A DNA stretch of 49,842 nucleotides, counting the filler, from Fervidicoccaceae archaeon (GTDB lineage Archaea > Thermoproteota > Thermoprotei_A > Sulfolobales > Fervidicoccaceae), in NCBI GenBank assembly GCA_038734945.1. It is 5 parts of 5 records of this genome, joined end to end, with 100 filler letters (N's around TTAATTAATTAA, not from the genome) between each part and the next. Parts side by side here need not be neighbours in the genome. Positions count along the whole stretch, not along the records: positions 44,116 to 49,842 come from JAVYOA010000008.1; 4 more parts are not named here. One strand, written 5' to 3'. Under the pieces are notes generated by a model, which did no database searches, was not told the DNA's origin, and saw nothing but the letters and a program-made list of their open reading frames with translations. Shown here one piece after another: positions 1-49,842 of the stretch (the first letter of the stretch is position 1; every line of letters begins with the position of its first letter). The position numbers and the translations under genes were made by a program.

Positions 1-1
1 C

Positions 2-2572
2 TATTTTTTCGATCCTGCTTTCTTTTATTAAATCGTCTTTTAGAATTGTTGCAGCTATTTTGTATGGAAGAATTTCTGCATCGTCTTTGATTTTGGGGGG
101 AATTTCCGCACCGTTATGGGGGTCTATTTGTTTCCAGTATAGTTTTCCATCCATCCAAATTCCAATATCGAAGTTTTCTATTCCTCTTTTTATTGATTGT
201 TCAATAGCATTGCGTGTGGTGAGTGGGGCAGATGTTACTGTGTAAAATGTGTCTATTATGCTTCTGAACGTGTATCTGTTTGTTCCTTCGATTAGATCCC
301 AGTTTTGGTTCATTTTTAGGAATTCAGCTAGGTCCCTGAAGCTTATGTCCGTTCTTAGTTTTGGGCCTGTAGCAGGATTCTTCAATCCGGTTTCTACCTG
401 TGGTATTATTGCTGAAGCCGGAGATGTTGTGATCCATTTTATTCCGTCTTTCCCGCCCTCTTTTGTTGGGTATGCGATTCTAGTTAATGCTGAGAGAAGA
501 TGCTCGCTTAGCAGCCTTTCGTTGTCTTGCTTATAGTCTTTCAACTTTTTCTCTTGTAAGTTCCTTATGTCCTTATCTGTATAGTATTCTGTCAGGCTAT
601 CCATGACTTCTTTTGCAGATTTTATCTTTGCTGCGAAGGATAAAAGTGTATTAAAGTCAGCTTGTTTGTGTGGACATACTACAACTACTGTATTTCTGTA
701 AGTTCTTCTACCTTCTTTGCCTTTCATTAGTATTATGTTTCTTACTTCATCTTCGTGTATTTCTGGTTTAACAAGGACTACTAATTTGGGAGATGGATTG
801 TCATCTATTTTGATTTCTTGGAGGAAATCTCCATAGCCTATTACCGTGGTATTTTTCTCTTCGAAGACTTCGCCCTGTTCTTCTTCTCCTTTTTTTCCTT
901 TTTTGGTGAGTAATTCTTTTGCGTATTCTGTTAAAGTTCCGTAAAGTTCAAGTTTTGGCTCATGTAGTTTCTCTTCGGCTTTTCTCTCTACATATTCTAT
1001 TACGGATGGGTATGGTGTGAACCAATAGCGTCCATTTTCTGTTGTGAAGTGGGGCAGTTTGCTTGCCATTTCCTCCAGCATGTCTTTTATGTCTAATGGT
1101 GTCCATTTTTCAGTTGCGAATGTTTCTGGATCAAAAACCATTAGGGCAACTTCCTTTGTATCTGGAAAAACTTTTAAGGGTTCTTTGAAGGTTTCGTAAG
1201 TATAGGATTTTAGGAAAATTGCCGTTGCGATCTTGTATGCTAGTTCACTCTTTGAGCACTCTGATACTGAGCCTAGGTGTCCTTCTTCTGTGACTATGTC
1301 TCTTGAAACAACATCTCTGAATTCTCTGTATCTTTCTGTTAGTACTATATTTCTTATGTCGTTGTCTTTTAGGTCTATATGCCATGGCATAATGAAACTT
1401 GCTTCTTTTTTAATGCGCAGGAATTTTCGAATAACTTTTCTTGTTATTCTTATGGCGTCTCTTGTTTTTTGGAGGTCTCGGTTTCTTGTTACAAATTCCT
1501 GCAGGACTTCTATATATTTTGGGTGAAAGGGGTATGTGTCCATGGCTGAGGATTTTTGTCCAGTTTCTGTGGAATATTGCCAGTCTGATTCTACACCGAA
1601 CAGTTCTGGATGTTCACGGTATTTTCTGTGGAGTTCGTCTTTTGCTTTCGATGCCTCCTCTTTCGGGATCTTTTTGAATATCCTTTTTTGAAGGACCTTT
1701 GCTACATCATCTGGTGAAACTGGAACGACTCTTTTTGTTGATTTTCTTTCTAGGCTTCCTAGGACTTTTTTTGCATAGTCCTTGAACATATCTTCTTCTA
1801 TAAGTTCTTCCTGTTCTCCTCTCTTTCTGTATTCAGCCTGTATGGAAACAACTAACACTGTTTTTGGTGTATCTTCTATGGCTCTGGAGAGGTAATCTAG
1901 AAATAAAAGAACTTTACTTCCGTAGTCTTTAAGGCCTTTGGATTTGTCCACGTTTAATATATAATGAAGTATTTCGTCCATTAAAATCAGAATTGGCTCT
2001 TTTGTTTCAGCTAGTATGCTTTTTAGAAGAGTTACGTCTGGAGCTGGAGCATCTTCGTTGTCGAGATGTTTAACTTTGCTGTAGGCGCCGAGCTTGTAGG
2101 CTAGCATACCCCATATCGTTTTTATGGTGAAGTCTTCAGCTTTGTAAGGTTCTTTTGGGTGGGGAATTAGGTCTGCCCTGCTTCCATCCATGACTATTAT
2201 TGTTGGTTTGCCAGCTTCGGCTATTTTTGCAGCCAATTGTGGGTTAATTTCTTTTAATGTATCTGGGTTGTTAAAGGCGTGGTATAGAGTTATTTGTGTG
2301 TGAGTTTTTCCTCCGCCAAATAATGAAGTTAGAAGGTATATGCTTCCACCTTTTTCATCTTGGAGGTCTTCAGCTATATCTTCTATCAGTTTTTTCATGT
2401 TTTCTGTTAAGTATGTTCTTGCGAAGAATTCCTTTGGATTTGCATATATTGGTTCTTCTTTGCCTTTGAGCAGATCGCCTAAGTCGGGAGCTGCTTTATC
2501 GTCTAGTCTTACATCGTTTATATCATCCCATACTTCCATTAAGCCGTTTTTAATGTAGTTTAATATTCCCAT
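2..2572 (-). CDS. DUF499-family AAA+ ATPase (COG1483-like), 3' end runs off the window
   Basis: Absent from the ORF track because it has no stop in the window. Manual translation from ATG 2572 gives MGILNYIKNGLMEVWDDINDVRLDDKAAPDLGDLL...IYANPKEFFARTYLTENM...LTSLFGGGKTH (Walker A) and later ILMDEI (Walker B). FFARTY and FGGGKTH are typical of DUF499. It lies directly downstream of the DUF1156 methylase. Confidence 0.88.
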   Translation of the reverse strand, partial: MGILNYIKNGLMEVWDDINDVRLDDKAAPDLGDLLKGKEEPIYANPKEFFARTYLTENMKKLIEDIAEDLQDEKGGSIYLLTSLFGGGKTHTQITLYHAFNNPDTLKEINPQLAAKIAEAGKPTIIVMDGSRADLIPHPKEPYKAEDFTIKTIWGMLAYKLGAYSKVKHLDNEDAPAPDVTLLKSILAETKEPILILMDEILHYILNVDKSKGLKDYGSKVLLFLDYLSRAIEDTPKTVLVVSIQAEYRKRGEQEELIEEDMFKDYAKKVLGSLERKSTKRVVPVSPDDVAKVLQKRIFKKIPKEEASKAKDELHRKYREHPELFGVESDWQYSTETGQKSSAMDTYPFHPKYIEVLQEFVTRNRDLQKTRDAIRITRKVIRKFLRIKKEASFIMPWHIDLKDNDIRNIVLTERYREFRDVVSRDIVTEEGHLGSVSECSKSELAYKIATAIFLKSYTYETFKEPLKVFPDTKEVALMVFDPETFATEKWTPLDIKDMLEEMASKLPHFTTENGRYWFTPYPSVIEYVERKAEEKLHEPKLELYGTLTEYAKELLTKKGKKGEEEQGEVFEEKNTTVIGYGDFLQEIKIDDNPSPKLVVLVKPEIHEDEVRNIILMKGKEGRRTYRNTVVVVCPHKQADFNTLLSFAAKIKSAKEVMDSLTEYYTDKDIRNLQEKKLKDYKQDNERLLSEHLLSALTRIAYPTKEGGKDGIKWITTSPASAIIPQVETGLKNPATGPKLRTDISFRDLAEFLKMNQNWDLIEGTNRYTFRSIIDTFYTVTSAPLTTRNAIEQSIKRGIENFDIGIWMDGKLYWKQIDPHNGAEIPPKIKDDAEILPYKIAATILKDDLIKESRIEKI

Positions 2573-2585
2573 TTCTATTCACTTT

Positions 2586-5558
2586 TTATGGGAATAGAGT
2601 TTTATCTCTGGGTGACAAGTAGTCAATCATGCGATTACATAAGCTATATTCCGGGTCTTCTTTTGAAAGGGTTTTTACCAAGATTTTGGCTAATGTTAGA
2701 GCTTCTTCTACATATGTGGGGTAATCATTTTTTAATTGTTCTAATTTGCGCTTGAACTCTTCTCTTGAGAATGTTGCTACATAATATTCTAACATGTGAA
2801 GTGCGTCTATTGTGCATCTTATTTCCGGTTTTTCTGGGTTTATTCCCCTAATTTCTAGGATTTCGGCTAGGCTCGAGCGTTCCGTAGATGGAGGCTCAAT
2901 TAGAGTGTATGTTTTGGATTTTGCCACTTTTGCCCCAGTTTCTTCTTTTCCTTTCAATATCTTCCATGTTTTTATTGCGGTGTTGAGGTCTAAGGATGTG
3001 CCTATGGAAAACAACCTCAGGTCTGTGCTTTCAAGGATCTTATTCTTTGCTCCTGGCAATATTGATTTTATTAGTAAGTAGAACATAGCGTCAGGATTTT
3101 TCACCCCCTCGTTTAGCTCAGCCTTTTTTGCTAGGGCTGTTGCCAAGCCTAGATAAGTTGCTGGGTAAACATAATTGTCAACAAGTGTTTTGATGTCTAA
3201 TTTCCCCATGGCCTTTATTTCGCGGTATTTTGTGGCTGCGGCTAAAGAAGCGGCGAGGGTCCCAATAACAAGATCTCTACCAGTTACGCCGAGGTCCATT
3301 AACTCTCTTGCCCTTTTTGCTGATTCTTCAACCATTTGGTTGTAAAGCTCTGAGGCTTCGATTGAACCTTGACAGCCCTTCCTCCAAACAACAACTATAC
3401 TTGTATCCATGGATAGCTTTTCTCTTTTGACTACACTTTGGGCTGACTCAGTTGTTATTGGAAAAGCATTTGTAACCATTAGACCCGTAGCTTCCCATCC
3501 TGCCTCTAGAAGAGCTTTCCAAGCGTCTGGATCTGTGTGGGCATAGTATGTAACTAGCAAACCGTTATCCTCAAGCCTAGAAGCCATAGTAATAAATGAA
3601 GAGTTGAGGAGGTTCTGGAAATGCTTAACACCATCTTCTTTCTTGGCATCTGCGCCAAGTCTAGGCGGGTTAAGGCTGACCTCACTTAGGGCATACTTCT
3701 CCCACTGTGTCGAAACCTCAACCCAACCATCACCAACTTTCTCAAAGAAGGCTTCTGGCAGGAAGCGGGGAACAAGCCTGCCGTTCTCAACATCGCTCAA
3801 AGCCCTCTTAAGCCAAACATAATAGAAATCACTAAGCTCAGCATAAGGAACATCATCATAATAAGGCGGATCGGAAACAATCAAGTCGAACTTTTCGTCC
3901 CCAAGCTTGCCGAGTACTGTGGCATCATCCAACACAACTTCAACATGACTAGGACTACCAGAAATAGCGTTGAAAAGGTATTGGATACTTTTCACAATAG
4001 TGCTTAGATTCGCGCTATAAGAGCCGGTAGTATTTGTCCAAGGTGAAAGCTCGGAAAAATTCCATTGCATGGCAATACCTCTAACAGCGAGCGTATGTTG
4101 TACTATTTCAAATCCTGGATTCCAAGCAGTCGAAACCGAATTAAAATCTACAAATTTGATGAGAGATGCTGCTAGGTATGTTGTTACTGCTTCTGCGTAT
4201 TTGTATGCTTTCTGTTTGTCCCAGCCCTGCTCCAGCTTCTCCTCCTCTACTCTTCTACCGGCTTCGCGTATTAGCTTAACGAGTTTAGTAAGCGTTAGAA
4301 GCTGACGCGGATTAAACAGCTTATACCACTTGTCAAAACCATAAAAAATAACCCACATGCTTCTTGCTTCGTAGACAGGTAATGCTTCTCTTGGTACGTC
4401 TGGGTCGCCTTCTTGTAGCAATTTCTTCACTTCACTTCTTGCCAATTCAAGTTTTTCCTGGTCTTTTTCTGTACATGGCTCGAACTCCAGATTACCATTC
4501 TTCATTTTAACTTTTACAAGCAGTCTCTGTCTCGCTAAAACTTCTGTGCTCCCCCCTTCCATGCTTTGGTTATATGTTTTTATAGCATATTTCACGTAGC
4601 TCTCAAGTCTCTCCCTAACCTCTTTAGGTAAACTCTTTGTTTCAGTATAGTGCCTTCCATTCTGCAGATCCACTTTCATTATTGGTTGATGGCAGAATAA
4701 GCACACGGCCTTTTCACGTCGTGCTTCAATGTTGCTTTCTGGAACATAAAACTCTCTGCCATTGGTTTGAATTCTTAAACCAGAAACCTTTGCGCTTTTA
4801 ACAGCCCTATTCCCTAACTCCCTATTCAAATCAACGACTCTAATCCTAACATTATCACCTTCTATAACTGGCTCCATCCAAGCAAGCCTTTCATAGCCAT
4901 TATTGCTCTTGACCCTTGCAAGCCACCAGTTCCCAACAAGTGGAGTCCAACGCCCACAATGCGGGCACTTAATTTCCCAAGAACCAATGTAGACAGCTGT
5001 CTCTTTATCATACAACTCCTGAATAAGTGGATCCTCTTTAAGACGCTCAATAATCCACTTGCCCCACTTCTCTACATCACGCACAAGTCTTTCGCCATAA
5101 TTGTTAGGATATTCCAAAACAGTCTTCAAAAAAATATAAGCCACAGGCAAAAGGTCCGTGGCAGTAACATTTAAACCTAACCTTAAACCCTCAAGCGGAA
5201 TGGAGCCAAAACCCGCAAAAGGATCCAATAGCTTAACGCCCTCAAAACGGTAACGAGGCTTAACCCTATGAGGCGTTTCTTCAAATTTTATACGTCCATT
5301 AGCCTGCTTCTCCTTACGCCTAATGCCGATATTATGTAAAAATTCGTTAACATTTGTCTTCTCAGGCAATAAGCTACCTGCAGTAATAGCCCTAGCAGAA
5401 ATCAAAGGTTTTCGAGTCCACCAAAAGACCATTTCCCAATGAGGAGGTCTCCCAGGGCCTTTCTCAACAGCAGAAGCCTCACTAATAACACTGAAGGGAA
5501 AATTAAAAGACTCAATAAAGCGCCTGTCTATCTTATTATCATTATCTTTAACTATCAA
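2586..5558 (-). CDS. DUF1156-domain adenine-specific DNA methyltransferase with Zn ribbon (COG1743-like)
   Basis: N-terminal FWWTRKPL, SAM-binding motif I LLDPFAGFGSIP, CPHC and CLFC Zn-ribbon pairs, catalytic motif IV SDPPYYD; 990 aa. Confidence 0.9.
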   Translation of the reverse strand: MIVKDNDNKIDRRFIESFNFPFSVISEASAVEKGPGRPPHWEMVFWWTRKPLISARAITAGSLLPEKTNVNEFLHNIGIRRKEKQANGRIKFEETPHRVKPRYRFEGVKLLDPFAGFGSIPLEGLRLGLNVTATDLLPVAYIFLKTVLEYPNNYGERLVRDVEKWGKWIIERLKEDPLIQELYDKETAVYIGSWEIKCPHCGRWTPLVGNWWLARVKSNNGYERLAWMEPVIEGDNVRIRVVDLNRELGNRAVKSAKVSGLRIQTNGREFYVPESNIEARREKAVCLFCHQPIMKVDLQNGRHYTETKSLPKEVRERLESYVKYAIKTYNQSMEGGSTEVLARQRLLVKVKMKNGNLEFEPCTEKDQEKLELARSEVKKLLQEGDPDVPREALPVYEARSMWVIFYGFDKWYKLFNPRQLLTLTKLVKLIREAGRRVEEEKLEQGWDKQKAYKYAEAVTTYLAASLIKFVDFNSVSTAWNPGFEIVQHTLAVRGIAMQWNFSELSPWTNTTGSYSANLSTIVKSIQYLFNAISGSPSHVEVVLDDATVLGKLGDEKFDLIVSDPPYYDDVPYAELSDFYYVWLKRALSDVENGRLVPRFLPEAFFEKVGDGWVEVSTQWEKYALSEVSLNPPRLGADAKKEDGVKHFQNLLNSSFITMASRLEDNGLLVTYYAHTDPDAWKALLEAGWEATGLMVTNAFPITTESAQSVVKREKLSMDTSIVVVWRKGCQGSIEASELYNQMVEESAKRARELMDLGVTGRDLVIGTLAASLAAATKYREIKAMGKLDIKTLVDNYVYPATYLGLATALAKKAELNEGVKNPDAMFYLLIKSILPGAKNKILESTDLRLFSIGTSLDLNTAIKTWKILKGKEETGAKVAKSKTYTLIEPPSTERSSLAEILEIRGINPEKPEIRCTIDALHMLEYYVATFSREEFKRKLEQLKNDYPTYVEEALTLAKILVKTLSKEDPEYSLCNRMIDYLSPRDKTLFP

Positions 5559-6931
5559 CCAGCATCACATCCCAATAATATGATCCAGGACATTATATAT
5601 AAACCTTAAAATATAGTTGATGACACGTAGTCGGCAAATCAATAAGTAAAGACATATCAAAATATCCAAGTTCTTAAGTGGCAGGAAGGGCAAACTATAA
5701 AGGGAAAACTTCTAACAAAAATGATTCTCCTTAAAACTTTAGAAACGAAAAAGCTACAGAAAAGCTTAGAACTGTAAAGAGAAAGATGATGAAATACTTA
5801 TTAATAATTAACAATTTGATAGCTTATCAGCAACACAGTGAGTTAATAGATCTTTGAGTTTAAAACTAAGCTACTTCAATTTTCGCTAAAAATGACTTGA
5901 TGAAAAAAGGAGCAGGATATTCAAGTATGTTTATTAAAAGTAACGTTATAATTGGAATTTTCCACTTATCCTCAAACATAACCTAATCCCGAGAAAGAAC
6001 AAAATACAACAAAAAAAGCTCTCGATAAAACATACTATTATCCTTTCCTAGAGTCTATTAGTTGAACTTAATAAAAGCTTCTTTTCTCTGAAGATATCAA
6101 ATTCTATTTTTCAAATAAAGGGATAATGCATACTGACAGATTATGGGAAAACTTTCAAAAAAATAATATTAGACATAGCTCGAGATAATTCGCTTGCCAG
6201 GTGATGAATTCAGCTAAAAATCCTTAAAAGCTATTATAGCACAAACTTTGGAAAAACTCCTTAGTAGCCCTCTCAATCTCCTCAGAACTTTCAAGGCTTA
6301 TCAAAAATAGCATTAGAAGGGAATAGTCTGAGCAGAAGGCAGTGTCTTGGATTTGTAGTCCATTGTTGTGATCTTCTTCAGATTTGGCTTCTTCGTGCAA
6401 TTTTTTGGTCATTTTGACTTTTCTTTGTCTATGAAGAATTATGGGTTATTTATGTTGGCTACTATGACGGAATTCACACGGCTTCATTGCTAATTAAGAT
6501 CGTGTTCGTGTGGGAGCTTAATGCCGTTTATAATAGAAGCGAACTAAATCTATTCCTCGTAGAAATATTAGGATTTTTTGAACCATCCTCCTTAAAATCG
6601 GTTAATTGAGTTTGATGATCTTTTTTGGAACTAAAAAACACATACCAGAAACAATACCGAGTTATGGCATACACTTTATATTAGGCATATTCATCCAGAT
6701 AAAAATTTCTCATGTGAATACTCATTTATGAAAAAAGGTTTGTCTTTTAGGGCAAAGGTAAGGTCAGTTTTATAGTGGGCAGAAGATAGCATCTTTCTAT
6801 CCTGACTAGATCTTACTTAGGTTTAGACACCCGGACATCGTTAACTTTCAATCAAATCTAAAACGTTTCATGAACTTCTTTTCATAACAACGAAATGGCA
6901 TTCATAAGTCATTAGATACTAGTAATTTAGG

Positions 6932-7006
6932 CGGGCCCGCGGGGATTTGAACCCCGGACCACCAGCTTAGGAGGCTGGCGCCCTATCCTGGCTGGGCTAC
7001 GGGCCC
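6932..7006 (-). tRNA. tRNA-Arg (anticodon CCT), no intron, CCA not encoded
   Basis: Minus strand GGGCCCGTAGCCCAGCCAGGATAGGGCGCCAGCCTCCTAAGCTGGTGGTCCGGGGTTCAAATCCCCGCGGGCCCG: 7-bp acceptor stem, anticodon arm CCAGC-CTCCTAA-GCTGG, T-loop GTTCAAATC. Confidence 0.96.
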
Positions 7007-7043
7007 CTATTTTTTAGCTCAACAACTCCCTTATTTTACTTTT

Positions 7044-7343
7044 CTATAGCAGTTCAATAGTTGCTTCATGGTGACTTAGCTTTTCCGAGAGCTGACTGAG
7101 AAAATCAAATGAGTCCTCAATTTCCTTGCACACAATTTTCAATACAAAACCCATTTCGCCAGATCCAGGAGATAGCGGCTTCCTGAATGATGGCTGAGAG
7201 ATAATGAGGCACCCCTTCTGGCTAATTCCTACAATTGCTCCGCCTATGCTGGCTCTTTTTGAAAGCAGCTCAGAAATGCTGCTAGAAACAGCCATCATTT
7301 TCTGAGCTTCATATATTCTAATGAAGAGCTTCAGCTCCATCAA
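7044..7343 (-). CDS. hypothetical protein
   Basis: 99-aa ORF filling the gap between the tRNA and ogt, with host-like codon usage; no motif recognised. Confidence 0.5.
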   Translation of the reverse strand: MMELKLFIRIYEAQKMMAVSSSISELLSKRASIGGAIVGISQKGCLIISQPSFRKPLSPGSGEMGFVLKIVCKEIEDSFDFLSQLSEKLSHHEATIELL

Positions 7344-7482
7344 TTTTCATCACTTTCCATAATGAGCAAATGAAGATAAAAAACTTCTATTTTTTATAGA
7401 GCCATTTCAAAGAATAAAAATCCATGTATTTCAGAACTTCCTGAAAAAGAGGCTCCTGCATATGAAAAAAGGAGTAGATAGA

Positions 7483-7776
7483 ATGGAAATTCTCAGCATT
7501 TTTCTTCAGATTATTCCCCCCGGAAAGGTGACAACTTACGCCTCACTGGCAAGGCTGCTGGGGACCTCTCCAAGAGCTGTAGGCAAATTGCTTTCAAAAA
7601 ATAGATCTCCAATAATTGTGCCATGCCACAGAGTTGTGAAATCCAGCGGAGACATAGGAGGCTACTCTCTCGGTGCTAACATGAAAAAGAAGCTCCTTGC
7701 CCTTGAAGGCGTAAAAATCAATGGCAATAAGATCAGCAAGGATAGCATTTTCCTCCTAGACGAATTTCTCCACTAA
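7483..7776 (+). CDS. ogt: methylated-DNA--protein-cysteine methyltransferase (MGMT/Ogt C-terminal domain only)
   Basis: IPPGKVTTY, HTH with SPRAVG, active site PCHRVV, GGYS. Start placed at ATG 7483 after the GGAG RBS (track start 7462). Confidence 0.88.
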   Translation: MEILSIFLQIIPPGKVTTYASLARLLGTSPRAVGKLLSKNRSPIIVPCHRVVKSSGDIGGYSLGANMKKKLLALEGVKINGNKISKDSIFLLDEFLH

Positions 7777-8675
7777 ATTTGGGAATTCGAAAGACCTACC
7801 TTGACAGCAACATTTTTTGCTAGCTTTTCAAGCTCCTCATGAACTGCTGTTCCATTACCAATCTCGTAAATCGGGGATCCCTCGTCATGTGCCCTTCTCA
7901 CTGCCTCATTTAGAGGGATTCTAGCTAGGATCTCCAAGCCATAGTCTCTCGCTATGGCTTCTGCTGAGCTTTTTCCCAAAATCTCAATTTTTTCTCCGTT
8001 AGAGCAAACATAGTAGCTCATGTTTTCCACAATGCCAAGAATTGGTATATCGAGCTTTCTGGAGAAGTTCACTGCCTTTCTCACTATCCCCTCTGAAAGC
8101 TTTCCAGGTATTGTAACTATGATTGAGTGCCTTGGAGGTGGAACATATTGGGCAACAGTTATTGATTCATCTCCTGTTCCTGGAGGAAGGTCTATGATCA
8201 TTATATGCGGATCATCCCACCTAGTAAGTGCCAAAGTCTGCAAAATGAATTTTGTCCTCAGCGAGCCCTGCCAGATCAGAGGAGTGGACTTATCAGTTAA
8301 AAGGGGCTCAACGCTCATTATCTGAATCCCTTCATCGGTGAGATAGGGAATCAGCTCCCCTGTTTCCTCATCCATATATATCTCTGCCTTTCTCTCACCA
8401 AGGAAAAAGGGAACAGATGCTCCTGTCTCATCAGCATCATAGAGGGCAACTCTGAACCCAATTCTTCGAAGGTACTGGGCGAGCGATACAGCAATGAACG
8501 TTTTTCCAACGCCACCCTTTCCGCTCATTACCATTATCTTAGCAGGAATTTGGGACAGCCTTTCTCTTGCCTTCTCAATGTACTCGTCAATTTCGCTCTT
8601 TCCTTCCTGCTTCTGTGGTGACCCAGGTGCTGAAATTCCCCCCCTTATTCTGAGATCCTTCTTTGCCTGCGACAT
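7773..8675 (-). CDS. Mrp/Nbp35 (ApbC) family P-loop ATPase
   Basis: SGKGGVGKT deviant Walker A, PLIWQG, DLPPGTGDE, GIVENMS. Confidence 0.9.
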   Translation of the reverse strand: MSQAKKDLRIRGGISAPGSPQKQEGKSEIDEYIEKARERLSQIPAKIMVMSGKGGVGKTFIAVSLAQYLRRIGFRVALYDADETGASVPFFLGERKAEIYMDEETGELIPYLTDEGIQIMSVEPLLTDKSTPLIWQGSLRTKFILQTLALTRWDDPHIMIIDLPPGTGDESITVAQYVPPPRHSIIVTIPGKLSEGIVRKAVNFSRKLDIPILGIVENMSYYVCSNGEKIEILGKSSAEAIARDYGLEILARIPLNEAVRRAHDEGSPIYEIGNGTAVHEELEKLAKNVAVKVGLSNSQI

Positions 8676-8763
8676 ATCAACCTACAGCTCCAGATAACAC
8701 AATGTTTAATTCTCGAGCTAATAAAAAAAATTTCGCAGCCTGCTCAAATGGGGAGATGATTCG

Positions 8764-9579
8764 TTGCGCGAGAGCGGAAAATGCAGGGAAATCGATAGAA
8801 GATCTTTTCTCGTGGTGGGAGACATAGCTATAGTGAACATCTCCAGCGAGGAAGAAATTGAAAATGCGAGAGAGCTCGCAAAATGCATTTCTGAAGAATC
8901 ACCATACATAAAGGCTGTTTTCGCAAAGCAGTCCACAGAGGGAGAGTTTAGAATAGCAAAGCTCATCCACTTGCATGGAGAGAGAAGAACAGAAACCATA
9001 GCTAAGGAATATGGGCTGAGATTTGCCGTTGATATTGGAAGGGCCTACTACAATCCAAGGCTCACTGAAGAGCACAGAAGGATAGCAATGAGCTGCAGTG
9101 ATGATGAAATAATTCTGGATCTATTTTCCGGCATTGGGGGCTTCTCACTGCACATAGCCAGCTTGAAAAGAGCATTTATCTTTGCCAACGATTGGAACAA
9201 GGAAGCCATTTCTCTCCTCCTCAAATCAGTTCTTCTGAACAAGAAGAAGCTGAAGGGATCAATATATGCTACAGCCATGGACGCTCTGAATCTAATTCAG
9301 GAAATCGAGGGAAAAATATCCTTTGATAGAATAATTATGAACAGCCCAACGAATTCCATTCTCTATCTTGAGCCAGCAATCAGAGCGGCAAAAAGAGGGG
9401 GGATCATACATCTCTACACCCTTCAGCAGAAGGATTTCAATAGCTCTGAGCTGATCAGCTTCTTGGGAAATAAAGTAGCTCTTGAAAATGCCGTAGAGGT
9501 GCTGGAGTACTCACCATCCAAGAGCATATTCAGACTGGATCTGAGGGTTGTTGGCCCTCATCAAGACCAAGCAGAATAA
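8764..9579 (+). CDS. Trm5/Tyw2-family SAM-dependent tRNA methyltransferase
   Basis: VGDIAI, GEFR, KEYG, YYNPRL, LDLFSGIGGF, FDRIIMNSP (NLP-like motif). Confidence 0.85.
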   Translation: MRESGKCREIDRRSFLVVGDIAIVNISSEEEIENARELAKCISEESPYIKAVFAKQSTEGEFRIAKLIHLHGERRTETIAKEYGLRFAVDIGRAYYNPRLTEEHRRIAMSCSDDEIILDLFSGIGGFSLHIASLKRAFIFANDWNKEAISLLLKSVLLNKKKLKGSIYATAMDALNLIQEIEGKISFDRIIMNSPTNSILYLEPAIRAAKRGGIIHLYTLQQKDFNSSELISFLGNKVALENAVEVLEYSPSKSIFRLDLRVVGPHQDQAE

Positions 9580-9991
9580 CGAGGAGCTCCTCACCGCTCG
9601 AGAGCTTTGATATCAGCTCTCTGCTCAAGCTGGATGCGGACTTGTCTGCCTCTATGCACAGAGTCGACTCATCAATGTAAGAGCTTCTCCTTATTATCAT
9701 CTTCCTCTCGCTCGATAGGGGAAGCCTCTCATCCCCCCTGCAGTGAACAGAATCAACAGCACCACCAGCCATGAACAGAACAACAATCTCTTTTCCTTTC
9801 CTTATGAATTCCTTTGCCCCATCTCTCAGCCCAGACAGGCCAGCACTTGACATTATGCCTATTATGCAGTCTCCCCTCTCTGTCAGAAAATCATCTCTCG
9901 TGACTTCTATCGTGGTTCTATGAGTTGCCCTGACGTTCCTGTGTCCGCGAGCCCTAATTATGTCAAGAGGAACAATTCTGCAGTTTCCCAA
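9530..9991 (-). CDS. DUF371 family protein
   Basis: ARGHRNVRATHRTTIEVT, RGDCIIG, IRRSSY, ADKSA. Confidence 0.85.
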   Translation of the reverse strand: MGNCRIVPLDIIRARGHRNVRATHRTTIEVTRDDFLTERGDCIIGIMSSAGLSGLRDGAKEFIRKGKEIVVLFMAGGAVDSVHCRGDERLPLSSERKMIIRRSSYIDESTLCIEADKSASSLSRELISKLSSGEELLVILLGLDEGQQPSDPV

Positions 9992-10033
9992 TCTAACCCC
10001 CAGATTTTTTATTATTTGAAATAAAATAACTTA

Positions 10034-10723
10034 ATGGGAACACAGTTGATATCTTTCTATGAAAGGAGGAAAAGCTTGGTAGAGAGGCTTAGGGCAGAGG
10101 GAATTCTGAAATCAGAGAAGGTCGAGAGAGCCTTTCTAAGAGTTCCTAGGGAGAAGTTCGTCCCTCCAGAGTACAGGGAGTATGCATACTTCGATGAGCC
10201 CCTTCCAATAGGCCTTGGACAGACAATCAGCGCACCCCACATGGTTGCAATAATGACCGAGGAGCTCAATGCTGAAGCCGGATGGCGTGTTCTTGAAATT
10301 GGAACGGGCAGCGGATATCAGGCAGCAATCTTGGCTGAAATTGTTGCACCAAGCGATGAGAGGAGGGAAAAGTGGGGTCACGTCTTCACTATTGAGAGAT
10401 TGGAGATGCTTGCTGAGCAGGCAAGAAAGAATATAGCATCATCAGGCTACGAGGATAGAATCACAGTCATAGTTGGAGATGGAAGCCTTGGATATGAGAA
10501 GGAGGCTCCATACGATGGCATCCTAGTAAGCGCTGCTGCCCCAAAAATTCCTAGGCCATTGATTGAGCAGCTTAAGGATGGGGGGAGAATGGTAATCCCA
10601 GTTGGGCACAGATACGTTCAGAGGCTTCATGTTGTGGAAAAGACTGGAGAAAGCATCAAAGTGAACGTAAAGGAACCCTGCGTGTTTGTCCCTCTAATAG
10701 GAAAAGAGGGCTTCAGCGAGTAG
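10034..10723 (+). CDS. pcm: protein-L-isoaspartate O-methyltransferase
   Basis: VPREKF, GQTISAPHMVA, VLEIGTGSGY, APYDGI, QLKDGGRMVIPVG, FVPL. Confidence 0.95.
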   Translation: MGTQLISFYERRKSLVERLRAEGILKSEKVERAFLRVPREKFVPPEYREYAYFDEPLPIGLGQTISAPHMVAIMTEELNAEAGWRVLEIGTGSGYQAAILAEIVAPSDERREKWGHVFTIERLEMLAEQARKNIASSGYEDRITVIVGDGSLGYEKEAPYDGILVSAAAPKIPRPLIEQLKDGGRMVIPVGHRYVQRLHVVEKTGESIKVNVKEPCVFVPLIGKEGFSE

Positions 10724-10728
10724 CATGT

Positions 10729-11772
10729 CTATTTGAACCAGGCATCAAGCCCCTTCTGCTTAGACCTGGATGCTGACTTTGCCTTCGTGAGTCTCTCAAT
10801 TGCTGAGCTAACCCTATCCGGGCTGAAATCGTGCTCCTCTATCAATATCCTCTTTATTTCCTCCTCCTTTGGCTCTCTCCATTCAATAGCATACTCCTTT
10901 GTTACCTCAGGAGATAGAAAATAATCATATATTTTTCTGTAGTCCACATCTCCGCTCGGAGGAAGGCTGTTCAGAGCCTCCTCTGCAGTTTCATAGCTCT
11001 TGACTATCTTCAGAGCCGTCTTCACTCCAACGCCCTTTATTCCATCTGGATTGTAGTCTGTACCGAGCATTATTCCTATTACTATCAGCTTCTTCCTGTC
11101 TATGCCGAGCTCCCTGTACAGCACTGATGCCTCAATTACCTCTGGCTTTATCTCTACATAGGCATCCTTCCTAGGGAGCTTTCTCTTCCCAGTTATGCCG
11201 AGATTCCTAACGAGCCTCGGCGAGCCGAAAAGAAGGCTGTCGTAGTCCTGGCTTCCAGCTGACCACGCATCCCCCCTACTTGCTATGTATGCAGCCTGTG
11301 CTTCCCCCTCTGCTGGTGCCTGAATTATGGGAATGCCCATGGCTCTGAGGAGCCTCTTCCCATCCTCTACCATCTCATCTGTTAGCCTGGTTGCCATTTG
11401 GGCATATATCCTTGCCTCCTCAATTCTGCTCTCTCTTATAGCTTCCCTGTACTTTTCCTCAGCCTCCTCCTTCCTCCTCTTCCTGCTCTGAAGCTCTTTT
11501 TCCTTCAAGCTTGGAGGCTTTCCATCAAAAACATAGACTGGCTTAATGCCAGCCTCAATTAGATTTATTGTTCTGTAGAAAAGACCGCTCAGGTGGCTTG
11601 TAACTCTTCCCCTGCTATCCATTAGCGGAGTGCCATCTGGCTGTCTTATGGCTGTTAGAAACTGGTAGAGCATGTTGTATGCATCTATTGCAATTGTCCT
11701 GTCTCTGAGCTCAGTGAGCTCTACTTCCCTTTTTGCGCTTTCCGGTATAAGCTCTCTCAGCTCTACTCCCAA
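10729..11772 (-). CDS. fen: flap endonuclease 1
   Basis: MGV start, IDAYNMLYQFL, VFDG, EGEAQAA, SQDYDSLLFG, GTDYN, C-terminal PIP box QKGLDAWF. Confidence 0.97.
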   Translation of the reverse strand: MGVELRELIPESAKREVELTELRDRTIAIDAYNMLYQFLTAIRQPDGTPLMDSRGRVTSHLSGLFYRTINLIEAGIKPVYVFDGKPPSLKEKELQSRKRRKEEAEEKYREAIRESRIEEARIYAQMATRLTDEMVEDGKRLLRAMGIPIIQAPAEGEAQAAYIASRGDAWSAGSQDYDSLLFGSPRLVRNLGITGKRKLPRKDAYVEIKPEVIEASVLYRELGIDRKKLIVIGIMLGTDYNPDGIKGVGVKTALKIVKSYETAEEALNSLPPSGDVDYRKIYDYFLSPEVTKEYAIEWREPKEEEIKRILIEEHDFSPDRVSSAIERLTKAKSASRSKQKGLDAWFK

Positions 11773-12020
11773 TTCTGCTCAGCTCTATCCCTTATGAGCT
11801 CCACCAATAGCTGATCCTCCTTTATTGAGGATACCCTGATGAGACCATTGAGCTCGAGCTTCATGAGAACCTTCAGAAATTCTGGATAGCTGAGCTCTGT
11901 AGCAGCGCTCACGGCCTCGTAAAGCTCCCTGTCTATGATCGATCCTCCCTTCAGGTTGAGCATTCTATATATGATTTCCTGAACTGGGAGGTTTCTCCAG
12001 GTCGTTCTCAACTCCTTCAT
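11763..12020 (-). CDS. small winged-helix-like conserved crenarchaeal protein
   Basis: 85 aa, coupled between cdc48 and fen; wHTH-like pattern EFLKVLMKLELNGLIRV. Confidence 0.65.
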   Translation of the reverse strand: MKELRTTWRNLPVQEIIYRMLNLKGGSIIDRELYEAVSAATELSYPEFLKVLMKLELNGLIRVSSIKEDQLLVELIRDRAEQNWE

Positions 12021-12045
12021 CCCCCCATTCTTTAAAAGCTCTTTT

Positions 12046-14262
12046 CTACGTGTAAGGCGCCGTCTCTACTGCCCTCCTCCTTATGTTCTGCCTCGACTGC
12101 TCGAACCACTTTATGTAGAACTCCACCATCTGCTTGTTTATGGACGGCTTCACTACCTGCAGAGCATCCTCGAAGTGCCTCATTGTAATTTCCTTCGTAT
12201 ATATGTCCTCTCTAAGCGCCCTGAGCCCTGCCTCCCTCACCAAAGCCTCTATGTCAGCCCCCGTATATCCTTCCGTTATCTCGGCAAGCTTGACTAGATC
12301 GACGTCCTTTGCAAGGGGCATGTTCTTCGTATGTATGCGGAATATCTCTATTCTCTCATCCTTATTTGGCGGAGGAATGTATATCAGCTTCTCTATTCTT
12401 CCTGGCCTTATCAGAGCTGGATCCACTATGTCAGGTCTATTAGTAGCTGCTAGCACTATAACGTTGTCCAGGCTTTCTATTCCATCAAGCTCAGTTAGCA
12501 GCTGACTCACTACCCTCTCCGTTACATAGGCATCAGAAGACACCCCTCTTATTGGCGTGAGGGCATCAAGTTCATCGAAGAAGACAATGACTGGAGAGTA
12601 CTGCCTTGCCCTCCTGAATATCTCCCTTATTGCCTTCTCGCTCTCTCCAACCCACTTGCTCAATATTTCTGGACCTCTAACTGCTATGAAGTTGGCCTCA
12701 CTCTCAGTTGCTGCTGCCTTGGCAAGCATTGTCTTCCCAGTTCCAGGAGGACCGAACAGGAGGATCCCCTTCGGCGGCCTGATTCCCAGCCTCCTGAATG
12801 ACTCCGGATACTTGAGGGGCCACTCAACTGCCTCCCTAAGCTGCTGCTTCGCTTCCTCCAGCCCTCCTATATCGCTCCATCTCACGTTTGGCACTTCAAC
12901 ATATATCTCTCTGAATCCGCTCGGCACTATCTCCTTGAAGGCTTCCATGAAGTCGCTCATCTTCACTACCATGCTGTTGAGAACTTCTTCCGGAATCTTC
13001 TCACTGCTGAAATCTATCTGCGGCATGTATCTCCTGAGGGCATGCATTGCTGCTTCTCTGGCCAGAGCTGCAAGGTCAGCTCCAGTGTAGCCATGGGTTA
13101 TGTCAGCGAGCTTCTCGAGATCAACCTTCTCTCTGGGATCGCTGGACTCGAGCGGCATATTCCTTGTATGTATTTGAAGTATCTCCAGCCTTCCCTGCCT
13201 GTCAGGCAGAGGAATCTCTATTTCTCTGTCAAATCTTCCCGGCCTTCTGAGAGCAGGATCAACTGCATTTGGCCTATTTGTAGCTGCTATTACTACAACA
13301 TCTCCTCTTGCCTCCAGACCATCCATGAGCGCAAGGAGCTGGGCAACAACCCTCCTCTCAACCTCCCCAACAACCTCATCTCTCTTTGGAGCTATAGCAT
13401 CGATCTCGTCTATGAATATTATTGTTGGTGCATGCTTCTTTGCCTCCTCAAAAATCTCCCTAAGCCTCTGCTCGCTCTCTCCATAGAACTTGCTCATTAT
13501 CTCAGGACCGTTTATTGAAATGAAGTAGGACTGCGTTTCGTTGGCAACTGCCTTTGCAAGCAGGGTCTTTCCGGTGCCCGGTGGACCATATAGGAGGACA
13601 CCCTTAGGTGGATCTATTCCCAGCCTCTTGAACACCTCAGGATACTTGAGAGGAAGCTCTATCAGCTCTCTTACCCTCTGTATTACGTTCTTGAGCCCTC
13701 CAATATCCTCATAGGTAACTCTGGGCATTCTCCCAGGCTCGATCGGCTTATCAAGCACCTTCACATCTGTTTCAGCAGTAACTATCACGACACCAAGCGG
13801 CTTTGTCTGAACAACAGTGAATGGAATTGCCTGCCCCAGGACGGGAATCAGAATCGTATCCTCCTCAACAAGTGGATAATCAACCAGCCTCCTCTTCACA
13901 TAGCTGACAAAGCTCTCCTCTATCTGAATATTGAAGCTGCTCGGAGCAAGCTTCACGGATTGAGCAGGCTTTGGATTTGCCTTTCTGACTATTACCTTGT
14001 CTCCTATACCAACTCCAGCGTTCTTTCTGACAAGGCCATCCATCCTTATTATATCCATGCCTTGATCCTCAGTGTAGTTTGGCCAGGCAACTGCTGCAGT
14101 CTTTCTCTTCCCCTCGATTTCCACAATGTCTCCAGGCTCCACCCCAATCGACTTAAGCAGTCCAAGATCTATTCTCACTTTTCCCCTGCCAACATCCTTC
14201 TGTTTAGCCTCAGCAACTCTGAGAACAAGCTCCTTTCTCTCGCTGCCCTCACTCATTTGCAA
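12046..14262 (-). CDS. cdc48: CDC48/VCP family AAA ATPase
   Basis: N-domain plus two AAA modules (GPPGTGKT twice, IDEID and FDELD, second region of homology ALRRPGRFD); C-terminus ...PYT. Confidence 0.96.
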
Positions 14263-14356
14263 AATTCACCTTCTAGAAATATGTGCACTATATTCCTTTT
14301 TCATATTTTTCCCCAAGTTAATATGATTTCTCAAAATATTTCCTCATTTCTTTAGG

Positions 14357-14432
14357 TGCGGCGGCCGGGATTTGAACCCGGGATCACCGGCTTGGAAGGC
14401 CGACGTCCTAGTCCAGGCTAGACGACCGCCGC
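14357..14432 (-). tRNA. tRNA-Gly (anticodon TCC)
   Basis: Minus strand GCGGCGGTCGTCTAGCCTGGACTAGGACGTCGGCCTTCCAAGCCGGTGATCCCGGGTTCAAATCCCGGCCGCCGCA; anticodon loop CT-TCC-AA. Confidence 0.96.
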
Positions 14433-14470
14433 TCGCAGTGAATAATAAAACTACTCCCTTATAATTTTTG

Positions 14471-15034
14471 CTACACTTTTTTATTCTCTCCTCCCATCCT
14501 CTCTCCATATCTGTTGAGAAATACCAATTCATCCAGGCTCTTTCTAGGCCTGGGTTTTGGAGTTTCAGCAGGATAACCCATTGCAACTATCGCAATTGGG
14601 ATGATATCAGGAGGCAGAGATAGCAGCTCTGAGATCTTCTCAATATCCCTAAGAGCCTGTATCCAAACGGTCCCTATACCATAGGCATGAGCAGCAAGCA
14701 TCAAGTAAATTGTGGCGTTTGCACAATCAAGCATATACGAGGTTGGAGACAGCCTTTTATCGCATGCTACTGCTATTCCAAGAGGGGCTTCCCTCAATGG
14801 ATATGCATAGGGATGAATTCGGGAGAGCTCTTCCTTCAGAGACTTCTCCCTCACAACTATGAATATCCATGGCTGCGAATTCCTCGCGCTCGGTGCATAT
14901 CTTGCTGCATAGAGTATTTTCTCTATCAGCTCATCATCTATATTCTCCTGAGTGAACCTCCTCACGCTCCTCCTTGAAATTAGAAACTCTATTTTTTCCT
15001 CTGCTTCATTGGGAAAAGCTTTCACTTTTGCCAC
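14471..15034 (-). CDS. nitroreductase family protein
   Basis: RRSVRRF, APSARNSQPW, LAAHAYGIGTVW, MGYP, RK. Confidence 0.93.
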   Translation of the reverse strand: MAKVKAFPNEAEEKIEFLISRRSVRRFTQENIDDELIEKILYAARYAPSARNSQPWIFIVVREKSLKEELSRIHPYAYPLREAPLGIAVACDKRLSPTSYMLDCANATIYLMLAAHAYGIGTVWIQALRDIEKISELLSLPPDIIPIAIVAMGYPAETPKPRPRKSLDELVFLNRYGERMGGENKKV

Positions 15035-15134
15035 CAGAATAAAAATTCATGAGAGCTTCCTTTGAAGCCCAATCTCTTCCTTTTGCTTTTATAATATTAT
15101 ATTTATGCTTCAACAGAAAGCATGATAGGGAAAA

Positions 15135-16055
15135 TCATCTCGATGATAGGCAGATGAGGGCCTTCCTCACAGCATCAACTGCTGAGCTGGAGAATATGTA
15201 CAGAACTGGCTCAATCCCATATCCTCCCAGGTCAGCTATAGCATCGGGTGGGGTGCCCATCCTATTCAGAGCACTTTCGAAATCCTTGAGAAGCGAAATG
15301 AGATCAGAGTGCGGCCCTACTTCAAAAACAGCATAATTTTCCCTTTTCATAGCTTCAATGCATTCTCTGCTGTATTTTGCTACGAATGCTGCTGAGACCG
15401 ATGGAAATTTTCTTTTTGCAAGCAGAAGTATGCTTCCTGTATGTCTGCTCCCTCCCCTCACAGGTTCCCCAAGGGCCTCAACCCTTCCACCAGCATTGAC
15501 GAGCTTTCCCGAATATCCCACAACTTCCTCCACAGCTGTTGCTGAGAAGCTAGCTGCCACTATATTCGAGCCGACTTCAGGAATTATATCCGAAGCGTTT
15601 GGAACAGATCTAAGCAGCTCGAACGCAGCCTTTATCTCTTCCACAATTGGATCACTTTCAACTAGGAATATTTTCATGCATATGTCGCAGCTTGCTGGAA
15701 CATCCCGAGAGATCCTCTTATGAAAACTGCAGAGCTGCCCTGTTCTCAAAATAAAATTGAAATAGGAGCTCATCATGCTGAGGTACTCATCCCTTTTCCC
15801 CTCATACAGCTTGCTGGATGCCAGCTCGACTATTCTCCTGACATCCTCTTTCTTCAAGCCAATATTCTCCAGATCTTCATAGTAATCCTCCTCTGGCTTG
15901 CTCAGCAGCTTGTTTATCATTGGCTGGGATAGGCCCATGAGCTTTGCTGTTCTGAATTGCCCAACCCCCTTTTCAACAAGATTTTTTGCAATAAGCCCCC
16001 TGACTTCTGGAGCTACATGCTTGCTGACTAACTCATGGGGAAGCATTTCAGACAT
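15135..16055 (-). CDS. HTH + ThiN (thiamine-phosphate synthase-like) domain transcriptional regulator, ThiR-like
   Basis: N-terminal HTH (AKLMGLSQPMINK), CSFH...CDIC, ThiN motifs IIPEVGSN, GGSRH, DLGGYGIEP. Confidence 0.8.
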   Translation of the reverse strand: MSEMLPHELVSKHVAPEVRGLIAKNLVEKGVGQFRTAKLMGLSQPMINKLLSKPEEDYYEDLENIGLKKEDVRRIVELASSKLYEGKRDEYLSMMSSYFNFILRTGQLCSFHKRISRDVPASCDICMKIFLVESDPIVEEIKAAFELLRSVPNASDIIPEVGSNIVAASFSATAVEEVVGYSGKLVNAGGRVEALGEPVRGGSRHTGSILLLAKRKFPSVSAAFVAKYSRECIEAMKRENYAVFEVGPHSDLISLLKDFESALNRMGTPPDAIADLGGYGIEPVLYIFSSSAVDAVRKALICLSSR

Positions 16056-16184
16056 CTCATTTCCATTATCAAATAATTATTATCATAACTCGGTTATTAC
16101 TATTTCCCTATATGCTGAGGAAAAAAGCTGCTGTATAAAAGCATTTAAATCGAATGCTTTTCTTTTAATTTAGGGAAAAAAGCA

Positions 16185-17858
16185 ATGGATCCAATGCTAT
16201 CCCTCATAGTTTTGCTGACATTCACCGGGATATTTGCTTCCCTCTTTCAGAGAATTGGGATAAATAGGGTAATCGGCTACCTATTCGGAGGAATAGTCGT
16301 CTATGCATTGAATCAATTTGGAAAAATATCGATAGACCTTCAGTACACAGAGCCGCTCAAGCAAATAGGGCTGATCCTCTTTTTCTTCGAAGTAGGCTCA
16401 ATGTTCAAGATTTCAGAGATGAAGCAGAATTTTACCAGGGTTCTCTCAGCAGAGCTCGTCGCTCTAACTGTCTATTGGATCAGCGCGAGCTTCCTCTCTT
16501 TTCTTCTCTTCTCCTCCGAGCTCGAAAAGCTCGTTCTATTCCTCCTTCTAACAAACTGCTCTACTGCATCCATTGTTGCTCTCCTGTCGAAAAGAGAATT
16601 TGAGAGCCTCATACCAATAGCTGCATTCCAAACATCGCTGGAGGACATGATTCAGTTCTTCCTCTTCTCCATGATTTTGACAGTTGGCTCCTCTCCTCTC
16701 ACGCTTCAAGATGTGGTTCTCTCCTTGATTAAGCTCTCCGGCTCTGCCCTCTTTCTCTACTTTCTCAGCACGAGAGCGCTTAGAAGGCTTCAAGGAAGCT
16801 CATTCCTAGGCAATCCAACCAACAAGTTTCTCCTAGCTCTGTTGATGGCTCTCCTATTCTCAACAATATCGGATGCGATGGGGCTCCCCTCCTTCTTCGG
16901 AGCATTCATAGCAGGTCTATCCTTCAATGCCTCAATAGGAAAGCAGGGAATAGGGGAAATGACTGAGGGGCTGTGGGAGCTTGGGCTTCTTTTCTATTTC
17001 TCCTCCATAGGCTCAGAGTTGGTCAGCATTCTATCCATGGAGAGCTGGATGTTCATGATAGGTGCTGGAATAGCTTTCGGCATCATGTCCTTTGTAATAA
17101 GATCTGTGGCACTATCTGTGGGAGAAATGATGGGAGGAGTGCCTCTGGAGAGCTCAGTGAAAATTTCATTTATACTCTCAACCCTGAGCGAGAATGGAAT
17201 CATTTTCACTGAAATGCTTGGCACGAAAGGAATAATTTCTCCATCCCTCACAGGAATTTCAATTACAGCAGTAATATCATCGCTTCTCCTTCAATCTCAG
17301 ATACTCAGCAGAACGGAAGCTCTATCATCTTTGGCTATCAGAGCTGTTCCAGGACCCCTTCTTGAGAAGATGGCCCACATCTCGAAGCTGTACTATCTCA
17401 GTGTTGATTCAGCACTTCGAATATTCACCATAACCTCCTATTTCTTCGCCTCTCTGCTTGCTATAACTTACTCAATAGATGCTCTGCAGGCTGTGCTCCA
17501 GAGAATAGAGCCAGGCAGCCTCGGCAAAAACGCCATATTAATAGCATCTCTTCTGAGGAGTGCAGGTATTGTTGCTGTACTGATAATTTTCTTCTTCTCA
17601 ATGAGATCCCTGTACAGGCTTAATCTGGAGGGAAGAGCGATTGGTGAGGAATCCTTGAGAAAGCTCAAAGGAGCAATAGGGATTCTCGCCTCAGCTATAG
17701 CAATTGCTGTACAGGCAAACATACTTAAGGACGTGCTGTCCAATTTTGGAATGCAGATAATTGGGCCGCTTGAGCTCATCATAGTATTCCTCTCCATTGC
17801 TGCTATTGCCCTCAATATATTCCTTGCCTGGAAATATAGGCCAAGAAATTCGGATGCA
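16185..17858 (+). CDS. cation:proton antiporter (CPA2/Kef-type), cut by the contig end
   Basis: Many TM segments; GYLFGG, LFFFEVG, LEDM, FGAFIAG. Confidence 0.8.
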
Positions 17859-17958
17859 NNNNNNNNNNNNNNNNNNNNNNNNNNNNNNNNNNNNNNNNNN
17901 NNTTAATTAATTAANNNNNNNNNNNNNNNNNNNNNNNNNNNNNNNNNNNNNNNNNNNN
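17859..17958. other. artificial contig spacer (44 N, TTAATTAATTAA, 44 N)
   Basis: Stop-in-all-frames linker flanked by Ns. Confidence 0.98.
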
Positions 17959-18107
17959 TCATCAAACGTCATCTTAATGACGCCGGATAACTCATATGGC
18001 GGATCCTGTTTAATCTCTTTATTCTCATTAACTGAAAAAATAGAAGACGGACTTATGAAACGAGACGCACCCGTGCGGGTGCTATCATTCACTTTTTGCG
18101 ATTGCAT
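17959..18107 (-). CDS. viral terminal-repeat protein (partial; copy of 44498-44809)
   Basis: MQSQKVNDSTRTGASRF nearly identical to the 103-aa ORF; TTAAATA box about 25 nt upstream of the ATG (leaderless). Confidence 0.7.
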
Positions 18108-18153
18108 GACAATAACTAGATCGTTGAGGTATTTAAGCGTTACGGTTCGCTAG
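17959..18153. repeat. inner part of a putative inverted terminal repeat; copy of 44661-44855
   Basis: 195 bp aligned without gaps, 9 mismatches by manual count; homology ends abruptly after ...GGTTCGCTAG. Confidence 0.85.
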
Positions 18154-18559
18154 GGAGAGAAGCTAACGCTTGCTTAAGTAAGTATAGTGCCTGTCCTTTT
18201 GTGTCTTTGAATTTTTTCACATTAATGTAAACGTGAACCTCATCAGGGTTATCATCATTTATTTCCACAACTACGTAACTGTAAGGTGTTCCCCACAAAA
18301 TAGCAATTCTCAAAGCATAACCATTGATAAACAGTTCTTTCACATATTCACCATTAAATGACCCTTGCGATTCCAAAAACTCATAAGCGAATTCTAGAAA
18401 AGGTCTAATCTGTCTAGCTGTTTCTTCAGAGATCGGATAGCATTGATTTGTTTCACAATCACTAGTTAAACGTGGAAGAATGCGAGAGGGTACCGCTAGA
18501 TAAATATCCTCTTTGTCATCATATGCGAGTACAAAGCCGAATGAACGATCCACTGGCAT
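18140..18559 (-). CDS. viral hypothetical protein (139 aa)
   Basis: Clean ORF with a TTTAAA box upstream; its stop lies inside the repeat. Confidence 0.7.
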   Translation of the reverse strand: MPVDRSFGFVLAYDDKEDIYLAVPSRILPRLTSDCETNQCYPISEETARQIRPFLEFAYEFLESQGSFNGEYVKELFINGYALRIAILWGTPYSYVVVEINDDNPDEVHVYINVKKFKDTKGQALYLLKQALASLPSEP

Positions 18560-19137
18560 ATCTTAGTACAATTTAAAAGAATAAGATGGTTCGAACTACG
18601 AACATTTAGAATTTATCTTCATTAACAATTACAACGCACATCAGGGAAATCAATTATCAGTTTTTGCAACGTGATTTTTCGCCTTAACGGGGTACCCCCA
18701 CCCCCCTCCTCCCCGATTTTTCGTTTGACGTGTGAATCACAAAAACGCCCTCAAAAACAACGTTTGATAAAAATTCAGTCACGTCAACTGAGTATTTACT
18801 CATCTCACTCTCTCTTTCACATTGTAACAGATCCGTGATGATTCTCGTTTTTCCGATAGATCAAACTCGCAACTGAGTCAATTGATTTACGTTAAGAGTG
18901 ACAAATTGTAATGACATGGTAACATTGATACCCTTTCAAAAAGTTAGAAGTAGATAATTACTAAGTACGAGTTTATAACTAAACAGTTGGAGACTCAAAC
19001 TAGCACAACGTGAGTTTATCCACTTGACTACGTGGTTAAACTAGTTTTTCGCACCAACAACATCCTAGCGGTCGAACTTGATAATTCAGTTCAAAGTAAG
19101 AAGGCTGAAAAATACTACTTAAGTAAAGATAACACAT

Positions 19138-19311
19138 ATGAATAACTGTTTAAAACTCGTGAGGGGTAAGAAATTTATTAAAAAATCGTTTGATTACGGA
19201 TTTTATCAACGAAACTACTATTTCACACCTGACGAGATAGTGATCGAAGATGTTAGGCACGAAGACAAAGCTGTGACTTGTGATAAAATGCGATTGACGC
19301 CACCTAAATGA
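19138..19311 (+). CDS. small viral hypothetical protein (57 aa)
   Basis: Manual translation MNNCLKLVRGKKFIKKSFDYGFYQRNYYFTPDEIVIEDVRHEDKAVTCDKMRLTPPK; below the track cutoff. Confidence 0.45.
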   Translation: MNNCLKLVRGKKFIKKSFDYGFYQRNYYFTPDEIVIEDVRHEDKAVTCDKMRLTPPK

Positions 19312-19431
19312 GTGACATGATAAGCACCGCATCCGAAATGACAAAGATTATCGTAAGAATGATCAGGACGTTAAGAAATGTAGGATGCGATACAATGTAA
19401 CTACTCTTTGACGCTAGATAATTTCTTGCAC

Positions 19432-19755
19432 TCATGTCTTAGGTTGATTTAAATCAAGTTCGTTTATCTCATAGAAGTGCCGATAATAAAGTATCATTTT
19501 TCCGCTTTTAGTATGAATAAGCCTTCTATTTATCGCCTTTATGTCATTAAATCTAATTCTATCGCTAGGTTTGACATCAAACGGTTTTGACGCTAGAACG
19601 TAGAAAATGTTGTTTTGCCTTACGTCAACCACACGGTGCAAGAAAAACTTATCACTTTTGAAAACCTGAACGTAAGGACTTTCGTAAAGCTTCTTTTCCA
19701 CTTTTACACAAAGCTTAGTTAACTCCTCGAATGTTCCAACAAAGTACGTTTTCAT
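19432..19755 (-). CDS. viral hypothetical protein (107 aa)
   Basis: ORF with typical viral composition. Confidence 0.65.
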   Translation of the reverse strand: MKTYFVGTFEELTKLCVKVEKKLYESPYVQVFKSDKFFLHRVVDVRQNNIFYVLASKPFDVKPSDRIRFNDIKAINRRLIHTKSGKMILYYRHFYEINELDLNQPKT

Positions 19756-19796
19756 GCTAATCGTAAATGATCATTAAATTAAATTCACTGAGATAG

Positions 19797-20024
19797 TCAG
19801 TTTTGAATCTTAGTCCTCGCTGATAAAACGTCTGTAGTATCTTCTCGTATGTTTTGTGATCCACATCCAAGTAAATCATAATCTAGCAACGAAAAAATAG
19901 CGTAGTTTCCCCTTGACTTTCTGTAGTAACCTTTAAGATAACTAAATCCGTGAGCTTTCATAATCTCGTCGAACTTCTTCCTAGTGAGTCTCTTAACACC
20001 TAGCTCCTTTCTGTATTTCTTCAT
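19797..20024 (-). CDS. small basic viral protein
   Basis: Likely start MKKYRKELG (ATG 20024), overlapping the end of the nuclease gene. Confidence 0.5.
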   Translation of the reverse strand: MKKYRKELGVKRLTRKKFDEIMKAHGFSYLKGYYRKSRGNYAIFSLLDYDLLGCGSQNIREDTTDVLSARTKIQN

Positions 20025-20526
20025 TATTAGGAACGCCACCCGAGAGTTTACTATTTTGGCTGAAAATAGTTTTTCTAACTGTGACGTAAGTTGAGACAAT
20101 TTTTTCCACCTCACTACTCGTTAATGGGTACAATTTTAAAATTCTTCTTGGAGTTAGCAAGTAAAGATCGTAGTACCCGCCTAGTAACCATCTATAGATC
20201 GAAAGTTGTACTCGAGCAAACTCCTTTGCGTTTTCTGATGATTTTATTTCAAATATCTCATTTTGTGACATAAGATCAACCCGTCCCTTTATTATGAAGT
20301 CATCATACTGCGCCGATACAGGAACCTCTATCTTTGCCTCTGGAATTGACTTAGCTATAATCGCTTGCACTCCCGCATGTAACCATGATCCCGCCCGTAA
20401 AATATCAGGTGGCGGTAGCGTGGTGTTCAAGTGGTAACTAACAATCTCGCTAACGTAGATAACATTTGACGGCGGTGTAAACGTTTTTGTTTCATACAAC
20501 TGATTTAATTTATTTATGATTGACAT
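19993..20526 (-). CDS. Cas4-like / RecB-family PD-(D/E)xK nuclease
   Basis: IYVSEI, GSWLH, IEVPV, IKGRVDL, IFEIKS, QLSIY: RecB-type motifs II and III plus QxxxY. Confidence 0.82.
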   Translation of the reverse strand: MSIINKLNQLYETKTFTPPSNVIYVSEIVSYHLNTTLPPPDILRAGSWLHAGVQAIIAKSIPEAKIEVPVSAQYDDFIIKGRVDLMSQNEIFEIKSSENAKEFARVQLSIYRWLLGGYYDLYLLTPRRILKLYPLTSSEVEKIVSTYVTVRKTIFSQNSKLSGGVPNNEEIQKGARC

Positions 20527-20550
20527 GATTTTAAACTACTCATCTAGATT

Positions 20551-20811
20551 TTAAAAAGCTTTTGCAAACCTGTCTAGGAATTTTCCACGAGTTAGACCGA
20601 ACCCAAACAATAGGAAAATGGAGGGTAGAATCGTAGGCGGGAAAATAAGATTAAGGATTGGTATGTTATTAGCTATCCTATTCAATATGTAAAACACAAC
20701 CGCAAACGGTATCGCTGGTGCAATTAAAATAACAATGGGAAGGTTAGCTAGGATTTTCTGCAACGAGTTCAGGCTAGTTAAGAAATTGATAATTGGAGTA
20801 GAGTTAAACAT
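20551..20811 (-). CDS. small viral membrane protein, ANLP-motif family
   Basis: Two hydrophobic segments; NSLQKILANLPIVIL resembles the motif in the 28692, 38135 and 38614 proteins. Confidence 0.6.
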   Translation of the reverse strand: MFNSTPIINFLTSLNSLQKILANLPIVILIAPAIPFAVVFYILNRIANNIPILNLIFPPTILPSIFLLFGFGLTRGKFLDRFAKAF

Positions 20812-20831
20812 GTATTAAGGCTGGTTAAATC

Positions 20832-21005
20832 ATGAGTCTGTTCTACCAAGCGCTTATCTTTACTGCTGTGTCCACGGTAGCGTACTTTCTTGCAACGAAA
20901 TCATTGAACGTACAAATTTCACTTTTGGCTATGATCTTGGGTATCAATGTCGTCAGTTTTCTTTTGACTCAAGGAATTTACAAGACTATCGTAATCAATA
21001 CGTGA
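20832..21005 (+). CDS. small two-TM viral protein (57 aa)
   Basis: Manual translation MSLFYQALIFTAVSTVAYFLATKSLNVQISLLAMILGINVVSFLLTQGIYKTIVINT; conflicts with the minus-strand ORF 20919-21113. Confidence 0.45.
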   Translation: MSLFYQALIFTAVSTVAYFLATKSLNVQISLLAMILGINVVSFLLTQGIYKTIVINT

Positions 21006-21144
21006 TAGAGCTAAAATACATGTCTCCATGATTTCAGTTTGTTTTTTCTGTGTGTAAATTTCTTTAATTAACACATACAGAGATGTTACGAGTGAGACTA
21101 ACGAGACGATCATGTATTTAACCGAGACTAAAACAGGTGACCGC

Positions 21145-21417
21145 ATGGCTACGGATATCGTAACCGTAATCGAATACTTGATAGGCGGAGCTGTCGGGAG
21201 CTTCATAATTGCCGAAATCATGAACTACTTCAACAATAGGTCGGCGGATCAGACCTTCGTTAATCTAGGTAAGGAGATGGCGGAGACCACCACGCTGGGA
21301 GTGCAAGCACTTCAAGACATATCAACCATGGCTATCTCCTCACTGGTAGGCGTCTCAGGCGTTAATGACGTAAACAATCTCGTTAAAAAGAAGGTTGAGG
21401 AACAAAAAGCTAGCTAA
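21145..21417 (+). CDS. viral membrane-anchored protein (90 aa)
   Basis: GGTGA RBS before ATG 21145; N-terminal hydrophobic helix; T-rich terminator-like tract after the stop. Confidence 0.7.
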   Translation: MATDIVTVIEYLIGGAVGSFIIAEIMNYFNNRSADQTFVNLGKEMAETTTLGVQALQDISTMAISSLVGVSGVNDVNNLVKKKVEEQKAS

Positions 21418-21448
21418 ACACTAGATCATTTTTGTTTTTTCTTAATTC

Positions 21449-21598
21449 ATGGATCTCGGGTTTATCGCTATCATTATTTCAATTCTGTCAATTTCATTTG
21501 ACATAATTTTTACAATAGAAGCGAAGAAAGCACTAGATGCTCTTTCCTTTATAGTTCAACAGAATGACGAAGATGATGAAAACCGGGCGTATATGTAA
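21449..21598 (+). CDS. small single-TM viral protein (49 aa)
   Basis: Manual translation MDLGFIAIIISILSISFDIIFTIEAKKALDALSFIVQQNDEDDENRAYM. Confidence 0.5.
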   Translation: MDLGFIAIIISILSISFDIIFTIEAKKALDALSFIVQQNDEDDENRAYM

Positions 21599-21660
21599 TG
21601 TCAAAACTTCAAATACTAAAAGAAGTAATTCGTTTTTTAAAAAATAATGCTTTGTATTTT

Positions 21661-21933
21661 TTAGTGTTTGGTGACGCTGGTGCTATTCTCCTTCTGTATC
21701 TGCTGATTAAGCATCTTCGTCAATCTCGTGAAAGTGATAACGCATCTAACTAACTCGTCGATCTGTTGACCCTTATCGAACCGTTTAACGCTTTTGGGCT
21801 TTACGGGAACGGGTGGAAGCGTTGAGTAATGAACTAGACGTCTATCTTGCTCTCGTTCTGTGTTTTCAAAACATTGATCTATGACCTCTCCTGTCGATGT
21901 ATCAATCAGAAACCCGCCGTCACACACTGTCAT
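21661..21933 (-). CDS. viral protein with a TFB N-terminal Zn-ribbon-like segment
   Basis: VCDGGFLIDTSTGEVIDQCFE resembles the crenarchaeal TFB ribbon GEYICxETGEV. Confidence 0.5.
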   Translation of the reverse strand: MTVCDGGFLIDTSTGEVIDQCFENTEREQDRRLVHYSTLPPVPVKPKSVKRFDKGQQIDELVRCVITFTRLTKMLNQQIQKENSTSVTKH

Positions 21934-22156
21934 TAGTACAACCCTCTGTTATCTTTCTAACTAGTTCTTGAACCTTTTGATTGGGATACGTTTCGATCTT
22001 TTTGATTGTATCCAGTATAAGGTCACACTCGTTACGATGAGTCAGAAGAAGGTAGCCCGCCAACAAATCCGCTACAACTGAAATTAATGCTGGTTGTTCC
22101 ATCATGTACTGTGCCAGTTCGTCTATTAGGTCATACACATCATCCGCTACTGTCAT
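21920..22156 (-). CDS. viral hypothetical protein (78 aa)
   Basis: Overlapping operon arrangement; helical acidic protein. Confidence 0.65.
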   Translation of the reverse strand: MTVADDVYDLIDELAQYMMEQPALISVVADLLAGYLLLTHRNECDLILDTIKKIETYPNQKVQELVRKITEGCTNDSV

Positions 22157-22253
22157 TAATCTCGCCTACTATTTTATCTACTATCTTTAACAATTTCTTA
22201 ACTTCTTGCAAAAGCTCGATTATGTCGTCGATCTTATCTATGTCAGATCCCAT
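22140..22253 (-). CDS. small coiled-coil viral protein (37 aa)
   Basis: Manual translation MGSDIDKIDDIIELLQEVKKLLKIVDKIVGEINDSSG; bridges two operon genes, GAGG RBS. Confidence 0.5.
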   Translation of the reverse strand: MGSDIDKIDDIIELLQEVKKLLKIVDKIVGEINDSSG

Positions 22254-23128
22254 TTTATCGCCTCAGTGACATGTTGGAACTTGAACTTTAATTCATCTGG
22301 ATTTAAGTAGTCTTTCAAATTGGAAAAGTGGTTAAGTTCGTTGTACATTTTCTTAACGTCGTGATGTTTATCCTCTAAGTTCACTAATGTGTCTACAAAG
22401 CTGTAAGGATCTACTTCGTTGTGGAAAAAATTAAGTCTAGACCTTACGTCACGATATGATGCTTTAATAGGCACACCTAGATCGTATAATTGACTGAGTA
22501 AATGAAACTCGTGAGCGTCTAGGTAGATAGCTGGTGTGTTACATGACGCTGATTCAATGAGGGGAAGATAAGGAGACTCTGAATGTGACATAGCCAACAG
22601 GTAGCGAGCCGAACAAAGGAGCTTAAAGTACTGTTCATCGGGCGGTGTACCGTATAGGTATTGCCATCGCCCGGTATGGATAACATGATAACCCAATTGC
22701 TCCGCTACATGTCCCCAGTAATGACCTTTCCTGTCATAGTCCCGCTCCGAAATGCCGGCAATGAATAAGTGACTCTGATGAGGCTGTTCAGGTAACTCGG
22801 GGACAATGTGAGGATGGTAATAAACATATTTGCGCATTATGTGATGATTCCACAAAGACGGCGTTAAGATGATTACACCCTTATCTAACATTTTCTTTAC
22901 TCTGTCCACGTTAAAATTCAATGTAGCGGTATCACATACCGCAATGTTAACCTTACCGGGATAAATTTTCATTTCCTGAATTCTGCTAAAGGTAGTATAA
23001 TAAACGTGAATGTCCGCATTAGGATTGTTCTCACTGCACTCTAGTCCTATCTGCTTACAGATCTGTAACTGTCTGTTTATCAAGTAGCGATAACTTCCCG
23101 CCTTCATCCACGTACTGAATGATATCAT
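22238..23128 (-). CDS. glycosyltransferase (GT-B fold, GT4-like)
   Basis: TPS, DRKG, and the EX7E motif SHSESPYLPLIESASCNTPAI. Confidence 0.85.
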   Translation of the reverse strand: MISFSTWMKAGSYRYLINRQLQICKQIGLECSENNPNADIHVYYTTFSRIQEMKIYPGKVNIAVCDTATLNFNVDRVKKMLDKGVIILTPSLWNHHIMRKYVYYHPHIVPELPEQPHQSHLFIAGISERDYDRKGHYWGHVAEQLGYHVIHTGRWQYLYGTPPDEQYFKLLCSARYLLAMSHSESPYLPLIESASCNTPAIYLDAHEFHLLSQLYDLGVPIKASYRDVRSRLNFFHNEVDPYSFVDTLVNLEDKHHDVKKMYNELNHFSNLKDYLNPDELKFKFQHVTEAIKWDLT

Positions 23129-23169
23129 AACATGTCATCACGTTACTAATTTATAACTCTTGCTAAATC

Positions 23170-23334
23170 ATGTCATTACTACTAGACGCTGACGTTGTTC
23201 TTCTGATGATAAATCTAATCTCTGCTCTTTACACTCCGTTATCTTCTAGATTCTCGTTGAACTTTAAGACCGTTGCACTTCTAGCTTTCATTGCTCTCGT
23301 TGATGTTGTTATCATAAAGCTAGTGGGTGCTTAA
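23170..23334 (+). CDS. small two-TM viral protein (54 aa)
   Basis: Manual translation MSLLLDADVVLLMINLISALYTPLSSRFSLNFKTVALLAFIALVDVVIIKLVGA; TTTATAA box about 20 nt upstream. Confidence 0.55.
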   Translation: MSLLLDADVVLLMINLISALYTPLSSRFSLNFKTVALLAFIALVDVVIIKLVGA

Positions 23335-23578
23335 CGTGAAAATTGACGAAGTTCTAGAACTCATAGGTAAGGCTGTGCTGTCTAGGGAAACGGTTGAAGC
23401 GAAGGCTAAGCTTTGCGATTACATCACAGTCATTAACTTTATGCAAAAGAATTATCAATACTGTAGTTACGATGATGATTGTAAAACGTTTTCATGTAGA
23501 TTAGATAATTTCATCATAATGGCACATTACGATCGTGATAAGCTAAAGATAAGCGCACACTTCACGGTAAAAGTTTAA
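23327..23578 (+). CDS. viral hypothetical protein (83 aa)
   Basis: ORF in the plus-strand cluster. Confidence 0.6.
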   Translation: MLNVKIDEVLELIGKAVLSRETVEAKAKLCDYITVINFMQKNYQYCSYDDDCKTFSCRLDNFIIMAHYDRDKLKISAHFTVKV

Positions 23579-23603
23579 ATACCTCTTTTATCCATTTTCA
23601 TTT

Positions 23604-23996
23604 ATGGCAAAACAAATAGTCGTTTCGGATTCGGCGGAGCTTGTTTTTAAGCTCTTCGAAAGATACGAAGGTAAGAAGTGGGTGGACTATTTTGACAAAA
23701 CCATAAACATCGATGACTATCTTAAGTATTGGGAAGATACAACTATCTTTAGCACCGTGTTATTTAGACATCTATCTGGGCTTGAGCCTCTAGATTCTAT
23801 AGATAAGATCGCTGACTTAGTCACGCTAGTAGTTATCAATGACGATCCTGTAAATTCGTTATGGGACTGTGAACGCTTTGGTATTAACGTACCGTTTTAC
23901 ATCATGATGAGGGAACACTTGCTATCAATTGTTAAAAAGTTTAAGAATGCCAAAGTTGTGACTTACACTGAATATCTTAAGGGGGACTTTGCATGA
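23604..23996 (+). CDS. viral hypothetical protein (130 aa)
   Basis: TTTAAATA box upstream; ATGA coupling to the next gene. Confidence 0.72.
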   Translation: MAKQIVVSDSAELVFKLFERYEGKKWVDYFDKTINIDDYLKYWEDTTIFSTVLFRHLSGLEPLDSIDKIADLVTLVVINDDPVNSLWDCERFGINVPFYIMMREHLLSIVKKFKNAKVVTYTEYLKGDFA

Positions 23997-24412
23997 TAGT
24001 AGAAGCGATTAATCCTAACAGTCCTAAACGTGTTATCTACGAAGGCATGCCCGCCACGGTGAAAAAATATCTTGACTCTAAAAAGATCAAATACGAGCGT
24101 GTACCCAACGGGTTTGATCAAACTGTGTTATTCTTTGAGGGTAACCCCCAGGTTGTATGGGGTGACTTGTTCGTGAGAAGTTACTACAACCCTAAGTTTC
24201 TAAAATACGTTGCTAGGTTCTACCCTTCATTTGATGCTGTGTACTTGATTATGCCCCATAGCGCCAATGAGATCTTAGATGAACAGGCTAGTATGGATTT
24301 GCCACTTCAGGCATTCATTAGCATTTACAAATATGTAGATAGGGCAACTAAGGCTTACTTAAACACTCATTTTAACGCATATCCCCTGTTAGTGTCGGAA
24401 GAAGACCATTAG
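23993..24412 (+). CDS. viral hypothetical protein (139 aa)
   Basis: Coupled ORF with GGGGG RBS. Confidence 0.72.
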   Translation: MIVEAINPNSPKRVIYEGMPATVKKYLDSKKIKYERVPNGFDQTVLFFEGNPQVVWGDLFVRSYYNPKFLKYVARFYPSFDAVYLIMPHSANEILDEQASMDLPLQAFISIYKYVDRATKAYLNTHFNAYPLLVSEEDH

Positions 24413-24447
24413 AAAAGTTTTTTAATCGCTTTAACTACTTCTTAATT

Positions 24448-24747
24448 ATGTCCCAAAAACCAATAGTTTCCATAAACACAAACGAAAAGGCATTTTTTGG
24501 TTGGGTTTTGTCTCAACTTGAGAACCTTCCCGAAGTGGGAGAAGACGAGTTTAGAAACAAAACTAACCACTATTTTATAGACGTAAAGATTAGAGAGCCA
24601 CAAGATAAGATTATTATCGAACGATCTGGAAACTATCTAGTAGCATTCATCTATTCTACCTGTGACTCGTTCGTGTGCGCAAAGATCGTTTTGCCTAAAA
24701 TGATGAAAAAAATAATTGAGGAAATAATGGAATGGGAAAAGGACTAA
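24448..24747 (+). CDS. viral hypothetical protein, paralog of 46624-46914
   Basis: FFGWVLSQLENLPEVGEDE vs FFDWVIKMINEIPDAGQKE. Confidence 0.72.
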   Translation: MSQKPIVSINTNEKAFFGWVLSQLENLPEVGEDEFRNKTNHYFIDVKIREPQDKIIIERSGNYLVAFIYSTCDSFVCAKIVLPKMMKKIIEEIMEWEKD

Positions 24748-25214
24748 AGTAAGTCATCGTCTTTTTTATCATCCTGTTTATCTTCTTGTTCGTTATTGTT
24801 CATTAACATATCTACGTTAGTTGACTTGTTAGTTAGTAATGAGACTAGTGGCAATAAGTTATTTATGAGTCTCGATACACTAGGATCATTAAGCAATCTC
24901 AGGATGGTATCAACAACGTCCTGTTTTGTGCCAAACAAGTTGCTCATCAAGTTGGCGGTTGTCTTAAACGTCATCGCCTGTCTGTTCATGAATTCAGTTT
25001 GGATTGCAAACCAACTAGGTAGTTTCATCGCTAGCAAGTCCATTAACGCCAACACTTGCTGACCGTTGACGTAACGCAAGTTGTACGTTTGTATCATTTC
25101 CCTAGCTAACGAGATTATGACATCCATTTCTTTCAGGTTTTTCTCCTTCGCAAGACTAGTTATGAACTGGATTTCCTCAGGTGTAAAGTACTTCTCAAGT
25201 TGCATTTTGATCAT
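24744..25214 (-). CDS. viral protein, possible N-terminal ribbon-helix-helix DNA-binding domain
   Basis: YFTPEEIQFITSLAKEKNLKEMDVIISLAREMI fits the RHH helix pattern; acidic tail. Confidence 0.6.
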   Translation of the reverse strand: MIKMQLEKYFTPEEIQFITSLAKEKNLKEMDVIISLAREMIQTYNLRYVNGQQVLALMDLLAMKLPSWFAIQTEFMNRQAMTFKTTANLMSNLFGTKQDVVDTILRLLNDPSVSRLINNLLPLVSLLTNKSTNVDMLMNNNEQEDKQDDKKDDDLL

Positions 25215-25536
25215 CTAGTGCCTTTTTGATGAATTCATCTAATGTCATCTCTGGGTGTAGCCTCTTTACTGCTTTATCCAAAAACTTAACCAAGTACATT
25301 AGATCAACCTCCTCAAACTGATTTAGAACGTTAGGCGGTTTAGACTGTGAGATGATACCCACTAATAAGCCATATGAATTATCATCAAATTTAGCGGTCA
25401 TTGCGAACTCTGTGATGTTATTTTCCAAAAACGAGAGATTAATACCCTTAAGTTGGGGCATCGAAAGGAAGGGTTTTAACTTGTTAAGTGTATCCTTCGA
25501 GACTAACGCATCCTTCATAACATCAAGTAGTGACAA
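25195..25536 (-). CDS. viral hypothetical protein (113 aa)
   Basis: Divergent from the structural operon, sharing an AT-rich promoter region (TATTTAAAA). Confidence 0.68.
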   Translation of the reverse strand: MSLLDVMKDALVSKDTLNKLKPFLSMPQLKGINLSFLENNITEFAMTAKFDDNSYGLLVGIISQSKPPNVLNQFEEVDLMYLVKFLDKAVKRLHPEMTLDEFIKKALDDQNAT

Positions 25537-25582
25537 GTAACTAAAAGTGTGCTACACTATACTATTTAAAATGAAATAAGTT

Positions 25583-25990
25583 ATGGCAAGGCATAAGCCG
25601 AAAAAGACGAGTAAACTAATTTTCCCTGCAAACTGGACGGGACGATGGTTGTATGACGCTGTTGTTGCAACTCCAAAGTGGCAAGTCAATTCGTTTTTAG
25701 GAGCGCCACAGTATGCGCAATGGATTGACTACTTTTCAAGGATTAACGGTCTACAGTTAGCTCCTAAGACTAACGCTGATACTAACTTCATGAGGTCGTT
25801 ACAAGTGGGTTTGGTTACTAGCCAGATAGCGCAAGAGTACGAGAACACTAAAGTTAAACAATCAATGGATGAAAAGGCAAAGGAGCTTGAAAGACTGTTA
25901 GCTACTCCAGTGGTAAGTCAAGTAATGAATAATACTATCTCAAAGATAGGAAACTCGCCCATTATGGTGAGGCAAGAGGTAGGTGAGTGA
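25583..25990 (+). CDS. putative virion nucleoprotein/structural protein (basic N-terminus)
   Basis: MARHKPKKTSK start, first gene of a long plus-strand operon behind a TTTAAA box; structural role inferred. Confidence 0.55.
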   Translation: MARHKPKKTSKLIFPANWTGRWLYDAVVATPKWQVNSFLGAPQYAQWIDYFSRINGLQLAPKTNADTNFMRSLQVGLVTSQIAQEYENTKVKQSMDEKAKELERLLATPVVSQVMNNTISKIGNSPIMVRQEVGE

Positions 25991-26219
25991 ATTGACGTTC
26001 GAATCTCTTAGATCAGTTTTAACGCCCGAAACGCTTATAGGTATAGTGAGCGGTGCGCTGGCACTAAAATTATCACACCAGAGATTAATAGCTATAGCGC
26101 TAATCGTAGCCTCACTCTTTATCTCTAACCCGCTTCTGGCAACCGTCGCATCAATCGTTACGGTAGACCTTCTAGTTAATTTAATTGCACCTAAAATAGG
26201 GGTGTCCATGAGTGGCTAG
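25983..26219 (+). CDS. viral membrane protein (78 aa)
   Basis: Hydrophobic; GAGGT RBS; coupled. Confidence 0.65.
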   Translation: MSELTFESLRSVLTPETLIGIVSGALALKLSHQRLIAIALIVASLFISNPLLATVASIVTVDLLVNLIAPKIGVSMSG

Positions 26220-26718
26220 GAGAAAGAGCAAAGCCCTAAGAGTATCCGTTAATCCGTCTGCGGTTCAGAATTACGTAATCGGCGTTGCGTTAGGTGCTGA
26301 TAAATACATTGAAGGTTTGCTAAGAGGAGCTACCCTTTATAACGCCTGGGTAGACCAGGAGATCGCCCTGCAAGGCAAGGAGATTGGCGAATACAGAGAA
26401 GATGCCCTTAGGGACTATCTAACTACTCATCATCTTAATGTATTAGATGTAGAGAACACCATTAGGTCATGTGTAAACAATAATTTCACTTCGCCAGAGT
26501 GTAGGGAGATAAATGATTTGGTCGAAAAGACTAACTACAAGAGACTGAGAAACACCGATAGGTACATGATAGAAGCCGGCGATAAGTACAGGGCTGTCAA
26601 AGGAGATTACTATCAGTCCGCATCTCCTGCGTATGGGCTAGCGATTTTATCGTCATATCCCACAACCCAAGTTAGTGAACAACTAGGTAACATCCTGAAG
26701 AGTAAGGTGAGAACATGA
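26212..26718 (+). CDS. putative major virion (nucleocapsid) protein, basic N-terminus
   Basis: MARRKSKALR start, helical 168 aa, embedded among membrane-protein genes; function inferred. Confidence 0.55.
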   Translation: MARRKSKALRVSVNPSAVQNYVIGVALGADKYIEGLLRGATLYNAWVDQEIALQGKEIGEYREDALRDYLTTHHLNVLDVENTIRSCVNNNFTSPECREINDLVEKTNYKRLRNTDRYMIEAGDKYRAVKGDYYQSASPAYGLAILSSYPTTQVSEQLGNILKSKVRT

Positions 26719-26978
26719 GCGTACTGACTACACAGCGTCCTGACATTCCATTAGCCAGTAGCGAAATAATCTATGCTGTCATAACCGCTATCATAGTTGC
26801 AATAATGAATAACTACTTAGCTGGTGTATCGCCTTTCTACATGATCATCATAGGTATAGCTCTAATTGCACTCGCAAAAGGTGAATTTATTGGCGGGATA
26901 TTGAGATCACTGGGACTATACTTGTCTGCATACGGAATTGCTAAAGTAATAGATCAAAGGGTTCAAGTCTCCCTTTAG
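26715..26978 (+). CDS. viral membrane protein (87 aa, about 3 TM)
   Basis: Hydrophobic; GGTGA RBS; ATGA overlap. Confidence 0.7.
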   Translation: MSVLTTQRPDIPLASSEIIYAVITAIIVAIMNNYLAGVSPFYMIIIGIALIALAKGEFIGGILRSLGLYLSAYGIAKVIDQRVQVSL

Positions 26979-26987
26979 GGGAGTATA

Positions 26988-27146
26988 ATGAAAAAGATTT
27001 TTTTGATTCTGTTAGGTTTAGCTCTTCTTGGTTTCGCTTTAGCTTTTCGGTTTAAAATTAATGTAAGAAATGGCGGGTCGTGTAACATATCACGTTATCA
27101 GGCAATGCTAGCACAGGTTCAGGACTCAGAAAGTGACTACTTATGA
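26988..27146 (+). CDS. small signal-anchored viral protein (52 aa)
   Basis: Manual translation MKKIFLILLGLALLGFALAFRFKINVRNGGSCNISRYQAMLAQVQDSESDYL; GGGGAG RBS. Confidence 0.6.
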   Translation: MKKIFLILLGLALLGFALAFRFKINVRNGGSCNISRYQAMLAQVQDSESDYL

Positions 27147-27319
27147 AAGTATACGATTGTCATGGCTATTTTGTAATGGAAGACGATAAAACCTACTTTT
27201 GCGAAAAAACTCCTCCGTCTCCTAACGCTCGATGGGTACAACTCTCGCTTTTTAACTCCATTTTCTGCGTTCCATCCTCAACCACACACGTGCGTGCTGA
27301 CTGCAAGAGACTATTTTAA
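27143..27319 (+). CDS. small Cys-containing viral protein (58 aa)
   Basis: Manual translation MKVYDCHGYFVMEDDKTYFCEKTPPSPNARWVQLSLFNSIFCVPSSTTHVRADCKRLF; ATGA coupling. Confidence 0.55.
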   Translation: MKVYDCHGYFVMEDDKTYFCEKTPPSPNARWVQLSLFNSIFCVPSSTTHVRADCKRLF

Positions 27320-27331
27320 GCTTACTAAGAC

Positions 27332-27517
27332 ATGTACGGCAAAACCGATATGTACATAATTCTGTTCATATTAGCTTTGGTAGCCACGCTATACGTTACG
27401 GGCTATTTGGGAAGTACCCAAAACTTGTTAATAATGATGATAGTAGCATTCATTGGTATCGTGCTATTAAATCAATACCAAGAAAATAAGATAATGGCGA
27501 AAGAAGTAGTAGCGTGA
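27332..27517 (+). CDS. viral two-TM protein (61 aa)
   Basis: Hydrophobic ORF in the operon. Confidence 0.65.
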   Translation: MYGKTDMYIILFILALVATLYVTGYLGSTQNLLIMMIVAFIGIVLLNQYQENKIMAKEVVA

Positions 27518-27524
27518 CCTACCA

Positions 27525-27788
27525 ATGTCCTTTTTTGTTGACGTAGGTGTATATGCGATTTTTTTCGTTTTAGCTAGTTCTACGGCTTATCTTCTAAAAT
27601 CTAGATTTCCCAATGTTAATGGGCGTCTGTTACAGGGCATTATAATCTTGGTTGCTGGTTACGGGTTGAGTGCGCTAGGTACAGGTATAGCTGGCGATAC
27701 AATAACGATAGGCGGATTACTTACTGCGATAACGGGAGCCTTCGCCCAAGTGGCTCAATCTGTTCCCGCACTGGGGTGGTTAAGATGA
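27525..27788 (+). CDS. viral membrane protein (87 aa)
   Basis: Hydrophobic, Gly-rich helices. Confidence 0.68.
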   Translation: MSFFVDVGVYAIFFVLASSTAYLLKSRFPNVNGRLLQGIIILVAGYGLSALGTGIAGDTITIGGLLTAITGAFAQVAQSVPALGWLR

Positions 27789-28093
27789 TCACTAGCCTAG
27801 GTTTCTCAAACGCAAATCTTGACACAGTATCTATAGCGTCTCTTCTAATCGTTTATGTTATCTCATCGGCGTCCGCCACAGGTATTACGAAAGTATCTAA
27901 CCTAGGACATGGTTACTTTAGGCTCATTCAGTTCGCTGTGGCAAGCGTCATTACATATTTCATCTCGTTAGTTACCGAAACCGGTGGTATGCTATCGGGT
28001 CTGTTGACGGTATTGCTGGTAGAGGGTATTCTGAACTTCTTAGCTTACAAGCTTAATCTAGGCGCACTTGTGGATCCGGACTATTCAGGGTGA
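27785..28093 (+). CDS. viral membrane protein (about 102 aa)
   Basis: Three hydrophobic segments; ATGA overlap with the previous gene. Confidence 0.68.
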   Translation: MITSLGFSNANLDTVSIASLLIVYVISSASATGITKVSNLGHGYFRLIQFAVASVITYFISLVTETGGMLSGLLTVLLVEGILNFLAYKLNLGALVDPDYSG

Positions 28094-28097
28094 GGAT

Positions 28098-28199
28098 ATG
28101 GACAATGTCCTAGTAGCTTTCCTAGTGCTTCTAGTGTTTCTGGTAGTGTTATACGTTTACCTATACCCACGATCAAGCTATAACGTTTTTTCGCTGTGA
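28098..28199 (+). CDS. single-TM micro-protein (33 aa), related to 39881-40003
   Basis: MDNVLVAFLVLLVFLVVLYVYLYPRSSYNVFSL; GGTGA RBS. Confidence 0.55.
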   Translation: MDNVLVAFLVLLVFLVVLYVYLYPRSSYNVFSL

Positions 28200-28203
28200 A
28201 ACC

Positions 28204-28368
28204 ATGGCTGAAATTATTCAAGATATCATAAAGATAGTTATTCAAGTAGCAAAGTATACGTTAGTACCACTCATCAAGCACACATTAGAAGGATTCTTTT
28301 ACGCCATGATGGCATTCTTACGTTATGCTAATGACATCACTAGGCGGTTAATGGTACTGATAAGATAG
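28204..28368 (+). CDS. small amphipathic protein (54 aa), paralog of 40008-40193
   Basis: GFFYAMMAFLRYANDITRRL vs GIFYDVMASFRYVNDITRRV. Confidence 0.65.
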   Translation: MAEIIQDIIKIVIQVAKYTLVPLIKHTLEGFFYAMMAFLRYANDITRRLMVLIR

Positions 28369-28400
28369 TACACATAAGATTATTAACATGATTTTCACAT

Positions 28401-28679
28401 ATGCGTGTCACGGTTGGCGCTCATTCGTTTTTGATTACAACGGAAGAACCAGACCACGGTTTGATATCCAGATGTTGCGGTAAACTGAATCCTGCATTTG
28501 TCAAGGCAATCGAGGAAGAAAACCTAGACTTTATCTACTTACCTAGATATGACCCTAACGCACCCGAGAGATGCGTTTACGTTACAATTGAACAGAATAC
28601 TAAGATCATTAAGGACTATTGGTTCTGCCACGTTTTTAACTTGCTACGAGAATATCGCAATTTCTTAGAAGTTCATTAA
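28401..28679 (+). CDS. viral hypothetical protein (92 aa)
   Basis: ORF in the plus-strand cluster. Confidence 0.65.
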   Translation: MRVTVGAHSFLITTEEPDHGLISRCCGKLNPAFVKAIEEENLDFIYLPRYDPNAPERCVYVTIEQNTKIIKDYWFCHVFNLLREYRNFLEVH

Positions 28680-28691
28680 CTGTCATAAGTC

Positions 28692-28922
28692 ATGCTAAGT
28701 GATATTGTTAACGCTATTGAGTCCTTTGATAATGCCATCTCTGAGTATAGACAGAAAACTTATCAAGCGTGTGAGATACTTCCGCCAGTGAACTCTGTAC
28801 CCTCGCTATTCGCTAATCTTCCTGTTATTATCCTGTACATCATTACGTTACCCATACGTTTCCTTTTATGTCCATTACTTAACACAATAGGAAACCCATT
28901 ATGTTTGCTTTACAATTTAGTC
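28692..28922 (+). CDS. Cys-rich membrane protein, partial; allele of 38135-38617
   Basis: 60 of 77 residues identical to the 160-aa protein by manual alignment. Confidence 0.75.
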
Positions 28923-29022
28923 NNNNNNNNNNNNNNNNNNNNNNNNNNNNNNNNNNNNNNNNNNNNTTAATTAATTAANNNNNNNNNNNNNNNNNNNNNN
29001 NNNNNNNNNNNNNNNNNNNNNN
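28923..29022. other. artificial contig spacer
   Basis: N-run, TTAATTAATTAA, N-run. Confidence 0.98.
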
Positions 29023-29212
29023 CTGGAAAGATCAGGGCCGCTCCAACCGCCATTATAAGAATTCCAAGAATGAAGAATGTCAGTTTTCCGGAGAAAATAA
29101 TATAGATGCTGATGGCGCTTCCTGCTACTATTATAGCTACTGAAGAAATATCTATTAATTTGTATACAAATGGCTTTGGTTTTATTTTTGTTTCGTATAT
29201 TTCCTGCGGCAT
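29023..29212 (-). CDS. membrane protein, partial (cut by the contig end)
   Basis: MPQEIYETK... with two TM segments; its ATG is 1 nt outside the IS right end. Confidence 0.5.
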
Positions 29213-29213
29213 A

Positions 29214-29350
29214 CTGACCTCCTCCCCGACCTAAAGTGCGAGGGTTCTGGGAAGGTTTAGGGCTACATTCCCAGCTCTCGCTGGGTTCAGCCCTGCGCCT
29301 GGTCTCAAGCGCATTACCCCTACCCCATATAGAGCGGAGCTCGGGGCTAT
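29214..29350 (-). ncRNA. TnpB omega-RNA (reRNA) scaffold overlapping the tnpB 3' end; 5' boundary approximate
   Basis: Stems GCGCTTG/CAGGCGC, AGGGCT/AGCCCT enclosing CCCAGC-GAGA-GCTGGG (GNRA loop), and the right-end hairpin ending in TCAG; the position is that established for omega-RNAs. Confidence 0.75.
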
Positions 29351-30541
29351 GGTTTTAGCTTTGAGCAGCATGTTGAATGCTCCTACCAGGTCTGCATTGA
29401 ACACATTGCTGTGTTTGTAGCACTTCAATAATCCTCTGTATATCCTCTTGTGCTCTTGGTTCTTCACTCTGCATAGTGGGCAGGTGGAAGAAGTGTTCTC
29501 TTCATTAACGAGCTCCACCTTTATACCGTACTCTTCTCCTACCTCGATCACTCTTCTCAACAAGTACCCGTATGTCCATGCGTGAACTACTTCGAAGTTG
29601 AGCTTAGAGTTCTTATTACCGTTTTGAGCTATGTATTTTGGATAGCCAACCAATACCCTTAATATGCCTCTCCGGTAGAGCCGCTCCATAGCGTTCCTCA
29701 CAGCCCAGTTAATGTAGTCCTTCACCTGCCTCCTCCACCTCTTGTACATTCTCCTGAGCCTCATGGAGGTCTTCAATCCATACCTGTTCAAGGTGGATTG
29801 ATAATCTGCTAACCTCTTTCTCCAGTAGAAGCTAATGCTCTTCAACGGTCTACCTGAAATAATTAGAGCTGAACCGTCCTCCATATACACAGCCAACAGG
29901 TTATTAATGCCTATGTCTATTCCAGCAACTTTATCTCCCAGAGGCTTTGCTGGAATTTTAACCCATTCATCCTTAACTATCTTCTCAGATACCTCGAATG
30001 CTACATGTATATACCACTTCCTTTCATCACTGTCGTAGCGTACCTCAGCCCTACCCTGCTTACCTCTAATGCTTACTCTACCAGCATACCTTACCTTGAT
30101 ACTACCGATCGCTCCGAGACCCTTGAAAACAATTTGGTCTCCTTTGAACCTGTACTGGTCGTTCCTGAGGACACACCACAGCTCTCTAAAACTGTTCTTC
30201 TTTCTATAGCCTGGAGGATTCACCTTTCTGATGAATTGTGGTAGCTTTCCTTCTCTCTTCGTTTTCAGTGCTGAGAAGAAGCCCCTCCAAGCCTCATCGT
30301 TCTTGTTTAGGATTTGCTGAGCTGTTGCCGAACCTATCAATGCCTTGTACTTCTCGTAGAACTCTCTATATGTAGATCTTAAGTCAACTTTCTTTTCCTC
30401 GAAGAATGCTCTTCTCCTAGTATAGTTGATCTCGTTCCAGAGCCTAGCTGATAGTGAGCAAAGCAATTTGAGCTTGTTCTCTGAATCTCTATCCGGCAGT
30501 AGCCTTAGTGTTACAGTTCTCCTCATCTCTCCTTCTCCCAC
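29231..30541 (-). CDS. tnpB: TnpB RNA-guided endonuclease
   Basis: N-terminal RTVTLRLLP...LWN, RuvC-I GIDIG, VNEENTS followed by the CPLC...CYKH Zn finger, RuvC-III NADLVGAFN. Confidence 0.93.
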   Translation of the reverse strand: MGEGEMRRTVTLRLLPDRDSENKLKLLCSLSARLWNEINYTRRRAFFEEKKVDLRSTYREFYEKYKALIGSATAQQILNKNDEAWRGFFSALKTKREGKLPQFIRKVNPPGYRKKNSFRELWCVLRNDQYRFKGDQIVFKGLGAIGSIKVRYAGRVSIRGKQGRAEVRYDSDERKWYIHVAFEVSEKIVKDEWVKIPAKPLGDKVAGIDIGINNLLAVYMEDGSALIISGRPLKSISFYWRKRLADYQSTLNRYGLKTSMRLRRMYKRWRRQVKDYINWAVRNAMERLYRRGILRVLVGYPKYIAQNGNKNSKLNFEVVHAWTYGYLLRRVIEVGEEYGIKVELVNEENTSSTCPLCRVKNQEHKRIYRGLLKCYKHSNVFNADLVGAFNMLLKAKTIAPSSALYGVGVMRLRPGAGLNPARAGNVALNLPRTLAL

Positions 30542-30951
30542 TGCTCTTCTACGTATTTCCTGATGATGTCAGCTGATATATTACCAACAGTTGCTACGAA
30601 GTAGCTCCTAGACCATAGCTTACCTCTAGTAGCACCAGTCTTCAGCTCCGGGAACCTCTGCAGTATCCTCCTAGCGCTCTTACCCTTGAGGTAGTTCACC
30701 ACATAGGCTGGGGATAGCCGTGGAGGGCATGAGCAGAACACATGAACATGGTCTGGCAGAACCTCGATAGCTATAGGCTCACAGCCAATCTCAACAAATA
30801 TCTGCTTCAGCACTTCTCTAGTGTATTCAGCAACTTCGCCTACGAGAACACCTCTACGGTACTTAGGAATCCACGCGAAGTGATAGCCGCACCAATACAT
30901 AGCATGCCTAGTGCTCTTGAGCTCAAGCCCCGTCTGAGAGTCGCCCTCCAT
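30523..30951 (-). CDS. tnpA: IS200-family Y1 (HUH) transposase
   Basis: YHFAWIPKYRR, HUH motif DHVHV, LKGKS, LWSRSYF, catalytic YVEEQ. Confidence 0.95.
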   Translation of the reverse strand: MEGDSQTGLELKSTRHAMYWCGYHFAWIPKYRRGVLVGEVAEYTREVLKQIFVEIGCEPIAIEVLPDHVHVFCSCPPRLSPAYVVNYLKGKSARRILQRFPELKTGATRGKLWSRSYFVATVGNISADIIRKYVEEQWEKER

Positions 30952-31062
30952 GGCTATCCTTTAGAATACATTAGAGGATACATAGCTTATAAATCTTGCT
31001 GCATCATCCCAGCCCAAAAAGGACGAGGCTTTCAGTTTGGTAAAGCTGAATCCCAATAATTT

Positions 31063-31548
31063 TCACCCACCTTTAACCATTTCCCCTCCAACCCCACCAG
31101 GAAGAACAATCTTCAAGCTGTAAGGAGGAGAAATGGAGGTAGTGTTGAATATCAGCATAATAATTGTCTCTCCGCTCTTCCACGATATGTCAGGCTGGAG
31201 TTTTATGTATGTCCAATGTCCAGGAGATGGCGTGGATGAGTAAGTATACAGTATTGGACCAAAACCATAAGTGCCCAGATATATGTCTGTCATGGAAGCA
31301 AAGCCAGGAGATATATCTGCGTTTCCTGTGTTCTTCACGTATACAACAAAGGATTGATTGCTTGAGTTATAGTAAAAATCAATTATTGTAATTGAATTCT
31401 CCATGTTATTGACGTTGGAATATATGATTTGAGAGATGCTGCTGTTTAGAGCAGAGATTTTTGTTAACATGACAAATGCAAATATTGAAGCTATGGTTAT
31501 CGCAGCGATCGTCAGCAGTGCATGTGTTATTGTTGTCGACTCACCCAA
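31063..31548 (-). CDS. arlG: archaellum stator protein ArlG (FlaG)-like
   Basis: MGESTTITHALLTIAAI N-terminal TM, VYVKNTG, W.PGET-like WKSGET; lies in the archaellin cluster. Confidence 0.75.
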   Translation of the reverse strand: MGESTTITHALLTIAAITIASIFAFVMLTKISALNSSISQIIYSNVNNMENSITIIDFYYNSSNQSFVVYVKNTGNADISPGFASMTDIYLGTYGFGPILYTYSSTPSPGHWTYIKLQPDISWKSGETIIMLIFNTTSISPPYSLKIVLPGGVGGEMVKGG

Positions 31549-31559
31549 TCATGGTTCCC

Positions 31560-32132
31560 CTATTGTCCCTTTGTTTCTCTCTTCTTCAGCTTATCCAGAA
31601 CCGATTCGAGGAATTCCTGCTCAAGTTCCCTGTCTGGGAGATCAAGCAATCTAGCTATTATGTATAGAGATATGATCTGCTCCTCAAGGCCTATGCCGCT
31701 CTTGAGGCTCTTATCAATCAATGCGTTGATCTGCTTGATCTGCTCTAGAGCTCTCTCATCGCTCAGTCCGAAGCTCTTCAGGGTTGAGATCTGATCTTCT
31801 ATTATCTCTCCTGATACATGCTCTCTCAGCATGTATAGGGTCTTAAGCGCCCTAACTACTTTTTCAAGATCCTTTTCGCTTTTTTGAGTTTCAATATGTG
31901 GTGCATTAGCAGCCTCGTTTCTTCTCATCAAAATTTCCTTTTGAATAGGTTCCTCACTTTTCTGAGCCGTGCTTTTTTCCTCCTTCACCTCCTTAGGCAA
32001 ACTCTGAGAGGCTTCTTTCCTAATCGATGCAAATGGTCCGGTCAGATCGCTCAGAGCGGTTTTCAGCTCAGCAATTGCATCTTTCAGGGCATCTACTATT
32101 TCTTTCAGCTCCTCCTCCTTCCCTTCGCTCAT
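31560..32132 (-). CDS. archaellum accessory protein: N-terminal coiled coil plus C-terminal ArlD/E-like helical domain
   Basis: Start at ATG 32132 after a GGAGG RBS. The C-terminal ...LKSFGLSDE...LEEQIISLYIIARL resembles the FlaD/E pattern (iGwis...dHi.SL.yI..L). Confidence 0.55.
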   Translation of the reverse strand: MSEGKEEELKEIVDALKDAIAELKTALSDLTGPFASIRKEASQSLPKEVKEEKSTAQKSEEPIQKEILMRRNEAANAPHIETQKSEKDLEKVVRALKTLYMLREHVSGEIIEDQISTLKSFGLSDERALEQIKQINALIDKSLKSGIGLEEQIISLYIIARLLDLPDRELEQEFLESVLDKLKKRETKGQ

Positions 32133-32253
32133 TTTTCTCATCCCTCCAAATCTTCTTAATATGGGATGAACGATTGCCCTACATATAGGGCAATCGCAAG
32201 CCCACTCAACCTTTTTTCTTCGCTCATTCCCCCTCACCGCTCGATCATCCTCT

Positions 32254-32454
32254 TTAGCTCAGAGAGGTCGCCAGTCCGGCTATGAAGACGTGCATTGCTA
32301 TTAGACCAAGAGCAACAGCAACAGCTCCTATTGCGAACTTCTCAAATCCGCACATCTCCAAGGACTTCAGCAGCAATATAATGCTTATCGCAACTGCACA
32401 TAGCGATAATGCTGTCATCACATATGCCCTTTCTATATAGAGCTCGGGGGACAT
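32254..32454 (-). CDS. small two-TM membrane protein
   Basis: 66 aa, hydrophobic, downstream of the archaellin; TTTAAA box upstream. Confidence 0.55.
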   Translation of the reverse strand: MSPELYIERAYVMTALSLCAVAISIILLLKSLEMCGFEKFAIGAVAVALGLIAMHVFIAGLATSLS

Positions 32455-32501
32455 GAGCGAGCGCCTCTTTTTTTAAAAAAAGTTATGTTTTTTATACCAG
32501 T

Positions 32502-33203
32502 TCATCCTAGGCTGACTGCACCTTCTGGCAGATTCGGCGGCATTGTCCTCTCTACTGTTAGAGGGGCTCCCTCCGGGGGCCTTATCTCAATGCTCAGCTT
32601 TCCGTAGGGAGGCAATGAATTGGCTGTCCCCATATTTATCAGCACTATTGCTTTTTCGCTGAATTCAAGCACACTATCATAGTTCACATTCTTGAGAATG
32701 ACGATGTATGCTTCGGGAGAAGATGGCGATGTGCTCCATATGGCATTGGCAATAGAGTTTGTTGACAGATCTGGTAGAGGTGTTGTAGTGAATTGTGTGC
32801 GGTTAGTGGCATAGTATAGATTTCCATCAGTTGAATTGTAGTAGAGTATGCCCTTGTATATATTCTCAAAGGACGTTCCTCCCACTATCACTCCAATGGT
32901 CACTCTGGAAGGTGCTAGATCAACAGCTGAAACTCCGGCAGAGGTCTTTATGGGTACTGATACATCAACAATGTGTGTGCTGTTGCTTATTCCCAGAACT
33001 GAGCCATCAACCTCAAGAGCAGTGCTGGCCTCTCCCAATCCCTTGCCTATTACCTCTTTACTCTTCTGTGTTGTGAAGAGCCCCATATTCAGCGCTACAA
33101 ATGCCAGAGCAGCAGCGACTATCACAAAGGCTATTAGCACTATGGCAGCTTCTATTCCAACGATCCCTCTCTTCTTCTTTTCCTTCACTTTCTTGTTTTC
33201 CAT
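32502..33203 (-). CDS. arlB: archaellin
   Basis: Class III signal peptide KKKRG|IVGIEAAIVLIAFVIVAAALAFV, NMG...QK, C-terminal EIRPPEGAPLTVERTMP; GGTGA RBS. Confidence 0.95.
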   Translation of the reverse strand: MENKKVKEKKKRGIVGIEAAIVLIAFVIVAAALAFVALNMGLFTTQKSKEVIGKGLGEASTALEVDGSVLGISNSTHIVDVSVPIKTSAGVSAVDLAPSRVTIGVIVGGTSFENIYKGILYYNSTDGNLYYATNRTQFTTTPLPDLSTNSIANAIWSTSPSSPEAYIVILKNVNYDSVLEFSEKAIVLINMGTANSLPPYGKLSIEIRPPEGAPLTVERTMPPNLPEGAVSLG

Positions 33204-33262
33204 TTTCTCACCCGTTTTACGGGTATCGAGAAAGCTCTCGAGCTCGAAAGAGTTAAGGGTAA

Positions 33263-33323
33263 GTTAAAACGGCTACCGACAGAGAGCTTTATCGTCCTGC
33301 TGATCGTCGCCAGGTGGTCGCCA
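33263..33323 (-). promoter_or_regulatory. candidate arlB promoter with upstream repeated boxes
   Basis: TTTTAAC box at 33263-33269; GTCGCCA at 33306 and 33317 (11-bp period); ATCGTC at 33291 and 33303. Confidence 0.35.
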
Positions 33324-33404
33324 AATTAGGAGGAGTATAAACGAATAGATTTCCTAGAAAGTTATCGGTGGGGGAAAACGGGAAGCTCCGAGTTCCTCAG
33401 AGTT

Positions 33405-33740
33405 TTGGTCGATGGAGTCATTGTTAAAGCTGTATATCTTATCAGGCTGGAAGAGGGAATTGTGGCATCCTGGCCGCCCGAGGAGGACGGGGAAATTGAG
33501 AGCATTGTCGATCTCACTTCTGTCCCTCAGAGAGAGGGGCTCTATTTTGTCATTGGGGGAGATCAGCTTCAGAGAAAGTACTTCGGCATTGTAATCAAGG
33601 ACAGCATATTGCTTTTCAAGGTTGGAGAGGAAATGCAAGCAGAAAAGATAGCTGAAAAGCTGAGCCATGTGTACTTGCTTATAAGAGGTAGAAGGAGATC
33701 AGGGAGAAAGGAGAGAGACGGTGAACTCTACAAAAGATAG
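33405..33740 (+). CDS. small protein, possible roadblock/profilin-like fold
   Basis: VKAVYLIRLEEGIVASWP beta-hairpin pattern, followed by helix, three strands and helix. Confidence 0.5.
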   Translation: MVDGVIVKAVYLIRLEEGIVASWPPEEDGEIESIVDLTSVPQREGLYFVIGGDQLQRKYFGIVIKDSILLFKVGEEMQAEKIAEKLSHVYLLIRGRRRSGRKERDGELYKR

Positions 33741-34544
33741 CGTCAAAAGTATGAAAAAGGCATCAAAAAGAGAGCCAACCAGAGCTGTGAAGCTTGTGAG
33801 GAGTATTTTGATTAAAAATAATGGAATTAAGAGAACTTCTCTGACTCTCCTGAATCTCCACATGCGCATCCTCAGCTTCAACCTGGTTCTGGCTATAAAG
33901 TCACTTTTGAACTGCATATATTGCATGCTCTTATAGTAGATGGCCCATCCTTCTTTCTCCAGCTTATAGAAAGTTTTCCTTGTTGATGGTATCACTATTC
34001 TTCTGAAAATTCTTATTGGAGGACGGGAATAAGCGTCAAGATATGATTTTGCTCTTTCCGGACTAAGCCCTACTAGAGATGAGAGCTTGCTGAGATCCAT
34101 TTTGCCCTCCGAGGAGTTTGCCAAGTAAACGATTGCATTGTAGATGTGATATAGCCCAGTTATTTTCTTCAGAATAACGATTCTGTCTCTATTAGAGAGG
34201 ACCTCCTCTTTGCTCGAGCTATCCTGGGGTGTTTCCTTTAGACCAAGAGCATCTTTAAGCATCTGTGAGTACTTTTCTCCTGTTTCTGTTAGCACATAGA
34301 TCGGTTCCCCATTTCTCTCTCCTTCCTTTCTAATTATTCCCTTCAACTGCATTTTCCTAAGAGCATCAAGAATAGCCTTCCTCCTTTCATCCATTAACTC
34401 AACTAGATTTGATGGAGTTAGCTCTCTGTTTCCGAGAAGAAAGGCGAGCATTATTTCTATTTGGAGGGTTGATTTGGAAAAGTCAATTGTTTCATCCAGC
34501 TCCTTGAGAACAGTTAGCTTCCTGTTGAGCATCTCGATTTTCAA
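33699..34544 (-). CDS. membrane-bound winged-helix transcription regulator, ArnR-like
   Basis: N-terminal wHTH (RKAILDALRKMQLKGII...YVLTETG), a second wHTH-like region, C-terminal TM helices; next to arlB as for Sulfolobales ArnR. Confidence 0.7.
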   Translation of the reverse strand: MKIEMLNRKLTVLKELDETIDFSKSTLQIEIMLAFLLGNRELTPSNLVELMDERRKAILDALRKMQLKGIIRKEGERNGEPIYVLTETGEKYSQMLKDALGLKETPQDSSSKEEVLSNRDRIVILKKITGLYHIYNAIVYLANSSEGKMDLSKLSSLVGLSPERAKSYLDAYSRPPIRIFRRIVIPSTRKTFYKLEKEGWAIYYKSMQYMQFKSDFIARTRLKLRMRMWRFRRVREVLLIPLFLIKILLTSFTALVGSLFDAFFILLTLSFVEFTVSLLSP

Positions 34545-34934
34545 GGGTATACCTCTTATGAAAATGTTTTTCAGGTACGAAACAAATATTAAAAAGACTT
34601 GATAGATAAATGTATTTTAATGTCATATTATTCTATTAATATATGCACGATATTACTGATCGGGCTTTAATTTGCCGACTTCTCTCAAGAAAATAATATT
34701 TTTAAATATATCAAAATTAAATTATTTTTATAACAGTTTTTCGAAAAGTTCTTTCATAATATCCTTTACCATTTTGAAAGCCTGATGGGTTCCAATTAAA
34801 GATGATTAATATTTTATTACCGCACTTACAGAAAAATGTATTGAGCAGTGGAGAATATTTAAAGGAAAGCACTGAATGAATTCTTTATTAACGTTAAATC
34901 CTCAAAAAAATTGAACTCGCGAGGTTGCTGATAA

Positions 34935-35708
34935 ATGTCGGCAATAATGCAGAGCAAGAAGCAAATTCTGATAAGCCAGCTCTCTATTCTATTATTCGCT
35001 GTGGTAGCAGGCTTCCTGGGAAGAACTGGAACGCTTTATTGGATTTTCATATTTCTCTATTTCATCGTCTATATGTACTTAATGAGCAAGTTTGGACAGC
35101 CAAAGTATCCCAGCTCGGCTAAGGCAGCAGAGCTGGAGAAGGGGAAGACTCTATATGAAGAAACAAAGGCTTTTGAGTATGTGAGCAGTGATAAGCAATA
35201 CGCATTGGAAATGCAGGAGCAAATGAAGGCAATGAATGTGAGCATGATGCTCTCCTTCGTGGTGCTCATCTATTTCTTCATAGCATTTGCTCCAGTGACT
35301 TCATATATTGCTCCGCATTTCTCGGATGAGAGAATTGGGATGACAGTTGCTTATCTTACCCTATTCGAAGGGAGCTTTGCCATAAGCACTGCTGGACAAA
35401 TCTATACCTCAAGAAAGATGAAGAAGCAGAACAAGAAGATGGTGATGATAAATGTTCCCAGAAGCTTCATTGTCACAACCAAGGGTGTTATCTTAAAGGG
35501 ATTGACCAGTAGTTCTGGACTCAAGTTTCCCCTAAGTGGTTTCAAAATAGAGCTGAATGAGGATAGGAAGTTCGTTGAGCTCACAAATGAAACGGAAAAG
35601 GGTATATATAAAGTTAGATTCTATACAAAAAGCCCAAAAAAACTGTATGACATAATTATGAGAAGAAATGAGAAGATTGGCGAAGAGGAAAAAGAGGATG
35701 ATGAATAA
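34935..35708 (+). CDS. conserved crenarchaeal membrane protein (DUF2208-like)
   Basis: Two pairs of TM helices plus a soluble C-terminal domain ending RKFVEL...RFYT. Confidence 0.65.
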   Translation: MSAIMQSKKQILISQLSILLFAVVAGFLGRTGTLYWIFIFLYFIVYMYLMSKFGQPKYPSSAKAAELEKGKTLYEETKAFEYVSSDKQYALEMQEQMKAMNVSMMLSFVVLIYFFIAFAPVTSYIAPHFSDERIGMTVAYLTLFEGSFAISTAGQIYTSRKMKKQNKKMVMINVPRSFIVTTKGVILKGLTSSSGLKFPLSGFKIELNEDRKFVELTNETEKGIYKVRFYTKSPKKLYDIIMRRNEKIGEEEKEDDE

Positions 35709-35767
35709 TAATTTCCGAGCTCTTGCGATGAGGTTACCTGTCTCAGCTGAGCAGACTCTTCATAGCT

Positions 35768-37156
35768 CTAAGCTCGGCTTCCATAGGCTCCCTTCAATTT
35801 TTCCATGAAAAGGGCAGTATATAGGGCAATTTTTGGGATGGTATCTGCTGTTATGTACTCATTTGGAGCATGAGCTCTGGCACCGCTTCCTGGAGCGGTA
35901 TCAATCATTGCAGTTTTCAAGACACGGGTAAACAGATATGATGGTGCTGATCCAGGCAAGATTGGAATGACATATGAATTGTAGCCCAGATCTCTGTACG
36001 TATCCCTCGCTATTTCAACAGCAGGAGCTCTGGGATCTGTTTTTCCCCATGTATATGAATTGAGCACTGTATATTCAACAAAATCTCTTAAACCCAGGCG
36101 CTTTAGCATTTCCTCGAAGCCCCTAACTACATCCTCTGGCTCAATTCCTGGGACTATCCTGAAGTCAATTTTCATTGAAGCCTCTGAGGGAATTATAGTC
36201 TTTGTACCTCTTCCCGTATATCCTGAAATAATTCCATCTACGTTGACTGTTGGTTTGAAGTGAGTTGCTATGTACCAGTCATCGCCAGAAATTCTGGGCT
36301 TGTAAATTCCATAGCTACTCTGTACCTCCTCCATTGGAGATGCTTCCTTTATATCCTGCAAGTAATTCAGATCTTCCTCTGTAGGACCGATAGCTTTTTC
36401 CTCGAGCCACGGGATCCTCGGACCTTCCAGAGGATCAATCATGTGAGATATTATCTTTGAAAGTATTACTACTGGGTTGTAGAATCCTCTACTATAGCTA
36501 CTGTGAACATCATACTTAGAGGTCCTCGCTCTCACTTCAATATAGACTAGTCCCCTGTTGCCTAAAATGATCCACGGCTTTCCTGGAACTGATTCTGATG
36601 GGAAAGCGAAGTAAGTTACCTTTGCTCCTTCCAGCTCCGACTTCTTGTCTTCAACGAATTTTGGCATGGATCTGCTGCCAAGCTCCTCCTCTCCCTCGAG
36701 GACTACATATGTGGTTAGGGGCAGATTACCTTTCAAATTCAAGAGAGCTTCTAAGCCAAGTAGGGAGCCCATAAGAGCCCCCTTTGAGTTATAGCTCCCC
36801 CTTGCAATTATTTTGCCATCAACTATTTTCGCTTCAAAGGGGGGTACCTCCCAGAGCTCTATTGGATCCGGCGGCTGCACATCATACATGTTATAGACTA
36901 TTGCTTTCTCGTCAGTTTCCCCTTTTATCTTTGCGAAAACTATTGGATGACCTCCGTAGGAAAGGAGAGATGCCTCTCCTCCAATCCTATCTCTAATCCA
37001 TTCTCTTAGATAATCCGCAGTTTCAGCAATTCCCTCGCCCGTGGCCGAAATGCTGGGCATTCTAATTAGATTCCTGCCTTCCTCTATCATGTATTCCCAT
37101 CTTTCTTTAACATGTGACCGAAGACGTTCAAGAAAGTCCTTTTTTGATGAATCCAA
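35768..37156 (-). CDS. M20/M25/M40 family metallopeptidase
   Basis: YNMYDVQP, ARGSYNSKG, EGEEELGS, DVHS, AHAPNE. Confidence 0.92.
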   Translation of the reverse strand: MDSSKKDFLERLRSHVKERWEYMIEEGRNLIRMPSISATGEGIAETADYLREWIRDRIGGEASLLSYGGHPIVFAKIKGETDEKAIVYNMYDVQPPDPIELWEVPPFEAKIVDGKIIARGSYNSKGALMGSLLGLEALLNLKGNLPLTTYVVLEGEEELGSRSMPKFVEDKKSELEGAKVTYFAFPSESVPGKPWIILGNRGLVYIEVRARTSKYDVHSSYSRGFYNPVVILSKIISHMIDPLEGPRIPWLEEKAIGPTEEDLNYLQDIKEASPMEEVQSSYGIYKPRISGDDWYIATHFKPTVNVDGIISGYTGRGTKTIIPSEASMKIDFRIVPGIEPEDVVRGFEEMLKRLGLRDFVEYTVLNSYTWGKTDPRAPAVEIARDTYRDLGYNSYVIPILPGSAPSYLFTRVLKTAMIDTAPGSGARAHAPNEYITADTIPKIALYTALFMEKLKGAYGSRA

Positions 37157-37200
37157 ATTTTCCCACCTTCAAAAAGTTCTAAACTTATTTGAAAAAAAGA

Positions 37201-37995
37201 TTATTTCTTTTTCCTTAGAAGGAATGCAGCTGCTACGGCTACAGCAGCTACAACCGCAATGACAGCAGCTAATGCCAGACCTCCTATTCCACCAGCTGTT
37301 GTAGCAGGAGAGGTTGTTGTGTTCTGTGGCGTTGTTGTAACTGTAGTTGTAGTTGTGGTAGCTGTGGGAGACGGGGTGGTGGTTGCGGTTGTCTGTGTTG
37401 TCGTCTGGAGGGGCAAGTAATATGTATTTATTATTGGATCGTAGACAAGCCACTTGCCAAGAGGGAGGTCTGTTCCAGCAAAGTTCTTGTCTATCACGTT
37501 AATCCATACGAACTTGTACAGGGGGATCTCCACGATATTCCTGTTCACATAGAGCTCTACCTGCTGCATGTCATAGATCTGTTTCTGGGGATCGCTCTGA
37601 TGCAGCCAATCATCGAGATATGCATCCACCTCAGTGCTGTTTAGATAGAATGGGTTGCTGAATGCCCCCTTTCCTATATATTTGCTGTGGAAGAGCTGAT
37701 AGGCCCATATGGGAGAGATCCAATAGCCGATTAGAGCCAGCTGATATTTATAGGTGCTCTGCAGCTGGAGGAATGTTGGTAGATCGACTATCTTGATGTT
37801 GAGGTTTATTCCTACATCAGCTAGTTGTTCCTTCAGAACCTGAGCTATCGTTTGAGTTTCAGGGAGGTTTCTTGTTAGCAGCTCGATTGTGAATCTCGTT
37901 CCATTGCTGGAGACTGGATATCCTGCCTCATCGAGGAGCTTGCTGGCGAGAGTTAAGTTCCTCTCGTAGTGTATCAGCCCGCTTGGAGGTGGGAC
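37201..37995 (-). CDS. ABC transporter peptide-binding protein (family 5), C-terminal part with Thr-rich linker and TM anchor
   Basis: Frame open to the contig end: NLTLASKLLDEAGY, LKEQLADVGI, EIPLY; T-rich stalk, hydrophobic tail, RKKK. Confidence 0.88.
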   Translation of the reverse strand, partial: VPPPSGLIHYERNLTLASKLLDEAGYPVSSNGTRFTIELLTRNLPETQTIAQVLKEQLADVGINLNIKIVDLPTFLQLQSTYKYQLALIGYWISPIWAYQLFHSKYIGKGAFSNPFYLNSTEVDAYLDDWLHQSDPQKQIYDMQQVELYVNRNIVEIPLYKFVWINVIDKNFAGTDLPLGKWLVYDPIINTYYLPLQTTTQTTATTTPSPTATTTTTTVTTTPQNTTTSPATTAGGIGGLALAAVIAVVAAVAVAAAFLLRKKK

Positions 37996-37996
37996 G

Positions 37997-38096
37997 NNNN
38001 NNNNNNNNNNNNNNNNNNNNNNNNNNNNNNNNNNNNNNNNTTAATTAATTAANNNNNNNNNNNNNNNNNNNNNNNNNNNNNNNNNNNNNNNNNNNN
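37997..38096. other. artificial contig spacer
   Basis: N-run, TTAATTAATTAA, N-run. Confidence 0.98.
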
Positions 38097-38134
38097 ATCG
38101 CAATTTCTTAGAAGTTCATTAACTGTCATAAGTC

Positions 38135-38617
38135 ATGCTAAGTGACTTTGTCAACGCTGTCCAGTCGTTCAATAACACTATCTCGGAGATTCAGAATAAG
38201 ACTAGGTTAGCCTGTGAGATCCTTCCGCCCGTATCGTCTGTTCCTTCACTGTTCGCAAACCTTCCCGTCTTAATCGTGTACATCGTAACGCTACCGCTAC
38301 GTTTTCTTTTGTGTCCATTGCTTAACACAGTCGGAAACCCCATCTGTCTGCTTTACAATTTGGTACCTCCATTAGGTATAATTAACGCATTAGGTGCAAC
38401 TAATTGCAAATCATTCAACTGTAACACATGTGCTACATCATTCCCTAATCCGTTTGCGGGTTGTCAAGGTAACATCTTTGATTATTTGTTTTGTGTGCTG
38501 GGCGGTGCATTGCTGTCGTTTGCTAATCCTTTAATAACAATCGTTAACGGGATAGCAAGATTTCTAGGACTTAACATATGTTTACCCTATTTTTCAACTA
38601 GCGGGTGCTCGTTATGA
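38135..38617 (+). CDS. Cys-rich viral membrane protein (ANLP family, 160 aa)
   Basis: CEILP...ANLP-TM-PxRFxLC motif; many Cys. Confidence 0.75.
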   Translation: MLSDFVNAVQSFNNTISEIQNKTRLACEILPPVSSVPSLFANLPVLIVYIVTLPLRFLLCPLLNTVGNPICLLYNLVPPLGIINALGATNCKSFNCNTCATSFPNPFAGCQGNIFDYLFCVLGGALLSFANPLITIVNGIARFLGLNICLPYFSTSGCSL

Positions 38618-39867
38618 GCTGTCAAGGTGCATTATCGCCAATACCGTTGGGTTGTCAAGTATCGTCACCGTTCTCTCCATGCTACGAGTCGTCAAGTGAG
38701 TACACCATTGAGGAAAACCCAGTTTGTGACATTTTACCTAAAAATGTACTAAATTCACTGCCCACGCTCATGGCAAACCTACCCCTTACTTTGCTGTTCA
38801 TCGTTACCCTACCTACCAGATTCTTCTTATGTCTAATCTACAATTTTTATCAGTTTATTGTAAAGGGTGGCATAACTAGACTGATAAACGGATTGGTAGC
38901 TGACGCTATCAATCCCATAGCGTGCTTCGCTGACGGCGTGGCGGAGGGTAACAGTGCTGACTTCTTTGCGTTTCAATTGCCGTCATTCTCACCGCCAAAC
39001 TTGTCAAACGAGAGCGTTGTGCCGGGTGTATGTAGCTCAAATCCAATCATTCAAGCTATCTGTAATATCGTATATGGAATAGGATACATATTAGGAATAA
39101 TCTCATCGTTAATTAACCAATTGACTGACGCTATCATTGTACTAATTTGTGTCCTATTTAACTTAACTATTGAGTTTGGTGTATGCCTCGGACCCATTCA
39201 CTTTGTTACATGTATATCTGCCTCAAATGTATTTAATGCGCTTGGTCTAAAAATAAACTGTGCATTAAACTGTTACTGTGCTATTGGAAAGCCACCAATA
39301 CTAAAGATATCAAACTGTCCCTATTCCGTTTGTTCAAATGAGCTATGCTGTAACAATGGACAGAGCGTAAACACTGTAACAGTAACATGTCCAACAGAGA
39401 GCTATTACTCAAGTGACGGAGCGCCGTGCGTCAGGTACTACATGAGTGAAAATAACGGATGCGTAGGGCATTCGGTTTGCTGTCCATCCCTAACATACAG
39501 TTCAGACGGTCAGATATGTGTGGAGACGTTCACACCCACACCTAACGGATGCGTATTTCAATCATTCGCATGTTCCTCAGACTTGTATTACGCAAATAAC
39601 GGCGTTCCATGTCAAGGTAGTACATGCTGTCCGCCTTCCTTCTACGTACCCGAGCGTGGCGTAGAGTGTGTAACAGTATACGAGCCGTCGGACGGTCAAT
39701 GTGTACCGATTAACACACAATGCTATCCGAATGAACGAATCGTCAATAACGCACCATGTAACGGTACAACGTGCTGTCCCGCTGTTAATTCTAACAATAG
39801 TCTACTTATCTATAACGCCGAACCTGGTCAGTGCATACCTGTTGCTACGTTACAAAACAGTACTTAA
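38614..39867 (+). CDS. large Cys-rich viral protein: ANLP membrane domain plus C-terminal Cys repeats
   Basis: About 36 Cys; repeats YYSSDGAPC / TYSSDGQIC / YYANNGVPC and CQGSTCCP / CNGTTCCP; ATGA coupling at 38614. Confidence 0.78.
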   Translation: MSCQGALSPIPLGCQVSSPFSPCYESSSEYTIEENPVCDILPKNVLNSLPTLMANLPLTLLFIVTLPTRFFLCLIYNFYQFIVKGGITRLINGLVADAINPIACFADGVAEGNSADFFAFQLPSFSPPNLSNESVVPGVCSSNPIIQAICNIVYGIGYILGIISSLINQLTDAIIVLICVLFNLTIEFGVCLGPIHFVTCISASNVFNALGLKINCALNCYCAIGKPPILKISNCPYSVCSNELCCNNGQSVNTVTVTCPTESYYSSDGAPCVRYYMSENNGCVGHSVCCPSLTYSSDGQICVETFTPTPNGCVFQSFACSSDLYYANNGVPCQGSTCCPPSFYVPERGVECVTVYEPSDGQCVPINTQCYPNERIVNNAPCNGTTCCPAVNSNNSLLIYNAEPGQCIPVATLQNST

Positions 39868-39880
39868 ACCCTTCTAAGTC

Positions 39881-40003
39881 ATGATACTGATTATCTTGTT
39901 AGTAGCTATCCTAGTGTTTCTGATAGTAGCTAACGGTACCTACACCTTCAATTTCTTCCACAAGACGTTTACGTTATCAGTAACTAGCGAATCGTCGGGG
40001 TGA
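39881..40003 (+). CDS. single-TM micro-protein (40 aa)
   Basis: MILIILLVAILVFLIVANGTYTFNFFHKTFTLSVTSESSG; related to 28098-28199. Confidence 0.55.
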   Translation: MILIILLVAILVFLIVANGTYTFNFFHKTFTLSVTSESSG

Positions 40004-40007
40004 TATC

Positions 40008-40193
40008 ATGACCGGATTGATAATTAACATCGTTGACATCGTATTCAATCTATTCTATGATCTAGTTAGGTACTCATTACAGATTGCCCGTTTCTTAGTG
40101 TCCAAGATAGGAGCGGGCATATTTTATGACGTGATGGCGTCATTCCGCTACGTGAATGACATAACCCGGAGAGTGAGGACATACGTCAGATAG
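40008..40193 (+). CDS. small amphipathic protein, paralog of 28204-28368
   Basis: GGTGA RBS; shared RYxNDITRR. Confidence 0.68.
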   Translation: MTGLIINIVDIVFNLFYDLVRYSLQIARFLVSKIGAGIFYDVMASFRYVNDITRRVRTYVR

Positions 40194-40209
40194 ACATAGG
40201 GTTATAACA

Positions 40210-40794
40210 ATGACAGACATCGCTAGAGAAAGATTTAAGAAAAAGCTAACACGCAACCGTGTATTTGCACCTTCGGTTAGCGAAACGTTTGCTCCTAGTA
40301 CTGCTAGATCGGAAACTTATGCTCCATCACAATCAAGCACATACGCACCATCACAGTCTAGCACATACGCACCATCACAGACTAGGACTTATTCAACATC
40401 TACAACGAATAAGACAATCAGAAAGTCTACTAGTGTGTTTGCGCCATCTGTGACTGAAGAGTATGCGCCGGTTACGTCGCAACCATCGGTTATTTTACCG
40501 TCATCAACTGAAGAGGTAAACGTACATGATGAACCAACTTATGCACAACCTTCACCGGTTATACCGCCTGAGGTAAATGCGGTTAACGTGGACGATCACC
40601 CTAATTACGCACAACCATCGCAATCAATTAATGACTCATCCCACATTTTTGTTAATGATGCTCCATCCACACACGTTAACATATCGCCAACCACGATATT
40701 CACTATCTCAAGTCAAAGAAGTCAAGAGACAAGTGATAACGTGTACTATCGCATACTTCTAAGCCTGCTGAGGGGGTCAAAATGGACGAGATAA
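40210..40794 (+). CDS. Ser/Thr-rich viral protein with (T/V)(Y/F)APS repeats
   Basis: FAPS/YAPS six times plus YAPV and YAQPS twice. Confidence 0.72.
   Translation: MTDIARERFKKKLTRNRVFAPSVSETFAPSTARSETYAPSQSSTYAPSQSSTYAPSQTRTYSTSTTNKTIRKSTSVFAPSVTEEYAPVTSQPSVILPSSTEEVNVHDEPTYAQPSPVIPPEVNAVNVDDHPNYAQPSQSINDSSHIFVNDAPSTHVNISPTTIFTISSQRSQETSDNVYYRILLSLLRGSKWTR
40316..40400 (+). repeat. 21-nt in-frame tandem repeat (STYAPSQ)
   Basis: AGCACATACGCACCATCACAG core occurs twice exactly, preceded by a degenerate copy. Confidence 0.8.
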
Positions 40795-41003
40795 TACGTG
40801 TATCGCCACGTTACAGTATAAAGATAACTAGAGACGAACGTGGTGTTATCTTAAACGCTGTACCGTTATTTAATCCACCACCCGATTACTTGCATGTGTT
40901 TCCCCTTTCAACTAACTATTTGTTAGTCGTTATGTCGATAAACGGACAGAGGTTAATGATACCAGTGAAAAGAGGATCATCGGCGCACTTAATTAACACT
41001 TAA
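40782..41003 (+). CDS. viral hypothetical protein (73 aa)
   Basis: GAGGGG RBS, overlapping operon. Confidence 0.65.
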   Translation: MDEIIRVSPRYSIKITRDERGVILNAVPLFNPPPDYLHVFPLSTNYLLVVMSINGQRLMIPVKRGSSAHLINT

Positions 41004-41014
41004 TCATAACACGT

Positions 41015-41206
41015 ATGTACTACCAAATTGCTGAATTGTTAACCTTTCTTGTCTCCATTTACATGTTATCCTCATTGATAATGGACTATCATCACAACAA
41101 ATACATGGAAAACGAAGCCAGATATTTTGCTCAACTCCTCACGCTAAACATACAGGCGAGTCACAACGCTCAGATACTGAGACTTAATAAGGGTGATAAA
41201 TCATGA
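41015..41206 (+). CDS. viral single-TM protein (63 aa)
   Basis: N-terminal hydrophobic helix. Confidence 0.6.
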   Translation: MYYQIAELLTFLVSIYMLSSLIMDYHHNKYMENEARYFAQLLTLNIQASHNAQILRLNKGDKS

Positions 41207-41316
41207 GCATAGCGAATTTGATCATCCTAGTTATAAGTGGATTGGTAACCCTATTTATAATGTGGAAAGTATTACCAAAATTTACTAGTAAAGTTATTGG
41301 GGTGTTGAATAAATGA
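41203..41316 (+). CDS. single-TM micro-protein (37 aa)
   Basis: MSIANLIILVISGLVTLFIMWKVLPKFTSKVIGVLNK; GGTGA RBS and ATGA overlaps on both sides. Confidence 0.62.
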   Translation: MSIANLIILVISGLVTLFIMWKVLPKFTSKVIGVLNK

Positions 41317-43343
41317 TCACAATTTCAGTCCCTAAGGGTGCATTAGTTTCATCGCTTGGAAAACAATACTATCAACAGACACTTTACTACAATGTTGACT
41401 ACAGTAGTTATCAAACGTCACCCGCCCCGGGCTTCTTCAATCCTGTTACGATTGTTAACTATCCCGCTGAGGTTGTCGTATCTACTAGACCGGTATCATT
41501 GAATCTAGAGACTCCAGTTCAATATGTGTCAACGGGTAACATAAAACTAGGTTTCAATACTAACGGAAGTGACCTAGCGGGTAATGCGCTAGTGTCAGGT
41601 ACCGGGTCACTATTTCTATGGATCAGGGGATCGTTCCCCTCACAGATCATACCTTCCACTACGCTGGAACTAGACGCTTATCTTCATGCTATGGACATGC
41701 TAAGCGCCATAAACGCCTACATGGTAATGAATGAGATATTAAATGATGACTTCTTTGAAGCCACGGGAATTAATGAAGTCAAGAAAAGTTTAATACGAGG
41801 ATACATTTGCAATAAGCTAAAAGTAGACGTAGCGATGTCATTATTTGGTAATACAGTTCTAGCGCCATATGTTCAACAAGTCAATGCCCTACCCGTAGAG
41901 CCTTGTTTTGACATTTCATACCAGGAGATAAGTGATATTGATACAGTAATATCAGAATTTTATGACACAAATCAAACAGTTAAGACACTAGAGAACATGA
42001 TTACCAATTTATCTAATACGTTAGCATATCTTAACCAAAAAGTAGAACAAATCATACAAGAATTACAACCATCAGAAACTATTTACGTTGAAGATATTGA
42101 AGTGTTTCTAAGAAACGCTACGCTAACGTTGGCGTTACAGTCAAAAGAAGTACTTGAACCGTTTGATGTGACTGGTTCACAGTTAAGTACGTATGTGTTA
42201 GATGTAGTCACATCGTTGTTATCATCTAATTTTACACAAATAACATCTACTATCTCAACGTTCGCATCGATTACTTCACAAGCTAATACATTATTATCAA
42301 CTGGACAGATCAACCAAGCTATAGACTTTGTATTTTCATCATTACAAACGTATGTTAATGCACCACAGGCAAGTACATACCTAGCAATTATTGCGGGCTA
42401 TTTATTAGAATTAGCAAACGTGAATAACATAAACACGGCATATCTGCAAACTGTTCCCCAGGTCGTGGCATTATCTGCTGTGCTTTCATCTTTATCCAAT
42501 GATATTTACAGTCAAGTATTTCCAACATTCAAAATAAATCTCTACAACGCATCGCACGCTTTGAACTTCACTAACCCACCTCCACCACCTCCGCCTGCGT
42601 TACCATCTTCACCACCTACGCCACCTAAACCTTCGTTACCATTACCACCAGGATTACCACCTTCGCCACCGCCTCCTTACATGATTACATCACCGCCTCC
42701 ACCACCCCCTCCATTGCATAAGATTGTTAGCGCATTAAGGACTGTAAAGCACAACAATTACGCTAACGTGATCATTGAATTGTCGCCGAAGGGCGGACAT
42801 GTATGGAACACTGCACTGTTAGCTTACGCTTATCAGTACCAGTTAGCGTTTATGTTGGCTAAGCATGGTTTCGTATGTCCTGCAATAACCTCAACACCAC
42901 AAACGAACGGATTAGACTACTCGCTTGTAAATAATAACATAACAATAACGTCAAATAATAGTCAGACTAACGTGACTGTCCAAAATAAAACTACAACACA
43001 GACCGGATCAAGTAACGTTAGTGTGCAAAACAACACTACAACACAGAACCAGTCAAGTAATGTTACAACATCAGAATCAGTACAGACTAGTGAAGCAATA
43101 CAATCACAATCATCAACTCAACAAAGTCAATCAAACAGTGGATCAACAAATCAAGGATCAACCACCCAAGCTAACATGACTATGCAAAATAACAACTTCT
43201 TCGAGAATCAGGGATTATCTAGTAACGCACCTGATTTTTTCAATTACTTAACCTATACCGCTAATCAAGGAATGTTTAACAATACTCTCAATTACATACC
43301 CCATAAGGTACCGCCAGGTAAACTAAAACATGGATTTATGTGA
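41313..43343 (+). CDS. large putative virion protein with coiled coil, polyproline linker and S/T/Q/N-rich tail
   Basis: 676 aa; PPPPPPPALPSSPPTPP... tract; tail with multiple N-x-S/T sequons. Confidence 0.75.
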   Translation: MITISVPKGALVSSLGKQYYQQTLYYNVDYSSYQTSPAPGFFNPVTIVNYPAEVVVSTRPVSLNLETPVQYVSTGNIKLGFNTNGSDLAGNALVSGTGSLFLWIRGSFPSQIIPSTTLELDAYLHAMDMLSAINAYMVMNEILNDDFFEATGINEVKKSLIRGYICNKLKVDVAMSLFGNTVLAPYVQQVNALPVEPCFDISYQEISDIDTVISEFYDTNQTVKTLENMITNLSNTLAYLNQKVEQIIQELQPSETIYVEDIEVFLRNATLTLALQSKEVLEPFDVTGSQLSTYVLDVVTSLLSSNFTQITSTISTFASITSQANTLLSTGQINQAIDFVFSSLQTYVNAPQASTYLAIIAGYLLELANVNNINTAYLQTVPQVVALSAVLSSLSNDIYSQVFPTFKINLYNASHALNFTNPPPPPPPALPSSPPTPPKPSLPLPPGLPPSPPPPYMITSPPPPPPPLHKIVSALRTVKHNNYANVIIELSPKGGHVWNTALLAYAYQYQLAFMLAKHGFVCPAITSTPQTNGLDYSLVNNNITITSNNSQTNVTVQNKTTTQTGSSNVSVQNNTTTQNQSSNVTTSESVQTSEAIQSQSSTQQSQSNSGSTNQGSTTQANMTMQNNNFFENQGLSSNAPDFFNYLTYTANQGMFNNTLNYIPHKVPPGKLKHGFM

Positions 43344-43352
43344 TGATAGAAC

Positions 43353-43607
43353 ATGAAGGAGCTAATCAGATACCTGTTATTTATGCATAAATATCTCAAA
43401 CTAGATTACATTAATGTGGTAGTATCACGTGACGGCGAAGTAGTTCATCTTGAAATAAAGAACGATAACGATATGACTGTTACGGGTTATCAATGCGAAC
43501 CGTCCATGGATGGCAATTTCAAGAATTGCACAGAGATCAAAAACCTGGACGAGATAGTGACTGAAGCTATCAACGATATGGTCAGAATCGAGTGGAAAAA
43601 CTCTTAA
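43353..43607 (+). CDS. viral hypothetical protein (84 aa)
   Basis: Operon position. Confidence 0.65.
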   Translation: MKELIRYLLFMHKYLKLDYINVVVSRDGEVVHLEIKNDNDMTVTGYQCEPSMDGNFKNCTEIKNLDEIVTEAINDMVRIEWKNS

Positions 43608-43632
43608 ATATTCGTGATGTTTATCTAGTTTT

Positions 43633-44015
43633 ATGAAACTAATTATCGTAGAAGGAAGCAACGGAGTGGGTAAGACCACTCTTTTAAAGAAAATAAGAGA
43701 TCGTTATGATGTTTTTTACGTGCATTTTCCCCTAGTCTATTATCGTAAGATGCCACCCGTTGCCTATCTGGGTGAAATGCTGTCATTTTTGAGGGGGCAA
43801 CTTGGTATCTTTGTGGACTTAAATGCCCGTCCCATCTTGGTAGATCGTTTCTTCCTGTCTACTATGGTGTATCAGGGAAAAGACATTAACTTCGTTTCAC
43901 CGGTACTAGAAGAGTTACAAAAACATGAGTATTACCTATTTGTGCTAAAACCAGACGAAAACTACAAAAGAGTAATGACGCACTTTGAAAACATAAAGGC
44001 TTATGATGATCCTAA
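43633..44015 (+). CDS. tmk: thymidylate kinase-like protein, partial
   Basis: IIVEGSNGVGKTT P-loop, HFP, LVDRFFLSTMVYQ (DRxxxSxxxYQ motif). Confidence 0.85.
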
Positions 44016-44115
44016 NNNNNNNNNNNNNNNNNNNNNNNNNNNNNNNNNNNNNNNNNNNNTTAATTAATTAANNNNNNNNNNNNNNNNNNNNNNNNNNNNN
44101 NNNNNNNNNNNNNNN
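44016..44115. other. artificial contig spacer
   Basis: N-run, TTAATTAATTAA, N-run. Confidence 0.98.
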
Positions 44116-44144
44116 CATCGTCCATTCTTCTTCCAGCTAGAATT

Positions 44145-44450
44145 GAAGCCCCCCCCGACGGCATCCACCGCCACCCCCCATCGCCTCCGGCGACCACCGC
44201 CCAACCACGTAACCTACGTGTTTGGACGGCGACCGCCTTCACAGGCGCACGGGAGATGACCGTGATGCCGTCAAGGTGCTTACGATCCAGCGCAAGCACC
44301 AGGGGACGTGGGTTAGGGCATCATTTGGACGTCAGAGCCCACTGGCGCCACCGGGATGGACGCCCATCGCGCCCCTCCCCGTCCAACTAGGGCGTAAAGG
44401 GTTCTTCATACGCTCTAAGGCGTATTGAGGCGCACCCTCTCGCCCAATAC
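44145..44450 (-). ncRNA. candidate structured viral non-coding RNA
   Basis: GC island in an AT-rich genome with about ten stems, a GUGA tetraloop and a G-U-completed 10-bp stem on the minus strand; TTTTTATT box at 44475-44468. Confidence 0.5.
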
Positions 44451-44497
44451 ACTATAAGTTAAAAACAAATAAAAACCTTTTGCTCCGTTACACGTGG

Positions 44498-44809
44498 CTA
44501 GAATAACTTACCCTGTGTCTTCACCACGGCATTAGACTTGATAACTTCAAAGTATAACTTCTTTCTAATTTGCACCGGCTCGGCAACAACACAGTACAGG
44601 GTTCGATTAATCACTTTACCGCACACCAACTGAGGAATCGTTGGCTTTACTGACACGTCATCATCAAACGTTAGCTTAATGACGCCGGATAGCTCATACG
44701 GCGGTGTCTGTTGAATCTCTTTATTCTCATTAACTGAAAAAATAGAAGACGGACTTACGAAACGAGACGCACCCGTGCGGGTGCTATCATTCACTTTTTG
44801 CGATTGCAT
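44498..44809 (-). CDS. viral terminal-repeat protein (103 aa)
   Basis: Second copy at 17959-18107; leaderless, with a TTAAATA box. Confidence 0.72.
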   Translation of the reverse strand: MQSQKVNDSTRTGASRFVSPSSIFSVNENKEIQQTPPYELSGVIKLTFDDDVSVKPTIPQLVCGKVINRTLYCVVAEPVQIRKKLYFEVIKSNAVVKTQGKLF

Positions 44810-44834
44810 GACAATAACTAGATCGTTGAGGTAT

Positions 44835-45236
44835 TTAAGCGTTACGGTTCGCTAGTTCTTCCTTAAGCTCCTCTAGGTACTCCTTTAGTGCTTCTTTGGC
44901 TTTGGATTTTATTCCTACTGCCGTCTCAGACCTTACTATAATCGTGACAACGCCGATAGGAGCCTGGCAATAGCCTACACATTCAACATCTATCTCAACG
45001 TCATCACTGTAACCTTTGTCAAAAATCAGCACAATTTTACGGTACTCTTCGCTATCTTGATAAACATACGTGACCTGACTATACCTACTCTGATGAGGCG
45101 AATAAGCTCTAGCTATGGTTTCAAAAAACCTGGCTCCAGACATAGAAGAAACAACAGAAGATGACTTCCTAACTTTTGATATGTTTTTAATAGCCCACTC
45201 GATCAACTCGATTTTATTCTCCAGCTTTGATGACAT
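44835..45236 (-). CDS. viral hypothetical protein (133 aa)
   Basis: Its stop lies within the repeat boundary. Confidence 0.7.
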   Translation of the reverse strand: MSSKLENKIELIEWAIKNISKVRKSSSVVSSMSGARFFETIARAYSPHQSRYSQVTYVYQDSEEYRKIVLIFDKGYSDDVEIDVECVGYCQAPIGVVTIIVRSETAVGIKSKAKEALKEYLEELKEELANRNA

Positions 45237-45272
45237 GAGTATCTAATTAGCAAAACTAAAAAACAATGTGAC

Positions 45273-46061
45273 TTATGCGTTTTTGCACTGTCCATGAATC
45301 AAATTATAGACGTCAATGACTCCATAACAGCTATTGATTGCTAGCTTAGCTCTCTCCATATCGTCATATTCTAACGCATTCAGCTTGCCCATGACTTTAA
45401 ACATGTTTACGATCTGCATGTACATATCTATTAGTATCTGAATCTCGCTTAGCTTCTGTAATTGTTCGTGTTGGTCTAGATGTTCGTTTTGAATGAAATC
45501 ATCTACCAGTCTGGTCATTTCAGATTGTATCTTAACTAATTCATCTACTAGATGCTTCACATTGTAATCTTCTAATTTCTTGCTTGTTATCACCTTAACA
45601 GCGTATTCTGACGAAGACTTAACGTATTGTAGATAGTACTTCATTCCGTTTGCATTCTTTTTTAGATTCTCATCATCGATCTTAATCATCGTTGTATTCA
45701 TGTACTTTAGAATGTATTGCTCTAGTTCTTCTAATGGCTTTTGTAATTTCTCAATGCGATAACCGAGTATGTTATGCACTCTAACCTTAGCCTTGAAACT
45801 ATTCAGCTTAATCAGTAATGTTAGATAATTAAAATCTTCAGCAACGTAATTATGATGATAAATAAACCCGTTTAGTTGTACAATTAAGTCAGCAACATCT
45901 CTGTTTAAATCAGCCAAATTGAATAGATCCCATTCTCTAGATAGCAAGTACAGGGCGTTTAGCCCCAACTGTGTCACCCTTAACTCTTCAGTCACAGCCT
46001 TCTGAAAGTTTATCAACGCATCAAGAATATCTAATTTTTCTTGTACGTGTTTAATTGACAT
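45273..46061 (-). CDS. all-alpha viral protein (262 aa); terminal-protein candidate
   Basis: GGTGA RBS; amphipathic helices throughout; same strand as and downstream of the polymerase. Confidence 0.7.
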   Translation of the reverse strand: MSIKHVQEKLDILDALINFQKAVTEELRVTQLGLNALYLLSREWDLFNLADLNRDVADLIVQLNGFIYHHNYVAEDFNYLTLLIKLNSFKAKVRVHNILGYRIEKLQKPLEELEQYILKYMNTTMIKIDDENLKKNANGMKYYLQYVKSSSEYAVKVITSKKLEDYNVKHLVDELVKIQSEMTRLVDDFIQNEHLDQHEQLQKLSEIQILIDMYMQIVNMFKVMGKLNALEYDDMERAKLAINSCYGVIDVYNLIHGQCKNA

Positions 46062-46079
46062 TTAACTCACCATAAGCAT

Positions 46080-46631
46080 TTAGTTGTCAGAGGTTAATAA
46101 CCTTTTCGGTAAACTGACATGCCTGAAAATTTCATATGTTTTTGACATTATTTGAAATGTTGACACACATTCAGCAACCCAGTTAGCTCTTTCCATATCG
46201 TACTCATAAATAGACGATAGTTTTACCAAGTCCTCATCATTCAACGGTTCAACTAGTATCATGAAAGTGGGATAATTGTCATTTATCACCGAGTCTAACA
46301 CCTTAACGTATCTAGCAATGTAACGTTTCCAGTTTGGTAGCGAACACAAAAGTGAAATAGGCGAACCGTCCACTATCGTACCGCCGGGTATTTCTTTAAG
46401 GAAGTCATGAAACTCTCTATCAATTTCGTTTTTAGGACTATAACGTACCAGTCTCATGTTAAGTGCGTCAGATACTATTTTCGATATCTGACTCTTGCCA
46501 GCCATTGGTATACCGTCAATTACCACCTTCATCTGATTAACTGATATCTTCCACTGTTTGCCAATTTCATTAACTAGATTGATAACATCCCCGGCTTTGA
46601 ACTCAACGCTAAAGTTATAATTATCAATCAC
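46080..46631 (-). CDS. P-loop nucleoside/nucleotide kinase-like protein
   Basis: VVIDGIPMAGKS Walker A and TIVDGSPIS (degenerate DR motif). Confidence 0.65.
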   Translation of the reverse strand: MIDNYNFSVEFKAGDVINLVNEIGKQWKISVNQMKVVIDGIPMAGKSQISKIVSDALNMRLVRYSPKNEIDREFHDFLKEIPGGTIVDGSPISLLCSLPNWKRYIARYVKVLDSVINDNYPTFMILVEPLNDEDLVKLSSIYEYDMERANWVAECVSTFQIMSKTYEIFRHVSLPKRLLTSDN

Positions 46632-46914
46632 TTAACATCACCTTCTGAATTTGTGCTATAATCTCATCTCTACACTCACTAATGCTTTCACATGATGTTA
46701 CTATCTCTATCACCTTCCTCTTTTCGTTAGTTACTGTGATGGTATTGTGACTCTCCTTTAACTTCAAGATCAGCATGTCATTATTCTCCAGTACCATAAC
46801 CTCTTTTTGACCAGCATCTGGAATTTCATTTATCATTTTGATGACCCAGTCAAAAAACTTGGTTCCAACAGAGTAGTCTATCTTGTTTTCAAAATTCATG
46901 AATGAACACCCCAC
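46624..46914 (-). CDS. viral hypothetical protein, paralog of 24448-24747
   Basis: Shared FFxWVxxxxxxxPxxG motif; real start probably MNFENK. Confidence 0.7.
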   Translation of the reverse strand: MGCSFMNFENKIDYSVGTKFFDWVIKMINEIPDAGQKEVMVLENNDMLILKLKESHNTITVTNEKRKVIEIVTSCESISECRDEIIAQIQKVMLSD

Positions 46915-46984
46915 TCAAAAATGAACATGAAAAAAACCACAAATCTTAACTTTTCGCTTTGTCTTGAATTAGAACATTGCATAT

Positions 46985-47266
46985 CTAGTTATTGCTTTGA
47001 CTGCTATTTAAATATTTCTGTTTGAACTCCTCAGTGATGTCTTTCATGGTTTTTGAATCATAAACTACAAACTTAGTCTCTGGGTTATCTCTAGCAAACT
47101 CGATTATCTCATCCTTCGTGACTGGTACTAATACAGTTATAACATCGTCAATCATGATCTCCTCGCCGTCAGAGCTTATCTCCTGTATGTCTACGTCTTG
47201 TACCTCAAGCATGTAGGGGTACTGGTGATGATCCCTTACTTCATACTTTAGATCTTCCAACAACAT
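46985..47266 (-). CDS. small acidic viral protein coupled to the polymerase
   Basis: TAATG overlap with the polymerase stop; about 22 D/E versus 9 K/R in 93 aa. Confidence 0.72.
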   Translation of the reverse strand: MLLEDLKYEVRDHHQYPYMLEVQDVDIQEISSDGEEIMIDDVITVLVPVTKDEIIEFARDNPETKFVVYDSKTMKDITEEFKQKYLNSSQSNN

Positions 47267-49077
47267 TAGACTGGTTCACCTATCTTTTTCTCATCACCAG
47301 AGTATTTAAGTCTTGCTTTAACCAGGACTTTCTTAGGTACAGTGATGCTAACATTGTATGCTAAACGTGATTTGATAGCCTTGAAGTTTTGAAACAGGTA
47401 CATTTTGAGAGGATCAGGATCATAGTGTATTTCCACATCTTGGTCTTTTTTTACACCTTTAGCAACAATGTTTTTCTTCCCGATCGCCACATTTCCGTCT
47501 CTGCGATAATTAACCGGTACCCACTCCCCAGGATCTTGTGTGAAAAAGTAGAGTTTTTTGCCTAAATGGTAAATGTTACCCTCTTTTTCTATCTTCAACT
47601 GTCCCAAACCATCACCTAGTGTCTTAAACTTCAGTTTGGTATCTAATATCTTAACTTCGCTATACTCTCTTATCTCTCGAGTAAGGTGAAGTGAATCCGT
47701 GTCAGTGTACTGTAACCCTTCCTTATTCTGTTTCATTAACTGATAAAGGTATAACCTAGCGTATGCGGTGACGTAACTGGCGATGGCTACGGAGTATCGA
47801 GGTGTTAACTCTTCCTTTGTGTAGACAATTTCATCTATCCGTGTGTATACTTTACCGTTAAATAGAGTGCGTCCTTCTCTCTTGATTATGTTAAGTATTT
47901 CCGGATCCTTCACTATCATAGCTCTTGCTTTATGCAAACCAAACTTACCGTAGGCGCTATTGAGTATCATTTTAGCTACTGTCCTAAGCGTTTGCCCTTC
48001 TACTCCACCTTTCTTTTCACCTTGCTTTTTCATTTCGTAGTATTTATCAATAAACTCGGTAAACAGATAGTCAGATTTAAACCATTTACTACTAATAAAC
48101 TGTATCTTGCATTCCTCATAACGTAACGCTTGTACTTCCGGAGTAGTTAAGACAGCTTCATTTTCTAATACTTGGGTAAGAATGTTCTCACCGTTAAATC
48201 TTGTCTTAGTGACAACTGGCATTAAGTCAGTATCGCATTTGAATCTGACACGGTGGAATCCTAGATAACCACGCTTGATAGCTTGATTGAATGACATGTC
48301 ATCTTTTACTGGCATAGTAGGATATCTAAAGGAGCGCATGACCGTAGGGTACAGTGAATTTACGTCATAAACCTTTTGTCTTTCACTGAATGATGAAATC
48401 ACTAGTGGATCTACACGTCCGCCTCGATAGCTTTCAATTATCATAGGATCATTTATTTCAGTTATTACGCCCGCATATTTGTCAGGATCCATAAGCGCTT
48501 TCTTTAATCCCTGAGCTTCTGGCATCATTTTTAAGAGTATTCGGAATGAAATGCTAGGTAGAGTTGTACCATGTGTTTCAATTCTATTAAAAAATCTAGT
48601 TAAAACTATGTGAAGCGCCCTAGCGTCATTTCTAGCAAGCTCCTCGCCGTGTTCATTAACGTAATTATTCCACTCTTCAGGGTTAGTCTCTATCTTATCG
48701 TAGTTTATTTGCGCCTCTTCCTTGTAATTTAACTCTGGTGCAAACGTCTTAATAGCGTTCTTTAGCGAAGTTGTCAGTATAGGCATACTATCCCTTACCC
48801 ACGTACCACCCGCAAAGTTAATGGAGAATGGAGCATCAAAGCTAGCGTCCTCAATCATGTCAGCAAACATTGATATCCTCAGAAGCGACATATCGTACTT
48901 GGCGTTATGGATAAAGATGGTAGACTTAGCGTTTATCATGTACTCTAACACTTTTTTCTGATCCGTAAAACACGTCTCTGACGTTCCGTCACTGAAACAT
49001 CCCACAGCAAAAACGTGACGAATTTCATCACCTTCTCGTTTAAACTTTGCCTCACTATCATACGTAAGAAATTTCAT
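47266..49077 (-). CDS. polB: protein-primed family B DNA polymerase
   Basis: ExoI YDSE, ExoII HNAKYD, SYRGG, YDVNSLYP, KMILNSAYGKFG, YTDTDS, KKLY; TPR1-like and TPR2-like insertions; 603 aa. Confidence 0.95.
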   Translation of the reverse strand: MKFLTYDSEAKFKREGDEIRHVFAVGCFSDGTSETCFTDQKKVLEYMINAKSTIFIHNAKYDMSLLRISMFADMIEDASFDAPFSINFAGGTWVRDSMPILTTSLKNAIKTFAPELNYKEEAQINYDKIETNPEEWNNYVNEHGEELARNDARALHIVLTRFFNRIETHGTTLPSISFRILLKMMPEAQGLKKALMDPDKYAGVITEINDPMIIESYRGGRVDPLVISSFSERQKVYDVNSLYPTVMRSFRYPTMPVKDDMSFNQAIKRGYLGFHRVRFKCDTDLMPVVTKTRFNGENILTQVLENEAVLTTPEVQALRYEECKIQFISSKWFKSDYLFTEFIDKYYEMKKQGEKKGGVEGQTLRTVAKMILNSAYGKFGLHKARAMIVKDPEILNIIKREGRTLFNGKVYTRIDEIVYTKEELTPRYSVAIASYVTAYARLYLYQLMKQNKEGLQYTDTDSLHLTREIREYSEVKILDTKLKFKTLGDGLGQLKIEKEGNIYHLGKKLYFFTQDPGEWVPVNYRRDGNVAIGKKNIVAKGVKKDQDVEIHYDPDPLKMYLFQNFKAIKSRLAYNVSITVPKKVLVKARLKYSGDEKKIGEPV

Positions 49078-49109
49078 ACTTAATTGTTTCTAATGCGGGG
49101 ATTAAAAGC

Positions 49110-49814
49110 TTGTGTATCCGTGATATCATCATAAATAACGGTGAGGCTTATGCTACATGCAATGACGATGAGAAAAGGATAGTCATGTGTGCTTTCGAGA
49201 AGTACAAACGAATACTTGAGGAAGCGAGAGTCAAGCGGGCACTTAAGGAAAAATTCAACACTACAGAAAAGGAGAAGATAGCACTAGCAGAGTGCTTTGC
49301 CGATCACCCTAACCGTGAGTACTATGTTACCGTACCGTCCCTATTGCTTAGAGACAATGATGATATGTGTTTTTACTCATTTCAGCAACCTCTAGCATTG
49401 GGTAACGCCGAGTGCAAGTTTGTGAAAGTTGGCTATCCTATTCTAGAAGGAGACTTTAACGTTCACGATAGCACGTACGTTTTAGCAGGCGAGTTAGGGG
49501 TTATGGACTTTTTGGCACGGACTAAGGGTATAATGTGCGATGACAAGTGTAAAGAAGCGGGTTATCTAGTTTTGCCTATCGCAACGTTGCTTTTTTACGA
49601 AGCGTTTGGCACAACGTTATTGCCTAAGTTCAGCATAAGAAAAGTTATAATTGACGGACAAGAAAAGCCATTTAGAGATTTCGCAGTTAAAAAAGTTGAA
49701 GACGCTATAGCAAAACTTGGCGTACATGATGAAAAATTAGACTACGCTCTTGGCAAGGTTAAAAGTGCTAGTTTTCTCAAGAGTTTTATCTTGTCTGTTA
49801 TTCCATCGATCTAG
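49110..49814 (+). CDS. viral hypothetical protein (234 aa, Cys-containing), divergent from the polymerase
   Basis: Long ORF with a TTG start; no motif recognised. Confidence 0.7.
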   Translation: MCIRDIIINNGEAYATCNDDEKRIVMCAFEKYKRILEEARVKRALKEKFNTTEKEKIALAECFADHPNREYYVTVPSLLLRDNDDMCFYSFQQPLALGNAECKFVKVGYPILEGDFNVHDSTYVLAGELGVMDFLARTKGIMCDDKCKEAGYLVLPIATLLFYEAFGTTLLPKFSIRKVIIDGQEKPFRDFAVKKVEDAIAKLGVHDEKLDYALGKVKSASFLKSFILSVIPSI

Positions 49815-49842
49815 AATGTAAGAGATAGCATTTTCTAGCGCA

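Follow-up and report, generated by a model that had tools for sequence, protein, structure and literature searches.

Three contigs binned with a Desulfurococcales-like archaeon raise the question of whether they are pieces of one virus and, if so, what its relatives and its host are. The window is a stretch of 49,842 nt, in which N spacers divide contigs B (10964 nt), C (29023-37996), D (5919 nt) and E (5727 nt), the bounds being exact. A sequence-only reading, which gave the lengths of B, D and E exactly, had proposed that these three are one near-complete, linear, ampullavirus-like virus of about 23 kb, and had set contig C aside as not viral. Contig C is indeed host DNA, both by gene content (IS200/IS605 transposases, archaellins and an M20 peptidase) and by its overlaps with host contigs C2 and C3, exact over 127 nt at their ends. 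For B, D and E the joins, CRISPR spacers and homologues of 19 of the 45 genes agree with the proposal. They form one linear virus, divergent, ampullavirus-like and mis-binned, of which about 22.3 of 22.9 kb is assembled. The best explanation of the whole, to which we give a probability of roughly 0.8, is a single linear virus of about 22.9 kb, a deeply divergent relative of the Ampullaviridae, mis-binned, with a Metallosphaera-type host past or present. Its features are collected in Table 1.

Table 1. Features of the viral contigs (positions counted from the first letter of the window)
Feature	Position	Strand	Evidence or remark
Contig B, left arm of virus	17959-28922	+	joined molecule takes 17959-28702
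Inner 195 nt of left inverted terminal repeat	17959-18153	.	match to E 546-740
Cas4-like PD-(D/E)xK nuclease, ABV ORF163 homologue, one cysteine only	19993-20526	-	phrog_1706 E 2.2e-9; TIGR00372 E 9.7e-7 (below its cut-off)
Pyramid-forming protein homologue (STIV C92 / SIRV2 P98 family), 101 aa, N-terminal hydrophobic helix	21112-21417	+	phrog_8367 E 1.3e-13
Glycosyltransferase, ABV ORF315 homologue, ~30% identity	22238-23128	-	phrog_4356 E 1.1e-26
Protospacer of spacer 137, G030 array 1	24443-24480	+	spacer match
ABV ORF150b homologue, 43-51% identity	24744-25214	-	ABV match
ABV ORF107b homologue	25195-25536	-	ABV match
Conserved ampullavirus block, with small ORFs without match	25583-28679	+	ABV homology
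ORF167-like	25583-25990	+	conserved block
ORF174-like	26212-26718	+	conserved block
ORF85/91a-like	26715-26978	+	conserved block
ORF72-like	27332-27517	+	conserved block
ORF116-like, weak	27525-27788	+	conserved block
ORF61-like	28204-28368	+	conserved block
B-type allele of ORF166-like gene, cut by contig end	28692-28922	+	D-type allele used in joined molecule
Contig D, virus middle	38097-44015	+	opens with the 49 nt of B 28654-28702
Variable two-gene cassette: ORF166-like (160 aa) and ORF346-like (420 aa), common N-terminal domain	38135-39867	+	homology to ABV
676-aa ORF, polyproline linker, Ser/Thr/Asn/Gln-rich tail	41313-43343	+	no known family
Protospacer in 676-aa ORF (contig D)	41550-41589		spacer match
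Protospacer of spacer 55, G030 array 2	43547-43590	+	spacer match
Thymidylate kinase, 5' part, 127 and two-thirds codons, runs off end of D	43633-44015	+	PF02223 E 1.2e-8
Contig E, right arm of virus	44116-49842	-	read as reverse complement
34-nt tip of E	44116-44149	.	33/34 nt equal HAD-hydrolase gene of the bin's own chromosome (contig C2)
G+C-rich (0.62-0.64) non-coding terminal region	44140-44450	-	very stable minus-strand fold
Protospacer in G+C-rich terminal region (contig E)	44409-44446		spacer match
103-aa ORF borne by terminal repeat, analogue of ABV ORF81a/b	44498-44809	-	repeat-carried ORF
Right-arm copy of 195-nt repeat	44661-44855	.	match to B 1-195
Protein-primed family B polymerase (PolB)	47266-49077	-	PF03175 E 6.8e-34; phrog_1907 E 6.4e-60
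Thymidylate kinase, 3' part, last 34 and one-third codons and stop	49737-49842	-	in frame directly after 44015

The proposed order, B followed by D and the reverse complement of E, passed independent tests at both joins and a CRISPR-spacer test. The molecule would be a linear dsDNA of about 22.9 kb comprising B (17959-28702), D (38146-44015) and E (49842-44116); the joined sequence is 22,341 nt long. D and reverse-complemented E abut exactly and a thymidylate kinase gene spans the junction, the ORF passing from 44015 to 49842 on the minus strand of E with zero gap and zero overlap to give 162 aa in total (156 aa in the Acidianus bottle-shaped virus, ABV). The 127-aa N-terminal part has five homologues in the database, all of them complete proteins of 160-162 aa in which ...YDDPN/ALENAIS... 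reads through the junction (slash), and the translated end of E equals the C-terminus of protein P0121 at 33 of 34 residues. Public runs were compared as assembled contigs and on D only. Variant-strain contigs from runs X1 and X15 extend beyond 44009 by 30 nt collinear with D 44010-44015 and E 49842-49819; 21 of these 30 nt agree (hand count) and the peptide NALENAI is unchanged.

The end of B is homologous to the start of D, as had been noticed: B 28654-28921 and D 38097-38364 are 78.8% identical over 269 columns, D opening with 49 nt that are the same as in B and being about 75% alike over the remainder. A second genome, G047, includes a related virus, whose 3091-nt contig C169 matches on one strand B 7977-10958 at 85.1% and then D 1-375 at 86.9% (contig numbering). 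The one ORF at the end of C169 shares 92.9% identity with the D-type protein and 80.5% with the B-type. The tail of B and the head of D are therefore alleles of one gene from two strains, and not an assembly overlap or a tandem duplication. Contigs from three public runs begin at 38116, one 31-mer ahead of the point where B and D diverge. The joined sequence is a composite of co-occurring strains. Assembly would have failed at points of divergence between a pair of co-occurring strains, namely the kinase gene and the ORF166/ORF346 cassette, and also at the terminal repeat. The cassette probably encodes proteins of the virion surface.

There is a single copy of each hallmark gene across B, D and E. 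Gene content is otherwise non-redundant, as claimed, with no further similarity among the three at E<=1e-3 beyond the repeat, the B/D overlap and two paralogue pairs. One pair, 28204/40008, has 35% identity (E 6e-9) and the other, 24448/46624, is weak (23% identity, E 1.6e-5 in a 45-protein database). By tetranucleotide composition B, D and E lie 0.011-0.021 from one another and 0.035-0.042 from the host mean, and 45 host pieces of 6 kb reach a distance of 0.026 at most.

B and E were thought to start with the same repeat in the same orientation. The repeat is real (195 nt, 95.4%, both copies in one orientation as the contigs stand), and it opens B; in E it lies internally, at 546-740. The similarity stops abruptly at B195/E740. 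Because the two copies are inverted in the joined molecule they constitute an inverted terminal repeat, and the internal position in E means that some 0.5 kb of repeat is missing from B on the left side. The right-arm repeat presumably continues to a terminus at about 44150, which would give the inverted repeat a length of 195 bp or more, probably near 700 bp. The claim of a linear genome with inverted ends is consistent with this arrangement, from which we infer the linearity, the outer 0.5 kb of repeat and the true termini.

The terminal repeat bears a small ORF, as in ABV, and the left repeat holds the initial 49 codons (18107 to 17959, minus strand) of a second copy of this 103-aa ORF, cut by the contig end. 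The G+C-rich terminal region has a predicted minus-strand fold of -182 kcal/mol (z -8.9), with 21 G-U pairs on the minus strand versus 3 on the plus strand, and no Rfam match. Both this virus and ABV have a G+C-rich non-coding island at the polymerase end, although here it is about 300 nt long and located at the terminus. The island of ABV, at about 600-750, shows no sequence similarity to it. Ampullaviruses have a putative non-coding RNA close to the end that bears the polymerase, and the region here may be a candidate counterpart.

Ampullaviridae have linear dsDNA genomes of about 23 kb with inverted terminal repeats (ICTV profile, PMC5882107), which agrees with the form described above. PolB, glycosyltransferase, thymidylate kinase and Cas4-like nuclease, all claimed to be present, each have a profile match; the latter three, which are conserved in all ampullavirus genomes, also have direct ABV gene matches, and family-specific orphan genes accompany them. 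With tblastn, 14 of the 45 ORFs match ABV genomes; profiles made from ABV-like genomes match 19. The other 26, including every gene of E except PolB, lack an ampullavirus homologue. Ampullaviruses also encode ribbon-helix-helix and winged-helix DNA-binding proteins, for which Pfam and NCBIfam (the latter on 17 ORFs) give no match here; relatives of the ABV ORF61a/b proteins lie at 28204-28368 and 40008-40193. The ORF167/ORF174/ORF85/91a ... ORF166/ORF346 block, which also includes ORF72, is collinear with ABV at 30-50% identity. A 168-aa protein matches only ABV, ABV2 and ABV3 (six records) among 50,697 phage records, with 43-44% identity across 99-100% of its length. The relationship that had been proposed is borne out by the 19 genes and this collinear block of orphans.

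In size the genome (about 22.9 kb) is within the range of ABV, ABV2 and ABV3 (Bottigliavirus, 22.6-28.5 kb), and as in ABV a protein-primed PolB reads outward at one end. It differs in that protein identity is only 24-54% and gene order is rearranged overall: Cas4 is not adjacent to PolB, the two being at opposite ends, PolB lies downstream of the structural block, and the kinase is convergent with the polymerase module. From its genes we would place the virus as a deeply divergent relative of the Acidianus bottle-shaped viruses, which are rare viruses of archaea living in hot springs. The bottle-shaped, enveloped virion with a nucleoprotein cone that marks the family would be, for this virus, a prediction from sequence. 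It retains from ampullaviruses the orphan-gene block, presumably morphogenetic, together with the glycosyltransferase, thymidylate kinase and Cas4-like nuclease.

The polymerase gene suggests that replication would proceed by protein priming from the termini with the virus's own enzyme. Its nearest named relative is the PolB of Sulfolobus ellipsoid virus 1 (SEV1), with 29% identity over nearly the whole length (E 4.5e-36, large database) versus 24% to that of ABV. A PolB phylogeny had been proposed as a check; in the best tree the protein is sister to SEV1 (SH-aLRT 95), the ABV clade being outside on a long branch, although an AU test does not reject a clade with ABV (p 0.18). PolB is probably of a different lineage from that of ABV, and the replication module occupies the opposite map end. 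A foreign PolB combined with orphan proteins lacking ampullavirus homologues had been named as grounds for abandoning the sequence-only reading; the PolB is arguably foreign, and the orphan homologues are present. SEV1 is described as having a linear genome near 23 kb in size, with repeats at its ends and egress through pyramids (PMC10791045). Membership of the Ovaliviridae would imply gene content in common with SEV1 beyond the polymerase, and within a 12.6-kb SEV1 locus PolB alone of the 45 ORFs has a match; the other half of SEV1 was searched with the pyramid protein only, which has no match in the whole SEV1 record.

The pyramid-forming protein homologue resembles the family known from rudiviruses and turriviruses in its profile match, its size class (about 10 kDa, about 100 aa) and its N-terminal hydrophobic helix, judged by eye; it differs in being found in an ampullavirus-like genome. 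By tblastn it matches the 'putative pyramid forming protein' of SSRV1 and a protein of STIV1 (34-36% identity, E 1e-6 to 2e-6, 60% of the query). None of the 34 small ABV and ABV3 proteins tested matches this family. ABV is described as non-lytic, whereas here the homologue suggests lytic release, and cells may be left via virus-associated pyramids made of the C92/P98-type protein. Release without lysis and an Acidianus host, neither of which is indicated here, are traits of one cultured species and not necessarily of the family.

It is possible, although we hold it only tentatively, that the virus is a mosaic of three families, in which an ampullavirus morphogenetic block is combined with an SEV1-type polymerase module and a seven-fold-type pyramid protein otherwise found in rudiviruses and turriviruses, and that this is a Metallosphaera virus with lytic pyramid egress and a structured RNA in its terminal repeat, some 300 nt long and directed towards the genome end. 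It would then have no precedent among ampullavirus-type viruses, either in its Metallosphaera host or in lytic pyramid egress, and the RNA would be a larger counterpart of the proposed packaging RNA of ABV.

A less probable reading accepts one genome and places its lineage outside the strict Ampullaviridae, as a new family-level group having one gene block in common with ampullaviruses and maybe another virion form. Core proteins only 30-50% identical to those of ABV, the different PolB lineage, the pyramid protein and the rearranged gene order all favour it. So does the ORF174-like protein, which forms its own 50% cluster among 1.84 billion representatives, seven other clusters being at 35-43% identity (37-40% over matched stretches). 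The collinear block and the presence of all four annotated enzymes of the family argue against it, as do the uniform distances to ABV, ABV2, ABV3 and seven metagenomic relatives, which are those of a deep branch of the same group.

CRISPR spacers link the three contigs to one another and to a host. In a complete genome (G030) with arrays of 188 and 93 spacers, spacer 136 of array 1 matches E (2 mismatches in 38), spacer 137 matches B (25-nt exact core, 7 mismatches in 38) and spacer 139 matches D (2 mismatches in 40); spacer 55 of array 2 also matches D (7 mismatches in 44). On host contigs A and C no match is longer than 14 nt. Three of four ORFs beside a G030 array (Cas1, Csa1 and Cas4) are letter-for-letter identical to NCBI/UniRef proteins of Metallosphaera cuprina Ar-4, the fourth being absent from the collection. 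This suggests that Metallosphaera, or something closely related to it, is or was the host, as opposed to Acidianus for ABV; the spacers show past exposure of the lineage, not the present host. The virus had been described as hidden in an archaeal bin, and its contigs are in the bin, but they are mis-binned; the spacers point to Metallosphaera and not to the binned organism.

The spacers also bear on a two-element reading, in which B plus D would be an ampullavirus and E part of something unrelated that occurs alongside it and has a protein-primed polymerase, the joins being shared-gene artefacts. Although E has no ampullavirus homologue apart from a PolB nearest to that of SEV1, this is very improbable: the D/E boundary falls exactly at the split in the kinase gene and is spanned by the five full-length homologues, neighbouring spacers in one array match E, B and D, G047 carries an E-like contig (C184, 68-77% identity) beside its B/D-like one, and B plus D would be left without a polymerase.

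Least probable is that the binned organism carries the virus as an integrated provirus or casposon-like element, a reading which the host match of the E tip would favour; no integrase or Cas1 is found among the 45 ORFs (Pfam and PHROGs; NCBIfam on 17 ORFs), the match is just 34 nt at a contig tip with the HAD-hydrolase gene intact in C2, composition is far from that of the host, PolB occurs in none of 40 relatives of the bin, and a simple repeat scan finds no CRISPR array in the bin. A casposon would carry Cas1 beside its family B polymerase and sit integrated in a host genome, and the ORF searches just named find no Cas1. Under the single-virus reading these 34 nt are probably chimeric sequence attached to the physical terminus of the viral DNA. 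Public contigs carry in-frame indels relative to the 676-aa ORF.

The sequence-only reading had placed contigs B, D and E in one linear virus, in the order B, D and the reverse complement of E. This reassembly is supported by a kinase gene split between contigs, by a contig of a related genome and by CRISPR spacers. When every contig was compared with every other by blastn, two matches in all were found among B, D and E. The end of B (10696–10963) matches the start of D (1–268) at 78.8% identity, at the coordinates first reported; B and D are identical over the first 49 nt of D and about 75% alike over the remainder of the match. B 1–195 matches E 546–740 at 95.4% identity in the same orientation, and the match stops dead at B195/E740. 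This repeat was rightly described as opening B, but it is internal to E and does not form its start. Both pairs of cross-contig paralogues that had been pointed out exist, one of the two being weak.

The junction between D and E lies within the kinase gene. The kinase open reading frame starts at 43633 and, with 127 and two-thirds codons read, leaves D at 44015. Its missing third base opens the reverse complement of E, followed by 34 more kinase codons and a stop at 49737. The joined frame encodes 162 amino acids and its alignment to the kinase of Acidianus bottle-shaped virus 2 (ABV2) spans the junction. Searching with the 127-residue part retrieved five proteins of 160–162 amino acids at 88–99% identity; all five full-length homologues read YDDPN-ALENAI across the junction, and the translated end of E is identical to one of them (P0121) at 33 of 34 positions. 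In two runs, public contigs of a variant strain continue for 30 nt past 44009, collinear with the last six bases of D and the end of E. Allowing up to three mismatches, the window contains no match to this loose end, whose likeness to the end of E is visible at the codon level only. The split frame, its homologues and the variant contigs together show that the ends of D and E abut exactly.

The junction between B and D is of a different kind. B was searched against 325 genomes of the bin's order, and a contig of one of them (G047 C169) aligns at 85% to B 7977–10958 and at 87% to D 1–375, the two alignments overlapping and lying on one strand. It holds a single ORF166-like gene there, whose product shares 93% identity with the D-type protein and 81% with the B-type, and immediately upstream of this D-type gene is B-like sequence. 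The collinearity with both contigs and the single gene show that the tail of B and the head of D are alleles of one locus. Contigs of three public runs begin at 38116, one 31-mer ahead of the point where B and D diverge, which is the pattern expected of a de Bruijn graph fork. An E-like contig is present in G047 as well.

CRISPR spacers from a complete 1.84-Mb genome (G030), with 188 spacers between 189 repeats in its array 1, match all three contigs (see table). That three of four consecutive spacers in array 1 match these contigs is strong independent evidence for B, D and E being one virus, which the G030 lineage has met. The same spacers match host contigs A and C over 14 nt at most.

Contigs of the window and protospacers of G030 spacers
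Feature	Contig	Coordinates	Match
Contig A	A	1-17858	
Contig B	B	17959-28922	
Contig C	C	29023-37996	
Contig D	D	38097-44015	
Contig E	E	44116-49842	
Spacer 136, array 1	E	44409-44446	2 mismatches in 38
Spacer 137, array 1	B	24443-24480	25-nt exact core, 7 mismatches in 38
Spacer 139, array 1	D	41550-41589	2 mismatches in 40
Spacer 55, second array (93 spacers)	D	43547-43590	7 mismatches in 44

Two weaker matches, of spacers 127 and 106, both fall in the glycosyltransferase gene. Spacer 106 (L124, G030:C1:984000-1003000) matches 19 of 20 nt of the glycosyltransferase gene of the window virus and 25 of 28 of that of ABV2, which hints at exposure to several ampullaviruses. Protospacers are preceded by TCN in four of six cases and by CCN in one of six, which we take to be Sulfolobales PAMs. 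Four open reading frames beside array 1 were looked up: three (Cas1, Csa1 and Cas4) are letter-for-letter proteins named Metallosphaera cuprina Ar-4, and the fourth is absent from the protein collection. Matches to B and E in two other genomes (G288 and G301) lie outside repeat arrays. A Cas4 identical to that of M. cuprina and a Csa1 from the 90%-identity cluster of its Csa1 (P0156 and P0158) are filed under a Zestosphaera sp. metagenome-assembled genome (MAG) as well, the Csa1 record being on a 3.9-kb contig; here, too, Sulfolobaceae-type DNA seems to have been binned with a Desulfurococcales genome.

The bin itself measures 1.34 Mb in nine contigs, five of which make up the window, with a completeness of 99.95% and a contamination of 0.21%. 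The G+C content of B, D and E is 39–40%, against 42–45% for its large contigs. In overall composition the three lie near one another and beyond the range of the host pieces, and the family B DNA polymerase (PolB) was found in none of 40 relatives of the bin (0/40). B, D and E are therefore viral contigs mis-binned in this genome. A simple repeat scan of the bin found no CRISPR array. Contig C had been held to be no part of the virus and this is borne out, since it carries host genes (IS200/IS605 transposases, two archaellins, a DUF2208 protein and an M20 peptidase) and it overlaps the ends of the bin's contigs C2 and C3 by exactly 127 nt. One archaellin has a mate named Desulfurococcales archaeon in its 90% cluster. 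The archaellin genes adjoin an IS200/IS605 pair (29231–30951) of TnpA and a TnpB with a Cas12f-like TNB domain. Contig C shares about 1.8 kb at 83% identity with the end of C2, the probable reason for the break of the host assembly there. Contig A contains a diverged direct repeat (12314–12819 and 13151–13653, 67% over 517 nt) with closer copies on C2 (81–93%), and its first 3 kb has a strong T-over-A skew.

In the joined order the first 195 nt of B and E 546–740 are inverted at opposite ends, and these form an inverted terminal repeat. The repeat carries a 103-residue open reading frame, as the ABV repeat carries ORF81a/b; its outer 545 nt are missing from B. E 35–330 is 62–64% G+C and non-coding by eye, in a virus of 39% G+C; ABV has a G+C-rich island at about 600–750, at the polymerase end. 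The protospacer of spacer 136 falls in this terminal region (44140–44450, about 300 nt), so at least that part is viral. The minus strand folds far better than shuffled sequences (−182 kcal/mol, z −8.9, 21 G-U pairs), the plus strand giving −137 kcal/mol and three G-U pairs. This predicted asymmetry is suggestive of a transcript directed towards the terminus, and the minus strand is a candidate structured RNA, which matched no Rfam family. A putative packaging RNA is mentioned in the ICTV profile (PMC5882107); a literature search on an ABV packaging RNA gave nothing useful. The outermost 34 nt of E (44116–44149) match a HAD-family hydrolase gene of the bin (C2:237515–237548) at 33 of 34 nt, and past 44149 the sequence switches abruptly to G+C-rich viral DNA. 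E 1–34 could be an integration junction, but is more probably a chimeric tip at a natural end of the DNA.

The assignment to ampullavirus-like viruses proposed from sequence is supported by several sets of genes. PolB (PF03175) and thymidylate kinase are the only two of 45 called open reading frames to pass the Pfam cut-offs; matches in PHROGs extend the list by a glycosyltransferase, a Cas4-like protein, a pyramid-forming protein and several families without known function. A 168-residue protein (26212–26718) matches six of 50,697 records, all from ABV, ABV2 or ABV3, at 43–44% identity over the full length. Matches in the three ABV genomes were found by tblastn for 14 of 45 frames, and profiles from 45 gene clusters of ABV-like genomes matched 19 of 45 (13 on B, five on D, one on E). 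ABV gene order is kept in the block ORF167-ORF174-ORF85/91a ... ORF166-ORF346.

The ORF174-like protein is 38–40% identical to its counterpart in each of seven metagenomic ampullavirus-like contigs. An exhaustive search of 1.84 billion protein representatives (E≤1e-10) gave eight clusters, one containing the window protein and seven at 35–43% identity to it (37–40% over matched stretches). Such even, low identities and so few clusters show that the virus forms its own deep branch within a very small family. Neither single-protein scans of IMG/VR with PolB and the 168-residue protein nor a scan of GTDB contigs with PolB alone found a relative. Profile scans of IMG/VR returned the three ABV genomes only, and elsewhere distant PolBs only (23–31% identity), with the GTDB ones coming from bacterial records. 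Structure models of the ORF174-like (pLDDT 68) and ORF167-like (pLDDT 60) proteins are all-helical and have no fold match (best Foldseek E 1.6; best VIA Z 5.6 and 5.1, in the chance helical-bundle range); these models speak neither for nor against a link to rudivirus capsid proteins.

B, D and E contain no tRNA genes, and Rfam gave a sub-threshold snoRNA match only. The 3' end of the joined kinase overlaps that of a convergent 234-residue frame (49110–49814, TTG start) by 78 nt (49737–49814), and one of these gene calls may be in error. In a MAG from G030's own family, one stretch (L107, G289:C270:4612-4794) is 69% identical to the ORF150b-like gene of B; this may be another ampullavirus-like contig.

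The polymerase has different affinities. The nearest proteins (98%, 77%, 71% and 71% identity) come from short contigs, of which two were binned as Saccharolobus sp. and Micrarchaeaceae, and the nearest named virus is Sulfolobus ellipsoid virus 1 (SEV1, Ovaliviridae; 29%). A quick maximum-likelihood tree was made from 47 PolBs, a sample biased towards the query (the window's, three from ABV and the 43 top matches of at least 500 residues). PolB had been counted as an ampullavirus trait; in the best tree the window's clade groups with SEV1 (SH-aLRT 95) and ABV falls outside on a branch of 1.83, but a clade of the window's group with ABV was not rejected by the AU test (p 0.18). No other frame matches in the half-genome of SEV1 searched.

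A further difference from ABV concerns virus release. The ICTV profile calls ABV release non-lytic (PMC5882107), and a 2024 review lists the pyramid-protein family for rudiviruses and STIV in sections that leave ampullaviruses unmentioned (PMC10791045). The window virus carries a homologue, a 101-residue protein (21112–21417) that matches phrog_8367 (E 1.3e-13) and the SSRV1 and STIV1 proteins. It has no match in ABV genomes or metagenomic relatives, and none of 34 small ABV and ABV3 proteins (0/34) matches the family.

One isolate, two metagenomic genomes and a few contigs are all that is known of the Ampullaviridae. The virus adds to them a deeply branching ampullavirus-like lineage, set apart by its polymerase lineage, a pyramid-egress gene, a rearranged map and a link to Metallosphaera; literature outside subscription journals on ampullaviruses, and on Metallosphaera with Ampullaviridae, contained no description of such a virus. 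A fourth, near-complete, deep-branching genome separates the stable core of the family from exchangeable parts: polymerase, egress gene and gene order. The likely host range is widened to Metallosphaera, and a family said to be non-lytic gains a testable egress mechanism. The three contigs also illustrate how viral DNA can be mis-binned into a 99.95%-complete genome of an unrelated archaeon.

Multiple strains of the virus circulate. Contig D is present at half or more of sampled words in 18 rows among 24 listed runs, and any part of it in 20 rows under ten study codes, one of which may be the source. Public contigs were mapped on D only. In run X17, D 38295–39680 is uncovered and 39871–44015 covered, and a contig passes from the shared 5' part into B-type sequence. 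This hints at a B-type cassette; the coverage hole by itself proves nothing. Public contigs also carry a second kinase allele (43749–44009) with dozens of mostly third-position changes. The 676-residue open reading frame, which has no relative in Pfam, PHROGs, PDB or Atlas, shows in-frame indels in its low-complexity tail in public contigs (43100–43154; 6 nt lost, 24 nt gained).

Follow-up and report, generated by a model that had tools for sequence, protein, structure and literature searches.

The GC-rich island at the start of one viral contig from a Fervidicoccaceae archaeon assembly is the true outermost end of a viral genome, within an inverted terminal repeat. It corresponds to the outermost non-coding 300 bp of this ~705-bp repeat, and the most likely explanation is that it encodes a small RNA, a putative assignment to which an even chance may be given. 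Its terminal position in the repeat, the strong fold of one of its strands and a virus-type promoter facing into it are the reasons why it is probably either a new non-coding RNA or a telomere structure. The sole RNA proposed so far for the family of Acidianus bottle-shaped virus (ABV) is a prediction in one isolate. The element described here is discrete and testable: its ends are exactly placed, a promoter candidate and a predicted start and stop are available, one strand is preferred, and natural variants show one compensatory change. Transcription would make it the first structured RNA encoded in the terminal repeat of an archaeal virus; failing transcription, it would represent a hairpin telomere of a phi29-type replicon. 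Both cases would open a practical way into end replication in hyperthermophiles, and into how bottle-shaped and other protein-primed archaeal viruses start replication and package their DNA at 80°C or more.

In the window, meaning the whole stretch of 49,842 nucleotides analysed, N/TTAATTAATTAA linkers connect five contigs, and the island lies in the first ~335 nt of contig C8. The very beginning of this contig is not viral. Positions 44116–44149 are identical at 33 of 34 nt to host contig C2 (237515–237548), where they belong to an uninterrupted chromosomal gene, and the assembly of run X1 has no cover before 44161. This piece, which is not part of the element, is an assembly chimera, host DNA having been fused to the viral end in this assembly alone; the viral DNA begins at the C-run, at about 44150. 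The assembly is thus corrected for the opening 34 nt of the contig. The start at 44145 proposed in the earlier note moves inward by the same token, and the helix suggested as a possible closure of the whole domain is lost, since its TGAAG strand (44144–44148) falls within the host-matching piece.

The position of the island in a viral terminal repeat, only presumed before, is borne out by independent assemblies. In runs of three other studies, single contigs span the island and ORF103, a gene that lies entirely within the repeat, joining 44151–44161 unbroken to 44781–44855 at 99% identity. The unitigs extend over 44151–44855 (X15), 44161–44855 (X1) and 44152–44781 (X5), and all dead-end on the outer side, at 44151, 44161 and 44152, respectively. 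A fork is observed at 44855, leading either to C8:741 onward or to a loose end equal to C5:196–225 (X1, X4 and X15, three of four runs), and the two exits share the same orientation in independent runs. C5:1–195 matches C8:546–740 in the same orientation, with 95% identity. Outer dead ends together with this fork are the signature of an inverted terminal repeat of ~705 bp (44150–44855), of which one copy is assembled and the second is deduced. The repeat unitig is also ~1.4–3 times as deep as most unique unitigs in X1, X15 and X5, contig depths being weak evidence. Because all four runs differ from the window at 44288, none of them is simply the assembly of the window. The C-run at 44149/50–44156 (feature 44150–44156 on the plus strand, 3'-GGGGGGG on the template strand) is the physical genome end, in keeping with the independent contigs that start at 44151 and 44152 and with the C-run of the ABV and ABV2 ends; it is presumed to be the reiteration used for protein priming.

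These assemblies also bear on the suspicion that the whole island could derive from a different, GC-rich organism, as a chimera at the end of a contig. Its location at a contig start beside a linker, the abrupt jump in composition and the 34 nt that are truly chimeric would all fit such an artefact, which is nevertheless hardly credible in view of the unbroken contigs from three other studies. At least half of the sampled words are moreover contained in 16 of the 24 runs listed, and 20 runs from nine studies contain some part of them (0 of these 20 being on record as RNA). Matches to the island are absent from the rest of the genome and from the phage collection, in which the blastn alignments do not exceed ~40 nt and are no better than chance (E at least 0.1).

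The virus itself is a new distant relative of ABV, an ampullavirus-like linear double-stranded DNA virus. In tblastn against ABV, 13 stop-to-stop frames (15 rows) match at E ≤ 1e-3 with 24–55% identity; a few of these are reverse-strand shadows of the same genes, the real homologues including ORF174, ORF167, ORF166, ORF346, ORF150b, a glycosyltransferase and PolB. Contig C8 on the one hand and C5 plus C7 on the other carry complementary ABV-like gene sets, for a total of 22.6 kb compared with 23.8 kb in ABV. PolB carries the protein-primed type B polymerase domain (PF03175), and all genes from 44498 to 49077, PolB included, lie on the same strand. The traits of an Ampullaviridae end are found here together, namely the inverted terminal repeat, the C-run start, and ABV core homologues accompanied by a protein-primed family B polymerase. 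The closest PolB relatives (P0001–P0004) are 70–98% identical (71–77% for P0002–P0004) and lie on contigs of 2.6–4.3 kb, too short to reach a genome end. Searches among viral contigs gave one 24-residue match for ORF103, none for a 25-mer or for PolB, and 80 loci from unrelated phages (23–31% identity) when PolB was aligned. No ORF103 relative was found among 199 pattern matches in metagenome contigs, and one such contig retrieved with a 20-mer (L093) shares 21 nt alone and was set aside as unrelated. Genome contigs gave no match to a 24-mer and two distant loci (26–29%) in the PolB alignment, and a family-level genome search found the element in 0 of 7 relatives. None of these collections thus yielded a homologue of the element, which counts against an RNA gene.

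The contrast in composition is sharp, as initially noticed: the island (44150–44450) has 64.8% G+C, compared with 39.7% for contig C8 overall. Its 65% is comparable to the values of the structured RNAs of the host (63.2% for the 16S rRNA, 68–72% for two tRNAs), in a genome of 43% GC. Folded as RNA, the segment 44150–44460 reaches −137.4 kcal/mol on the plus strand (z −5.4 relative to dinucleotide shuffles) and −178.1 kcal/mol on the minus strand (z −7.8), and folding with DNA parameters at 37°C gives z values of −4.6 and −6.5, respectively. In each of these four runs, 0 of 100 shuffles fold as well, so that the dense pairing previously perceived by eye stands on both strands, with an advantage for the minus strand. 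Among 146 window-strands of 300 nt from the three viral contigs, the minus strand of the island takes the first place (z −9.7) and its plus strand the second (z −4.5), with a mean z of −0.07 for the remaining 144 (sd 1.26, minimum −3.88). Heating separates the two strands: the minus strand still beats its shuffles at 75, 85 and 95°C (z −7.8, −4.7 and −5.6), whereas the plus strand loses its advantage (z −1.85, −0.84 and +1.08). DNA-parameter folding at 75–85°C yields energies that grow with temperature, and lone pairs, and was judged uninterpretable.

The minimum free energy (MFE) structure of the minus strand pairs 228 of 311 nt. All the helices listed beforehand are indeed present at the coordinates given for them, including the 10-bp stem at 44275–44300 with its single G·U pair on the minus strand. 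Perfect Watson–Crick inverted repeats of at least 6 bp number 14, compared with 10.9 ± 3.2 in shuffles (23% of 200 shuffles reach this count), and those of at least 8 bp number 2, compared with 0.74 (13% of 200). Since these counts are not above those of the shuffles, the short helices and the crossing 8-bp helix (44222–44229 with 44379–44386) are individually no more than expected by chance, and the pseudoknot that had been built on the latter is not upheld. The G·U pairs are likewise no evidence by themselves, because their proportion (17 of 114 pairs) equals that of the shuffles (18 of 105). A search for an internal direct duplication of the island scored 22, which does not exceed the shuffles (mean 17.4, maximum 30). 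Among Rfam 15 families, two tRNAs alone reach the gathering threshold over the whole window, with nothing in the island; cmscan of 44116–44700 on both strands at E ≤ 10 gives five weak matches (plant miRNA precursors, LhrC, UPD-PK2, a snoRNA), none of them close to its gathering score.

On the minus strand, four domains separated by linkers of 1–6 nt fill 44155–44445. The 5' domain, or domain 4 (44390–44445), is formed by a 12-bp helix (44445–44434:44402–44390) around the hairpin 44425–44420:44413–44408; this helix, the first base of which coincides with the predicted transcription start, has a pair probability that goes from 0.99 at 37°C to 0.83 at 80°C. Domain 3 (44305–44383) consists of stacked helices, including 44366–44359:44333–44326 with a pair probability of 0.92–0.97. 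Domain 2 (44275–44300) is a 10-bp hairpin with a 6-nt loop (0.96 at 37°C, 0.94 at 80°C), in which an A·C mismatch of the plus strand becomes a U·G pair. Domain 1 (44155–44274) is a long imperfect hairpin of ~51 bp with its apical loop at 44212–44214, and it holds 8 of the 17 G·U pairs. Its helices (44274–44243:44186–44155, 44237–44223:44203–44189 and 44220–44215:44211–44206) have mean pair probabilities of 0.94–0.98 at 37°C and 0.80–0.93 at 80°C, and no variant falls in this domain, in four runs, among the 40 of 279 differences listed. The 5/2 internal loop of domain 1 was inspected by eye as a K-turn candidate and is not canonical. In the MFE structure, the G-run at 44151–44155 pairs with 44301–44305 with a probability of just 0.20–0.37, and none of the hairpin loops of the G-rich minus strand is GCA.

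The natural variation consists of six linked SNPs, five of which touch four pairs of the minus-strand MFE structure, the sixth (44288) lying in the loop of domain 2. A compensatory change replaces A-U by G-C at 44332:44360, in the named helix of domain 3, and pairing is kept on the minus strand alone at 44363:44329 (G·U to A-U) and 44371:44319 (C-G to U·G). At least one compensatory double change arises in 2% of simulated trials, all the variation being one linked haplotype and hence one evolutionary sample. The pair 44369:44322 is broken by its variant, and this break of one of the four touched pairs counts against an RNA gene.

The same variants speak to whether the island is translated, either as the 68-aa ORF (44222–44428) or through the open plus frame 44118–44387, which includes a 44-aa ORF (44256–44390). 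Both frames are open in the window, and four of the six SNPs are synonymous third-position changes in the frame 44118–44387 (chance about 0.10, binomial), which also weighs against an RNA gene. The C>T change at 44288, however, interrupts the 68-aa ORF in four of four runs by replacing one of its Gln codons with a stop; four of the six SNPs fall at codon position 1 of this ORF; and a 1-nt deletion at 44302, seen in one X4 contig, would shift both frames. Pfam has no match for the island frames at E ≤ 1, the genome end is too close to the ORFs for a plus-strand promoter, and open frames arise by chance in GC-rich DNA. A coding function is thus very improbable, and the non-coding character attributed to the island in the earlier note holds.

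The preferred reading as a small RNA gene also draws on the sequence that adjoins the island on its inner side. The BRE/TATA-like promoter GCAAAAGG-TTTTTATT, previously spotted on the minus strand at 44483–44468 and directed towards the genome end, is confirmed as a sequence motif: AAAAG[N]TTT[AT]4 occurs six times in the 22.6 kb of viral sequence, compared with 0.41 ± 0.66 in 100 shuffles, i.e., a ~15-fold enrichment. Three of the six copies are clear gene promoters, 35–37 nt upstream of the starts of ORFs of 99–177 aa, and the copy facing the island, which has no downstream ORF, resembles the ORF177 promoter GCAAAAGCTTTTTAAAA. This promoter would fire outward, with a predicted start at about 44446–44444, near G44445. 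The transcript would run off the genome end at the C-run, since oligo-T tracts are absent from the minus strand of the island; we infer both the firing and the position of the 3' end. Both genome ends would give rise to this G-rich RNA of ~295 nt, which may fold into four packed stem-loop domains (44445–44390, 44383–44305, 44300–44275 and 44274–44155) and stay folded at 80°C. By analogy with the phi29 RNA and the RNA predicted for ABV, it might act at the genome ends in protein-primed replication or packaging. It would be unusual for a transcript to have the end of the genome as its 3' terminus, a point against this reading.

Archaeal transcription terminates at oligo-T tracts. A T5-A-T3-G-T5 tract (44461–44475, minus strand) overlaps the TATA box just past the stop codon of ORF103 and, as read from the sequence, is a possible terminator of this gene. 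Since the promoter-like tract doubles as this T-rich terminator, it may merely end ORF103, and this dual character counts against an RNA gene. ORF103 (44498–44809, minus strand) is itself directed outward from its own TATA (TTAAATA, 44838–44832), and has no Pfam family above cut-off; its part of the repeat shows one difference in 405 nt in run X1. The island could then be a passive flank, either a read-through 3' UTR shielding the ORF103 mRNA or a GC clamp preventing fraying of the duplex end, with no separate RNA and no specific fold. Such a role would be consistent with its location directly downstream of ORF103 on the same strand, with 65% GC compared with 40% at a linear end (63%, thermophile-like, for the putative host 16S) and with individual helices that are not above chance. 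It is nevertheless improbable, because the T-tract and the enriched promoter motif both stand between ORF103 and the island, because a clamp needs no strand bias such as that observed (z −7.8 for the minus strand, whereas the plus strand loses its signal from 75°C upwards), and because there is a compensatory change besides the wobble changes that keep pairing on the minus strand alone.

Another possibility, tentative and clearly behind the RNA gene, is that the working form is a folded DNA telomere, i.e., the G-rich 3'-ended strand when it becomes single-stranded during protein-primed strand-displacement replication. Terminal protein and polymerase would be positioned by the hairpins that lie beside the 3'-G7 tail, or these hairpins would shield the end, as they do in the telomeres of Streptomyces and at the ends of parvoviruses. 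Seven nucleotides separate the structure from the physical end, and hairpins 1–6 nt apart occupy the first 300 nt; this position and the G·T-tolerant pairing equally fit a single-stranded DNA telomere, which counts against an RNA gene. The DNA-parameter folds at 37°C beat the shuffles on both strands, the virus encodes a protein-primed type B polymerase, and the ABV and ABV2 ends bear a small C6-N2-G5 palindrome. As described in PMC4513846, the 3' overhangs of Streptomyces telomeres are ~300 nt long and consist of packed palindromes bound by priming proteins. The likeness extends to a linear replicon with a terminal protein (deduced here), to ~300 nt of packed, very stable hairpins on the 3'-ended strand, to the homopolymer run that opens the SCP1 ends, and possibly to an extreme end that pairs with an internal run, enclosing two hairpins. 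Packed palindromes over the first ~170–300 nt of the 3'-ended strand are indeed what the four domains and the DNA z of −6.5 amount to here. In contrast to Streptomyces, where an internal origin is combined with end patching, phi29-type end-initiated strand displacement is expected here; GCA or G:A-sheared loops are absent from the minus-strand fold, and an outward promoter adjoins the structure.

The terminal hairpins of parvoviruses are comparable folded ends. To our knowledge, phi29-type replication needs no terminal hairpins, which counts against a telomere, and the latter leaves unexplained an outward promoter with its start exactly at the inner edge of the island. The helix between the G-run and CCCC that would give a Y shape has the low pair probability quoted above, DNA folds at 75°C and above are not judgeable since the parameters misbehave, and the ABV relatives do without such an island. 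The absence of the island from ABV, ABV2 and ABV3 counts equally against an RNA gene. The RNA and telomere readings could also be combined in a transcription-activated origin, which we consider quite unlikely. The outward promoter would drive RNA polymerase through the GC-skewed 300-bp end, leaving the G-rich nascent RNA as an R-loop on the C-rich protein-capped strand, and the displaced G-rich DNA would fold into the same heat-stable hairpins. The duplex end would stay open at high temperature, and the 3'-GGGGGGG tail would be offered to the terminal protein and the polymerase. In this case, the fold of the RNA and that of the single-stranded DNA would belong to one and the same device, at both ends.

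If the small RNA gene is retained as the preferred reading, its closest points of comparison are the RNAs of phi29 and ABV. The phi29 pRNA is encoded by an end-proximal non-coding gene transcribed towards the end, beside leftward early genes that include the protein-primed polymerase; it is 174 nt in size, has loops that pair between molecules, and works with a portal and a packaging ATPase. This layout is matched by position alone, as the motif at 44483–44468 points to the end beside the polymerase gene block, the transcription being predicted. The size and shape of the pRNA (~120–174 nt, with a three-way junction) differ from those of the predicted RNA (~295 nt, four serial domains), which would moreover have two gene copies, in the repeat, the second being deduced. 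The pRNA family, presumably RF00044 in Rfam, is absent from the Rfam matches at E ≤ 10, and the resemblance to pRNA that had been suggested is not supported.

According to the ICTV profile (PMC5882107), which summarises Peng et al. 2007, ABV has a putative non-coding RNA proposed to serve in packaging, and a review lists ABV with the viruses that have no detectable ATPase domain (PMC4124505). The ABV RNA and the present element share the lineage (ABV-like proteins at 28–55% identity), the non-coding character and the location at the same end as the protein-primed polymerase gene. Their sequence similarity is limited to a 12-nt match (E 1.1), at chance level. We take the ORF-free stretch 374–996 of ABV to hold its RNA gene. 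Seven of eight stretch-strands of this region fold with z values of +0.05 to +1.7 and one with −2.2, i.e., with no signal; the non-coding end regions of ABV and ABV2 show no fold signal either, and Rfam has no match on ABV 1–1100. The likeness to the predicted ABV RNA is therefore not sustained. The GC island is missing from the ABV ends, whereas the element here lies inside the repeat and abuts the physical end. The ends themselves are more alike: ABV starts with TCCCCCC and ABV2 with CCCCCC, similarly to the C-run observed here, the ABV3 record having no C-run start, and the terminal repeat of ~705 bp compares with 590 bp in ABV and about 435 bp in ABV2.

The window joins five contigs of an archaeal bin (1.34 Mb, 9 contigs, 43% G+C) through 100-nt linkers, each N44-TTAATTAATTAA-N44 (17859-17958, 28923-29022, 37997-38096 and 44016-44115). 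Three of its segments are viral, at 39-40% G+C: 17959-28922 (contig C5), 38097-44015 (C7) and 44116-49842 (C8). The element studied corresponds to the first ~335 nt of C8, immediately 3' of a linker. In the initial 34 nt (44116-44149), 33 bases are identical to part of a gene (C2:237515-237548) on the chromosome of this bin, and that gene is unbroken in the host contig C2. These 34 nt are an assembly artefact; the remaining DNA is not. The TGAAG/CTTCA helix proposed to close the domain was built on these host-derived bases and is thus void. They are followed by eight C's, then by the GC-rich island (44150-44450).

Part of this sequence is present in 20 of the 24 public sequencing runs listed in a search with 44116-44700 (9 studies), and 50% or more of the sampled words in 16; the 20 positive runs include none recorded as RNA. 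Four runs from four studies (X1, X4, X5 and X15) were aligned over the whole of C8. All four differ from the window at 44288, and are therefore not copies of this assembly. Whole contigs bridge the island and the viral gene ORF103 in X1 (44161-44855) and X15 (44151-44855), with 7 differences each from the window, and in X5 (44152-44781), with 6. Their outer dead ends all lie within 10 nt of the C-run, X1 having zero cover before 44161. In the reference bottle-shaped viruses ABV (Acidianus bottle-shaped virus) and ABV2, the initial bases are TCCCCCC and CCCCCC, respectively. We conclude that the physical genome end lies at about 44150. That the island itself is an assembly artefact or foreign DNA looks extremely improbable.

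At 44855, the path forks. One branch is C8; the second, found on a contig in three of the four runs, is exactly C5:196-225, and C5:1-195 is 95% identical to C8:546-740 in the same orientation. A one-sided dead end with two same-orientation exits is the signature of a collapsed inverted terminal repeat in an assembly graph. The ABV-like gene sets of C8 and C5+C7 are complementary, with the protein-primed polymerase PolB on C8 only, and the homologues of the glycosyltransferase and of ABV ORF166, ORF167, ORF174 and ORF346 on C5 and C7 only. The viral contigs sum to 22.6 kb, versus 23.8 kb for ABV. The depth of the repeat contig in X1, X15 and X5 is ~1.4-3x that of most unique contigs, contig depths being weak evidence. 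The island therefore lies, as the earlier note had supposed, in an inverted terminal repeat of ~705 bp (44150-44855), the outer dead end and the fork being seen in independent runs. This repeat comprises the island, a 47-nt AT-rich spacer and the complete, outward-facing ORF103 with its own TATA box. One copy was assembled, and a second island would be located at the other genome end. When the two assembled forms of the inner repeat are compared, nine of their ten mismatches cluster within C5:1-55 (17959-18013, compared with 44661-44715) and the remaining one lies ~40 nt further on; this reflects either divergence between the two copies or a mixture of strains at the contig end.

All the helices listed from the initial inspection are present, but perfect inverted repeats are no commoner than in dinucleotide shuffles: 14 of at least 6 bp versus 10.9±3.2, and 2 of at least 8 bp versus 0.74, a count of 2 being reached by 13% of 200 shuffles. 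Taken alone, the listed helices prove nothing and, given these chance-level repeats, neither does the crossing 8-bp helix behind the suggested pseudoknot. The overall folding energy is another matter. The RNA fold reaches -178.1 kcal/mol (z -7.8) on the minus, G-rich strand and -137.4 kcal/mol (z -5.4) on the plus strand; DNA parameters give z -6.5 and -4.6, respectively, and 0 of 100 shuffles was as good in each case. When 146 window-strands of 300 nt were scanned over all three viral contigs, the island ranked first (z -9.7) and second (z -4.5), the other 144 having a mean of -0.07, an sd of 1.26 and a minimum of -3.88. At 75, 85 and 95 C, RNA parameters give z values of -7.8, -4.7 and -5.6 for the minus strand, and of -1.85, -0.84 and +1.08 for the plus strand. 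GC-rich structured RNAs in a lower-GC genome are a thermophile pattern. With 65% G+C, the island is in line with the 16S rRNA (63.2%) and two tRNAs (68-72%) of the bin, versus 43% for its genome.

Further insight comes from one haplotype (X1, X15 and part of X4) with six island differences from the window, mapped on the minus-strand MFE structure computed from the window sequence alone. Positions 44332 and 44360 are pairing partners, changed together from A-U to G-C; 44363 (partner 44329) turns G.U into A-U, and 44371 (partner 44319) C-G into U.G. One pair is broken, at 44369, and 44288 lies in a loop. Read on the plus strand, the 44363/44329 and 44371/44319 changes would each leave one haplotype with a mismatch. 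When six changes were placed at random 20,000 times, 2% of the trials showed one or more compensatory doubles, and 1% a compensatory double together with no more than one broken pair. This variation is a single linked haplotype and counts as one sample. The compensatory pattern could also have arisen by hairpin-templated mutation; however, the changes affect both helix arms, which simple one-arm correction fails to explain.

The C>T change at 44288, common to all four runs, converts a Gln codon of the 68-aa ORF (44222-44428) into a stop. Four of the six SNPs hit first codon positions of this ORF, a single-base deletion at 44302 in one X4 contig would put every plus frame out of register, and a Pfam search of three island frames gave nothing at E<=1. 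The island is not protein-coding. One reservation concerns an alternative open plus frame (44118-44387), in which four of the six SNPs occupy third positions (binomial chance ~0.10); this frame has no room for a promoter, and the chance of a coding island is minimal. The 68-aa ORF owes its open state to the C that the window has at 44288, a base that could be an uncommon variant or an error of the assembly.

The putative BRE/TATA-like promoter GCAAAAGG-TTTTTATT (44483-44468, minus strand), assigned by motif match, proved to be more than a loose resemblance, since the motif AAAAG[N]TTT[AT]4 has 6 copies in the 22.6-kb virus versus 0.41±0.66 in 100 shuffles. Three copies lie 35-37 nt upstream of the start codons of 99-, 130- and 177-aa ORFs (the one upstream of ORF177 being GCAAAAGCTTTTTAAAA), another lies within a long ORF, and one more across the possible start of a short ORF. 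The remaining copy, at 44483-44468, is intergenic, with no downstream ORF; the ORF-promoter spacing places its predicted start at 44446-44444. The fold from G44445 begins with a 12-bp helix (44445-44434:44402-44390), the pair probability of which is 0.99 at 37 C, falling to 0.83 at 80 C. The island minus strand has no run of at least four T's, so that transcription would run off the genome end. The predicted RNA would thus extend over ~295 nt, from 44446-44444 to the genome end, with four putative domains (44445-44390, 44383-44305, 44300-44275 and 44274-44155). The T-rich tract at the promoter site may instead be no more than the ORF103 terminator.

A promoter-driven structured RNA encoded in the terminal repeat has about an even chance of being the right reading, and its position would suggest a role at the genome ends, in replication or packaging. 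A folded DNA telomere devoid of RNA role is rather unlikely. The structure does begin 7 nt from the end, and packed hairpins fill 300 nt of the 3'-ended strand, reminiscent of Streptomyces replicons, in which the palindromic 3' overhangs measure ~300 nt and the SCP1 type starts, like the island end, with a homopolymer (PMC4513846). However, the Y-closing helix is weak (probability 0.20-0.37), GCA loops are absent and the promoter is left unexplained. An island acting as a GC clamp, or passively flanking the 3' side of ORF103, seems improbable. RNA and DNA folding could also be combined, outward transcription through the GC-skewed end forming an R-loop, with the G-rich strand released in folded form and its 3'-G7 tail open to protein priming; this is a long shot.

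With a cut-off of E<=10, Rfam 15 gives no match within the island; in the whole window, two tRNAs alone pass its thresholds. A terminal GC island is lacking in ABV, ABV2 and ABV3, and the fold signal is absent from their ORF-free end regions. The RNA predicted for ABV reportedly has a phi29-like layout in the original ABV paper (Peng et al. 2007); ABV2 and ABV3 were described by Gudbergsdottir et al. 2016. The likeness to phi29 pRNA was not supported: the element is not a pRNA family member, and at most functions like an end-proximal viral RNA. No island homologue was obtained from phage, viral, metagenome or genome contig collections or from family-level genomes; the closest PolB relatives are on short contigs.

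The only match to the ABV and ABV2 end regions is a 12-nt identity, TCAATACGCCTT (44417-44428, minus strand; 939-950 in ABV and 794-805 in ABV2), at chance level alone (E 1.1 each), which ties the island 5' domain to their ORF-free end region. Two direct copies of CATGTAATACGCAACGG are found near it in both viruses, and AATACGC may be a shared protein-binding word. ABV also bears a small terminal palindrome, C6-NN-G5 (1-23 and the other end), whose central pair differs between the two ends (TT versus AA), and ABV2 has CCCCCCTGAGGGG (1-16) at both ends. Such an arrangement resembles a terminal hairpin loop in flip/flop orientations, with possible relevance to the replication of ampullavirus ends.

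C8 is found in public runs of 9 studies at 90-100% identity, under soil, manure and hot-spring metagenome labels and two coded organism names, one small manure-labelled run giving contig depths of about 30-370; this spread of habitat labels is odd for a virus of a thermophile-like archaeon. Contig C4 has 42,358 nt in the genome assembly and extends beyond 17858, where the window has a linker, so that two assembly versions differ. C1 and C3 have their first 100 nt in common, the last 100 nt of C2 seem to resemble those of C6 (the end scoring 76% over 340 nt), and parts of C2 are matched by C6 at 83-87%; repeats or a second host strain are present in the bin. Finally, a 676-aa viral ORF (41313-43343, plus strand) contains a long proline-rich block (PPPPPPPALPSSPPTPPKPSLP...), located where the scanned region is most C-skewed (42500-42799, with a GC skew of -0.45 and 47% G+C), then a Ser/Thr/Gln/Asn-rich tail, and its product is probably a structural or surface protein.
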